DNA from: Laetmonice hystrix
Lineage: Eukaryota
Assembly: GCA_965235115.1 (NCBI GenBank)
Contig: OZ249436.1
Coordinates: forward strand, 23,872,001 to 23,936,000
DNA: 64,000 nt
Direction of reading: 5' to 3'
Below are positions 1 to 64,000 of the stretch, piece after piece. Every line of letters starts with the position of its first letter. Within the stretch, counting starts at the first letter, position 1. The translations under genes were made by a program, and so were the position numbers. Below the pieces are notes generated by a model. It ran no database searches, had not been told where the DNA came from, and worked only from the letters and a program-made list of their open reading frames with translations.

Positions 1-1434
1 AGGTAATCCTGGCACTGGCGTAGACTGTATTTTTCTTTTGAAATGCACGGGCATCAGGGGTAACCCAATTACTTTGACAATGTCCCTAAAGAGAAAAGTT
101 GTATAGTCCTCTACAGGAATCGAACCCAGGCCCTAAGATTACTGCACCCATTCGCATAGCACAAGGTGTCGACATATGTGATTAGGGCCCTATATACCCC
201 ACCTGACTGTATTTTTATTTTGAAATGCACGGGCATCAGGGGTAACCCAATTAAATGATTAGGTCCCTATATACCCCACTTGACTGTACTGATTCGGTTC
301 CTATATACGCCACCTGACTGTAATGATTAGGTCCCTATATACTCCACTGACTGTATTTTTCTTTTGAAATGCACGGGCATCAGGGGTAACCCAATTACTT
401 TGACAATGTCCATAAAGAGAAAAGTTGTATAGTCATCTACAGGAATCGAACCCAGGCCCTAAGATTACTGCACCCATTCGCATAGCATAAGGTGTCGACA
501 TCCATGCCCACTAGGCCACTGACTGTATTTTTCTTTTGAAATGCACGGGCATCAGGGGTAACCCAATTACTTTGACAATGTCCCTAAAGAGAAAAGTTGT
601 ATAGTCCTCTACAGGAATCGAACCCAGGCCCTAAGATTACTGCACCCATTCGCATAGCATAAGGTGTCGACATCCATGCCCACTAGGCCACCGCCACTCC
701 CCTAAAAAAGGAGCTTTGGTGGTCGAGCAGGACAATGGACCCTCCCCCCTACACACATCTTTTTTAAATGAGACGGAATCCATATTTTCCTAGTTAGAGC
801 TACACATGATTTCTACCGAACATTGACTGTTAAGGTAATCCTGGCACTGGCGTAGACTGTATTTTTCTTTTGAAATGCACGGGCATCAGGGGTAACCCAA
901 TTACTTTGACAATGTCCCTAAAGAGAAAAGTTGTATAGTCCTCTACAGGAATCGAACCCAGGCCCTAAGATTACTGCACCCATTCGCATAGCATAAGGTG
1001 TCGACATCCATGCCCACTAGGCCACCGCCACTCCCCTAAAAAAGGAGCTTTGTGATTAGGTCCCTATATACCCCACCTGACTGTAATGATTAGGTCCCTA
1101 TATACCTCACTTGACTGTATTTTTCTTTTTCTGAAATGCACGGGCATCAGGGGTAACCCAATTACTTTGACAATGTCCATAAAGAGAAAAGTTGTATAGT
1201 CATCTACAGGAATCGAACCCAGGCCCTAAGATTACTGCACCCATTCGCATAGCATAAGGTGTCGACATCCATGCCCACTAGGCCACTGACTGTAGTGATT
1301 AGGTCCCTATATACCCAACCTGACTGTAATGATTAGGTCCCTATATACCTCACTTGACTGTATTTTTCTTTTTCTGAAATGCACGGGCATCAGGGGTAAC
1401 CCAATTACTTTGACAATGTCCCTAAAGAGAAAAA
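1..1434 (-). mobile_element. Cluster of tRNA-derived SINE-like copies (longest unit 334 bp, 521-854) interspersed with a 34-bp tandem repeat
   Basis: Six copies share one invariant end (+ strand GACTGTATTTTTCTTTTGAAATGCACGGG at 23, 205, 349, 521, 855, 1113) and a seventh starts at 1356; the other end is variably truncated. The minus strand has A-box TGGCCTAGTGG and B-box GGTTCGATTCC. The spacer repeat is TGATTAGGTCCCTATATACCCCACCTGACTGTAA. Confidence 0.6.
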
Positions 1435-1635
1435 ACGGGGAAAAAAAGGAGAAAAAACGGAATATGTGAAGTGAAAGCAGGCCACGGTTACGCCAGAAGT
1501 GATTCTACCTATGCTGAAGGCTGCAGGAGTGTTCAACTTTATTCCTTAACAGTGTAACTTGTTGAAGCATTTCAATTATACGAAGAACATTGAGCTATCC
1601 ACCAAAGTTGTCAAGCAAATCACCAAGTATGAAAA

Positions 1636-1977
1636 GGGCATCAATAAACAGCGAACTAAGCGAACTGAACGAACTGAGGGAACTGAGATCGATTAGTTGT
1701 GCAACAAGCGAGTGACTTCAGGTGTGACGTCACGGCCGGAAGTTATTGACTATTTTAACAACAGTTTTGGGACTAAAATAACAGTAACCCTAGGCCTAAC
1801 CTTTACCCTAACCCAAACACACTATTTCGTGGAGGAATTAGTCAAACTAATTTAGGTCTGCTGTTTCCATGTTGGTGCCAATAGCCAGTCCCTATGGGGA
1901 ATCCCCCCAGGCATAACGAGACGATCTCAGCTCGTTCAGTTCGTTCAGTTCTTTCAGTTCACTGTTTATTGATGCCC
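1636..1977. mobile_element. MITE with ~57-bp imperfect TIRs
   Basis: GGGCATCAATAAACAG...GAGATCG (1636-1692) is inverted at CGATCTC...CTGTTTATTGATGCCC (1922-1977). Flanks gtatgaaaa / gtattaaag match 7/9 (degenerate 9-bp TSD). A TAACCC-like tract lies inside at ~1785-1817. Confidence 0.75.
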
Positions 1978-3924
1978 GTATTAAAGCTACTGATGTGCAA
2001 CAAGCCTTTTCCAAATCAACACGAGTGGTTCAGTCATCAAATATATGTTTAACTCAAACATAAGTATATCTGTGGACTTCGCGTATGGTATCCCCACTAT
2101 TTTCAAATAATAATAAACTTTTACAATTTTACATTTCTGTTATTTACTTTACCGACCCTATATTATCACATTTCAGTTATATATTCAGTATTACAAAAGA
2201 CGAGGCAGAAAATACATCCAAACTGCCCAAAGGTGCAACCTTGAATGATTTAAACTTGAAATACTATGAAAAACAGTTATATATTCACTACTTTCTTAGT
2301 CATAAATTACACCACCCTCTACCCTCTTTCATAGTCCCCCATTCGACTTCTTCTGTAAAATGCAACACCTTCATGACAACCATTATGGCCTGATTAACAA
2401 GGAGTGTCGTGGAATACCATTCATTACAGAAACTTTCACCATTTTTCAGACGTGGGCCAGGGCACACGGCCATGGATCAATCATTTTCCTGTTTAATACA
2501 ATCTTCACAATTGCTCCGGACAATTGATCGCGCAGACCTGTCAAAAAAAAAATACCCAAACGCCATACCTTATTAATGCGAAGCACATTTTATGTGAACC
2601 GTACCAAATACACAATAAATTTCGTTACGAAAATGTCTTTTGCAGAAGGTATTATTCAACCATTCAATGTTCCTCTTCTAATGATTCATGTTAACGATTA
2701 GAAAAAAGTAGGCTTTCTTTGCAGCACTTGGAAACGGAACAGAAATCTCAGGGAAGGTCCTAATAAAACAATTCTATGCTTACACACCCATATTGACTTT
2801 CCAAATTGATTTCCCCTATTACTGCAAGATTGCGTACTCAGAATGAACATGTATTAAGAAAACAGATTAGGCCTACATTATGATTATGAAATGTACTTTC
2901 AGGTACGCCTACATAAGACAGTAGGATTATACATGCATCAAGAAGCGAAACGGACCTACAATACATCACCGAAACAAATTCCAGGTCTTCCAAACTGAAA
3001 TATCATATACACGTTAGTTGAAAATGAAGGTCTTCCTTTTCACCCTTAATAGACCAAAAACTGACGAAAAAAATCCTTCGGTGCCACCGGCTTGGTCCTT
3101 GCCGCATACACTGGACTATTTTTTCTACTTGTTATAATAAACTCTCAGTGGCCGGTTATCGTGACTGGGTCGTCTAGCGAAGGGGCGATCATACCATGCA
3201 TTGTTTTTCATCAATCGGTAGGACATGCCCCCACAGAATCGGTGTGTAGCGGAGGAGGCTTGCAGTTAGCATTATTGCCTACAGCTAACCATGATGTGCA
3301 GTGGTTCAGCTTCAATATTGTAAGGATATTGCAGGTAACCCCATTTTGCATCATATGAGAGGGGGTAGATGTTGAGACTTTAAACATGCTACCTACCTTT
3401 TTGCATAACCTTGCAAAATACCTTTATCACAACCAGTGTTGTAATGAATATTCCTAAAAATCCTATAATAATCTGCGATTGAGGTTTCCTCATCCTGACA
3501 TAAGAGATGGTCAAATGAAAGGGATGACCAGAGAAAACTACTAACATTGTCTTAAAGTTGTCATGATCAATTCTTCTCGAAATCCTTCTCACCTCAACAA
3601 TAGACATTATCTGCATCTGCATAAAACTGAGAATCACAACCTCGGAATATTACTGCCTTTGGACTACACGACACCATGTCATAATTTAATACTAACTCTA
3701 CATCATGCTGAACACCTTTATACTCGTCAGACTTTTTTGTCATCCATGCCATAAATGTTGGCTTGTCATCCATGCCATAAATGTTGGCTTAACAGTACAC
3801 ATGAACACTACAGAATACAACCCAGCCGTTATATGGTCTGATGAATGTTGACGTGCAGCCGGCAGTAGCAGACCAGATCTTAAAAATGGAAGCGCCATGG
3901 TTATATTCTTGTGGCTACTTTTCT

Positions 3925-3990
3925 TCAGGTTGAGCGTTTTTTCTTTAATGTGCCTATAGCTGGATCTGGTCGTAGGTCACGGTACATTAT
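3925..3990 (-). CDS. MCTP: Last coding exon of multiple C2 and transmembrane domain-containing protein (MCTP1/2-like)
   Basis: Acceptor ...gatgttgcag then IMYRDLRPDPAIGTLKKKRST* (TGA at 3927-3925), phase 0 with the upstream exon. Resembles the MCTP1 C-terminus as I recall it (VQYQELKPDP...KRKK). Confidence 0.88.
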   Translation of the reverse strand: MMYRDLRPDPAIGTLKKKRST

Positions 3991-4358
3991 CTGCAACATC
4001 ACAACATAGAGGTATACATTTCTTCACATCAACTCGTTTTTTTGCAACAAACATTTCTATGGAGAATTTATATTAAGCTTTAAAAGGTTATGCTGTTAAT
4101 TGGTCAATTTTATGGTCAAACTATAAGACAGGAAGTGGCAAAACACAAAAGGCATATCAACTAATTTGTTGTGAATGGAATCTTGGGAGCGATCTTTGGC
4201 GGGAACCTTTGGTAAAGATACAATTTTTCCTACAATCTTTATGAAATTAACAATCGGTTAACATGCAAACATAATAATAAATTATAAAGAAATAAGGTAA
4301 TATCTTCAATCAGATATATCAACTAACGTCCACATTTTCACATAAAAATAATACTTAC

Positions 4359-4456
4359 CAATTCCTTATCAGATGGAACCCTGGATAAGTAGTCCAGTAT
4401 TTCATTGTTTGGAATGGCATTTGGTGCTCGTAATTTCTTTGTGAATTTGTTTACAC
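4359..4456 (-). CDS. MCTP: Penultimate coding exon (98 bp) of MCTP1/2-like gene
   Basis: Acceptor ttttctttcag and donor gtaagt. Encodes (G)[32 protein letters not shown], close to the recalled MCTP1 motif [30 protein letters not shown]. Not in the ORF track because it is a short spliced exon. Confidence 0.92.
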
Positions 4457-4699
4457 CTGAAAGAAAACATGCAAGGATTTTATGTACTGTTGAGAAGTCA
4501 ATTCGAGTAGCAAATTAACATTACAGAATTACTGCCACTCAACAGAGCAGAAACCCCCTTCAAAATTTTCACAACACAGGAAATGGGATTATGAAATCAT
4601 CAGGCTTCTTCCTCCCTTTCATGGAATAAGAAAATCCCATTTCTGTGCTCTTGTCAAAACTATTATTTTCCCCCCTCACAAATTGATCTTTTGTAGCCT

Positions 4700-7600
4700 A
4701 ACTTTGCGCATACCTTTACGTACTCTTTCATTTAGGACCATTATTTCTTAGGTCACGTTACCTATGACGTCATAATGAGATCATCCGTATTTAATAAGTG
4801 TTATAACTTGTAAATGGTTGAAGTTAGAGCCATACTTACTATTAAACACTATTTAGGTAGTCATGTTCATTCATTTGGCACAATAATTTTTTTAGTCACG
4901 TGACCTATGACGTCATAATGATGTCATTTATATGTTTTTAGGGTAATAACTTGTAAATGGTTGAAGTTAAAGCCATAGTTACTATTAGACAGTAATAGGA
5001 AGTCACATATGCTCTTTCATTATACGCCTTTATTTTTTTAGTCACGTGACATATTGTAAAATGGGCATGTATAATGTGTAATGTGTAAGGTATATATATA
5101 TAACCTACACTATTATATTTTTATATTATCAATCACGTACTTTATATTATCATTTATATAATCTTGTATTTTACATATTATATAATCATGTCTTTCATAT
5201 AATCTTGTAACCAATATTTTAGAGTTAATCGTCTTAAATCTCCCGTCCATATATTTGAGTCTGATCACAAGATCGGAGGTATTTTTATGGCCAGCGTGGG
5301 AAGCGACTGGGGTTGAACCATTTTATGACTTGTGAGGTGAGGGACCCTACTGAGGGTGACGGGAGCTATTCAATAAAAGGCGGTTGAGACAGGCAGCAGG
5401 CAGGCATTTTTCTGGAGACTTCCTCAAAACACTTCTGGAGACACTTCTCCTACAAGCTTCTACAAATCGTTGAGATGCCTGCTGCCTGGTCACACCATAT
5501 ATAACTGGTAAACTTGTTTTAATGTTTTAATTATTTAAGTAAGTGTGCGACGGTATCGAGAGTGAGACGATAGCCTCCTGATGCCGTGGCGCATTCTACA
5601 ATATGATGTCATAAGGAGGTTGACCTATTACCTTTGACATATATAACAAATTTTTACGAAATTCTATGAAACTGAACTCATGCAAGGACATTAGTGGCCT
5701 TAGTACAGATAAGCATGGCATAAGCGATTTAACTTATATTGAGGGAGTCACGTGACCTCAAATTTGAGAAAGATTGCCAAGAAAGCAGTATAGCACTATA
5801 ACTCAACAACGGTGCAAGATAGAGGCAAAGTTACTATAGAATATGTATAGGACACCATAATACGAGCTCAACGACAACGTCGAGATCATAATGAAGGCTG
5901 AACGAGGATGGCTATAGTGTTAGCATTAAGTCAGTGAACTGGCCTGCATCTCATTAGCCAATATTAAAGCGACGACAAATAGCTATATCACATAGGGCTG
6001 TACTGGTAGACCAATCCTATACCTTGCACCTTGGACCTCTAAAAAATTCAGAACAAAACGATCAAAAAAGTAATCATTAAAAACCCACCACTACTCCTCA
6101 CCGGCCCTTCTCTGCCATCTTGTGCCAAGAACATGGAGTTCCCCACTTGGCAAATGACGTCACTTGTGCGTACCCCATTTCATGTGGACACCATGGAATT
6201 TGGTACTCTGGGAACTCTGCTCACGAGTCAGCAGCAGCGACCGAGAGCCGCCAACATAATTATAGCGCTGGTCTTCAGTCTTTTTGGATTGAGTGCAGCC
6301 GATGGCCACACAACCTGGCATGCTGACTCAGTCGACAGTCCCTACCAGGGGCGGATCCAGAGACAAGGCCTGACTGTAGCTCAGGACTGACATCTCAGAC
6401 TGTAGCTGAGGGTGACGGTCAGAAGCCGTGAACAGCTCCAAAGCAATGCTGGGGCGGGGGTGGGGTGGAGGGCTGACTGTCGCTCAAGCCGCCTGCGGCT
6501 GAGCGATAGTCTAGATCCGCTACTGCGCTACTACCTCGTGTGTAGGCCTACACACTATCCCGAACCTTTCCCTGTCTCGACTCCACTAGTCTCCAGTCCT
6601 TTTTAAACTTGGACTAAAGTCCAAACGACTTGTAAAGTTCTATAGGAGGCCTGTAGACGCGTATGAAAGATACCAAGTTTTACCCAAGTATGGACGTCAC
6701 CTATATTTTCCCAGGGCCATAACTTGTCACTGGTTGAAGATAGAGCCATAGTTACTATTAAACACCAATAGGAAGTCATATATGCTCCTTCATTATACAC
6801 CTTCATTTTCCAGGTCACGTGACCTATGACGTCAGAGCAAGGTCGCCAATATGTTCATAGGGCTATAACTTGTAAACGGTGCCAGATAGGGCCATAGTTA
6901 CTATTTAACACGAATAGGAAATTTTATGGTCTTTCATTTGACACCATTATTTTGTGGGTCACGTGACCTATGACGTCATAACGACGTCACCTATATTTTC
7001 CCAGGGCCATAACTTGTAAATGGTTGAAGATAGAGCCATAGTTACTGTTAAACACTAATAGGAAGTCATATGCTCTTTCATTATACACCTTCATTTTCCA
7101 GGTCACGTGACCTATGACGTCATAAGGATGTCATTGACATTTTCTCGGGGCTATAACTTGTAAACGGTGCCAGGTAGAGCCATAGTTACTCTTGAACACG
7201 AATAGGAGGTCATATATGGTCTTTCATTTGGCACCATTGTTTTGTAGGTCACGTGTCCGTCACGTGGCCTATGACGTCATAACGAAGTCACCAATATTTT
7301 CTGGGGGCTATAACTTGTAAATCGTTGAAAATAGAGCCATAGTTACTATTAAACATGAATAGGAAGCCATGATCTTTCATTATACACTTTCATTTTCCAG
7401 GTCACGTGACCTATGACGTCATAAGAATGTCATTGGCATTTTCCCAGGTCTATAACTTGTAAATGGTTGAAGATTGAGCCATAGTTACTAGTAAACCCTA
7501 ATATGAAGTCATATATACATGCCCTTTGATTAGGCACCCATAATTTTCAAGTCACAAGACCTATAAGACTGAGCCATAGTTACTAGTAAACCCTTATATG

Positions 7601-8050
7601 AAGTCATATATATATATGTATGCTCTTTTATTATGCACCCATAATTTTCAAGTCACGTGACCTATGACGTCATAGCAAGATAGCCAATATTTTCCCAGGG
7701 CTATAACTTGTAAATGGTTGAAGATACTGCCATAGTTACTATTGAACACGAATAGAAAGTCATATATGATCTTTCCTTTGCCACCTTTATTTTTTAGGTC
7801 ACGTGACCTATGACGTCAGAAGGAGGTCACCTACATTTTGCCAGGGTTATAATTTGTAAATGTTTGAAGATAGAGCCATAGTTACTATTAAACACGAATA
7901 GGAAGTCATATATGCTCTTTCATTATACACCTTCATTTTTCAGGTCACGTGACCTATGACGTCATACCTAGGTCGCCAATCTTTTCCCAGGGCTATAGGG
8001 TTTTGTACGTCACGTGACCTATGATTTCATAAGGAGGTCAGCTATATATT
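4700..8050 (+). mobile_element. Degenerate or truncated non-autonomous Helentron bodies with 146-bp repeats
   Basis: Diverged monomers at ~4740-5050 and ~5690-5850, then an array at ~6690-8045 that runs into a partial 5' head at 8052 with no 3' tail. Confidence 0.65.
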
Positions 8051-11000
8051 AGTCAGGGGATGGGATCTTGAAATTGTCTGGTTTCGTCTTCCCTATTATT
8101 ATTATCCCATCCCCCGTCAGGGGATGGGATCTTGTCCCATCCCCCGTCAGGGGATGGGATCTTGAAATTGTCTGGTTTCGTCTTCCCTATTATTATCCCA
8201 TCCCCACGGAGGGGATGGGATTTTGAAATTGTAGTTGTGGGCTGTTGTTAGACACTATGTCTATCTCAGTCATTTTTCAAGATATCTCAACCAAACTTAG
8301 TACACATCTTGACCATGACGAAGTCTGGTCCCACAATGAGTCATGACGTCACGTGACGTCACGTCATGACGTCAATTTTTTTGGGACATTGGGGGCCATT
8401 TTTAATGTTCATATTGGGAATTTACAAAATCTATCATGGAGTTTTGATCAGGCAAGGGTCCTGTCTCAAAGCGACCCTTCATTTGACCTTTGACCTTTGA
8501 CCTTAGGGAGAACTGGCTCTTGGGTCAGAATCCTTTTGAATCGCTACTCCTTCCCCATTTCTTTGTATAATTGGACAATATCTGGTAGTACCATACTACA
8601 ACGAAAGGTTCAAACCCCACAAAGAGGGATTAGAGATTTGACCTATATTCACTGAACCACGTGACATTGAAGTTTTGAATAGTGCCAATTTTAGATATCT
8701 ATGGCTAAAACTCGAAGATGCTTGTCTATTAGGGCCATGTTTTTTATTGTACACAGATAGGAAGTGATATGCTCTTTCATTTGGCACCATAATTTTTAAG
8801 GGTTTACGCCCTATTTACTGAACCACGTGACCTGCAAGTTTAAAGTTAGGTCATTTGGAAGATTCCTGGCTGTAACTCTTGAAAGCTTTAAGGCAGAGCC
8901 ATAATTGTTCATGAATTTTATGAAGGGCTTTTAACAACACAAAACATACAAAGAGGGATTAGCGATTTGACCTATATTTGCTGAACCACGTGACCTTAAA
9001 GTTTTCAACAGGGGTCAGTTTAGATATTTATGGGTATAACTTGTAAACGGTGTCAGATAGGGTCATAGTTACTATTGAACATGAATAGGAAATCATATAT
9101 GGGCTTTCATTTGACACCATTATTTTGGAGGTCACGTGACCTATGACGTCATAACGACGTCACCTATAATTTCCCAGGGTTATAACTTGTAAATGGTTGA
9201 AGATAGAGCCATAGTTACTATTAAACACTAATAGGAAGTCATATATGATCTTTCATTATACACCTTCATTTTCCAGGTCATGTGACCTATGACGTCATAA
9301 GGATGTCATTGACATTTTCTCATGGCTTTAACTTGTAAACGGTGCCAGATAGAGCCATAGTTACTCTTGAACACGAATAGGAAGTCATATATGGTCTTTC
9401 ATTTGGCACCATTGTTTATGTAGGTCACGTGACGTATGACGTCATAAACGTCACCTATATTTTCCCAGGGCCATAACTTGTAAATGGTTGAAGATAGAGC
9501 CATAGTTACTATTAAACACTAATAGGAAGTCATATATGCTCTTTTATTATACACCTTCATTTTCCAGGTCACGTGCCCTATGACGTCATAAGGATGTCAT
9601 TGACATTTTCTCAGGGCTATAACTTGTAAACTGTGCCAGATAGAGCCATAGTTACTCTTGAACCCGAATAGGAAGTGATATATGGTCTTTCTTTTGGGAC
9701 CTTTGTTTTTTAAGTCACGTGACCCATGACGTCTTAACGACGTCACCTATATTTTCCCAGGGCCATAACTTGTAAATGGTTGAAGATAGAGCCATAGTTA
9801 CTATTAAACACTAATAGAAAGTCATATATACTCTTTCATTATACACCTTCATTTTCCAGGTCACGTGACTTATTACGTCAGAGCAAGGTCGCCAATATGT
9901 TCTCTGGGCCATAACTTGTAAACGGTGCCAGATAGGGCCATAGTTACTATTCAACACAAATAGGAAGTCATATATGGTCTTTCATTTGAGACCATTATTT
10001 TTCGGGTCACGTGACCTGTGACGTCATAACGACGTCACCTATATTTGCCCAGCGCGATAACTTGTAAATGGTTGAAGATATAGCCATAGTTAGTATTAAA
10101 CAGTAATAGGAAGTCATATGTACTCTTTCATTATAGACCTTCATTTTCCAGGTCACGTGACCTATGACGTCATAAGAATGTCATTGGCATTTTCTAAGGG
10201 CTATAACTTGTAAATGGTTGAAGATTGAGCCATAGTTACTAGTAAACCCTAATATGAAGTCATATATACATGCTCTTTCATTATGCACCCATGATTTTCC
10301 AGTCAGGTGACCCATGACGTCATAGCAAGGTCGCCAATATGTTCCCAGGGCTATAACTTGTAAACGGTGCCAGATAGGGGCATAGCTACTATTGAACACG
10401 AATAGGAAGTCATATATGGTCTTTCATTTGGCACCATTGTTTTGTACGTCACGTGACCTATGACGTCATAAGGAGGTCACCTATATATTCCCTGGGCTAT
10501 AACTTGTAAATGGTTGAAGATGCAGCCATAGTTACTATGACGTCATAAGGATGTCATAAATATTCTCTCAGGGTCATATCTTGACACGTTACCTGGAACT
10601 TCCCAAACACCACTGCCTATGACAGATGTGTCGGGAAGTGTCTGCCTGGAACGTAACTCTACTCAAACTCAATTACAGAAAGGACATGTCACCCCGGGGA
10701 TGGGATCCATCGTGGTCTCGCCACGACATGACTAGTTATCCCATCCCCATGGAGGGGATGGGATCTTGAAATTGTCGGGTTTCGTCTTCCGTATTATTAT
10801 TATCCCATCCCCCGTCAGGGGATGGGATCTTGAAATTGTCTGGTTTCGTCTTCCATATTATTATTATCCCATCCCCCGTCAGGGGATGGGATCTTGAAAT
10901 TGTCTGGTTTCGTCTTCCCTATTATTATCCCATCCCCCGTCAGGGGATGGGATCTTGAAATTGTCTGGTTTCGTCTTCCCTATTATTATTCTTTGCGTCG

Positions 11001-14000
11001 TAGTAGTAGTAGGAGTTAAGACATTTCGTCTATCTCAGTCATTTTTCAAGATATCTCAATCAAACTTGGCACACGTCTTGACCATGACAAAGTCAGGTCA
11101 CACAATCAATCATCACGTCACGTCACGTCACGTCACATCATGACGTCATGACGTCAAACGTGTCTTGCACATTGGGGCCATTTTTTTAAAGTCTTATTCG
11201 AAATTTTCAAAACCCGTCATGGCGTTTTAATCAGGCAAGGGTCCTGTCTCAAGTTGACCCTTCATTTGACCTTTGACCTTTGACCTTAAGGAGAACTGGC
11301 TACTGGGTCAGAATCGGGTTAAATCGCTACCCCTTCCCCATTTCTGGGAAGAATTTGACAATATCTGGCAGTACCCCTCTACATCGAAAGGTTCAAAACA
11401 TACAAAGAGGGATTAGCGATTTGACCTATATTTACTGAACCACGTGACCTTAAAGTTTTCAACAGCGGTCAGTTTAGATATTTATGGGTATAACTTTTAA
11501 ATGGTGCCAGACAGGGCCATAGTTACTATTGAACATGAATAGGAAGTCATATATGGTCTTTCATTTGACACCATTATTTTGTGGGTCACGTGACCTATGA
11601 CGTCAGAACGACGTCACCTATATTTCCCCAGGGCCATAACTTGTAAATGGTTGAAGATAGAGCCATAGTTACTATTAAACACTAATAGGAAGTCATATAT
11701 GCTCTTTCATTAAACACCTTCATTTTTCAGGTCACGTGACCTATGATGTCATAAGGATGTCATTGACATTTTCTCAGGGCTATAACTTGTAAACGGTGCC
11801 AGATAGGGCCATAGTTACTCTTGAACACGAATAGGAAGTCATATATGGTCTTTCATTTGGCACCATTGTTTTGTAGGTCACGTGACCTATGACGTCAGAA
11901 CGACGTCACCTATATTTCCCCAGGGCCATAACTTGTAAATGGTTGAAGATAGAGCCATAGTTACTATTAAACACTAATAGGAAGTCATATATGCTCTTTC
12001 ATCAAACACCTTCATTTTTCAGGTCACGTGACCTATGATGTCATAAGGATGTCATTGACATTTTCTCAGGGCTATAACTTGTAAACGGTGCCAGATAGGG
12101 CGATAGTTACTATTCAACACGAATAGGAAGTCATATATGGTCTTTCATTTGGCACCATTGTTTTGTACGTCACGTGACCTATGACGTCATAAGGAGGTCA
12201 CCTATTCCTTGGGCTATAACTTGTAAATGTTTGAAGATACAGCCATAGTTACTATGACGTCATCAGGATGTCATACATATTCTCTCAGGGCTGTAACTTT
12301 ACTCAAACTCAATATCAGAAGGGACACGTCACCCCGGGGATGGGATCCATCGTGGTCTCGCCACGACATGACTAGTTATCCCATCCCCCGTCAGGTGATG
12401 GGATCTTGAAATTGTCTGGTTTCGTCTTCCCTATTATTATTATCCCATCCCCCGTCAGGGGATGGGATCTTGAAATTGTCTGGTTTCGTCTTCCCTATTA
12501 TTATTCTTTGCGTCGTAGTAGTAGTAGTAGGAGTTAAGACATTTCGTCTATCTCAGTCATTTTTCAAGATATGTCAATCAAACTTGGCACACGTCTTGAC
12601 CATGACAAAGTCAGGTCACACAATCAATCATCACGTCACGTCACGTCACGTCACATCATGACGTCATGACGTCAAACGTGTCTTGCACATTGGGGCCATT
12701 TTTTTTAAAGTCTTATTCGAAATTTTCAAAACCCATCATGGCGTTTTAATCAGGCAAGGGTTCTGTCCCAAGTTGACCCTTCATTTGACCTTTGACCTTT
12801 GACCTTAAGGAGAACTAGCTACTAGGTCAGAATCGGGTTGAATCGCTACCCCTTCCCCATTTCTTGGGAAAATTTGACAATATTTGGTAGTACCACTCTA
12901 CATCGAAAGGTTTAAAACATACAAAGAGGGATTAGCGATTTGACCTATATTTATTGAACCATGTGACCTTAAAGTTTTGAACAGTGGTCAGTTTAGATAT
13001 CTTTGGCTACAACTTGTAAACGGTGCCAGATAAGGCCATAGTTACTATTGAACATGAATAGGAAGTCATATATAGTCTTTCATTTGGCACCATTATTTTG
13101 TAGGTCACGTGACCTATGACGTCATAACGACGTCACCTATATTTTCCCAGGCCCATAACTTGTAAATGGTTGAAGATAGAGCCATAGTTACTATTAAACA
13201 CTAATAGGAAGTCATATATGATCTTTCATTATACACCTTCATTTTCCAGGTCACGTGACCTATGACGTCATAAGGATGTCATTGACATTTTCTCAAGGTT
13301 ATAACTTGTAAACGGTGACAGATAGGGCCATAGTTACTCTTGAACACGAATAGGAAGTCATATATGGTCTTTCATTTGGCACCATTGTTTTGTAGGTCAC
13401 GTGACCTATGACGTCATAGCAAGGTCGCCAATATATTCTCAGGGCTATAACTCGTAAATGGAGCCAGATAGGGCCACAGTTGTTATTGAACATGAATATG
13501 AAGTCATATATGGTCTTTCATTTGACACCATTATTTTGTAGGTCACGTGACCTATGACGTCATAACAACGTCACCTATATTTTTCCAGGGCCATAACTTG
13601 TAAATGGTTGAAGATACAGCCATAGTTACTATTAAACACCAATAGGAAGTCTTATATGCTCTTTCATTTTGCACCCATATTTTTCAAGTCACGTGACCTA
13701 TGACGTCATAACAAGGTCACCTATATTTCCCCAGGGTTATAACTTGTAAATGGTTTAAGATAGAGCCATAGTTACTATTAAACACTAATAGGAAGTCTTA
13801 TATGCTCTTTCATTTTGCACCCATATTTTCCAGGTCACGTGACCTATGACGTCATAGCAAGGTCGCCAATATGTTCCCAGGGCTATAACTTGTAAACGGT
13901 GCCAGATAGGGCCATAGTTACTCTTGAACACGAATAGGAAGTCATATATGGTCTATCATTTGGCACCATTGTTTTGTACGTCACGTGACCTATGACGTCA

Positions 14001-17000
14001 TAACGACGTCACCTATATTTTCCCAGGGCCATAACTTGTAAATGGTTGAAGATAGAGCCATAGTATTAAATTGAAGTCATATATACTCTTTCATTATACA
14101 CCTTCATTTTCCAGGTCACGTGACCTATGACGTCAGAGCAAGGTCGCCAATATGATTTCAGGGCTATAACTTGTAAACGCCAGAAATGCCAGATAGGGCC
14201 ATAGTTACTATTGAACACGAATAGAAAGTCATATATGGTCTTTCATTTTGCACCCATATTTTTCAAGTCACGTGACCTATGACGTCATAACAAGGTCACC
14301 TATATTTTCTCAGGGCTATAACTTGTAAATGGTTGAAGATTGAGCCATAGTTATTAGTAAACCCTAATATGAAGTCATATATACATGCTCTTTCATTATG
14401 CACCCATTTTCAAGTCACGTGACCTATCACGTCATAGCAAGGTCGCCAATATTTTCCATGGGCTATAACTTGTAAACGGTGCCAGATAGGGCGATAGTTA
14501 CTATTCAACACGAATAGGAAGTCATATATGGTCTTTCATTTTGCACCCATATTTTTCAAGTCACGTGACCTATGACGTCATAACAAGATCACCTATATTT
14601 TCTCAGGGCTATAACTTGTAAATGGTTGAAGATTGAGCCATAGTTATTAGTAAACCCTAATATGAAGTCATATTATACATGCTCTTTCATTATGCACCCA
14701 TTTTCAAGTCACGTGACCTATCACGTCATAGCAAGGTCGCCAATATTTTCCATGGGCTATAACTTGTAAACGGTGCCAGATAGGGCGATAGTTATTATTC
14801 AACACGAATAGGAAGTCATATATGGTCTTTCATTTGGCACCATTGTTTTGTACGTCACGTGACCTATGACGTCATAAGGAGGTCACCTATTCCTTGGGCT
14901 ATAACTTGTAAATGTTCGAAGATACAGCCATAGTTACTATGACGTCATTAGGATGTCATAAATATTCTCTCAGGGCTATAACTTGACCCCATACCTGGAA
15001 CTTGACAAACACCGCTGCCTATCACAGATGTGTCGGGAAGTCTCTGCCTTGAACATAACTTTACTCAAACTCAATATCAGAAGGGACACGTCACCCCGGG
15101 GTCTCGCCACGACATGACTAGTTCTTTGCGTTGTAGTTGTAGTAGTAGTAGTAGTAGTTAAGACATGTCGTTCTATCTCAGTCATTTTTCAAGATATCTC
15201 AATCAAACTTGGCTCAGATCTTGACCATGACAAAGTCAGGTCACACAATCAATCATGACGTCACGTCACGTCATGACGTCATGACGTCAAACGTGTCTTG
15301 CACATTGAGGCAATTTTTTTAAAAGTCATATTCGAAATTTTCAAAACCCCTCATGGCGTTTTAATCAGGCAAGGGTCCTGTCTCAAGTTGACCCTTCATT
15401 TGACCTTTGACCTTTGACCTTAAGGAGAACTGGCTACTGGGTCAGAATCGGGTTAAATCGCTACCCCGTCCCCATTTCTGGGAAAAATTTGACAATATCT
15501 GGCAGTACCCCTCTACATCGAAAGGTTCAAAACATACAAAGAGGGATTAGCGATTTGACCTATATTTACTGAACCACGTGACCTTAAAGTTTTCAATAGC
15601 GGTCAGTTTAGATATTTATGGGTATAACTTCTAAATGGTGCCAGACAGGGCCATAGTTACTATTGAACATGAATAGGAAGTCATATATGGTCTTTCATTT
15701 GACACCATTATTTTGGAGGTCACGTGACCTATGACGTCATAACCACGTCACCTATATTTTCCCAGGGCCATAACTTGTAAATGGTTGAAGATAGAGCCAT
15801 AGTTACTATTAAACACTAATAGGAAGTCATATATGATCTTTCATAATACACCTTCATTTTCCAGGTCACGTGACCTATGACATCAGAGCAAGATCGCCAA
15901 TGTGTTCTCAGGGCTATAACTTGTAAACGGTGCCAGATAGGGCCATAGTTACTATTGAACACGAATAGGAAATCATATATGGTCTTTCATTTGACACCAT
16001 TATTTTTTGGGTCACGTGACCTATGACGTCATAACGACGTCACCTATATTTTGCCAGGGCCATAACTTGTAAATGGTTGAAGATAGAGCCATAGTTACTA
16101 TTAAACACTAATAGGAAGTCATATATGCTCTTTCATTATACACCTTCATTTTCCAGGTCACGTGACCTATGACGTCATAAGGATGTCATTGACATTTTCT
16201 AAGGGCTATAACTTGTAAGCTGTGCCAGATAGAGCCATAGTTACTCTTGAACACGAATAGGAAGTCATATATGGTCTTTCTTTTGGCACCATTGTTTTGT
16301 AAGTCACGTGACCCATGACGTCTTAACGACGTCACCTATATTTTCCCAGGGCCATAACTTGTAAATGGTTGAAGATGGAGCCATAGTTACTATTAAACAC
16401 TAATAGGAAGTCATATATACTCTTTCATTATACACCTTCATTTTCCAGGTCACGTGACTTATGACGTCAGAGCAACGTCGCCAATATGTTCTCAGGGCCA
16501 TAACTTGTAAACGGTGCCAGATAGGGCCATAGATACTATTGAAAACGAATAGGAAGTCATATATGGTCTTTCATTTGAGACCATTATTTTTCAGGTCACG
16601 TGACCTGTGACGTCATAACGACGTCACCTATATTTGCCCAGCGCGATAACTTGTAAATGGTTGAAGATATAGCCATAGTTACTGTTAAACAGTAATAGGA
16701 AGTCATATGTACCCTTTCATTATAGACCTTCATTTTCCAGGTCACGTGACCTATGACGTCAGAGCAAGGTCGCCAATATGTTCTCAGGTCTATAACTTGT
16801 AAACGGTGCCAGATAGGGCCATAGTTACTATTGAACACGAATAGGAAGTCATATATGGTCTTTAATTTGACACCATTATTTTTTGGGTCCTGTGACCTAT
16901 GACGTCATAACGACGTCATCTATATTTTCCCTGGGCCATAACTTGAAAATAGTTGAAGATAGAGCCATAGTTACTATTAAACACTAATAGGAAGTCATAT

Positions 17001-17098
17001 ATACTCCTTCATTATACACCTTCATTTTCCGGGTCACGTGACTTATTGGAGCAAGGTCGCCAATATATTCTCAGGGCCATAACTTGTAAACGGTGCTA

Positions 17099-18212
17099 TA
17101 GTCCTTTGCAGCAAGTTAGGAACTGTCACGGGTAGCTCATTTGATCCCCAACAAATTCAGGGTTACTATTCTTAAATTTCAATAAAAGCTTCTAACATTA
17201 TAAAATAGTGTATGATCATAATAATAGCCCAGTTCAAAAGTTCTATCATGCAAGATTTTATTATATTATAAGAAAACACGATGACAACCCAGACTTTTAG
17301 TTAAACACATGGCCCATCTCATGGCCGCCGACGTCACAGCAGAGTCAGACTTCGCAGTGCTAGCAGCAGACATAATGCTGCTTTTACAAAAACTGGAATT
17401 CTGCTATGATTCAAACTCACATACACTTACACGCTTTACACTCATCTCAGGTAAAGGGCCAGAAAGTTTTAGCTCAATCGCACACTTTCTTATTGAGAAA
17501 ACATCAACGTTACATAAGACTTTTTGTGACAAGTTTTGACAGCTGTGACCCGGATGATAAACATGAAGAGGTCGACATCCTGGCAGTTAACATTATGCCA
17601 AACAGGAAGCTCTTACAAGGTCAAAATATCCCAGCATTAGAAAAAAATAATACAGTGGAAAACAGAAAAAGATTCCCTTTAAAAGGACATATAATAATAT
17701 GTTGTAAAAAAATTTGGACCTTAACTTATCATTGAAAATTAGCAATGACGTTGTTCTTCTGTGACGTCTGACAATGCATCTGTGACGTTTTGACCTATAA
17801 ACGTACAAAAACGGCAAATTTCGATCTCGCAGTGTGCTGCTGCTACAACTGGCAAAATTGAAGCTATAAAGATGACTGTAGTACCATTCGATCGGGAATT
17901 TAATTTTGAAACCAGCACACAAGATAGGATGTGTCAAGTTGAAAACGATGACCGCAGCGACACATTTACTGGTGCAGAGTCAAGGAAAATGGAAAATTTC
18001 GGCAAGTTTTTGTAGCTCTTCACACACTGCTAGCTTGTAGGATTTGAAGATTAGACAGATGTCATGTTGTGAATTACGTAGATCTAAGTCTAAGGTCTAG
18101 AATGGTGTTTATTTGAATACTGTAGACCCAATAGTTGCTGAGATATTAGCACCGGCACAAAAAATGTCAGGGCAACATGATGTTTTAGTTCCTAACTTGG
18201 TGACACGCGCTA
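17099..18212. mobile_element. 1114-bp non-autonomous TIR element with TA TSD (Tc1/mariner-like), copy 1
   Basis: Interrupts a 146-bp monomer (AACGGTGC-TA...TA-GATAGGGCC). Imperfect ~27-bp TIRs share CAAGTTAGGAACT / AGTTCCTAACTTG. Confidence 0.75.
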
Positions 18213-21200
18213 TAGATAGGGCCATAGTTACTATTGAACACGAATACGAAGTCATATATGGTCTTTCATTTAAGACCATTATTTTTCGAGTCACGTCACC
18301 TGTGACGTCATAACGACGTCACCTATATTTGCCCTGGGCCATAACTTGTAAATGGTTGAAGATAGAGCCATAGTTACTATTAAAGAGTAATAGGAAGTCA
18401 TATGTACCCTTTCATTATACACCTTCATTTTCCAGGTCACGTGACCTATGACGTCAGAGCAAGGTCGCCAATATGATTTCAGGGCTATAACTTGTAAACG
18501 CCAGAAATGCCAGATAGGGCCATAGTTACTATTGAACACGAATAGAAAGTCATATATGGTCTTTCATTTTGCACCCATATTTTTCAAGTCACGTGACCTA
18601 TGACGTCATAACAAGGTCACCTATATTTTCTCAGGGCTATAACTTGTAAATGGTTGAAGATTGAGCCATAGTTATTAGTAAACCCTAATATGAAGTCATA
18701 TATACATGCTCTTTCATTATGCACCCATTTTCAAGTCACGTGACCTATCACGTCATAGCAAGGTCGCCAATATTTTCCATGGGCTATAACTTGTAAACGG
18801 TGCCAGATAGGGCGATAGTTACTATTCAACACGAATAGGAAGTCATATATGGTCTTTCATTTTGCACCCATATTTTTCAAGTCACGTGACCTATGACGTC
18901 ATAACAAGATCACCTATATTTTCTCAGGGCTATAACTTGTAAATGGTTGAAGATTGAGCCATAGTTATTAGTAAACCCTAATATGAAGTCATATTATACA
19001 TGCTCTTTCATTATGCACCCATTTTCAAGTCACGTGACCTATCACGTCATAGCAAGGTCGCCAATATTTTCCATGGGCTATAACTTGTAAACGGTGCCAG
19101 ATAGGGCGATAGTTATTATTCAACACGAATAGGAAGTCATATATGGTCTTTCATTTGGCACCATTGTTTTGTACGTCACGTGACCTATGACGTCATAAGG
19201 AGGTCACCTATTCCTTGGGCTATAACTTGTAAATGTTCGAAGATACAGCCATAGTTACTATGACGTCATTAGGATGTCATAAATATTCTCTCAGGGCTAT
19301 AACTTGACCCCATACCTGGAACTTGACAAACACCGCTGCCTATCACAGATGTGTCGGGAAGTCTCTGCCTTGAACATAACTTTACTCAAACTCAATATCA
19401 GAAGGGACACGTCACCCCGGGGTCTCGCCACGACATGACTAGTTCTTTGCGTTGTAGTTGTAGTAGTAGTAGTAGTAGTTAAGACATGTCGTTCTATCTC
19501 AGTCATTTTTCAAGATATCTCAATCAAACTTGGCTCAGATCTTGACCATGACAAAGTCAGGTCACACAATCAATCATGACGTCACGTCACGTCACGTCAT
19601 GACGTCATGACGTCAAACGTGTCTTGCACATTGAGGCAATTTTTTTAAAAGTCATATTCGAAATTTTCAAAACCCCTCATGGCGTTTTAATCAGGCAAGG
19701 GTCCTGTCTCAAGTTGACCCTTCATTTGACCTTTGACCTTTGACCTTAAGGAGAACTGGCTACTGGGTCAGAATCGGGTTAAATCGCTACCCCGTCCCCA
19801 TTTCTGGGAAAAATTTGACAATATCTGGCAGTACCCCTCTACATCGAAAGGTTCAAAACATACAAAGAGGGATTAGCGATTTGACCTATATTTACTGAAC
19901 CACGTGACCTTAAAGTTTTCAATAGCGGTCAGTTTAGATATTTATGGGTATAACTTCTAAATGGTGCCAGACAGGGCCATAGTTACTATTGAACATGAAT
20001 AGGAAGTCATATATGGTCTTTCATTTGACACCATTATTTTGGAGGTCACGTGACCTATGACGTCATAACCACGTCACCTATATTTTCCCAGGGCCATAAC
20101 TTGTAAATGGTTGAAGATAGAGCCATAGTTACTATTAAACACTAATAGGAAGTCATATATGATCTTTCATAATACACCTTCATTTTCCAGGTCACGTGAC
20201 CTATGACATCAGAGCAAGATCGCCAATGTGTTCTCAGGGCTATAACTTGTAAACGGTGCCAGATAGGGCCATAGTTACTATTGAACACGAATAGGAAATC
20301 ATATATGGTCTTTCATTTGACACCATTATTTTTTGGGTCACGTGACCTATGACGTCATAACGACGTCACCTATATTTTGCCAGGGCCATAACTTGTAAAT
20401 GGTTGAAGATAGAGCCATAGTTACTATTAAACACTAATAGGAAGTCATATATGCTCTTTCATTATACACCTTCATTTTCCAGGTCACGTGACCTATGACG
20501 TCATAAGGATGTCATTGACATTTTCTAAGGGCTATAACTTGTAAGCTGTGCCAGATAGAGCCATAGTTACTCTTGAACACGAATAGGAAGTCATATATGG
20601 TCTTTCTTTTGGCACCATTGTTTTGTAAGTCACGTGACCCATGACGTCTTAACGACGTCACCTATATTTTCCCAGGGCCATAACTTGTAAATGGTTGAAG
20701 ATGGAGCCATAGTTACTATTAAACACTAATAGGAAGTCATATATACTCTTTCATTATACACCTTCATTTTCCAGGTCACGTGACTTATGACGTCAGAGCA
20801 ACGTCGCCAATATGTTCTCAAGGCCATAACTTGTAAACGGTGCCAGATAGGGCCATAGATACTATTGAAAACGAATAGGAAGTCATATATGGTCTTTCAT
20901 TTGAGACCATTATTTTTCAGGTCACGTGACCTGTGACGTCATAACGACGTCACCTATATTTGCCCAGCGCGATAACTTGTAAATGGTTGAAGATATAGCC
21001 ATAGTTACTGTTAAACAGTAATAGGAAGTCATATGTACCCTTTCATTATAGACCTTCATTTTCCAGGTCACGTGACCTATGACGTCAGAGCAAGGTCGCC
21101 AATATGTTCTCAGGTCTATAACTTGTAAACGGTGCCAGATAGGGCCATAGTTACTATTGAACACGAATAGGAAGTCATATATGGTCTTTAATTTGACACC

Positions 21201-21424
21201 ATTATTTTTTGGGTCCTGTGACCTATGACGTCATAACGACGTCATCTATATTTTCCCTGGGCCATAACTTGAAAATAGTTGAAGATAGAGCCATAGTTAC
21301 TATTAAACACTAATAGGAAGTCATATATACTCCTTCATTATACACCTTCATTTTCCGGGTCACGTGACTTATTGGAGCAAGGTCGCCAATATATTCTCAG
21401 GGCCATAACTTGTAAACGGTGCTA

Positions 21425-22538
21425 TAGTCCTTTGCAGCAAGTTAGGAACTGTCACGGGTAGCTCATTTGATCCCCAACAAATTCAGGGTTACTATTCTTA
21501 AATTTCAATAAAAGCTTCTAACATTATAAAATAGTGTATGATCATAATAATAGCCCAGTTCAAAAGTTCTATCATGCAAGATTTTATTATATTATAAGAA
21601 AACACGATGACAACCCAGACTTTTAGTTAAACACATGGCCCATCTCATGGCCGCCGACGTCACAGCAGAGTCAGACTTCGCAGTGCTAGCAGCAGACATA
21701 ATGCTGCTTTTACAAAAACTGGAATTCTGCTATGATTCAAACTCACATACACTTACACGCTTTACACTCATCTCAGGTAAAGGGCCAGAAAGTTTTAGCT
21801 CAATCGCACACTTTCTTATTGAGAAAACATCAACGTTACATAAGACTTTTTGTGACAAGTTTTGACAGCTGTGACCCGGATGATAAACATGAAGAGGTCG
21901 ACATCCTGGCAGTTAACATTATGCCAAACAGGAAGCTCTTACAAGGTCAAAATATCCCAGCATTAGAAAAAAATAATACAGTGGAAAACAGAAAAAGATT
22001 CCCTTTAAAAGGACATATAATAATATGTTGTAAAAAAATTTGGACCTTAACTTATCATTGAAAATTAGCAATGACGTTGTTCTTCTGTGACGTCTGACAA
22101 TGCATCTGTGACGTTTTGACCTATAAACGTACAAAAACGGCAAATTTCGATCTCGCAGTGTGCTGCTGCTACAACTGGCAAAATTGAAGCTATAAAGATG
22201 ACTGTAGTACCATTCGATCGGGAATTTAATTTTGAAACCAGCACACAAGATAGGATGTGTCAAGTTGAAAACGATGACCGCAGCGACACATTTACTGGTG
22301 CAGAGTCAAGGAAAATGGAAAATTTCGGCAAGTTTTTGTAGCTCTTCACACACTGCTAGCTTGTAGGATTTGAAGATTAGACAGATGTCATGTTGTGAAT
22401 TACGTAGATCTAAGTCTAAGGTCTAGAATGGTGTTTATTTGAATACTGTAGACCCAATAGTTGCTGAGATATTAGCACCGGCACAAAAAATGTCAGGGCA
22501 ACATGATGTTTTAGTTCCTAACTTGGTGACACGCGCTA
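21425..22538. mobile_element. 1114-bp TA-flanked TIR element, copy 2 (created by the tandem duplication)
   Basis: Same sequence and same insertion point as 17099-18212. Confidence 0.75.
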
Positions 22539-25500
22539 TAGATAGGGCCATAGTTACTATTGAACACGAATACGAAGTCATATATGGTCTTTCATTTAAG
22601 ACCATTATTTTTCGAGTCACGTCACCTGTGACGTCATAACGACGTCACCTATATTTGCCCTGGGCCATAACTTGTAAATGGTTGAAGATAGAGCCATAGT
22701 TACTATTAAAGAGTAATAGGAAGTCATATGTACCCTTTCATTATACACCTTCATTTTCCAGGTCACGTGACCTATGACATCATAAGAATGGCATTTTCTA
22801 AGGTCTATAACTTGTAAATGGTTAAAGATTGAGCCATAGTTACCAGTAAACCCTAATATGAAGTCATATATACATGCTCTTTCATTTTGCACCAATAATT
22901 TTCCAGTCACGTGACCTATGACGTCATAGCAAGGTCGCCAATATTTTCCCAGGGCTATAACTTGTAAACTGTGCCAGATAGGGCCATAGTTACTATTGAA
23001 CACGAATAGGAAGTCATATATGATATTTCATTTGGCACCATTGTTTTGTACGTGACGTGACCTATGACGTCATAAGGAGGTCACCTATATATTCCCTGGG
23101 CTATAACTTGTAAATGGTTGAAGATGCAGCCATAGTTACTATGACGTCATAAGGATGTCATAAATATTCTCTCAGGGACATAACTTGACACCTTACCTGG
23201 CACTTCCCAAACACCACTGCCTATTACAGATGTGTCGGGAAGTGTCTGCCTTGAACGTAACTCTACTCAAACTCAATATCAGAAAGGACATGTCACCCCG
23301 GGGATGGGATCCATCGTGGTCTCGCCACGACATGACTAGTTATCCCATCCCCCGTCAGGGGATGGGATCTTGATATTGTCTGGTTTCGTCTTCCGTATTA
23401 TTATTCTTTGCGTTGTAGTTGTAGTAGTAGTAGTAGTAGTTAAGACATGTCATTCTATCTCAGTCATTTTTCAAGATATCTCAATCAAACTTGGCTCAGA
23501 TCTTGACCATGACAAAGTCAGGTCACACAATCAATCATGACTTCACGTCACGTCACGTCATGACGTCATGACGTCAAACGTGTCTTGCACATTGGGGCAA
23601 TTTTTTTAAAAGTCATATTCGAAATTTTCAAAACCCATCATGGCGTTTTAATCAGGCAAGGGTCCTGTCTCAAGTTGACCCTTCATTTGACCTTTGACCT
23701 TTGACCTTAAGGAGAACTGGCTACTGGGTCAGAATCGGGTTGAATCGCTACCCCTTCTCCATTTATGGGAAAAATTTGACAATATGTGGCAGTGCCCCTC
23801 TATATCGAAAGCTTCAACACATACAAAGAGGGATTAGCGATTTGACCTATATTTACTGAACCACGTGACCTTAAAGTTTTCAACAGCGGTCAGTTTAGAT
23901 ATTTATGGGTATAACTTCTAAATGGTGCCAGATAGGGCCATAGTTACTATTGAACATGAATAGGAAGTCATATATGGTCTTTCATTCGACACCATTATTT
24001 TGGAGGTCACGTGACCTATGACGTCATAACGACTTCACCTATATTTTCCCAGAGCTATAACTTGTAAATGGTTGAAGATAGAGCCATAGTTACTATTAAA
24101 CACTAATAGGAAGTCATATATGATCTTTCATTATACACCTTCATTTTCCAGGTCACGTGACCTATGACGTCATAAGGATGTCATTGACATTTTCTCAGGG
24201 CTTTAACTTGTAAACGGTGCCAGATAGAGCCATAGTTACTCTTGAACACGAATAGGAAGTCATATATGGTCTTTCATTTGGCACCAATGTTTATGTAGGT
24301 CACGTGACCTATGACGTCATAAACGTCACCTATATTTTCCCAGGGCCATAACTTGTAAATGGTTGAAGATAGAGCCATAGTTACTATTAAACACTAATAG
24401 GAAGTCATATATACTCATTCATTATACACCTTCATTTTCCGGGTCACGTGACCTATGACGTCATAAGGATGTCATTGACATTTTCTCAGGGCTTTAACTT
24501 GTAAACGGTGCCAGATAGAGCCATAGTTACTCTTGAACACGAATAGGAAGTCATATATGGTCTTTCATTTGGCACCATTGTTTATGTAGGTCACGTGACC
24601 TATGACGTCATAAACGTCACCTATATTTTGCCAGGGCCATAACTTGTAAATGGTTGAAGATACAGCCATAGTTACTATTAAACACTAATAGGAAGTCATA
24701 TATACTCATTCATTATACACCTTCATTTTCCAGGTCACGTGACTTATGACGTCAGAGCAAGGTCGCGAATGTGTTCTCAGCGCTATAACTTGTAAACGGT
24801 GCCAGATAGAGCCATAGTTACTATTGAACACGAATAGGAAGTCATATATGGTCTTTCATTTGACACCATTATTTTTCGGGTCACGTGACCTATGACGTCA
24901 TAACGACGTCATCTCTATTTTCCCAGGGCCATAACTTGTAAATGGTTGGAGATAGAGCCATAGTTACTATTAAACACTAATAGGAAGTCATATATGCTCT
25001 TTCATTATACACCTTCATTTTCCAGGTCACGTGACCTATGACGTCATAAGGATGTCATTGACATTTTCTCAGGGCTATAACTTGTAAACTGTGCCAGATA
25101 GAGCCATAGTTACTATTGAACACGAATAGGAAGTCATATATGGTCTTTCATTTGGCACCATTGTTTTGTAAGTCACGTGACCCATGATGTCTTAACGACG
25201 TCACCTATATTTTCCAGGGCCATAACTTGTAAATGGTTGCAGATAGAGCCATAGTTACTATTAAACACTAATAGGAAGTCATATATACTCCTTCATTATA
25301 CACCTTCATTTTCCAGGTCACGTGACTTATTGGAGCAAGGTCGCCAATATATTCTCAGGGCCATAACTTGTAAACGGTGCCAGATAGGGCCATAGTTACT
25401 ATTGAACACGAATAGGAAGTCATATATGGTCTTTCATTTGAGACCATTATTTTTCGAGTCACGTGACCTGTGACGTCATAACGACGTCACCTATATTTGC

Positions 25501-26829
25501 CCTGGGCCATAACTTGTAAATGGTTGAAGATAGAGCCATAGTTACTATTAAACAGTAATATGAAGTCATATGTACCCTTTCATTATACACCTTCATTTTC
25601 CAGGTCACGTGACCTATGACGTCATAAGAATGTCATTGGCATTTTCTAAGGACTATAACTTGTAAATGGTTAAAGATTGAGCCATAGTTACCAGTAAACC
25701 CTAATATGAAGTCATATATACATGCCCTTTGATAAGGCACCAATAATTTTCAAGTCACGAGACCTATGACGTCATATCAAGGTCGCCAATATGTTCCCAG
25801 GGCTATAACTTGTAAACGGTGCCAGATAGGGGCATAGCTACTATTGAACACGAATAGGAAGTCATATATGGTCTTTCATTTGGCACCATTGTTTTGTACG
25901 TCACGTGACCTATGACGTCATAAGGAGGTCACCTATATATTCCCTAGGCTATAACTTGTAAATGGTTGAAGATGCAGCCATAATTACTATGACGTCATGA
26001 GGATGTCATAAATATTCTCTCAGGGTCATAACTTGACAAGTTACCTGGAACTTCCCAAACACCACTGCCTATCACAGATGTGTCGGGAAGTGTCTGCCTT
26101 GAACGTAACTCTACTCAAACTCAATTACAGAAAGGACATGTCACCCCGGGGATGGGATCCATCGTGGTCTCGCCACGACATGACTAGTTATTCTTTGCGT
26201 TGTAGTTGTAGTAGTAGTAGTAGTAGTAGTAGTAAACATTTCGTTCTATCTCAGTCATTTTTCAAGATATCTCAATCAAACTTTGCTCAGATCTTGACCA
26301 TGACAAAGTCAGGTCACACAATCAATCATGACGTCACGTCACGTCACGTCATGACGTCATGACGTCAAACGTGTCTTGCACATTGGGGCCATTTTTTAAA
26401 AAGTCGTATTCCAAATTTTTTAAAACTCATCATGGCGTTTTAATCAGGCAAAGGTCCTGTGTCAAGTTGACCCTTCATTTGACCTTTGACCTTTGACCTT
26501 AAGGAAAACTGGCTACTGGGTCAGAATCGGGTTGAATCGCTACCCCTTCCCCATTTCTTGGAAAAATTCGACAATATCTGGCATTACCACTCTAGATCGA
26601 AAGGTTCAAAACATACAAAGAGGGATTATCGATTTGACCTATATTTACTGAACCACGTGACCTTAAAGTTTTCAACAGAGGTCAGTTTAGATATTTATGG
26701 GTATAACTTGTAAACGGTGTCAGATAGGGTCATAGTTACTATTGAACATGAATAGGAAGTCATATATGGGCTTTCATTTGACATCATTATTTTGTAGGTC
26801 ACGTGACCTATGACGTCATAACCACGTCA

Positions 26830-28730
26830 CCTATATTTTCCCAGGGCCATAACTTGTAAATGGTTGAAGATAGAGCCATAGTTACTATTAAACACTAATA
26901 GGAAGTCATATATGATCTTTCATTATACACCTTCATTTTCCAGGTCACGTGACCTATGACGTCATAAGAATGTCATTGACATTTTTTCAGGGCTTTAACT
27001 TGTAAACGGTGCCAGATAGAGCCATAGTTACTCTTGAACACGAATAGGAAGTCATATATGGTCTTTCATTTGACACCATTATTTTGGAGGTCACGTGACC
27101 TATGACGTCATAAACGTCACCTATATTTCCCAGGGCCATAACTTGTAAATGGTTGGAGATAGAGCCATAGTTACTATTAAACACTAATAGGAAGTCATAT
27201 ATACTCATTCATTATACACCTTCATTTTCCAGGTCACGTGACCTATGACGTCAGAGCAAGGTCGCCAATATGTTCTCAGGTCTATAACTTGTAAACGGTG
27301 CCAGATAGGGCCATAGTTACTATTGAACACGAATAGGAAGTCATATATGGTCTTTCATTTGACACTATTATTTTTTGGGTCACGTGACCTATGACGTCAT
27401 AACGACGTCATCTATATTTTCCCAGGGCCATAACTTGTAAATGGTTGGGGATAGAGCCATAGTTACTATTAAACACTAATAGGAAGTCATATATGATCTT
27501 TCATTATACACCTTCATTTTCCAGGTCACGTGACCTATGACGTCATAAGAATGTCATTGACATTTTTTCAGGGCTTTAACTTGTAAACGGTGCCAGATAG
27601 AGCCATAGTTACTCTTGAACACGAATAGGAAGTCATATATGGTCTTTCATTTGACACCATTATTTTGGAGGTCACGTGACCTATGACGTCATAAACGTCA
27701 CCTATATTTCCCAGGGCCATAACTTGTAAATGGTTGGAGATAGAGCCATAGTTACTATTAAACACTAATAGGAAGTCATATATACTCATTCATTATACAC
27801 CTTCATTTTCCAGGTCACGTGACCTATGACGTCAGAGCAAGGTCGCCAATATGTTCTCAGGTCTATAACTTGTAAACGGTGCCAGATAGGGCCATAGTTA
27901 CTATTGAACACGAATAGGAAGTCATATATGGTCTTTCATTTGACACCATTATTTTTTGGGTCACGTGACCTATGACGTCATAACGACGTCATCTATATTT
28001 TCCCAGGGCCATAACTTGTAAATGGTTGGGGATAGAGCCATAGTTACTATTAAACACTAATAGGAAGTCATATATGATCTTTCATTATACACCTTCATTT
28101 TCCAGGTCACGTGACCTATGACGTCATAAGAATGTCATTGACATTTTTTCAGGGCTTTAACTTGTAAACGGTGCCAGATAGAGCCATAGTTACTCTTGAA
28201 CACGAATAGGAAGTCATATATGGTCTTTCATTTGACACCATTATTTTGGAGGTCACGTGACCTATGACGTCATAAACGTCACCTATATTTCCCAGGGCCA
28301 TAACTTGTAAATGGTTGGAGATAGAGCCATAGTTACTATTAAACACTAATAGGAAGTCATATATACTCATTCATTATACACCTTCATTTTCCAGGTCACG
28401 TGACCTATGACGTCAGAGCAAGGTCGCCAATATGTTCTCAGGTCTATAACTTGTAAACGGTGCCAGATAGGGCCATAGTTACTATTGAACACGAACAGGA
28501 AGTCATATATGGTCTTTCATTTGACACCATTATTTTTTGGGTCACGTGACCTATGACGTCATAACGACGTCATCTATATTTTCCCAGGGCCATAACTTGT
28601 AAATGGTTGGGGATAGAGCCATAGTTACTATTAAACACTAATAGGAAGTCATATATGCTCTTTCATTATACACCTTCATTTTCCAGGTCACGTGACCTAT
28701 GACGTCATAAGGATGTCATTGACATTTTCT
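26830..28730 (+). repeat. 581-bp higher-order repeat (4 monomers) x ~3
   Basis: Identical ORFs at 26987, 27568 and 28149 (period 581 = 4x146 - 3). Confidence 0.9.
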
Positions 28731-30469
28731 CAGGGCTATAACTTGTAAACTGTGCCAGATAGAGCCATAGTTACTCTTGAACACGAATAGGAAGTCGTAT
28801 ATGGTCTTTCATTTGGCACCATTGTTTTGTAAGTCACGTGACCCATGATGTCTTAACGATGTCACCTATATTTTCCAGGGCCATAACTTGTTAATGGTTG
28901 CAGATAGAGCCATAGTTACTATTAAACACTAATAGGAAGTCATATATACTCCTTCATTATACACCTTCATTTTCCAGGTCACGTGACTTATTGGAGCAAG
29001 GTCGCCAATATATTCTCAGGGCCATAACTTGTAAACGGTGCCAGATAGGGCCATAGTTACTATTGAACACGAATAGGAAGTCATATATGGTCTTTCATTT
29101 GAGACCATTATTTTTCGAGTCACGTGACCTGTGACGTCATAACGACGTCACCTATATTTGCCCTGGGCCATAACTTGTAAATGGTTGAAGATAGAGCCAT
29201 AGTTACTATTAAACAGTAATAGGAAGTCATATGTACCCTTTCATTATACACCTTCATTTTCCAGGTCACGTGACCTATGACGTCATAAGAATGTCATTGG
29301 CATTTTCTAAGGACTATAACTTGTAAATGGTTAAAGATTGAGCCATAGTTACCAGTAAACCCTAATATGAAGTCATATATACATGCTCTTTCATTATGCA
29401 CCCATAATTTTCCAGTCACGTGACCTATGACGTCATAGCAAGGTCGCCAATATTTTCCCAGGGCTATAACTTGTAAACTGTGCCAGATAGGGCCATAGTT
29501 ACTATTGGACACGAATAGGAAGTCATATATGATATTTCATTTGGCACCTTTGTTTTGTACGTTACGTGACCTATGACGTCATAAGGAGGTCACCTATATA
29601 TTCCCTGGCCTATAACTTGTAAATGGTTGAAGATGCAGCCATAGTTACTATGACGTCATAACGATGTCATAAATATTCTCTCAGGGTCATAACTTGACAC
29701 CTTACCTGGCACTTCCCAAACACCACTGCCTATTACAGATGTGTCGGGAAGTGTCTGCCTTGAACGTAACTCTACTCAAACTCAATATCAGAAAGGACAT
29801 GTCACCCCGGGGATGGGATCCATCGTGGTCTCGCCACGACATGACTAGTTATTATTATTATTCTTTGCGTTGTAGTTGTAGTAGTAGTAGTAGTAGTTAG
29901 ACATTTCGTTCTATCTCAGTCATTTTTCAAGATATCTCAATCAAACTTGGCTCAGATCTTGACCATGACAAAGTCAGGTCACACCATCAATCATGACGTC
30001 ACGTCATGTCACGTCATGACGTCATGACGTCAAACGTGTCTTGCACATTGAGGCCATTTTTTCAAAAGTCATATTCTAAATTTTCAAAACCCATTAAGGC
30101 GCTTTAATCAGGCAATGGTCCTGTCTCAAAGCGACCCTTCATTTGACCTTTGACCTTTGACCTTAGGGAGAACTGGCTCCTGGGTCAGAATCGGGTTGAA
30201 TCGCTACTCCTTCCCCATTTCTTTGTAAAATTTGACAATATTTGGTAGTAGTACTCTACATCGAAAGGTTTAAAAGATACAAAAAGGTACAAGCGATTTG
30301 ACCTATATTTGCTGAACCACGTGACCTTAAAGTTTTGAACAGTGGTCAGTTTAGATATCTTTGGCTACAACTTGTAAACGGTGCCAGATAAGGCCATAGT
30401 TACTATTGAACATGAATAGGAAGTCATATATAGTCTTTCATTTGACACCATTATTTTGTAGGTCACGTG

Positions 30470-31950
30470 ACCTATGACGTCATAACGACGTCACCTATAT
30501 TTTCTCAGGCCCATAACTTGTAAATGGTTGAAGATAGAGCCATAGTTACTATTAAACACTAATAGGAAGTCATATATGATCTTTCATTATACACCTTCAT
30601 TTTCCAGGTCACGTGACCTATGACGTCATAAGGATGTCATTGACATTTTCTCAAGGTTATAACTTGTAAACGGTGACAGATAGGGCCATAGTAACTCTTG
30701 AACACGAATAGGAAGTCATATATGGTCTTTCATTTGGCACCATTGTTTTGTAGGTCACGTGACCTATGACGTTATAGCAAGGTCGCCAATATATTCTCAG
30801 GGCTATAACTCGTAAATGGAGCCAGATAGGGCCACAGTTGTTATTGAACATGAATATGAAGTCATATATGGCCTTTCATTTGACACCATTGTTTTGTAGG
30901 TCACGTGACCCATGACGTCTTAACGACGTCACCTATATTTTCCCAGGGCCATAACTTGTAAATGGTTGAAGATAGAGCCATAGTTACTATTAAACACTAA
31001 TAGGAAGTCATATGTACCCTTTCATTATACACCTTCATTTTCCAGGTCACGTGACCTATGACGTCAAAGCAAGGTCGCCAATATGTTCTCAGGTCTATAA
31101 CTTGTAAACGGTGCCAGATACGGCCATAGTTACTATTGAACACGAATAGTAAGTCATATATGGTCTTTCATTTGACACCATTATTTTTTGGGTCCCGTGA
31201 CCTATGACGTCATAACGACGTCACCTATATTTTCTCAGGCCCATAACTTGTAAATGGTTGAAGATAGAGCCATAGTTACTATTAAACACTAATAGGAAGT
31301 CATATATGATCTTTCATTATACACCTTCATTTTCCAGGTCACGTGACCTATGACGTCATAAGGATGTCATTGACATTTTCTCAAGGTTATAACTTGTAAA
31401 CGGTGACAGATAGGGCCATAGTAACTCTTGAACACGAATAGGAAGTCATATATGGTCTTTCATTTGGCACCATTGTTTTGTAGGTCACGTGACCTATGAC
31501 GTTATAGCAAGGTCGCCAATATATTCTCAGGGCTATAACTCGTAAATGGAGCCAGATAGGGCCACAGTTGTTATTGAACATGAATATGAAGTCATATATG
31601 GCCTTTCATTTGACACCATTGTTTTGTAGGTCACGTGACCCATGACGTCTTAACGACGTCACCTATATTTTCCCAGGGCCATAACTTGTAAATGGTTGAA
31701 GATAGAGCCATAGTTACTATTAAACACTAATAGGAAGTCATATGTACCCTTTCATTATACACCTTCATTTTCCAGGTCACGTGACCTATGACGTTAGAGC
31801 AAGGTCGCCAATATGTTCTCAGGTCTATAACTTGTAAATGGTGCCAGATACGGCCATAGCTACTATTGAACACGAATAGTAAGTCATATATGGTCTTTCA
31901 TTTGACACCATTATTTTTTGGGTCCCGTGACCTATGACGTCATAACGACG
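30470..31950 (+). repeat. 730-bp higher-order repeat (5 monomers) x 2
   Basis: Identical ORFs at 30657 and 31387 (period 730 = 5x146). Confidence 0.9.
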
Positions 31951-32299
31951 TCACCAATATTTTCCCAGGGCTATAACTTGTAAATCGTTGAAGATACAGC
32001 CATAGTTACTATTACACAAGAATAGGAAGTCATGTATGCTCTTTCATTGTGCACCTTCATTTTCCAGGTCACGTGATCTATGACGTCATGAGAATGTCAC
32101 TGGCATTTTCTCAGGGCTATAACTTGTAAATGGTTGAAGATTGAGCAATAGTTACTAGTAAACCCTAATATGAAGTCATATATACATGCCCTTTGATTAG
32201 GCACCAATAATTTTCAAGTTACGAGACCTATGACGTCATAGCAAGGTCGCCAATATGTTCCCAGGGCTATAACTTGTAAACGGTGCCAGATAGGGGCAT

Positions 32300-33299
32300 T
32301 GTTACAACCGCTAATGTAATAACGCCCACTATTGTAATAACTGGGGTGATAGGGGGGTACCAGGGAAGTACCACCAGAGTACCGGACAGGACCAGGGGAG
32401 CATTTTTGGGGTACCCTCTGAGTACCATGTGGTACTTCCCTGGTACCCCCCTAGCACCCCAGTTATTACAATAGCGGTTGCGTTCGCCAGAATTCGCAAC
32501 CGCTATTGTAATAAAACTTTGTTCAAGGGCTACCGACCAGATCGGTACCTGAGGGTACCCAGGGGGTACCCAGATGGTACTCAGGGGGTACCCCCAAAAT
32601 GCTCACCTGGTCCTGTCCGGTACTCTGGTGGTACTTCCCTGGTACCCCCCTAGCACCCCAGTTATTACAATAGCGGTTGCGTTCGCCAGAATTCGCAACC
32701 GCTATTGTAATAAAACTTTGTTCAAGGGCTACCGACCAGATCGGTACCTGAGGGTACCCAGGGGGTACCCAGATGGTACTCAGGGGGTACCCCCAAAATG
32801 CTCACCTGGTCCTGTCCGGTACTGTGGTGGTACTTCCCTGGTACCCCCCTAGCACCCCAGTTATTACAATAGCGGTTGCATTCGCCAGAATTCGCAACCG
32901 CTATTGTAATAAAACTTTGTTCAAGGGCTACCGACCAGATCGGTACCTGAGGGTACCCAGGGGGTACCCAGATGGTACTCAGGGGGTACCCCCAAAATGC
33001 TCACCTGGTCCTGTCCGGTACTGTGGTGGTACTTCCCTGGTACCCCCCTAGCACCCCAGTTATTACAATACCGGTTGCGTTCGCCAGAATTCGCAACCGC
33101 TATTGTAATAAAACTTTGTTCAAGGGCTACCGACCAGATCGGTACCTGAGGGTACCCAGGGGGTACCCAGATGGTACTCAGGGGGTACCCCCAAAAATGC
33201 TCCCCTGGTCCTGTCCGGTACTCTGGTGGTACTTCCCTGGTACCCCCCAGCACCCCAGTTATTACAATAGTGGGCGTTATTACATTAGCGGTTGTAACA
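32300..33299. mobile_element. 1000-bp non-autonomous DNA transposon, TGT...ACA termini, ~130-bp TIRs, 6-bp TSD, internal 199-bp tandem repeat
   Basis: GGGCAT|TGTTACAACCGCTAATGTAATAACGCCCAC ... GTGGGCGTTATTACATTAGCGGTTGTAACA|GGGCAT. ORF offsets 32574/32773/32972 give a period of 199. Confidence 0.9.
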
Positions 33300-33657
33300 G
33301 GGCATAGCTACTATTGAACACGAATAGGAAGTCATATATGGTCTTTCATTTGGCACCATTGTTTTGTACGTCACGTGACCTATGACGTCATAAGGAGGTC
33401 ACCTATATATTCCCTGGGCTATAACTTGTAAATGGTTGAAGATGCAGCCATAGTTACTATGACGTCATAAGGATGTCATAAATATTCTCTCAGCGTCATA
33501 ACTTGACACCTTACCTGGCACTTCCCAAACACCCCTGCCTATTACAGATGTGTCGGGAAGTGTCTGCCTTGAACGTAACTCTACTCAAACTCAGTATCAG
33601 AAAGGACATGTCACCCCGGGGATGGGATCCATCGTGGTCTTGCCACGACATGACTAG

Positions 33658-33932
33658 TTATCCCATCCCCTATCCAGGGGATGGGATCTAGAAATTGTGT
33701 GGTTTCGTCTTCCCTATTATTATTATCCCATCCCCCAAGTGGGGGATGGGATTTTGAAATTGTGTGGTTTCGTCTTCCCTATTATTATTATTATTATCCC
33801 ATCCCCCAAGTGGGGGATGGGATTTTGAAATTGTGTGGTTTCGTCTTCCCTATTATTATTATTATTATTATCCCATCCCCCAAGTGGGGGATGGGATTTT
33901 GAAATTGTCTGGTTTCGTCTTCCCTATTATTA
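33658..33932 (+). mobile_element. Four stacked Helentron 5' heads whose bodies lie >22 kb downstream
   Basis: Heads at 33658 (CCCATCCCCTatccAGGGGATGGG) and at 33723, 33794, 33868 (CCCATCCCCCAagTGGGGGATGGG), each ending in (TAT)n. Confidence 0.8.
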
Positions 33933-36900
33933 TTATCCCGTTTCCGCTTCCAGCGGAAACGGGATTTTGTTCTTGTACGAATTCGTCATCTCTATTATTA
34001 TTATTATTATTGTTGTAGTAGCCTAAGGTGAATATCTCAGAAGCTATTAGAGCTATCTTTCTAAAATTTTGCACACATGTTCATCATGGCCCCTAGGCGC
34101 AAAATTTCAAAAAATAAGGTCACGTGACCTAAGGTCACGGTGCTATTAGGTCACAAAGTGGTCAGAGTGGTCAAGCAGTTCTCAGTCCCTGGGGGGTCCA
34201 GAGTCAAACTATTGGGATGCAGCAACTAGGCTTTTAGATCTTAACAATTTGCCATATTCATTTGACCTTTGACCTTTGACCTTTGTCAGATATAGGTCAC
34301 ATCTCAAAAACCGCTTTAAACTATTCACAGGCCACAATTTTTTATGAAATTCAACTAAACTGCAGATTATAACACGCAATGGAGAGCCGAAAAAAGATTA
34401 TTATATTAGAATTTGCTTTGACCTATATTGAGTGAGTCACGTGACCTTAAAGTCTTTAACTTGAACCGTTTGTATAAAAGGGCCTGTAACTTGAAAAGGG
34501 TAAGAGATAGGCCCATGGTTCCTCTTGAACTCACATAGGAAGTCATATATGCTCTTTCGAATGGCGCCATTTTTAATGATGTCACGTGACCCTATATGGC
34601 TGTATGACGTCATCAGTATATTCAGATGGCTATAACTTGGAAACAGAGCCACATAGGCCCATGGTTACCATTGAACACAAATAGGAAGTCATATATGGCC
34701 TTTCCAGTGAGACCATTTTTAATGAGGTCACCTGACCTTATATGGCTGTATTGCGTCATCAGTATTTTCAGATGGCTATAACTTGGAAACAGAGCCACAT
34801 AGGCCCATGGTTACCATTGAACACAAATAGGAAGTCATATATGGCCTTTCCAGTGACACCATTCTTAATGATGTCACGTGACCCTATATGGCTGTATGAC
34901 GTCATCAGTATTTTCAGATGGCTATAACTTGGAAACAGAGCCACATAGGCCCATAGTTACCATTGAACACAAATAGGAAGTCACATATGGCCTTTCCAGC
35001 AAAACCATTTTTAATGATATCACGTGACCCTATATGGCAGTATGACGTCATCAGTATTTTCATTTGGCTATAATTTTGAAACAGAGCCACATAGGCCCAT
35101 AGTTACTATTGAACTCATATAGGAAGTCATATATGGCCTTTCCAGTCACACCATTTTTAATGATGTCACGTGACCCGATATGGCAGTATGACGTCATCAG
35201 TATATTCAGATGGCTATAACTTGGAAACAGAGCTAGATAGGCCCATAGTTACCATTGAACTTATATAGGAAGTGATATATGTCCTTTCAAATGCCACCAT
35301 TTTAAATGATGTCATATGACCATATATGGCTGTATGACGTCATCAGTATGTTCAATTGGCTGTAACTTGCAAACAGAGCTACATAGGCCCAGAGTTACCA
35401 TTGAAATGATATAGGAAGTCATATATGGCCTTTTTGTTGACGCCATTTTTAGTTATGGTACGTGACCCTTGTATGACGTCATCAGTATTTACAGGTGGCT
35501 GTAGCTAGGAGCTGAATGTTTACAGTGTAGATCAATGTTTACAATGTTGTTCACAATATTTTTTTTTTGGTCTTGTGCTGCTTCCATGGGTCATTCCATG
35601 TGAAATCACCCAATTTTCAGACAAATCCCATAGTGATAGTCTTGGATTTGCTTCAAATTTTTTTGACATGTTGCCTGTGGTGCCAAATGAAAATATGCAA
35701 AGTTTTACCTCATTATCATTTATAGTTTTTTTTAATAGGGGGTCAAAAAAGTGGGCGTGGCTCCTTTTATCGCGACAAAAATGCTGCCGACAGATTTATT
35801 CCCATCTTTAACAAACCACAGCTCAGGAACTATCAACGATATCAACTTGATTTTTTCAACATAGATCCTTCATCATGTACTCTCTTGTTGGCAGGTGTCA
35901 GATTAAAATTTAATCAAGTAGGAGTCAAGCAATTATCTGCTACATTTAAGCATTTTTCTGACGAAAATGAAAAATCGTCACATTTCAGATCAGCTTTTCA
36001 CCCATACCTCATAGGATGAATTGAGTTTGGTTGTTTCTAAATGATAGCACAACTAAAGGGCTTCCTACAGTAACAAAAACAGTTACTTAGGATCAGTAGT
36101 TTTTTGGCAAGAATAGCAGGTACCGGGTCTCAGCAGGAAAAAAACCCTATTTGGGCCCCTTTTTTGAAGATGTGGGTATCCTTCGATTTTGATAATAATT
36201 ATATCATCAGAAAGCCCTTGATGTGTACCATCAACATACCTATTTTCATTGTTAAACTAGCACCCTTTCATCTTGAAAAAAAATATTGATTTTTAACAAT
36301 AATGACACATTTCAGACGTCATCATGCCCACCATGATCTTCCAAAGAAAATACTGAAAACACATTCCTATATGCCTATTTTCAGTGTGCAACTAGTACTC
36401 TTTCATCTTGGAAAAAATTACTGTATTTTAAAATTTTGACATTTCGTAGGTCAGGTTTGAGGATACCCTGTAAAGAAAATTCCAATGCACTGCTAGATCA
36501 GCACTATTGTAGTTCATTTATATTTCACTAGGTGGCAGGCCAATCGACAGAAACTGGCAAAAAAAGTAGGAGCACATTCTAATTACAGGGTTGCCAGACA
36601 ACCAGACAGATTCCAGATTGAAAATAGGCATGGTGACAGTACACATCAAGGGAGCACCTTCTGATGATATAATTATTATCAAAATAATTTGCATAGGAAT
36701 GTGTTTTCAGTATTATCTTTAGAACATCATGGTGGACATGATGACGTCCGAAATGTGTCAATAATTTTTAAAAATCAATATTTTTTTTCAAGATGAAAGG
36801 GTGCTAGTTTACCAATAAAAATAGGTATGTTGATGGTACACATCAAGGGCTTTCTGATGATATAATAGTTATCAAAATCGAAGGATACCCACATCTTCAA

Positions 36901-37526
36901 AAAAGGGGCCCAAATAGGGTTTTTTTCCTGCTGAGACCCGGTACCTGCTATTCTTGCCAAAAAACTACTGATCTTAAGTAACTGCATTTGTTACTGTAGG
37001 AAGCCCTTTAGGTGTACTATCATTGAGAAACAACTAAACTCAATTCATCCTATGAGGTATGGGTGAAAAGCTGATCTGAAATGTGACGATTTTTCATTTT
37101 CGTCAGAAAAATGCTTAAATGTAGCAGATAATTGCTTGACTCCTACTTGATTAAATTTTAATCTGACACCTGCCAACAAGAGAGTACATGATGAAGGATC
37201 TATGTTGAAAAAATCAAGTTGATATCGTTGATAGTTCCTTAGCTGTGGTTTGTTAAAGATGGGAATAAATCTGTCGGCAGCATTTTTGTCGCGATAAAAG
37301 GAGCCACGCCCACTTTTTTGACCCCCTATTAAAAAAAAACTATAAATGATAATGAGGTAAAACTTTGCATATTTTCATTTGGCACCACAGGCAACATGTT
37401 AAAAAAATTTGAAGCAAATCTGAGACTATCACTGTGGGAGCCCTGGGTGATTTCACATGGAATGACCCCCATGCTATAAAAAGGAAACGGGATACATGGT
37501 GTTGCCTTGCAACTCCTTGCAACTAG
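33933..37526 (+). mobile_element. Non-autonomous Helentron, subfamily B
   Basis: Head ATCCCGTTTCCGCTtccAGCGGAAACGGGAT; tail GGAAACGGGAT...GTTGCcttGCAAC...CTAG|TT. Carries a variant 146-bp array at ~34480-35490 (GTCA at 34581, 34727, 34873). Confidence 0.85.
35588..37468. mobile_element. Foldback-type non-autonomous DNA transposon with ~780-bp TIRs and 4-bp TSD (Sola2-like)
   Basis: CCAT|GGGTCATTCCATGTGAAATCACCCA ... TGGGTGATTTCACATGGAATGACCC|CCAT. ORFs 36104(+) and 36775(-) are mirror images. GRG termini, long TIRs and a 4-bp TSD fit Sola2 (superfamily assignment is an inference). Confidence 0.85.
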
Positions 37527-37584
37527 TTATCCCGTTCCTCTGACTGAGGAACGGGATTATGAAATTGTACGGTTTCGTATACAC

Positions 37585-37618
<34 letters not shown>

Positions 37619-38250
37619 GTTGTAGTTAACCTTTGGGGAATATCTCCCTCACTTTTCAAGATATCTGGATGAAACTTGCAGGGATGATTCATCATAACAT
37701 GGAGATCTCGACATATGATGGAATATGTCATGGGACGTAATGACGTCATTGTATGACGTCATAAACACAGCAACTTTGGTGTCACGTGGTACACTTCCGG
37801 GCAGAGATAGACAAAAGTTATTTATGCCAACTTACTCAGCACTAGTAGCTCTATCATTTGCCACATACATTTGACCTCTGACCTTTGACCTAATTCAGAT
37901 ATGGGCAAAAATGTAGTATACAGTCAAAAAGATTATGGGCCTTTCTCTCTCGATAAAATAAAAAATAAATGGCTATATAATATTGCCCATAGTGGGCCTT
38001 ACAAAGTTACGGCCAATTAGTTTTGATCTGACGTCATATGGCTGAGTCACGTGACTTTGAAATTTGTCTATTTTGCATGTAATCAGAAATTCGGCTGAAT
38101 CTCTGTCATATCTAATGTTTATGGCATAATTCTCTTCCACTAGGCCTCCTTTATAAGCCTGCCATGACGTAACCGTGGTATGATGTAATACTTAGTTCTT
38201 TACCACTTTGGTCATTCATTTACACCAAGACTCTACAATTTATCTATTGG

Positions 38251-38330
38251 CATGGATGGCTCAGTGGTAGAGTGTAGGAATGTCATGCCAAGGGTATTGG
38301 GTTCGAATCCCACACAGGACAACTTTTTTT
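38251..38330 (+). other. tRNA-derived Pol III cassette (A box, B box, oligo-T)
   Basis: TGGCTCAGTGG ... GGTTCGAATCCC ... T-run. Acceptor and anticodon stems pair poorly, so this is not a functional tRNA. Confidence 0.7.
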
Positions 38331-38620
38331 AAATTTTTTATATTTTTCTACGATGGAGAATCTAGGTGAATATTCCTCTAACTGTTGGATATCTCAATCA
38401 AACTTGGTGGGTATCATGACCATTACATAACATGACATGACACACAGGATTTTTTAAAGAATTTTCTCCAAATTTGGTATACGTATTTTAGACTGGGGTT
38501 CTTCGATTGGTGACAGCCTTTATGCCATATAATATAACATGGCTGATTTTTCAATTTGTCTATTTTGCATCTATTCAGGACTTAAAACACTAAACTTAAC
38601 ACTCTAAATGTTACTGATGT

Positions 38621-38703
38621 GAAGGCATGGCTCAGTGGTAGAGCATAGGAATTTCATGCAAAGGTTTTTGGGTTCGAATCCCACATGAGACAAATTTTTT
38701 TTT
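38621..38703 (+). other. tRNA-derived Pol III cassette, second copy
   Basis: TGGCTCAGTGGTAGAGC ... GGTTCGAATCCC ... T9. Confidence 0.7.
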
Positions 38704-39698
38704 AATTTCAATTTTTATATTTTCTACTTCTGAGAATATAGGTGAATATCCCTCTAAGTGTCTTGGAGGGTATCATGACCATGATATGACGCGCCACACA
38801 GATTGCAATTTTTTTTATTATTATTATTTTTTAGGTGACGTAACCTATGACGTCATTAGGATGTCATTGTTATTTCCCCAATTTCCCAATGCTAAAGCTT
38901 GTAAATGGTCGACCGTGGACCCATAATTACTATTCGTTCATTGCTGGTATGGTTGACTTTCTTTCATGCCATACACAGCTTTTCTAGACACATCCATAGA
39001 GGAACGGGATACCTGATTGCCTGCAATCTGGAGGTCTAGTTATTATTGTCGTAGTAGTAGTAGTAGTTAACCTATGGGAATATAGGGAAATATCTAGCTC
39101 ACTGTTCAAGATATCTGGATGAAACTTGCAGGGATGATTCATCATAACATGAAGATCTCGACATACGATGGAATAAGTCATGGGACGTCATGACGTCATT
39201 TTATGACGTCATAAACACAGCAACTTTGGTGTCACGTGGTACACTTCTGGGCAGAGATAGACAAAAGTTATTCCTGCCAACTTACTCAGCACTAGTAACT
39301 CTATCATTTGCCCCATACATTTGACCTTTGACCTTTGACCTAACTCAGATATATGTAATAATGTAGAAAACAGTCAAAAGGATATAGGTGCTTTGTTTCT
39401 TGATGAAACAAAAAATAAATGGCTGCATAGTATTCTCCATAGTGGGCTGTACAAAGTTACGGCAAATTATTGTGATCTGACATCATATGGTTGAGTCACG
39501 TGATTTCGAAGTTTGTCTATTTTGCATGTAATCCGGAAGTTGGCTGAATCTCTGTCATGTCTAATGTTTATGGCATAATTCTCTTCCACTAGGCCTTCTT
39601 TATAAGCCTGCCATGACGTAACCGTGGTGTGACGTAATACATAATTCTTTACTGCCATGGTCATTCTTTTACAGCAACCCTCTTAAACTTACTCACGT

Positions 39699-39778
39699 GC
39701 ATGGATAGCTCAGTGGTAGAGTGTAGGAATTTCATGCCAAGGGTCGTGGGTTCGAATCCCATACAGGATTTTTTTTTT
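39699..39778 (+). other. tRNA-derived Pol III cassette in the coding Helentron
   Basis: TAGCTCAGTGGTAGAG ... GGTCGTGGGTTCGAATCCCAT ... T10. A further A-box remnant lies at ~53071-53086. Confidence 0.7.
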
Positions 39779-42355
39779 CTTAATTTTCTACCGCGGACAA
39801 TCTAGGTGAATATCCCTCTCAGTGTTGGATATCTCAATAAAACTTGGAGGGTATCATGAGGTGGCAATGTAGAAAATTTATCTGTAAAATATATCTGTAA
39901 TTATATTACAGATATAATCTTCAATTCTTTAACATAATATCGTCAATTCTATCAGTGATGTCTGAAAAAATAAGGTATACGTTTTCGGCGATATATGCAC
40001 CTATCCGAAATTCTATATTAGAGATATCTGTAAATAATCTGGACATATTCATATTTCACATTCGAATTTGGAATTGGTAATAAGTAATTGGTAAAGCAGA
40101 GCGTGTTTATGTGGCTTGCATAATTCCATTTAAACGAAAACACGCCTGTTCAGGCATTCGATTAGTCTGTCCAAGTTATTACATAATGTTACATCGTGTT
40201 TTGCTTTTCGGGCCGGCGCTCACTGAAAAGGGCGACCTTGACACATGCACAATAGCAGCAGCTCTGAAAGCAAAACGTCTCATCGAACGCAGACACGCAG
40301 ACTGGACTCATTTAACCACAGGGGGGAGGCTAGACTGAAAAACTATGTTGATTTATTTAAAAAATTAAAACATAATGCAAAATGCGATGTATGAACCTAG
40401 ATGCAAGCCTTTTTTTAAAGCGAGAAGAGTTTACTTATTATGACGACAGGTTATAATTATTTTAGACAACGGGTATATGTAACCAGAAACAATTGATGGC
40501 ACCATCACACCCCCCCCCCCCACCCCTGACTGAAGTGGAATGAATACGTGTAGGTCTCGTTGGATAAATAGGGACCTGCTATCAGGGGAGACCAGTCTGA
40601 ATCGAGATCCCGTGGAGTTGACACAACAAGGATAGGCCGACCATTGATTGATCAGCGACTACACGGTGCTTTGCAGCTGAAGGACAGAAAAAGCAGTGAG
40701 TACAGATACGCAACGGTATTTTAAATGCTTACTTTGAGTTATCTTATGGGTATGCTGAACGCTTTCGTAAGTAGTTGCTTATGAATGAATTTTTGAGTCT
40801 ATTTATGCTGGGTGTATGCTCTACAGGTAGCATCGAACTGAAAAGAAATGGAATGGTTGTTTTCTTGTTTTGAAACGTCTATGTGGTGTAGGGTGCAATT
40901 GCGAAATGTACAGGCACACCGTACACGTGGCAATGGACAAATCCACAAGATGTGTACTGGTATGATTCTAAATAGTCGGTACAAATCGCAGAAACTGATC
41001 AGTAGAGTTAACGCTATAGTGTGTGATATTTCATTTCGTTATTTGTTCGAACGTGTTAGTGCCAGTGGGAGACTAAAATAACGCCGTCACTTCTGTTGGG
41101 GGACTCATGGCTATGCAAGGTGGCGACAGCTAACACTGCATGTATACTTGGCCTGTTGCCATTCGTCTATAATTAGGATGTCGGACCAGGGGAGGGGGCA
41201 AGGGGGCCATGACCCCTGGGCCATGCACAGGAATTTTGGAGGAGTGGTCACAATTGGGCTGGGTGAAACCATGCTTGGGGGTGGGAGGTTGAGGGGGGGG
41301 GGGGGAACTTGACGGAAAATTTTGAAATTTAAGGTTTAAGGAATTTGAAGGAGGGGAGGGGGTTACAGACGCTCCGTGTGGGGTATCTAGATCCTCCAGT
41401 GGCTATAAATCTATAATACTTCATGTGTTACAATCAAACTTTCATTCCATGATGTACTTTGACATTTAAACTTTGTGTAACTAATGTTTTACAGATGAAA
41501 TTTTGAAGAGGGGAAACGCACATATTACATTGTCTTCCAAGCGAAAGTTTTATGTGTCCTAATGTGCTTGTGGAAGCGTTTCCATGACCTTGGAATAGGG
41601 ACAGGTCCACTGGCGGATCCAGGATTTCACTAAAGGGGGGGGGGGGGCACAGAAAAGCAATTCGGCATTGTTTGCATTCCATGTACTAACTAAAGCTCAT
41701 GATCTTGAATGAGAGCTTTAGAGGTATAGGCCTACAAAATGCTCGGGGTGTCCCTGATACACACCGTCAGTATTAATTAATTAAAAATATGTAGGCTATA
41801 GTCTGGTAGGCCTATAATTAGTGAAGCTAAAGGGGGCACGTGCCCCCCTCGGTGGCTCCCTTGGCTTTGCAACCCAATCGGAACGTCCGAGGTCATTTCA
41901 TTTCCGGTTGAGAAATACCCTCGGACAGGCCCAAAGCTACAAGCGTTTAACTCCTGTGACGTCACATCACCACTCATGTTCTACCGCCCTTCTAAGTAGT
42001 TCCAACACATCGTGGAAACTTATAAATCGGACACAATAGTGCATTTTGGTGTATCCGATAGTATTGAAGTGAGATTTTAACACAAATTTCAGTCACAAAA
42101 AAGTTGAAATCCGCGAATCCCAAAGATGTTTATCGTTGCCCTCAGCATCGATAGCAATTGGAAATCCCGCGGTCATGACGTCATATGCCCGAGGAAATCC
42201 CGATTGCGTCTTGTTGCCTGTCTGGCCTGCCCGAGCTCCGGGCTCGGGCTAAGCATACATGTTGCGAAGTTTACTATTTCAGTTCAAGCGTAACATATTT
42301 GTTATTAGCCTACCAATTCCAACAATTTCAATCAACAAATACTGTAACAGAGTTA

Positions 42356-43109
42356 GGCCCGGCTCCCACGATCAAGAAATCTTGTCAAGTTTCTTGAGCA
42401 AGATCTTGTCGGGTACTTCACACGGCATCAAGAAATTTCTTGAAAACATGCCGGCAAATATTGCCCAAGTTTCTTGGCAAGGAAACCTGGGCAATTTCTT
42501 GCCGCGTGACTCGCACGATCAAGGGTATTTACTATTGACTCAATATTTGTGCATACAGGAGCAAGTTTTCATTCTTGCCGCAGACATGGTAGGGTCTGTA
42601 GAAATTTTCAATTCAAAAAGGTCAAATCTGAAAGTTAATTAAGTGTTAACACCAGGTGTTAAGAAAGTGTTTCATATACAAGAATTGTTTCGTAAATACA
42701 AGAATTCACCTCCTGCTGGGTGTTTCATTAACACCGTTTTAACACCTACTTAATGCCAGAGTAACACCTGACTAACACCTAGGAAACATTCCGACCCAGT
42801 TTCACTATCTCAAATTGGAGGAATAGGCCTGAGATCTCACCTCACCTCGTGTTTCCAGTGTACTCTGGGGTCCTTCAAGTCCAGCAATATATTGCTGAAT
42901 TTAGAACACGGTTCTATTACGTCAATATTGCGCAATTTATTGTCGACTAACCTTCACACGGGATTCCCACGGCACAACAAGAATATTGGTCAATATTGCT
43001 CAATATTCGTTGTCAATATTGAGCAAGAACCTTGACGGGCATATCACACACAACAAGTTCCTTGAGTCAAGAAAACTTGACAAGATTTCTTGATCGTGGG
43101 AGCCGGGCC
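42356..43109. mobile_element. MITE (PIF/Harbinger-Tourist-like)
   Basis: TTA|GGCCCGGCTCCCACGATCAAGAAATCTTGTCAAGTTT ... AAACTTGACAAGATTTCTTGATCGTGGGAGCCGGGCC|TAA, ~37-bp perfect TIR. Confidence 0.85.
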
Positions 43110-43430
43110 TAAGAGTATGTTGTCTAGAAACAAAACAGTGCTGGTGTTAAGCGTCTGCCATCGCCGGTCACATGACCCCATCGAATCATGTGACTGGAAG
43201 TAGTTTCAACATGGAGCGCCCCAAATACATTTGAGGTGTTTTGCCTATGGAAAGCCCAAGATGTTGCGATTTGTTTGCAACGTTCAACTGTTGAACAGTA
43301 GCTTGTAAATAATTTGACACGTGGAAACCTGATTGTCTCCAGTTAGTAGACGTGTGTGGCAATCGGAAAAGCTGTGACAGTTTTTAAAAGAAGCTTTCAG
43401 CTAATCAGTACGGCTATCTTTTTTTCAGAA

Positions 43431-43499
43431 ATGGGAAAACTATCAAAAAGGCGTGCTCAAGCTAGGAAGGCGTCTGCTATTGCACACTCAAAGCAACAG
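43431..43499 (+). CDS. First coding exon of the Helentron polyprotein (MGKLSKRRAQARKASAIAHSKQQ)
   Basis: ATG at 43431, CAG|GTATGT donor, phase 0. Joins in frame to acceptor cttattccag|AGC at 44499, 15 nt upstream of ORF 44514, which has no ATG start of its own. Basic, NLS-like peptide. Confidence 0.72.
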
Positions 43500-43596
43500 G
43501 TATGTTTCTTTTTTTAAAATCTGCAAAGTTCTGTCCTAATATGCTTATTTGCATATAAGTGTCCACACCTGTATGTCGGGTTAGATTCGCTTGTTA

Positions 43597-44446
43597 TATC
43601 GGGTGGATAAAAAAAACGCCCCGAACTTTAAACTTTAATATTTCAAAAACTATGCATTATAATTCAATAAAATTTCTCTTAGTATCATTCCATGATATTA
43701 TCTCTGGTATGTTAAAGTTTCAGCTCAATAGGTTTGATATTAATTCCGTGGCACTAAAAACAAAAATCAGTGTCTAAAAATGCAATGCCGGAATTAGGTC
43801 AAATATCATGCAGCTGCCAGGTGTCCAATTTGATACCTGTTTGATGCACCGCGTTGTACCTTGGGTAAAAACATTTTCAATATTTAGTTTTTGCATGTTT
43901 TACAATATGTATAATGTTGTGGACCACTAGATATAATAAATTATGTGCTATTCCTAGTACTTCTAGAGAAAAACAGATGTTTAATGTGCCAACTGCAACA
44001 TTAGGACGATATGACTGTAAACAGAAGTTCAAGGGAAATCATATCATTATCACGTTTAGCAACACGTTCAGAACGTTGCGTATTTCCCAATGTTGGGAAG
44101 ATATTTCCCTATCAGAGATCAGGAAGTGCATTGGCTCATGGAAAAAGAGACTAAGAGCAGTATGAAGTGAAAACGGGGGACCGATTGACCACCTACTCCA
44201 GTGTGAGGCCAGGCACTCTGGGTGCGACTACACCTCGCTTTAGCACGGCATTGCGCTTTTGTACAATGATTTTTGTTTTTATCGCCACAGAAATATTAAC
44301 CAAGCTATTGACTTGTAACATTAACAACTGAGAGACAACATCATGAAGTGATATGAAGAAAAATTTTATTGAATTACAATCATTACTTTTTGAAATTTAA
44401 AGTTTTGACGTTTAAAGTTCGGGGCGTTTTTTTTATCCACCCGATG
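43597..44446 (+). mobile_element. Tc1/mariner deletion derivative inside the Helentron's intron
   Basis: TA TSD; TIR ATCGGGTGGATAAAAAAAACGCCCCGAACTTTAAAC and its reverse complement. Transposase C-terminal remnant WEDISLSEIRKCIGSWKKRLRAV*SENGGPIDHLL at ~44090-44200. Confidence 0.88.
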
Positions 44447-44498
44447 TATATTTTGTACAACAGAATTATAATGGGAAAACATTCTTATCTTATTCCAG

Positions 44499-47339
44499 AG
44501 CCAGACGACCTGCTTGACCGCTTGCTTGGAGACGGTTGGTCTCCCGGAGGCTCTGGGCCTCCGTGAACAAAAGCCTGTAGACTCTGGAATACAACCTCAA
44601 GTAGACTCTGGAATACAACCTCAAGGCGACTCTGGAATACAACCTCAAGTAGACTCTGGAATACAACCTCAAGTAGACTCTCGAATACAACCTCAAGTAG
44701 ACTCTCGAATACAACCTCAAGTAGACTCTCGAATACAACCTCAAGTAGACTCTCGAATACAACCTCAAGTAGACTCTCGAATACAACCTCAAGTAGACTC
44801 TCGAATACAACATGAAATATCTTCTGGAATACAACATGACCTATCTGGAATACAACATGACCTATCTTCTGGAATACAATCTGATTCAAGTCTAGTCATC
44901 CAGGCCAATAAACATCAAGGAAATGAAATCTTTTCAGATGCCTCAAGGGGTAGATTTTGTCTTTGTGCTGCGGTCGTAGCAATCTATGATCTACAAAATC
45001 TAGAAAACCCGACCTCCCATGACCTAGATGGTGTACTGCATAAAGGTGATCTCTTGTATCAAAATGTAATAAACAAGCTAGTTGAACAAACTATCCAGCT
45101 TCCTAACGATTTTCTGTCTTTCTCTGACCTACCACGCCAAATAGAGACATCAAACGGCCGATTTGAATGTGAAATGAATCTGTCTGATACGTTTTATGGT
45201 GTATGTGTGGGGAAAGAAGAAGATAATTTACCTCTTGTCAATGCCATAAGCAAAACATTTGAACGATATAATGCCGCACTTATGATCATTGGAGAGGAAG
45301 CAGTCAGTATGTTTCTTAACAGCACAGGCAAATTCTGTTACTTTGATTCTCATTCCAGAAATCTTAGAGGAGAGCAAAGCTGTGAGGGTAAATCTATTTT
45401 CATGGGGTTTGACACCTTAGATGAACTCCAAAATCAGATTTTACGAATCGTTTCGAACAGAGGAAATGAGAACTCTTTAAGATACGAGGTGCAACCAGTT
45501 CAGATCAAGTCAAATGTTGCAGACCAAATCTCTCGATCACAGAAGTGGCAATTGCCTAAAAACTTTGCGAAATCTACTGTATGTGAATTTGCGAATGTAC
45601 ACGGGTGTAATAGTGTAATCGGTGAAAATGGATCCCCTTATGTTAAATGTTCAAATTCATTTTCTGTACTATCCGATGACATGCTTGATGACCATGAAAA
45701 CGAGAACGTTGAAATTGTACACAAAGAGAAGTTCAGAACACTAAAGCATGAAACGAAAGAAAAGAAGCTCGGCAGCTCGTGTGTACAAGTTATACAAGGA
45801 AATATAAGTCAGGATGGGTTTTCACCATATGATCACAAAAGATTATCAATCAGCAATGCACTCATGTCTCTAATATGTTTGAAAGATAAGTGCGACTTTG
45901 TTCCCTCGGATATAAATTTTGTATTACTAGAAGGAGCACGGGTATGTAACGATTCTATCTCAAAGGTTAAGGCGTCCAGAATCGAAACAGCCATTCCTAA
46001 CCAGTTTCCAACACACCAAGGAGTTTATACCGTGGAGAAAGTGGACTCTTTTGAAGGTGTTTTGGGCAGTGCTCCAAAAACCCGTGGACAAAAACGCATA
46101 AACATTGTTGAAGGACTTGGAAAAGCTTTTAGTTCTTCAGATACACTTGTTCTTTCAATTGGAAGTTGTGTGTTCAGCGCGTTTAAGGCTGACAATGGGT
46201 TATATGGCATATTCAACCCAAACTCCTGCAGTTCACATGGGATTCCAAATCCTGATGGAAAAAGCGTACTATTATTTTGCAATTCAATTGCAGATATACG
46301 TGAGACTATAGAAAGAATGGCAAAACATATAACGCAGAAGGTTGCACGTTATCAGATTCTTAGTCTAAAATTGGCTAAAAGTGAGCACGTTGCCATGCGA
46401 GCTACAAATGTTAAAAAGGAGTCTGACCCTTCCTCATCTTGTACTAAAGACAACAGTCCACAAGTGAACTTCAGTAAAAAAGAATATCTTAAACACTATA
46501 TGAGAAAAAGAAGACAAGAGAGCCCCATCCGTGACAAGGACAGACAGTATATTAAGCGACGACGGACAGATGCAGAATTCCAACAAACCGAAAGAAACTA
46601 CATTAAAGCACGACGGACGGATGCAGAATTCCAACAAACCGAAAGAAACTACATTAAAGCACGACGGACAGATGCAGAATTCCAACAAACCGAAAAAAAC
46701 TACATTAAAGCACGACGGATGGATGCAGAATTTCAACAAACCGAAAGAAACTACATTAAAGTACGACGGATGGATGCAGAATTCCAACAATCCGAAAAAG
46801 ATGCACGAGTACGCAGGTATGCAACAAATGATGATAGTCGTAATAGAGATTTACGACGTAGTGTCACGAAGTATACAAGTGATGGTATATTTCGGGCAGA
46901 AGTTAAAAAGTACAGCAAGGCGAAATATCAAGGGATTTCGGACTTCAGAGAGCAGGTTCAAAAGTACAGCAAAACCAAATACAAAGGGAATTCGGACTTC
47001 AGAGAGAAGGTAAAAAGGTACAGCAAAAGGAAATATCAAGAGAATTCGGACTTCAGTACGAAGGTGAAAAAGTACAGTATGGACAAGTACAAGCAGTCTC
47101 CAGTCTTTCGATTAGAAGGCGTGCGTAAAAGAAAGCTCAAATATAAGTCAAATAATCAATTTCGTGAAAAAGAAAAAATAAGGAGAACAGTGCAATATAA
47201 AAAGTGGACTACCGACTCATCTTTGCACCAACGTTTGAAAGAAATGAAGAAAAGACAATACGACAGAAACATTTTGGTGCGCAGAAATAAAGCTCGTGAG
47301 AGAAAGCGGCAGATTCAGCTACATTGCAAAAACTTATAA
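44499..47339 (+). CDS. Helentron N-terminal/accessory protein: two herpesvirus-tegument-N (peptidase C76, deubiquitinase-like) domains plus repeats and a basic coiled region
   Basis: Domain 1: IQANKHQG..F....GRFCLC...LDGVLHKGDLLY...YFDSHSR...G....GKS (Cys at 44958, DSH at 45345). Domain 2 is colinear but degenerate (RLSISNA, FNPNS, GKS). Also 8-aa, 17-aa and 19-aa tandem repeats. Domain call is by motif recognition, not HMM. Confidence 0.75.
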   Translation, partial: SQTTCLTACLETVGLPEALGLREQKPVDSGIQPQVDSGIQPQGDSGIQPQVDSGIQPQVDSRIQPQVDSRIQPQVDSRIQPQVDSRIQPQVDSRIQPQVDSRIQHEISSGIQHDLSGIQHDLSSGIQSDSSLVIQANKHQGNEIFSDASRGRFCLCAAVVAIYDLQNLENPTSHDLDGVLHKGDLLYQNVINKLVEQTIQLPNDFLSFSDLPRQIETSNGRFECEMNLSDTFYGVCVGKEEDNLPLVNAISKTFERYNAALMIIGEEAVSMFLNSTGKFCYFDSHSRNLRGEQSCEGKSIFMGFDTLDELQNQILRIVSNRGNENSLRYEVQPVQIKSNVADQISRSQKWQLPKNFAKSTVCEFANVHGCNSVIGENGSPYVKCSNSFSVLSDDMLDDHENENVEIVHKEKFRTLKHETKEKKLGSSCVQVIQGNISQDGFSPYDHKRLSISNALMSLICLKDKCDFVPSDINFVLLEGARVCNDSISKVKASRIETAIPNQFPTHQGVYTVEKVDSFEGVLGSAPKTRGQKRINIVEGLGKAFSSSDTLVLSIGSCVFSAFKADNGLYGIFNPNSCSSHGIPNPDGKSVLLFCNSIADIRETIERMAKHITQKVARYQILSLKLAKSEHVAMRATNVKKESDPSSSCTKDNSPQVNFSKKEYLKHYMRKRRQESPIRDKDRQYIKRRRTDAEFQQTERNYIKARRTDAEFQQTERNYIKARRTDAEFQQTEKNYIKARRMDAEFQQTERNYIKVRRMDAEFQQSEKDARVRRYATNDDSRNRDLRRSVTKYTSDGIFRAEVKKYSKAKYQGISDFREQVQKYSKTKYKGNSDFREKVKRYSKRKYQENSDFSTKVKKYSMDKYKQSPVFRLEGVRKRKLKYKSNNQFREKEKIRRTVQYKKWTTDSSLHQRLKEMKKRQYDRNILVRRNKARERKRQIQLHCKNL
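44577..44880 (+). repeat. 24-bp in-frame minisatellite (VDS[G/R]IQPQ) x ~10, then degenerate copies
   Basis: GTAGACTCT(G/C)GAATACAACCTCAA repeated. Confidence 0.95.
46558..47180 (+). repeat. 51-bp (RRTDAEFQQTERNYIKA) x ~5 followed by degenerate 57-bp (KKYSK.KY....DFRE.V) coding repeats
   Basis: Visible directly in both DNA and translation. Confidence 0.9.
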
Positions 47340-47342
47340 CAT

Positions 47343-50300
47343 GTGAAGAAAAAGTTTAACGTTGCCGTTCAAGAGTTTCCAGAATACGTGTGTTGTGTTT
47401 GCCATCGTCTGTTATTCAAGAAACAAGTCATCAAGTGTAACAACATAGAGTATAATGATTCTAGAGAATCCCGTCGTATGGCAAACCTCTGCATAACGAA
47501 AGACTTTGTACACAAGTGTAGCAGAAGGTGTAAAGACAATTGCACTGTAAGGAAGACATCTCGTTCTGATTTGTACATTTGCTATACATGTCGCAGACAT
47601 TTATCTAAAGGAAAAATGCCACCGGAGGCTTCTGCCAATCAGTTAAAACTATATGCCGTGCCCCAAGAGTTGCAAACATTGAACATCTTAGAGAAACATT
47701 TAATATCAAGAATGGTTCCTTTTATAAAGGTTATCACATTACCTAAAGGTGGCCAACAGAAATTAAAAGGACCTTGTGTGATGGTTCCAGCAGATTTAAA
47801 GAACACACTTAATATCCTGCCACGACCCGACACAGAGAGTTCAGAGATAATTAAGTTGAAAATGAAACGAAAACTGGAATACAAAGGATACTATGAATAT
47901 CGACAAGTAAACATGAGAAAGGTTCATGAGGCACTTCGGTGTTTGAAGAATAAAGTAAAAAGTGTTCACTATGAAGACATTGGCATTGATAGACGTCCGT
48001 TGCTTAATGCAGTTGGTGATAATGACGAAACTCCACCCACAGAACTGGAACCGTCAAGTGATCAAACAACAGATGTTAAAGGCAGTGCAGAAGACTCTGT
48101 TCAGGATTTACCTGTAGCACTAGTATTGGACACATTCCTTATGCCCGTTGATATGATTCAAGAATCCTTGCCACTTTGTCCAGACACTATTTTGTCTGTT
48201 GCTCCATGTGAGGGAAATAAGCCAACAAATATGTATGCTGACAAACGATGTGAAGCCTTGTCTTTTCCCAACCATTTTCCTGATGGAAAAAATACGTTGA
48301 CAGAAAACAGACCACTTGAACTTTCCCCATCCAAATATTTCCAAGCACGACTTATGAATGTTGACAATCGCTTTGCCAGTGACCCACAATATATATTCTT
48401 TGCACATTACATCACAGAGCTTAGATTTATCGCCAACAATATTTCTATAGCAATGAGGAAGGGAAGAACAAAAACTAAGGACGGCCAAAGAGTTACAGCA
48501 CATACATTATCTGATAGGCAAGGCATAGACCACGTGACTAGGGAGGATACAGGATTCCGTCATTTCCCCACACTGAAAGGGTCCCCAGACTACTGGAGGA
48601 AGACGCAGCATGATCTGTTTGCAATGATCAGACAACTGGGAATACCGACTTTCTTCTGCTCATTTAGCTGCAACAATGACTGGCCTGAAATCGTCACTTC
48701 TATCAAAGCACAACAGGGGGAGACTATTGACGTGAGTTCTCTAACATGGGAAGAAAAGTGCAAGATTCTGGCATCTAATCCAGTCACTTGTGCCCGTATG
48801 TTTGACCACAGGGTAAAGCTCTTTCTCAATAATGTGATACGGTCTCCAGCCAACCCAGTGGGCGAAGTCATTGATTGGTTCTACCGTGTTGAATGGCAAG
48901 CAAGAGGAAGTCCTCATATACACTGTTTGTTTTGGGTGAAAGATGCTCCTATCCTGGGCAGAGATACAGATCAAGCTGTGTGTGACTTTGTGGATGAATT
49001 CATTTCATGTCAGATCCCCCCAGAAAACGTTGAACTAAACAGTAAAGTTAGAAAATTTCAAAGGCATAGTCGAAATCATACCAAATCCTGCAAAAAAGGA
49101 AACCGGCCATGTAGGTTTAACTATCCTCGACCAGTTGCCAAAAGAACATTCATTTCGAGACCTATGAGTCAATATGATGAACACGCGCCAAGCGAAAATG
49201 AAGTGAAGTTTGCAAAAACACAACTGTCCAGTATTTGGGATATTTTGAATGGAAATCTTGAAGATGAAAATATCACTACGGACGAACTATTGAAAAAGGC
49301 TGGAATTACATGGCAAACATATAAGCAGTTGTACAATGTTTCTACAAATAAAGTCTCTGTGGTTATGAGAAGAGAACCAAAGGACTGCTGGACAAACAAC
49401 TATAGCCCCGCCCTCCTCGACATTTGGAATGCAAACATGGACATCCAATACATTACGGATCCATACAGCTGTGTCATGTACATTCTGTCATATATAAGTA
49501 AAGCTGAGCATGAACTTAGTGACATATTGCGACATGCACAAGAAGAGTTAAGAGAAGGCAATCATGATCTGAAGTATGAAATGAGAAAACTTGGAAATGT
49601 GTATCTTGACTATCGAGAAATTAGTTGTCAGGAAGCTTCACATCGGATGTGTAATTTACACTTAAAAGAATGCTCACGTGGAGTTGTTTCAATACCAACA
49701 GATGAGAATCCAACTAGAATAAGTCTTCCGCTGGCTCAAATTGAAGCTAAAGCTAGAGCAAATGGAGATGATGATGATATCTGGATGACAAATCTCACAG
49801 ATCGGTACCAGGCCCGTCCCGATGGAGAGGAATTTGATCATATGTGTCTTGCACAGTTTGCATCCGAATTCAGAATTATCTATGGACAAACAGCCTCGCC
49901 GAATGTGTACAAACTAAAAGAGAACCGTGGTATGATACAGAGAAGACGTCCAGATAGTTTTGCAGTCATTCGTTATCCAAGACACTCCAAAACAACAAAG
50001 CCTGAGCAGTATTACCAAGCACAGTTGAAGGTATATCTACCATGGCGAAAGAAATGCCAGCTCAAACCTGCGGGGTATGCTACATATGAAGATTTTCACG
50101 AAACAGGTGCTGTTAGATTGTCATATGGCCCAAAAATAGTACCTGTCAAAATCATTGTGTCTGAAAACAGGGTTAGATACGAAAAAGATGCAGAAATTCT
50201 TGATAATGCATATGAAATTCTACAAACGTGCGGCAACCTGGAGGACGCATGGGCGGCAGTTGCTAATCAGGCTGAATCAGACAGACTGGAAGCTGAAGAA

Positions 50301-52553
50301 GAAAGTAGAGCTTTTGAGAATATTGGTAGTGAACCTTTAGCTGATGACCATGATTATGTGGATGGAGAGTATCGAGGACAGGCTACAGGAGGGCTAGCAA
50401 TAGAACACCGTGATGATGAATGTTTCACCAGATCTGTACAACCACTGCTCAGATGTATGAATGAACGTCAACAACAAGTGTTTTACACTGTTCGAAAATG
50501 GTGTCTTGACAAGGTTAATGGTTTAAATCCAGAGCCATTCCATGTATTTCTCAGTGGAGCTGCGGGTGTCGGCAAATCCCTGTTGATCAAATGTATTTAC
50601 TACGAAGCCACAAAAATTCTTCTTCAACATCAGGATGATCAGAACTTAGCACCTGTCTTTCTAGCAGCAACAACCGGTCTAGCAGCTTTCAATGTCGGCG
50701 GGTCTACAGTTCATTCCCTTTTGAAGATTATCAAACCGCGGAAAGGGCAATACAAACCTCTCAGTGAAAGCGTTTTGAATACAATGAATGCCACTTTACG
50801 TGAAGTAAAAATTCTGATAATTGATGAAATTTCAATGATGGGAAGTCAAATACTAAATTATGTTCACAAGCGCCTGGGACAACTGAAACATAACAAAAAT
50901 ATGTTTGGTGGTGTCTCAATTCTAGCTGTTGGTGATTTCTACCAGCTCCCACCTGTGAAAGCTGGATTGCCTATCTGTGCTCCAAACACCTGCGACTTAT
51001 GGATGGACAATTTCAAACTTGTTGAACTGACCGAAATTATGAGACAACGAGATGATGCTCTCTTTGCTGAATTATTGAATCGTTTGCGAGTCAAGAGTAA
51101 AAATGAATGCCTTATTGATTCTGATAAAGATACATTGTTATCAAGAGTCATCTCCATTGAAAACTGTCCACAAGATGCATTATATATCTATGCGAAAAAC
51201 AAGGAAGTAGATGCACACAATGAGAAAATGCTGCAGACCAAGTGCACAAATATTCTAGAAATAGCTGCAGTTGATATTGTTCGAAACAAAAGGACGGGAA
51301 AACTGGAGGAAAAACAGGCTTCCAAATCAAATGAAAAAAGTGATAGTTTACCTAGTAGGTTACGACTAGCTATTGGTGCAAGAGTAATGATCACCAAGAA
51401 TGTGGACACTGAGCATGGAATTACAAATGGAGCCACAGGAATGATTACATCTATACTTCCTATAAAAAAGGGCAAACTTTTACCAGAAGGCGTGTGTGTA
51501 CAGTTTGATAACGACAAAGTAGGTCGTGGAAAAACTGAAAAGCGTAAGAACAGCACAATTCCGTTTGGCTCAGTCAAAATTGAACCGTATGAAGAAGCCA
51601 TGGATCCTCTAGAACAAGAAAGAAAGGGAGGAATAAGAAGGCAGTTCCCATTGAGGTTGTCCTGGGCATGTACAATACATAAAGTGCAAGGTCTCACTGT
51701 CGAGAAGGTTGTTATTTCAATGGAATCCATGTTTGAATCCGGACATGCATATGTTGCCTTTTCAAGAGTTACAAACATACAAGGTCTTTACCTTCTAGAT
51801 TTCAATGCTGATAAGATATACCGAAATGAAGGAGTTGCACAGGGTTTAGTACAAATGGAATCACTTCAACTGTCAAATATAGTTGATTGTTCTCATGACA
51901 GCTTTACTATTGTTCACCACAATGTTGAAGGCTTGGTTCAAAATTTTGAAAGTCAGGAAAAACATTTTCAGATGTTTACCTCAGACATTCTCTTACTTAC
52001 AGAGACATGGCTTTCCTCGGAAGAAGACCTATCCAATTTACAGCACAAAGACTTTTACCTCATGTGTAAATCTAGGCGAGAAAGTTATGACATTCGGTCA
52101 ATGGCAACATTAACGAAAGGCGGTGTAGCTGTGTATGTCAAAAAACATATTGCACATGGGTTTGCTCAATTTTCAGTTTCAAACATAGAATTTATGTCAG
52201 TCCTTTTATGCACCCCTGCAAAACCGGTGATGATTAGTGTAGTTTATCGACCGCCAAGGTACACAACAGGATTATTTTGTAATGCACTCCAACATCTGAT
52301 TGTCAAAATGGAAGAAGCGGCACAGAATTCAGGTTTTGTTATTACAGGTGACTTGAATGAAGACCTATTGAAAGGTCAGAACACAATCAGTAACTTGATG
52401 TCCAGTAATGGTTACCAGCAAATAATTACACAAGCAACAACTCTTGGAAACACCCTGTTAGATGTCATTTATGTGAAAAATGTAGATGTTAAAAACTCAG
52501 GTGTATTCCAGACCCACTACAGTTACCACGATGCTGTATATTTGCAGATTTGA
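47343..52553 (+). CDS. Helentron Rep/Helicase with C-terminal apurinic-like (APE/EEP) endonuclease
   Basis: N-terminal Cys cluster. HUH Rep motifs TFFCSFSCN (48648), VEWQARGSPHIH (48888; GSPH is the Helentron-type signature), YILSYISK (49479). Pif1/SF1B motifs GAAGVGKS (50556), IIDEISM, GDFYQLPPV, EIMRQ, QFPLRLSWACTIHKVQGLT, YVAFSR. EEP motifs HNVEG, LTETWL, GGVAVY, VYRPP, GDLNED, LDVIY, SYH. Confidence 0.96.
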   Translation: MKKKFNVAVQEFPEYVCCVCHRLLFKKQVIKCNNIEYNDSRESRRMANLCITKDFVHKCSRRCKDNCTVRKTSRSDLYICYTCRRHLSKGKMPPEASANQLKLYAVPQELQTLNILEKHLISRMVPFIKVITLPKGGQQKLKGPCVMVPADLKNTLNILPRPDTESSEIIKLKMKRKLEYKGYYEYRQVNMRKVHEALRCLKNKVKSVHYEDIGIDRRPLLNAVGDNDETPPTELEPSSDQTTDVKGSAEDSVQDLPVALVLDTFLMPVDMIQESLPLCPDTILSVAPCEGNKPTNMYADKRCEALSFPNHFPDGKNTLTENRPLELSPSKYFQARLMNVDNRFASDPQYIFFAHYITELRFIANNISIAMRKGRTKTKDGQRVTAHTLSDRQGIDHVTREDTGFRHFPTLKGSPDYWRKTQHDLFAMIRQLGIPTFFCSFSCNNDWPEIVTSIKAQQGETIDVSSLTWEEKCKILASNPVTCARMFDHRVKLFLNNVIRSPANPVGEVIDWFYRVEWQARGSPHIHCLFWVKDAPILGRDTDQAVCDFVDEFISCQIPPENVELNSKVRKFQRHSRNHTKSCKKGNRPCRFNYPRPVAKRTFISRPMSQYDEHAPSENEVKFAKTQLSSIWDILNGNLEDENITTDELLKKAGITWQTYKQLYNVSTNKVSVVMRREPKDCWTNNYSPALLDIWNANMDIQYITDPYSCVMYILSYISKAEHELSDILRHAQEELREGNHDLKYEMRKLGNVYLDYREISCQEASHRMCNLHLKECSRGVVSIPTDENPTRISLPLAQIEAKARANGDDDDIWMTNLTDRYQARPDGEEFDHMCLAQFASEFRIIYGQTASPNVYKLKENRGMIQRRRPDSFAVIRYPRHSKTTKPEQYYQAQLKVYLPWRKKCQLKPAGYATYEDFHETGAVRLSYGPKIVPVKIIVSENRVRYEKDAEILDNAYEILQTCGNLEDAWAAVANQAESDRLEAEEESRAFENIGSEPLADDHDYVDGEYRGQATGGLAIEHRDDECFTRSVQPLLRCMNERQQQVFYTVRKWCLDKVNGLNPEPFHVFLSGAAGVGKSLLIKCIYYEATKILLQHQDDQNLAPVFLAATTGLAAFNVGGSTVHSLLKIIKPRKGQYKPLSESVLNTMNATLREVKILIIDEISMMGSQILNYVHKRLGQLKHNKNMFGGVSILAVGDFYQLPPVKAGLPICAPNTCDLWMDNFKLVELTEIMRQRDDALFAELLNRLRVKSKNECLIDSDKDTLLSRVISIENCPQDALYIYAKNKEVDAHNEKMLQTKCTNILEIAAVDIVRNKRTGKLEEKQASKSNEKSDSLPSRLRLAIGARVMITKNVDTEHGITNGATGMITSILPIKKGKLLPEGVCVQFDNDKVGRGKTEKRKNSTIPFGSVKIEPYEEAMDPLEQERKGGIRRQFPLRLSWACTIHKVQGLTVEKVVISMESMFESGHAYVAFSRVTNIQGLYLLDFNADKIYRNEGVAQGLVQMESLQLSNIVDCSHDSFTIVHHNVEGLVQNFESQEKHFQMFTSDILLLTETWLSSEEDLSNLQHKDFYLMCKSRRESYDIRSMATLTKGGVAVYVKKHIAHGFAQFSVSNIEFMSVLLCTPAKPVMISVVYRPPRYTTGLFCNALQHLIVKMEEAAQNSGFVITGDLNEDLLKGQNTISNLMSSNGYQQIITQATTLGNTLLDVIYVKNVDVKNSGVFQTHYSYHDAVYLQI

Positions 52554-54565
52554 TTCAGATTTGGAGATCAAGAACATGTCATAGTGTTCACATATAGCAA
52601 ACTGGAACACTGGGAGGGGAAATCGCAAACTGGGATATCTCGGGGGCAAACTGGGGCTATAATAGTGTTATGTCATTTAACCTAAATTTCATATACATAC
52701 ACAGATCGCAATGTAGAAAACAGTTAAAATATCTCCTGTCTTCTTCCTCATTTTTTGAAGAATCTTCTCCACATTTGGTATACCTATTTTAGAGTGGGGT
52801 TCTTCAATTGGTGACAGTCTTTAAGCCATATGATTTAACATGGCTGAGTCATGTGAATTTTAAATTTGTCTATTTTGCATCTAATCAGGAAGCAGATTAA
52901 ATCTCAGTGACAATTATGGCATAATTCTCTTCGATTAGGCGTCTTTTCTTACCCTGCAATGACATACCGGTAGCCCCTGTATGACATATACTAGTACTAA
53001 GTATGACGTAGTTCATTGCTGCAATGGTCCTTCATTTACAGCAAGATTCTAGGAAATCTTTGTGTGCACAGATGGCTTAGTGGTAATCTTTCTCTTAGTA
53101 CCCTACGTTCATTACTGGTATGGTTGACTTTCTTTCATGCCTTACACAGCCTTTCTAGATACATCCATAGAGGAACGGGATACCTGATTGCCTGCAATCT
53201 GGAGGTCTAGTTATTATTATTATTATCCCATTCCCCCGGAGGGGAATGGGATATTGAAATTGTCGATGTTAGTGTACACTATTATTATTATACTTCATTA
53301 TTGTTGTAGTTAGACAATGCCTGTATCTCACTCATTTTTCAATGGATCTTAATGAAACTTGGGCTGATGGTTGATTATGGGACAAATTACTTATATTATT
53401 ATGCATGACGTCATATGACGTCATATGACGTCACATCATGGAGTTATAACTTCACAGGCAACAACCTTATTGTAGAGCCCCAGGAGCAGCTAGACAAAAT
53501 GTATTCATTTCAGGGACCTTGGTTCGTAATGCAGAATCATTTTTTTTATCAGTTTGGTCTCTGACCTTTGACCCTTCCGAGATCTAGGTCACGGGTCAAA
53601 ATGTGACCAAATCGCTACTTCTCCCTGAATTTTTAACGAACTGAGCCCAAATTGGCTACAGCACATCTCCATTGGGGTGTTCAACTGAGAACTTCATGGT
53701 TACGCGCTGTGCCCTATTTTGACCTAGAGACGTGACCTTAAACTTTGGAAATTATGTCATTTGGAAGAGTCCTGGCTGTAACTCTCGAAATATTTAAAAA
53801 AGAATCATAATTCTTCTTGATCCTGATAAAAGGTTATGTTCTCTTTAATTAGGTACGAATTTCTATTAATCACGTGACTTGTGACGTCATCTATGACGTC
53901 ATCTTTGACATCATCTATTCCTAACGTTGTGGGACTTCTCAACTACAGGCGATAAGCTCACAGCCTTAAATATTTACAGGGTTGGGGTCTTCAAACTGTC
54001 TACTTTAACATGCTATAAATTTCAATTAGCAAAATATATAATTAACAACACGGAGATCAATTATGTAAGTTAAGGTCGTGAAGAGAGACAGCGAATTTGG
54101 CCACTGATCGAGTGACCTAGAAACCTGGTTAGTGAGTGACGTCAGCTTGTCGCTCAGTCTCTGCATGGAGAGGTTGACAGCACACACTGTTACTAACCAC
54201 CTCTGTAGTAAAGAAGTATCGATTATTTCTGTCTGAAACGGGAGGAGTACTTCAGAGACATATTTAGCTCAATGCAAGACTATTTTGAAGAGATAGTCGT
54301 CTTGTAATAGAGGCGAGATGAACTCGGAAGCAATGACAAATCTCAGTTAAAAATCCAATGGCGTTCTCCATAGAGAAGTCCACACTGCAGACAGTGACGC
54401 ATATTTAATATTTAAAAGTAGACTACTGTATATTTTCGGTATGGAACGTGAAATACAGCTGTAAAACATGTATAGCTGAAATACTGGCAATTGTCAAGGC
54501 GAGAAACATAATATTTTTCTAATTTAGTGGCCGAAAAAAATCAAAAACGGAAAAAAAATTATAAT

Positions 54566-54632
54566 GACTTGGCCTGGGTTTGAACCCGGGACCTGTCAGC
54601 TACGAAGCACTGGTGCTGCCATCGTGCTATGA
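54566..54632 (-). other. tRNA-derived cassette (antisense to the element)
   Basis: Minus strand TAGCACGATGG ... GGTCCCGGGTTCAAACCC followed by a T-run. Confidence 0.55.
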
Positions 54633-55894
54633 TATTTTACATGCTTTATTTGCATTGAATTCGTACCAATGCCTGGCTTGGTAGGTAGCAGGGGTAACTT
54701 CAAAAATATTTAATCTTTTGCTTTGAAAGCCTATGTATGTTATATATATGTATATAAAGCATGTATAGCTCCTTGTGTGTAAAGTTTAAAGAGCTATAAT
54801 TGCGTTTTGGCTAAGTAAATAGCTAGAGAGTAGAGTTAGAAATTGCCTGTTGCCCTGACAACAAACACAGATGGATCTGCAAGCGGACAATTGGCTTGTT
54901 ACCAATACTATATATCACGACGGTGGCCACATACACCTGAAGCACTGTGGCTGAAGGTTTTTTTTTTTTTTTTTTTTTTACAGTAGGCTGTAACCAGGAC
55001 AGGGGCACAACTGCCGGGGGGACGGGGGACATGCCATCCCCCCTCCCCCCACTTTTGCTGGCGACCTAAAAAGGTCAAAGGTAGCCTGGTCCCCAGGTTT
55101 ATATTGACTACATGTATGGAGGGTATAGGCACAGTCTGTTTCAACTACTGTCAAAAGCAATGCCTTTTCGACTTGTTCATATGTAATCTCACTCGGCGCT
55201 ACCTCGACAGATGGCAGATCATGTCTCGGCCGTAAAGGTCAGGTCGCCATTTTTGAAAGTAGTCACACAACTAAACAAACCCATGTGCTTTCCACAGCTC
55301 CCATCTTGGGCTTTGTCGCTATAAAAAAAATTCTAGTGGGTGTTCACGGAATAAGGGACGGTGATCAGAGTTATGTGAAATAACGTCCTCCTGAATTTGT
55401 ATCTCGCCTAGACTGCCTCACCAGTTTCCGAGCGCTTCGCGCTAGCAGTAGATCTAGCAGCGGGGGCCGGTCTCCCCGCTGTCGGTAGCTGCCCCGGGGA
55501 GTCAGCGAGTGTTGGTGGCCGACGATGGGACGAATGGAGGCATATAAGCCATTTCCGAGTTGAGCATATTTCTCTCTGTTTTGGTTTAACTGCCGCGACT
55601 TTCCTTTGGTTATCGGACAATTTTCAAGTGCATAATGCAATTACGCTGTAGGGATTACTTGGTCAGCGCGCATTGTGCACCCCCTGCCTGCTCACTCATA
55701 TTCATTCGTGCCGCATCACAAAGTCACACAAAACTGTCCATTACACCCGAGGTGAAAATCCGAACCCACCGGAAGGTGGCGGACTTTCCCGAGGGTTCCC
55801 GAATGATGTAATCTCTGAAAGTTAAACAGGTGTTGGAACGGTCACAACATGTGGTGGCTGTTTTTTTTCTATTAAATTAAATGACAGTATGGGA

Positions 55895-56378
55895 AGTATG
55901 CTATCAAATGGTGGTCAAATTAGAAATTCGCAAATTTTGGCGGCCATCTTGAATTTTTCAGAATCAACGAAAAAAAAGTCATGTGATACCTCATTTCCAC
56001 GTAATTTTTCCTGCTGAATCCAATGGTGAAAACGCGACATTGATATCTTTAACCATATTCGAGATTTTGAGGATTTTCATTCAAAATGGGTGAAAAAAAC
56101 CCAACTTTCATGAGCCATAGCACAAAAACTATTATGGATAGGCAAACCATCTTGGAGTCAGAGACAGGATGGGTAGTATGCTATCAAATGGTGGTGAAAT
56201 TAGAAATTCGCAAATTTTGGCGACCATCTTGAATTTTTCAGAATCAACGAAAAAGGTCATGTGATACCTCATTTCCACGTAATTTTTCCTGCTGAATCCA
56301 ATGGTTAAAACGCGAAGTTGATATCTTTAACCATAGTCGAGATTTTGAGGATTTTCATTCAAAATGGCTGGAAAAAAG
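55895..56378 (+). repeat. Two ~205-bp direct repeats, period 280
   Basis: AGTATGCTATCAAATGGTGGT...TTCAAAATGG at 55895 and 56175. Confidence 0.85.
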
Positions 56379-56554
56379 TCTAGATCTCAGCTAGCCATGG
56401 CTCTTATCGATTCTGTCAACCACCATAATCAACTGTGTTTCGTTCGAGTCCCTCTGTTTGTTTTGCCCCCACTGCAGTGTTCCTAAGGGGATTTCCTCTG
56501 GCCCCAAAGATGGGGAATGGGATCCGTTGTTGCGCTGCAACAACTCGTCTCTAG

Positions 56555-57543
56555 TTATACCTGTTGTAGTTGTAGTAGTAGTTAACAATCGGTCGATTTC
56601 TCAGTTGTTTCTTAAGGTATCGTAATGAAACTTCGTGGGACTCTTGCTCATGGGCATAGCAACTCATTTTTATATGCATGACGTCATATGACGTAATGTC
56701 ATAGAGTTATGACGTAATCAAAAGTTGGGGAAAATACCTGATTTCTAGATTCCCTGGAGGAGCAGAACAAAATTTATTCATATCGTGGACCTTATCACTT
56801 AAGTGCCCATAACTTTGTTACTACATTTGACCCCTGACCTTTAACCTTCTTGAGATGTAAGTCATATGTCAAAAAGTGACAAAATTGTTTCACGCCCCAC
56901 ATTTTTGGTCAAATCGACCCTAAATTGATTTCAGGAAATCTCCATGGGGACCTTCAATGGGGTTCTTTAGGATAAAGCGCTGTGAACTATTTTAAGGGTA
57001 CCACGTGGCATTGAAGTTGGGGTCATGACCGTTTTCAGAAACAATTGGCTGTAACTTCTAAACGGTGGAAGATGGAGCCTTGGTTACTATTGAACATGAA
57101 TAGGAAATCATATATGCTCTTTATTATATAATTTTTTTAGGTCACGTGACTATTTTTAAAAATTAGGGGGGAAAAATAAAAAAAGTGAAAAACATGCCGA
57201 GTACCGGGATTGATCCCCGGACCTCTCCGATGCGAGTCGAACACTCTTGACCATCGCCACGCAATTCTGACATGTGATTACAGGATTGAACTGGTACTGA
57301 TTACTAAAGGATATTTTGTAATTGCATTCAAATAGACCAATCCAAGATTTTGTAATAGGTCAACTGTCTGTGACACCAAGATGGCTTCTCTAAAATCAAT
57401 AGTTTTCATGCTATGGAATCTGAGAAGTGGCTTGGCACGACAGTTTCCCAGTGTGCACTGCATCAGGGTTCACAACGTGTTGACAAGTGATGATAACCAG
57501 GGGGATGGGATCCCTGTATTGCTTCAGCAATCAGTGTTTCTAG
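56555..57543 (+). mobile_element. Headless Helentron body and tail, subfamily E (copy 1)
   Basis: Starts in a (GTT/GTA)n tract right after a CTAG|TT; tail GGGGGATGGGATCCCTGT-ATTGCttcaGCAAT-CAGTGTTT-CTAG|TT. Antisense tRNA-like cassette at ~57196-57267. Confidence 0.82.
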
Positions 57544-59223
57544 TTATCCCATCCCCCGTCAGGGGATGGGATCTTGAAATTGTCTGGTTTCGTCTTCCCT
57601 ATTATTATTATTCTTTGCGTTGTAGTAGTAGTAGTAGTAGTAGTAGTAAACAGTGCCTCTATCTCAGTCAGTTTTCAAGATATCTCAATCAAACTTGGCT
57701 CAGATCTTGACCATGACAAAGTCAGGTCACACAATCAATCATGACGTCACGTCACGTCACGTCATGACGTCATGACGTCAAACGTGTCTTACACATTGGG
57801 GCCATTTTTTAAAAAGTCATATTCCAAATTTTTTAAAACTCATCATGGCGTTTTAATCAGGCAAAGGTCCTGTGTCAAGTTGACCCTTCATTTGACCTTT
57901 GACCTTTGACCTTAAGGAAAACTGGCTACTGGGTCAGAATCGGGTTGAATCGCTACCCCTTCCCCATTTCTTGGAAAAATTCGACAATATCTGGCATTAC
58001 CACTCTACATCGAAAGGTTCAAAACATACAAAGAGGGATTATCGATTTGACCTATATTTACTGAACCACGTGACCTTAAAGTTTTCAACAGAGGTCAGTT
58101 TAGATATTTATGGGTATAACTTGTAAACGGTGTCAGATAGGGTCATAGTTACTATTGAACATGAATAGGAAGTCATATATGGGCTTTCATTTGACATCAT
58201 TATTTTGTAGGTCACGTGACCTATGACGTCATAACGACATCACCTACATTTTCCCAGGGCCATAACTTGTAAATGGTTTAAGATAGAGCCATAGTTACTA
58301 TTAAACACTAATAGGAAGTCATATATACTCATTCATTATAGACCTTCATTTTCCAGGTCACGTGACCTATGACGTCAGAGCAAGGTCGCCAATATGTTCT
58401 CAGGTCTATAACTTGTAAACGGTGCCAGATAGGGCCATAGTTACTATTGAACACGAATAGGAAGTCATATATGGTCTTTCATTTGACACCATTATTTTTT
58501 GGGTCACGTGACCTATGACGTCATAACGACGTCATCTATATTTTCCCAGGGCCATAACTTTTAAATGGTTGAAGATACAGCCATAGTTACTCTGAAGCAC
58601 CAATAGGAAGTCATATATGCTCTTTCATTATGCACCCATATTTTTTCAGGTCACGTGACCTATGACGTCATACCTAGGTTACCTATACTTTTCAAGGGCT
58701 AATAACTTTTAAATGGTTGAAGATAGAGCCATAGTTACTATTAAACACGAATAGGAAGTCACATATCCTCTTTCGTTATACAACTTCATTTTCCAGGTCA
58801 CGTGACCTATGACGTCATAAGAATGTCATTGGCATTTTCTCAGGGCTATAACTTGTAAATGGTTGAAGATTGAGCCATAGTTACTAGTGAACATGAATAG
58901 GAAGTCATTATGGTCTTTCATTTGGTGTCATTGTTTTGTACGTCACGTGACCTATGACGTCATAAGGAGGTCACCTATTTCCTGGGCTATAACTTGTAAA
59001 TGGTTGAAGATACAGCCATAATTACTATGACGTCCTAAGGATGTCATAAATATTCTCTCAGGGCTATAACTTGACACAACCTGGCACTTCACAAACACCA
59101 CTGCCTATCACAGATGTGTCGGGAAGTGTCTGCCTTAAACGTAACTCTACTCAAACTCAATATCAGAAGGGACATGTCACCCCGGGGATGGGATCCATCG
59201 TGGTCTCGCCACGACATGACTAG
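57544..59223 (+). mobile_element. Complete non-autonomous Helentron, subfamily A (~1.7 kb, ~6 monomers)
   Basis: Head, (TAT)n/(GTA)n, core, 146-bp array and tail are all contiguous. Confidence 0.9.
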
Positions 59224-60232
59224 TTATACCTGTTGTAGTTGTAGTAGTAGTAGTAGTACCCGTAGTAGTAGTTAACAATGATCGATTTCTCAGTTGTTTC
59301 TTAAGGTATCGTAATGAAACTTGGTGGGACTCTTGCTCATGGGCATCGCAACTCATTTTTATATGCATGACGTCATATGACGTACCGTCATAGAGTTATG
59401 ACGTAATCAAAAGTTGGGGAAAATAGCTTATTTCTAGAGTCCCTGGAGGAGCAGAACAAAATTTATTCATATCGGGGACCTTATCACTTAAGTGCCCATA
59501 ACTTTGTTACTACATTTGACCCCTGACCTTTAACCTTCTTGAGATGTAAGTCATATGTCAAAAAGTGACAAAATGGTTTCACGCCCCACATTTTTGGTCA
59601 AATCGACCCCAAATTGATTTCAGGAAATCTCCATGGAGATCTTCAATGGGCTTCTTTATGATAAAGCGCTGTGACCTATTTTAGGGGTACCACGTGGCAT
59701 TGAAGTTGGGGTCATGGCCGTTTTCCGAAACAATTGGCTGTAACTTCTAAACGGTGAAAGATGGAGCCTTGGTTACTATTGTACATGAATAGGAAGTCAC
59801 ATATGCTCTTTATTATATAATTTTTTTTAGGTCACGTGACTATTTTAAAAAATTAGGGGGGAAAAATAAAAAAGTGAAAAACATGCCGAGTACCTGGATT
59901 GATCCCAGGACCTCTCCGATTGGAGTCGAACACTCTTGACCATCGCCACGCAATTCAGACATGTGATTATAGGATTGAACTGGTACTGATTACCAAAGGA
60001 TATTTTGTAATTGCATTCAAATAGACCAATCCAAGATTTTTTAATAGGTCAACTGTATGTGACACCAAGATGGCTTCTCTAAAATCAATAGTTTTCATGT
60101 TATGGAATCTGAGAGGTGGCTTGGCACGACAGTTTCCCAGTGTGCACTGCATCAGGGTTCACAACGTGTTGACAAGTGATGATAACCAGGGGGATGGGAT
60201 CCCTGTATTGCTTCAGCAATCAGTGTTTCTAG
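59224..60232 (+). mobile_element. Headless Helentron body and tail, subfamily E (copy 2)
   Basis: Colinear with 56555-57543 (ORFs 57278/59967 and 57381/60070 are near-identical). Confidence 0.82.
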
Positions 60233-61959
60233 TTTTTTGCGTAGTAGTAGTAGTAGTCGTAAACAGTACCTCTATCTCAGTCATTTTTCAAGATATCTCA
60301 ATCAAATTTGGCAGTCAGCTTGACCATGACAAAGTCAGATCACACAATCAGTCATGACGTCACGTGACATCACGTCATGACGTCATGACGTCAAACGTGT
60401 TTGGGACATTGAAGGCCATTTTTGAAGTTCATATTTGGAATTTTCAAGATCTATCATGGCCTTATGATGAGGCAAGGGTCTAGCCTAAAAGTGACCCTTC
60501 ATTTGACCTTTGACCTTTGACCTTAGGGAGAACTGGGTCCTAGGTCACAAATCGGTTAAATCGCTACTTCTTCATCATTTATTGGTAAAATTTGGCAATA
60601 TTGGGCAGGAACACTCTCTAACAAGTGCTTTAATAGAATTATCCAGGGATACACGATTTGACCTATATTCGCGTGAATCACGTGACCTTGAAATTTTCAA
60701 AAGTGGCCAGTTTAGCTATCTATGACTACAACTTCTAAACAGTGCCAGATAGGGCCATAGTTACTATTGAACACGAATAGGAAGTCATATATGCTCTTTC
60801 ATTTGGCACCATTATTTTTCAGGTCACGTGACCTATGATGTCATAACGATGTCAGCAATATTTTCTCAGGGCTATAACTTGTAAATGGTTGAAGATAGAG
60901 CCATAGTTACTATTAAACACTAATAGGAAGTCATATATGTTCTTTCACTTGACACCATTATTTTTCAGGTCACGTGACCTATGACGTCATAATGATGTCA
61001 ACCATGTTTTCTCAGGGCCATCACTTGTAAATGGTTGAAGTTAGAGTCAAACTTACTATTTAAGATGAATAGGAAGTCATATATGCTCTTTCATGTGGCA
61101 CCATTATTATTTTAGGTCACGTGACCTGTGATGTCATAAGAATGTCATCCATATTTTCTCAGGGCTATAACTTGTAAATGGTTGAAGATAAAGCCATAGT
61201 TACTATTATACACTAATAGAAAGTCATATATCCTCTTTCACTTGACACTATTATTTTTCAGGTCACGTGACCTATGACGTCATAATGATGTTATCCATAT
61301 TTTCGCAGAGCTATCACTTGTAAATGGTTGAAGTTAGAGTCATAGTTACTATTTAAGACGAATAGGAAGTCATATATGCTCTTTTATTTCGTACCATTAT
61401 TTTTTACATCACGTGACCTATGACGTCATTAATGATGTCATCCATAATATTTTCTCAGGGCTATAACTTGTAAATGGTTGAAGTTAGAGCCATAGTTACT
61501 ATTAAACGCTAATAGGAAGTAATATGTGCTCTTTCATTTGACACTATTATTTTTCAGGTCACGTGACCTATGACGTCATAATGATGTTATCCATATTTTC
61601 TCAGGGCTATCACCTGTAAATGGTGGAAGTTACAGCCATAGTTACTATTAAACACTAATAGGAAGTCATATGCGCTCTTTCATTTGGCACCATTATTTTT
61701 CAGGTCACGTGACCTATCAGGTCATAATGACATCATCCATATTTTCTTATTTTTCTGAGGGTTATAACTTGTAAATGGTTGAAGTTAGATCTATACCTAC
61801 TATTAAACACTAACACTGACAGGAAGCAATATAATATATGCTCTTTCATTTGACACCATCATTTTGAATAGCCTTAGCTCTCTCTACTAAATCAGAACAT
61901 GGTAGACAGGACCCCCCAGGGGATGGGATCCATTGTGGTTATCACCGCAACGGGTCTAG
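60233..61959 (+). mobile_element. Headless Helentron body and tail, subfamily F
   Basis: Diverged A-like core and 146-bp array; tail CAGGGGATGGGATCCA-TTGTGGttatcaCCGCAA-CGGGT-CTAG|TT. Confidence 0.82.
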
Positions 61960-64000
61960 TTATTCTTTGCGTTGTAGTAGTAGTAGTAGTAAACAGTGCC
62001 TCTATCTCAGTCAGTTTTCAAGATATCTCAATCAAACTTGGCTCAGATCTTGACCATGACAAAGTCAGGTCACACAATCAATCATGACGTCACGTCACGT
62101 CACGTCATGACGTCATGACGTCAAACGTGTCTTACACATTGGGGCCATATTTTTAAAGGTCATATTCGAAATTTTCAAAACCCATCATGGCGTCTTAATC
62201 AGGCAAGGATCCTGTCTCAAGTCGACCCTTCATTTGACCTTTGACCTTTGACCTTAGGGAGAACTGGCTCCTGGGTCAGAATCGGGTTGAATCGCTACCC
62301 CTTCCCCATTTGTTGGTAAAATTTGACAATATCAGGTACTACCACTCTACATCGAAAGGTTTAAAACATACAAAGAGGGATTAGCCATTTGACCTATATT
62401 TACTGAGAAACGTGACCTTAAAGTTTTCAACAGCGGTCAGTTGAGACATTTATGGGTATAACTTGTAAAAGGTGCCAGATAGGGCCACAGTTACTATTGA
62501 ACATGAATAGGAAGTCATATATCGTCTTTCATTTGACACCATTATTTTGTAGGTCACGTGACCTATGACGTCATAACGACGTCACCTATATTTTCCCAGG
62601 GTTATAACTTGTAAATGGTTGAAGATAGAGCCATAGTTACTATTAAACACTTATAGGAAGTCATATATGCTCTTTCATTATACACCTTCATTTTCCATGT
62701 CACGTGACCTATGACGTCATAGCAGGGTTGCCAATATGTCCCTAGGGCTATAACTCGTAAACGGTGGCAGATAGGGTCATAGTTACTATTGAACACGAAT
62801 AGGAAGTCATATATGGTGTTTAATTTGACACCATTAATTTGGAGGTCACGTGACCTATGACGTCATAACGACTTCACCTATATTTTCCCAGGGCTATAAC
62901 TTGTAAATGGTTGAAGATAGAGCCATAGTTACTATTAAACACTAATAGGAAGTCATATATACTCTTTCATTATACACCTTCATTTTCCAGGTCACGTGAC
63001 TTATGACGTCAGATCAAGGTCGCCAATATGTTCTCAGGGCCATAACTTGTAAACGGTGCCAGATAGGGCCATAGTTGCTATTGAACACGAATAGGAAGTC
63101 ATATATGGTCTTTCATTTGAGACCACTATTTTTCGGGTCACGTGACCTGTGACGTCATAACGACGTCACCTATATTTGCCCAGCGTGATAACTTGTAAAT
63201 GGATGAAGATAGAGCCATAGTTACTATTAAACAGTAATAGGAAGTCATATGTACCCTTTCATTATACACCTTCATTTTCCAGGTCACGTGACCTATGACG
63301 TCATAAGAATGTCATTGGCATTTTCTAAGGGCTATAACTTGTAAATGGTTGAAGATTGAGCCTTAGTTACTAGTAAACCCTAATATGAAGTCTTATATAC
63401 ATGCTCTTTCATTATGCACCCATAACTTTCCAGTCACGTGACCTATGACGTCATAGCAAGGTCGCCAATGTGTTCTCAGGGCTATAACTTGTAAACGGTG
63501 CCAGATAGAGCCATAGCTACTCTTGAACACGAATAGGAAGTCATATATGGTCTTTCATTTGACACCATTATTTTGGAGGTCACGTGACCTATGACGTCAT
63601 AAACGTCACCTATATTTCCCAGGGCCATAACTTGTAAATGGTTGGAGATAGAACCATAGTTACTATTAAACACTAATAGGAAGTCATATATACTCATTCA
63701 TTATACACCTTCATTTTCCAGGTCACGTGACCTATGACATCAGAGCAAGGTCGCCAATATATTCTCAGGTCTATAACTTGTAAACGGTGCCAGATAGGGT
63801 CATAGTTACTATTGAACACGAATAGGAAGTCATACATGGTCTTTCATTTGACACCATTATTTTTGGGGTCACGTGACCTATGACGTCATAACGACGTCAT
63901 CTATATTTTCCCAGGGCCATAACTTGAAAATGGTTGAAGATAGAGCCATAGTTACTATTAAACACTAATAGGAAGTCATATATGCTCTTTCATTATACAC
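61960..64000 (+). mobile_element. Headless subfamily A body, cut by the window end
   Basis: TTATTCTTTGCGTTG(TAG)n, then core, then 146-bp array. Confidence 0.85.

Follow-up and report, generated by a model that had tools for sequence, protein, structure and literature searches.

Results

The window, a 64,000-nucleotide stretch of the Laetmonice hystrix genome described here from position 8052 to its end, is a nest of Helentrons: non-autonomous HINEs of at least six families (A to F among them) plus one copy encoding Rep, helicase, and AP endonuclease. Each element started with a perfect 11- to 12-bp hairpin, followed by a conserved GAAATTGT..GGTTTCGT box and then by (TAT)n; we refer to this 5' portion as the head. 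When the window's six head families were aligned, each had a tract of at least three TAT units in identical columns, ∼57 nt from the 5' end, with a GTA/GTT-rich tract directly 3' of it, as anticipated by an original prediction that placed (TAT)n some 60 bp inside each element and ahead of a GTA/GTT tract. The head hairpins folded with energies between −12.4 and −13.7 kcal/mol (z scores between −4.3 and −7.5), and stems of 5 to 8 bp were located 8 to 12 nt 5' of CTAG in five of five tails, with modest z scores (−1.1 to −3.0). The head subTIR ATCCCATCCCC pairs with GGGGATGGGAT in family-specific variants, and a GGGAT-containing subTIR arm lay 5' of the tail hairpin in 6/6 families. The non-coding elements were ordered as head, (TAT)n, (GTA/GTT)n, a 505-bp L module, a 146-bp array, and a 195-bp R module with tail. 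TT stood directly 3' of every tail examined. Reassembled host arrays matched intact ones when one TT was counted to the insert; a 2-bp TT duplication is indistinguishable from terminal Ts. The plus-strand open reading frame at 47340..52553 (1,737 amino acids) matched Helitron_like_N (Rep; 5.9e-35), PIF1 (1.2e-20), and Exo_endo_phos (AP endonuclease; 4.3e-08) in that order, which is the combination of Rep, PIF1-like helicase, and C-terminal AP endonuclease by which Helentrons are recognized. Subterminal inverted repeats, a 3' stem-loop, and a non-coding layout of microsatellite plus satellite-like array likewise place these elements with Helentrons and HINEs.

All features of the window lay on the plus strand, and heads were paired with bodies in last-in-first-out (LIFO) order. 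The leftmost feature was a 5'-truncated A head lacking its first 12 nt (8052..8103), whose immediate left neighbor was a 146-bp tandem array and whose LIFO body was at 65029-66890. A 30-bp unit of the head hairpin was present twice at 8105..8164 (TRF, 100% identity); this duplication is local slippage, not insertion. An orphan A head (8136..8194), with the open body from 61960 as its LIFO partner, preceded a complete A-variant element comprising head, L module, 146-bp array, R module, and tail (8195..10735). Four stacked A heads followed at 10738..10990 (starting at 10738, 10802, 10866, and 10927); the first three were each broken within their own (TAT)n by the next head, and the last began the complete A element that is innermost in this first stack (10927..12375). 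Next were an orphan A head (12378..12441) and a complete A element (12442..15121) with an A' tail, a deletion variant without the 3' subTIR and one hairpin arm. A headless A body with A' tail (15122..19442), a headless A body with tail (19443..23339), and a complete A element (23342..26187) came before two further headless A bodies with tails, one beginning TT ATT CTTTGCG (26188..29848) and the other TT (ATT)4 CTTTGCG (29849..33657); the latter held an additional 199-bp tandem repeat at 32429-33270.

Further right, an orphan E head (33660..33724; partner body at 60235) and three orphan D heads (33725, 33796, and 33870; 33725..33934) were followed by a complete F element (33935..37526), a complete non-autonomous B element (37529..39039), and the 14-kb headless B body of a putatively autonomous Helentron (39040..53210), for which no B head was on the stack. 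At 53211..53224, TT(ATT)4 remained of a host D microsatellite between this insert and the next, a complete C element (53225..56554). A headless D body with D tail (56555..57543), a complete A element (57546..59223), a second headless D body with D tail (59224..60232), and a headless E body with E tail (60233..61959) completed the series up to a headless A body that runs past the window end (61960..64000), whose tail was found at window coordinate 65028. The junction of the C element with the D body was unique in the genome; 23 of 40 scored matches to it covered the C tail only, ending 2 to 8 nt past CTAG. ARAGORN detected no tRNA genes in the window. The B element contained tRNA-like stretches.

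Exactly 16 Helentron-type CTAG|TT tails were counted, with CTAG ending at 10735, 12375, 15121, 19442, 23339, 26187, 29848, 33657, 37526, 39039, 53210, 56554, 57543, 59223, 60232, and 61959. The 17 full heads started at 8136, 8195, 10738, 10802, 10866, 10927, 12378, 12442, 23342, 33660, 33725, 33796, 33870, 33935, 37529, 53225, and 57546, and the truncated head at 8052 was the only partial one. Heads were stacked in groups of four (10736-10990), two (12376-12505), and five (33658-34011). No real minus-strand termini were present in the window: two regex matches were mirror images of plus-strand heads. The sequence 3' of the tails was a head in 7/16 cases and TT(ATT)0-4 plus a headless body in 9/16, and the running head-minus-tail count stayed at or above zero along the window. 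This recount returned the same numbers as the original prediction (17 heads and one partial head against 16 tails, all on one strand) and found the stacks where it had put them; its further claims, that every tail is continued by a head or by the (TAT)/(GTA) tract of a headless body and that the count never turns negative, were borne out by all 16 junctions and by the bracket parse, respectively.

When the window was parsed strictly as LIFO brackets, 15 of 16 tails closed a head of the same family, and eight of nine headless bodies belonged to the family of the head then topmost on the stack. For example, the bodies D, D, E, and A at 56 to 62 kb mirrored the stacked heads E, D, and D at 33.6 kb. 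The two heads still open at the window end closed at tails 65028 and 66890, bringing the depth to 0 at 2.9 kb beyond the window. The nesting order claimed beforehand thus predicted the family of nearly every headless body and closed its brackets. Removal of the inner elements also restored an outer one as expected: with the body at 60235 placed directly behind the E head at 33660, the canonical E junction CCCTATTATTATTTTTTGCG of intact E copies reappeared. The only LIFO mismatch in the window was the B body at 39040 without a B head, together with one D head without a body. Because one B head was missing and one D head was surplus, the exact 17/16 balance is partly luck.

Pairing was similar across the genome, where A and D bodies and D heads were counted as exact motifs. 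Family D comprised 92 bodies and 88 heads (54/54 on one strand and 38/34 on the other). The D bodies preceded by CTAG TT(ATT)0-5, that is, headless, numbered 42/92, and about half of the bodies were headless in each of three families (A, 359/662; D, 42/92; E, 10/20 in a sample). Of the 42 headless bodies of family D, 34 could be LIFO-paired with an orphan D head on their own strand no more than 100 kb upstream, leaving 8 bodies and 17 orphan D heads unpaired. In a control limited to 30 kb, such a head was found upstream of 31/42 headless D bodies, downstream of 10/42, and on the opposite strand for 4/42. Stacked heads without matched downstream bodies, as expected of mere tandem duplications, were therefore not the rule in the window (8/9 matched) or genome-wide (34/42). 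At C21:10062415, a D head in unique flank was followed by a tail and a headless D body, the orphan head of which was absent.

Most sampled termini adjoined another Helentron rather than ordinary TT sites or free (TAT)n. Among 30 sampled A tails, 15 ran into a body, 8 into a head, and 7 into unrelated sequence; tails adjoining the head or the microsatellite/body of another Helentron numbered 23/30 for A, 24/28 for D, and 83/95 in a de-duplicated set (77 to 87%). E heads lay within another Helentron in 9/10 cases, and 16 of 30 sampled D bodies were headless, behind tails of at least five families and with 0 to 5 ATT units. All 107 adjoining termini at 68 loci shared the same strand, and reverse inserts in head arrays numbered 0. 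CTAGTT(ATT)4 occurred 460 times genome-wide versus once for the reversed control. Of the 205 sites on the forward strand, the strand to which the follow-on counts refer, 105 were followed by a GTA tract and 18 by a head; 20 of the remaining sites were sampled, and 19 proved to be bodies of other Helentron families and 1 did not. Insertion at a fixed distance from the head was not found, orphan D heads retaining 2 to 6 TAT units. A hot spot exactly at resident 3' ends was considered because, outside the window, no spacer separated tail from head in 20 of 27 joints; the arrays are short, so re-use of a site by chance is likely, and we make no such claim.

Free arrays were common in comparison. 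The head-adjacent motif TTGT-N16-(TAT)4 was found 1,748 times against 3,582 V(TAT)4 arrays genome-wide, so that about half of the genomic arrays of at least four TAT units were not adjacent to a head. None of the 95 de-duplicated tails lay in a free array of at least two ATT units, and among the first 12 arrays of at least six TAT units on contig 1, 8 were free and uninterrupted. The expectation that these elements insert preferentially into the microsatellites of their relatives thus held, element-borne arrays being strongly favored, with the qualification that targeting crossed families. Even so, same-family nesting was over-represented.

Other processes have altered these loci. Segments 13904-18825 and 18214-23142 were 97.5% identical over 4,947 bp, collinear across a tail/body junction, where other copies reached 93 to 94%; from this alignment, the unit at 15122-19442 is best read as a hybrid that formed when unequal crossover duplicated 4.3 kb, so that one or more units did not originate by insertion. 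Strict LIFO order is blurred by this duplication, one missing head, and one surplus head. At C1:70578664-70590117, eight units of tail plus headless A body recurred with an exact period of 1,433 bp, which looks like tandem amplification. Two contigs carried the same double E head, each in a context of its own. Duplications, and possibly also composite mobilization, inflate the junction counts. The host E copy had 24 other copies 100% identical over 143 nt, whereas the best non-self match of D was 98%. Host E therefore appears younger than the D nested in it, which fits nesting only if divergence from the nearest relative is a poor clock in a small D family; identity to the nearest relative gave no clean age order with inner elements younger than outer ones and was used as evidence in neither direction.

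Discussion

Very probably, these nested Helentrons were built by insertion into the (TAT)n of resident elements, locked in orientation and in LIFO order, and were later reshaped. The results establish the anatomy, the family-matched LIFO order, head and body numbers that balance across the genome, the locked orientation, and a strong excess of insertions into element-borne over free arrays. A new copy would enter the resident's (TAT)n at a TAT|TAT step, between its two Ts, so that the resident is split and its orphan head lies to the left of the insert and its headless body to the right. Inserts would share the orientation of their host because TT occurs on one strand only of (TAT)n. Each insert would supply a fresh (TAT)n, so targets would increase as the locus grows, giving bracket-like stacks. 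Unequal crossover, either between 146-bp arrays or among stacked heads, may later have reshaped nested units, and composites may sometimes have been mobilized whole, as two heads with a single tail or when an inner tail was read through. Such mobilized composites would account for both the absent B head and the D head in excess.

The stacked heads and the units of tail plus headless body might instead be local tandem duplications of a head-to-tail array, arising by slippage or unequal crossover. Duplication did occur, within a head (30 bp), across a junction (4.3 kb), and in the 1,433-bp periodic array, and the D heads at 33725-33934 are 97% alike. Yet it leaves unexplained the mixed-family head stacks with reverse-order bodies 20 to 28 kb away (in the window and also at locus L062), the equal numbers of D heads and bodies (88 and 92), the varying ATT counts at junctions with many tail families, and the genome-unique junctions flanked by 100%-identical tails. 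Tandem duplication as the main cause is largely refuted, and we give it very little credence. By-products of rolling-circle replication seem equally improbable: concatemers or circle junctions would yield tail-TT-head joints, and alternative nicking in (TAT)n would yield truncated copies that insert beside ends. The spacerless tail-to-head joints outside the window have the sequence expected of a circle junction, and tandem Helitrons are described in the available text of earlier reports (PMC5148889, PMC7492417). However, zero-spacer joints also cross families (F-B, D-A, and A-E in the window and A-D at locus L058), which is impossible for concatemers, and insertion of truncated copies predicts no ordered pairing, against the pairing of 34/42 bodies and the family match of 8/9 reported above. 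That false stacks were made by collapsed or mis-joined repeats in the assembly is hardly credible. The region is highly repetitive, and contigs from public reads (four runs, one sample) were too short to bridge the junctions, and none spanned an empty site; over 52900-58100, their joints connected paralogous repeats, e.g., a C head with an A head. Nevertheless, scores of loci, spread over at least 15 contigs, show the same grammar, in locus-specific combinations and with exact reassembly of microsatellites.

Two readings bear on why element-borne arrays are preferred. According to one, which we consider unlikely though deserving of weight, nesting is real and any (TAT)n is suitable through a preference for AT|T, with no recognition of the resident; the excess would come from copying of nested junctions by segmental duplication or composite transposition, by which inserts in free arrays cannot be copied. 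Consistent with it, ATT precedes 8/9 heads in unique flanks, inserts in the three-unit E array sit at ATT|ATT steps in 9/10 cases and at the array edge in one, with the adjoining T6 run spared, and copied junctions exist, as does the double head shared by two contigs in different contexts. Against it, tail family and ATT count combine in at least 12 distinct ways among the 16 sampled headless D bodies, so that most of these arose separately. Moreover, given how often the 92 D arrays are hit, many inserts would be expected in free arrays, which are about as numerous as element-borne ones; inserts in free arrays numbered 0/95 tails, 0/8 long free arrays, and ∼1/20 unclassified CTAGTT(ATT)4 sites. 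The preference may alternatively stem from a transposase that recognizes the resident head. We tentatively suggest that the 5' head could be a docking module, in which the transposase would recognize the resident hairpin and GAAATTGT..GGTTTCGT box, the same site that it would need for starting transposition, and deliver the strand to AT|T of (TAT)n, making (TAT)n an element-encoded landing pad maintained by selection acting on the elements. If docking is true, new copies are channeled into old ones, a safe haven as far as the host genome is concerned, and the pad multiplies with each hit; no rolling-circle transposon would have been described before as carrying its own target site, and the microsatellite carried by HINEs would be given a function.

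Insertion into residents' (TAT)n explains the clustering of these elements, the uniform orientation of clusters, and how satellite-like arrays come to lie side by side for amplification by unequal crossover. It offers a testable function for the simple repeat in a whole transposon class and suggests how a very abundant transposon may keep the harm done to host genes low.

Helentrons and HINEs include DINE-1 of Drosophila and Cg_HINE of the Pacific oyster (PMC4067079, PMC7492417, PMC2374699). According to the available portions of these papers, they share with the present elements the Rep, helicase, and AP endonuclease protein, a 5' subTIR with inverted repeat, a microsatellite, central tandem repeats, and a 3' subTIR with short palindrome; the published elements are described as inserting between T and T without target duplication, the ownership of the terminal Ts being uncertain (PMC4067079, PMC7492417, PMC2374699). 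The likeness to Cg_HINE (Crassostrea gigas) and Repbase Helitron-N_Cgi is one of architecture only, as far as the available text goes (PMC7492417, PMC8268682). The accessible text of the oyster paper reports a T-rich/TT preference and insertions in repetitive DNA. In the sections available, none of these papers states that an element's own microsatellite is the main target, an orientation lock, or bracket pairing (PMC4067079, PMC7492417, PMC2374699), and the word "nested" is absent from those of PMC7492417 and PMC2374699. The DINE-1 microsatellite is described there as GTCY-rich, with no TT step, whereas the window elements have a separate (TAT)n before the GTA/GTT tract.

A telomere-targeting rolling-circle element also targets one strand of a simple repeat with absolutely fixed orientation; its repeat, however, is the host telomere and not element-borne, with no self-renewing target and no nesting. 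The rice element Micron is reportedly a microsatellite-targeting DNA transposon, but one that moves by cut and paste into a host repeat with target duplications. Double insertion is said to have been proposed as a source of tandem transposon dimers by McGurk and Barbash in 2018. MuTAnT elements in TA repeats are similar in that, through a strong preference for certain sites, several copies end up in one simple repeat or at one site, and differ in being cut-and-paste elements with target duplications in a repeat that belongs to the host, according to the part of the report available (PMC4486113).

A precedent comes from Fusarium, where Helitron2-like elements have a single 3' end but several short 5' ends; insertion of a copy into the 5' region of another was proposed as their origin, with later transposition of composites that starts at the outer 5' end and stops at the first 3' end (PMC5148889, as available). 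The composite mobilization suggested here for surplus heads is the same device. That proposal is a hypothesis from few cases, and its available text contains no microsatellite target, genome-wide census, cross-family stacks, or orientation argument (PMC5148889). The idea that such a system is undescribed for rolling-circle elements accordingly needs narrowing: in the text available from the literature searched, we found no prior description of the microsatellite landing pad, the scale, or the orientation lock, but 5' self-insertion had been proposed for Fusarium Helitron2 (PMC5148889).

The oyster "complex loci" of Satovic-Vuksic and Plohl (2021), which combine Helitron parts with satellite arrays and are available to us through later citing papers (PMC12628747, PMC11136912), are probably loci of the same kind, with truncated or tandemized element parts inside other elements, as in the window. 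They are cited as shuffled through insertions and deletions, through tandemization, and through recombination, with no rule of landing or direction given in the citing passages (PMC12628747, PMC11136912). With insertion into residents' (TAT)n as the rule, such complex, shuffled Helentron loci become a readable grammar, in which heads and bodies can be re-paired, the relative order of insertions recovered, and repeat annotation made cleaner.

RESULTS

Anatomy and termini of the elements in the window

From position 8052 to its end, the window (23,872,001 to 23,936,000 of contig 1; assembly size, 627 Mb in 35 contigs) consists almost entirely of Helentron-type rolling-circle elements on the plus strand. 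A single element carries a 1,737-amino-acid (aa) open reading frame (ORF; 47340-52553) in which a Helitron_like_N domain is followed by PIF1 helicase and then Exo_endo_phos; this order defines Helentrons. The remaining elements are noncoding HINEs, each built of a 64- to 75-nt head (the 5′ end), (TAT)n followed by a GTA/GTT-rich tract, a unique module of ∼505 bp, a 146-bp repeat array, and a right module of ∼195 bp whose end is formed by a short hairpin plus CTAG. Six families (A to F) were separable by head and tail (the 3′ end, CTAG|TT). All six heads open with a perfect 11- to 12-bp hairpin (−12.4 to −13.7 kcal/mol), share the box GAAATTGT..GGTTTCGT, and carry (TAT)≥3 at identical alignment columns. 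In protein domains, subterminal inverted repeats, 3′ palindrome, and module order, the window elements agree with Helentrons and HINEs.

Several elements bear additional features. In frame with the 1,737-aa Rep/helicase/endonuclease ORF, and parted from it by one stop (47337-47339), lies a 955-aa ORF (44472-47339) without a Pfam match. The two may belong to a single gene, either read through or interrupted, or may be separate genes; the smaller ORF contains tandem repeats of 24 bp (9.8 copies, 44577-44811) and 51/54 bp (46554-47077). The F element holds an inverted repeat of ∼780 bp (35588-36370 versus 36693-37468, 95% identical), possibly another transposon or a foldback. ARAGORN called no tRNA gene in three tRNA-like stretches with GGTTCGAATCCC-type T-arm motifs, at 38250-38325 and 38620-38690 in the small B element and at 57195-57265 in the first D body, so these may be SINE or tRNA-derived fragments. 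Between the 146-bp array and right module of one A element, a 199-bp tandem repeat (32429-33270; 4.2 copies, 98% identity, internal palindrome) resembles a secondary satellite of recent origin or a captured insert.

We recounted the termini on which the original prediction of nested elements was based, and its counts were correct in every countable respect. The window contains 16 tails, 17 full heads, and one truncated head (8052), with a 30-bp internal duplication (8105-8164) not counted as a head; stacks of four, two, and five heads lie where predicted, and there is no genuine minus-strand terminus. Each tail runs either into a new head (7/16) or into TT(ATT)0-4 and a headless body, that is, a body severed from its head (9/16), as had been proposed.

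Heads and tails pair as nested brackets

Window termini were parsed without adjustment as last-in-first-out brackets. For 15 of the 16 tails, the head that is closed belongs to the same family, and 8 of 9 headless bodies match the family of the then-topmost stacked head, which speaks against the stacked heads being simple local tandem duplications with no subfamily-matched bodies downstream. The clearest example comes from the E, D, D, D, F stack (33660-34011): 20 to 28 kb downstream, past complete F, B, and C elements, there are two D bodies, an E body, and finally an A body, reversing the head order. The heads at 33725-33934 were assigned to D and that at 33660 to E because exactly these heads are found on intact copies elsewhere (D, 14 of 30 bodies; E, 10 of 20). 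Joined in silico, the E head (33660) and the E body (60235) yield CCCTATTATTATTTTTTGCG, the junction of intact E copies. Within 5.7 kb past the window end, two further tails (65028 and 66890) close both open heads, bringing the count to zero.

The parse also has exceptions. A 14-kb putatively autonomous B body at 39040 sits after the tail of the small B element at a point where the stack offers no further B head, and one D head lacks a body. In addition, the segments 13904-18825 and 18214-23142 align collinearly through a tail/body junction at 97.5% identity over 4.9 kb, versus 93 to 94% among other A copies. In the middle unit (15122-19442), the 5′ body is of the type found in the right-hand neighbor, whereas the defective tail is that of the left-hand one, matching the product that unequal crossover between the two 146-bp arrays would give. 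Given these exceptions, the exact balance of 17 heads to 16 tails is partly fortuitous. Two identical A tails (15090-15121 and 19411-19442), both inside the duplicated 4.3-kb block, lack the 3′ subTIR and the hairpin 5′ arm; such tails should be poor terminators.

The left edge of the nest is a rearrangement too, with the truncated head (8052) fused to a bare 146-bp array. This adjoining array is satellite-like and standalone. In 1-8051, upstream of the nest, the 146-bp arrays at 4727-5005 and 6693-8040 are accompanied by neither a head nor an L or R module, and repeats of 34 bp and 172 bp lie at 254-1362. Elsewhere on contig 1 (70578664-70590117, minus strand), eight units of tail, TT ATT, and headless A body recur with an exact 1,433-bp period, which looks like a headless Helentron unit undergoing amplification as a satellite.

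Junctions between elements across the genome

The original prediction called for tabulating the sequence beyond each terminus. In samples selected by one terminus alone, 23 of the 30 best-matching A tails, two of the 30 being in or beside the window, adjoin another Helentron (15 body, 8 head), as do 24 of 28 D tails (18 body, 6 head). In a de-duplicated pool of termini from outside the window (five rows corrected by hand), 83 of 95 tails run into a head (27) or a body (56), and 12 reach unrelated sequence; most copies do not sit at ordinary TT sites. The 61 pooled heads lie after a tail (27), in the array of another head (28), in unique flank (5), or after a partial duplication (1). Junctions with D bodies are diverse, involving tails from at least five families and 0 to 5 ATT units. 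The C-in-D junction of the window is unique in the genome, and 23 of 40 scored hits to it match the C tail only, ending 2 to 8 nt past CTAG. Adjacent termini agreed in strand in 107 of 107 cases at 68 loci, and no reverse-oriented insert was found in head arrays among these loci; orientation is absolute because (TAT)n carries TT on one strand only.

Whole-genome counts were obtained by pattern searches. The D family has 92 body-start motifs and 88 heads (bodies/heads by strand, 54/54 and 38/34), and CTAG TT(ATT)0-5 immediately precedes 42 of the 92 bodies. Judged solely by coordinates, the D heads comprise 34 whose own body is no more than 140 nt away and 54 orphans. Of the 42 headless D bodies, 34 found an orphan D head as partner within 100 kb upstream, mostly 1 to 28 kb away, when paired last-in-first-out per contig and strand; 8 bodies and 17 heads remained unpaired. 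As a control for clustering, orphan heads were sought within 30 kb: 31 of 42 bodies had one upstream on their own strand, versus 10 of 42 downstream and 4 of 42 on the other strand. Tails adjoin 359 of 662 A bodies. Of 20 E bodies sampled, 10 lack a head, and 9 of the 10 E heads are embedded in another Helentron; the E copy of the window has 24 further copies that match it at 100% identity over 143 nt. About half of the copies in three families have already been hit.

Element-borne versus free arrays and the target step

In 1748 instances (control, 53) a head precedes (TAT)≥4 with the canonical spacing, and the whole genome holds 3582 arrays of at least four TAT units starting after non-T. Of the first 12 (TAT)≥6 arrays of contig 1, 4 are head adjacent; the 8 free ones reach lengths of up to 27 units and have no Helentron end beside them. 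Free arrays thus equal or exceed element-borne arrays in number. Nevertheless, not one of the 95 de-duplicated tails outside the window lies in a free array. CTAGTT(ATT)4 occurs 460 times (control, 1); at the 205 forward-strand sites, a GTA tract comes next in 105 and a head in 18, and 20 sampled from the remainder comprised 19 bodies of further Helentron families and 1 stretch of unrelated DNA.

The element-borne count is inflated by duplication and possible composite mobilization. Even so, at least 12 separate events can be told apart among the 92 arrays of the D family alone, and we therefore conclude with moderate confidence that the context of the resident element matters for insertion.

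In unique flanks, ...ATT precedes 8 of 9 heads, and in the short E array inserts lie at ATT|ATT, with none in the neighboring T6 run; the favored step is thus AT|T, once per (TAT)n unit. At L043/L044 (sampled loci, contig 19, ∼13.81 Mb), a D-like body has a head inserted within the first few bases of its GTA/GTT tract rather than in a (TAT)n (…GTTGTAGTT|ATCCC…), so other TT steps close to the 5′ end are occasionally used.

DISCUSSION

The most likely mechanism starts from what the sequences show: new copies enter the (TAT)n of resident copies in host orientation, with no host bases lost beyond the TT ambiguity, so that nested stacks build up as a cluster expands. A transposase able to recognize the head of a resident copy may account for the preference for element-borne arrays. 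Unequal crossover between arrays or neighboring heads would later edit the stacks, and composites may move as units, from outer head to first tail or from inner head to outer tail; both routes together would explain the surplus heads and the headless autonomous body. A stacked E-head pair whose outer member is a TTTAG variant was seen at L081/L101 and L086/L102 (contigs 30 and 13), once in unique flank and once within a deeper stack, which hints that double-headed composites move as units.

Such nesting should interest researchers of rolling-circle elements and of satellite DNA. In the literature searched, which did not include the 2021 original on complex loci, we found no description of insertion into resident (TAT)n as a rule, of its scale, or of bracket pairing. 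Related behavior has been reported. Oyster HINEs show a TT/oligo-T preference and insertions into repeats, in text that, as far as available, does not use the word "nested" (PMC7492417), and reviews from that group, citing a 2021 paper, refer to complex loci in which pieces of elements are inserted into other elements (PMC12628747, PMC11136912). Every window tail precedes TT, where a TT target-site duplication and terminal Ts of the element would look alike. Self-insertion was the explanation offered for the several 5′ ends of Helitron2 elements in Fusarium, and the composite route from outer head to first tail was proposed there (PMC5148889). For Paramecium Helitrons, the reported target is one strand of telomeric repeats (PMC13085455).
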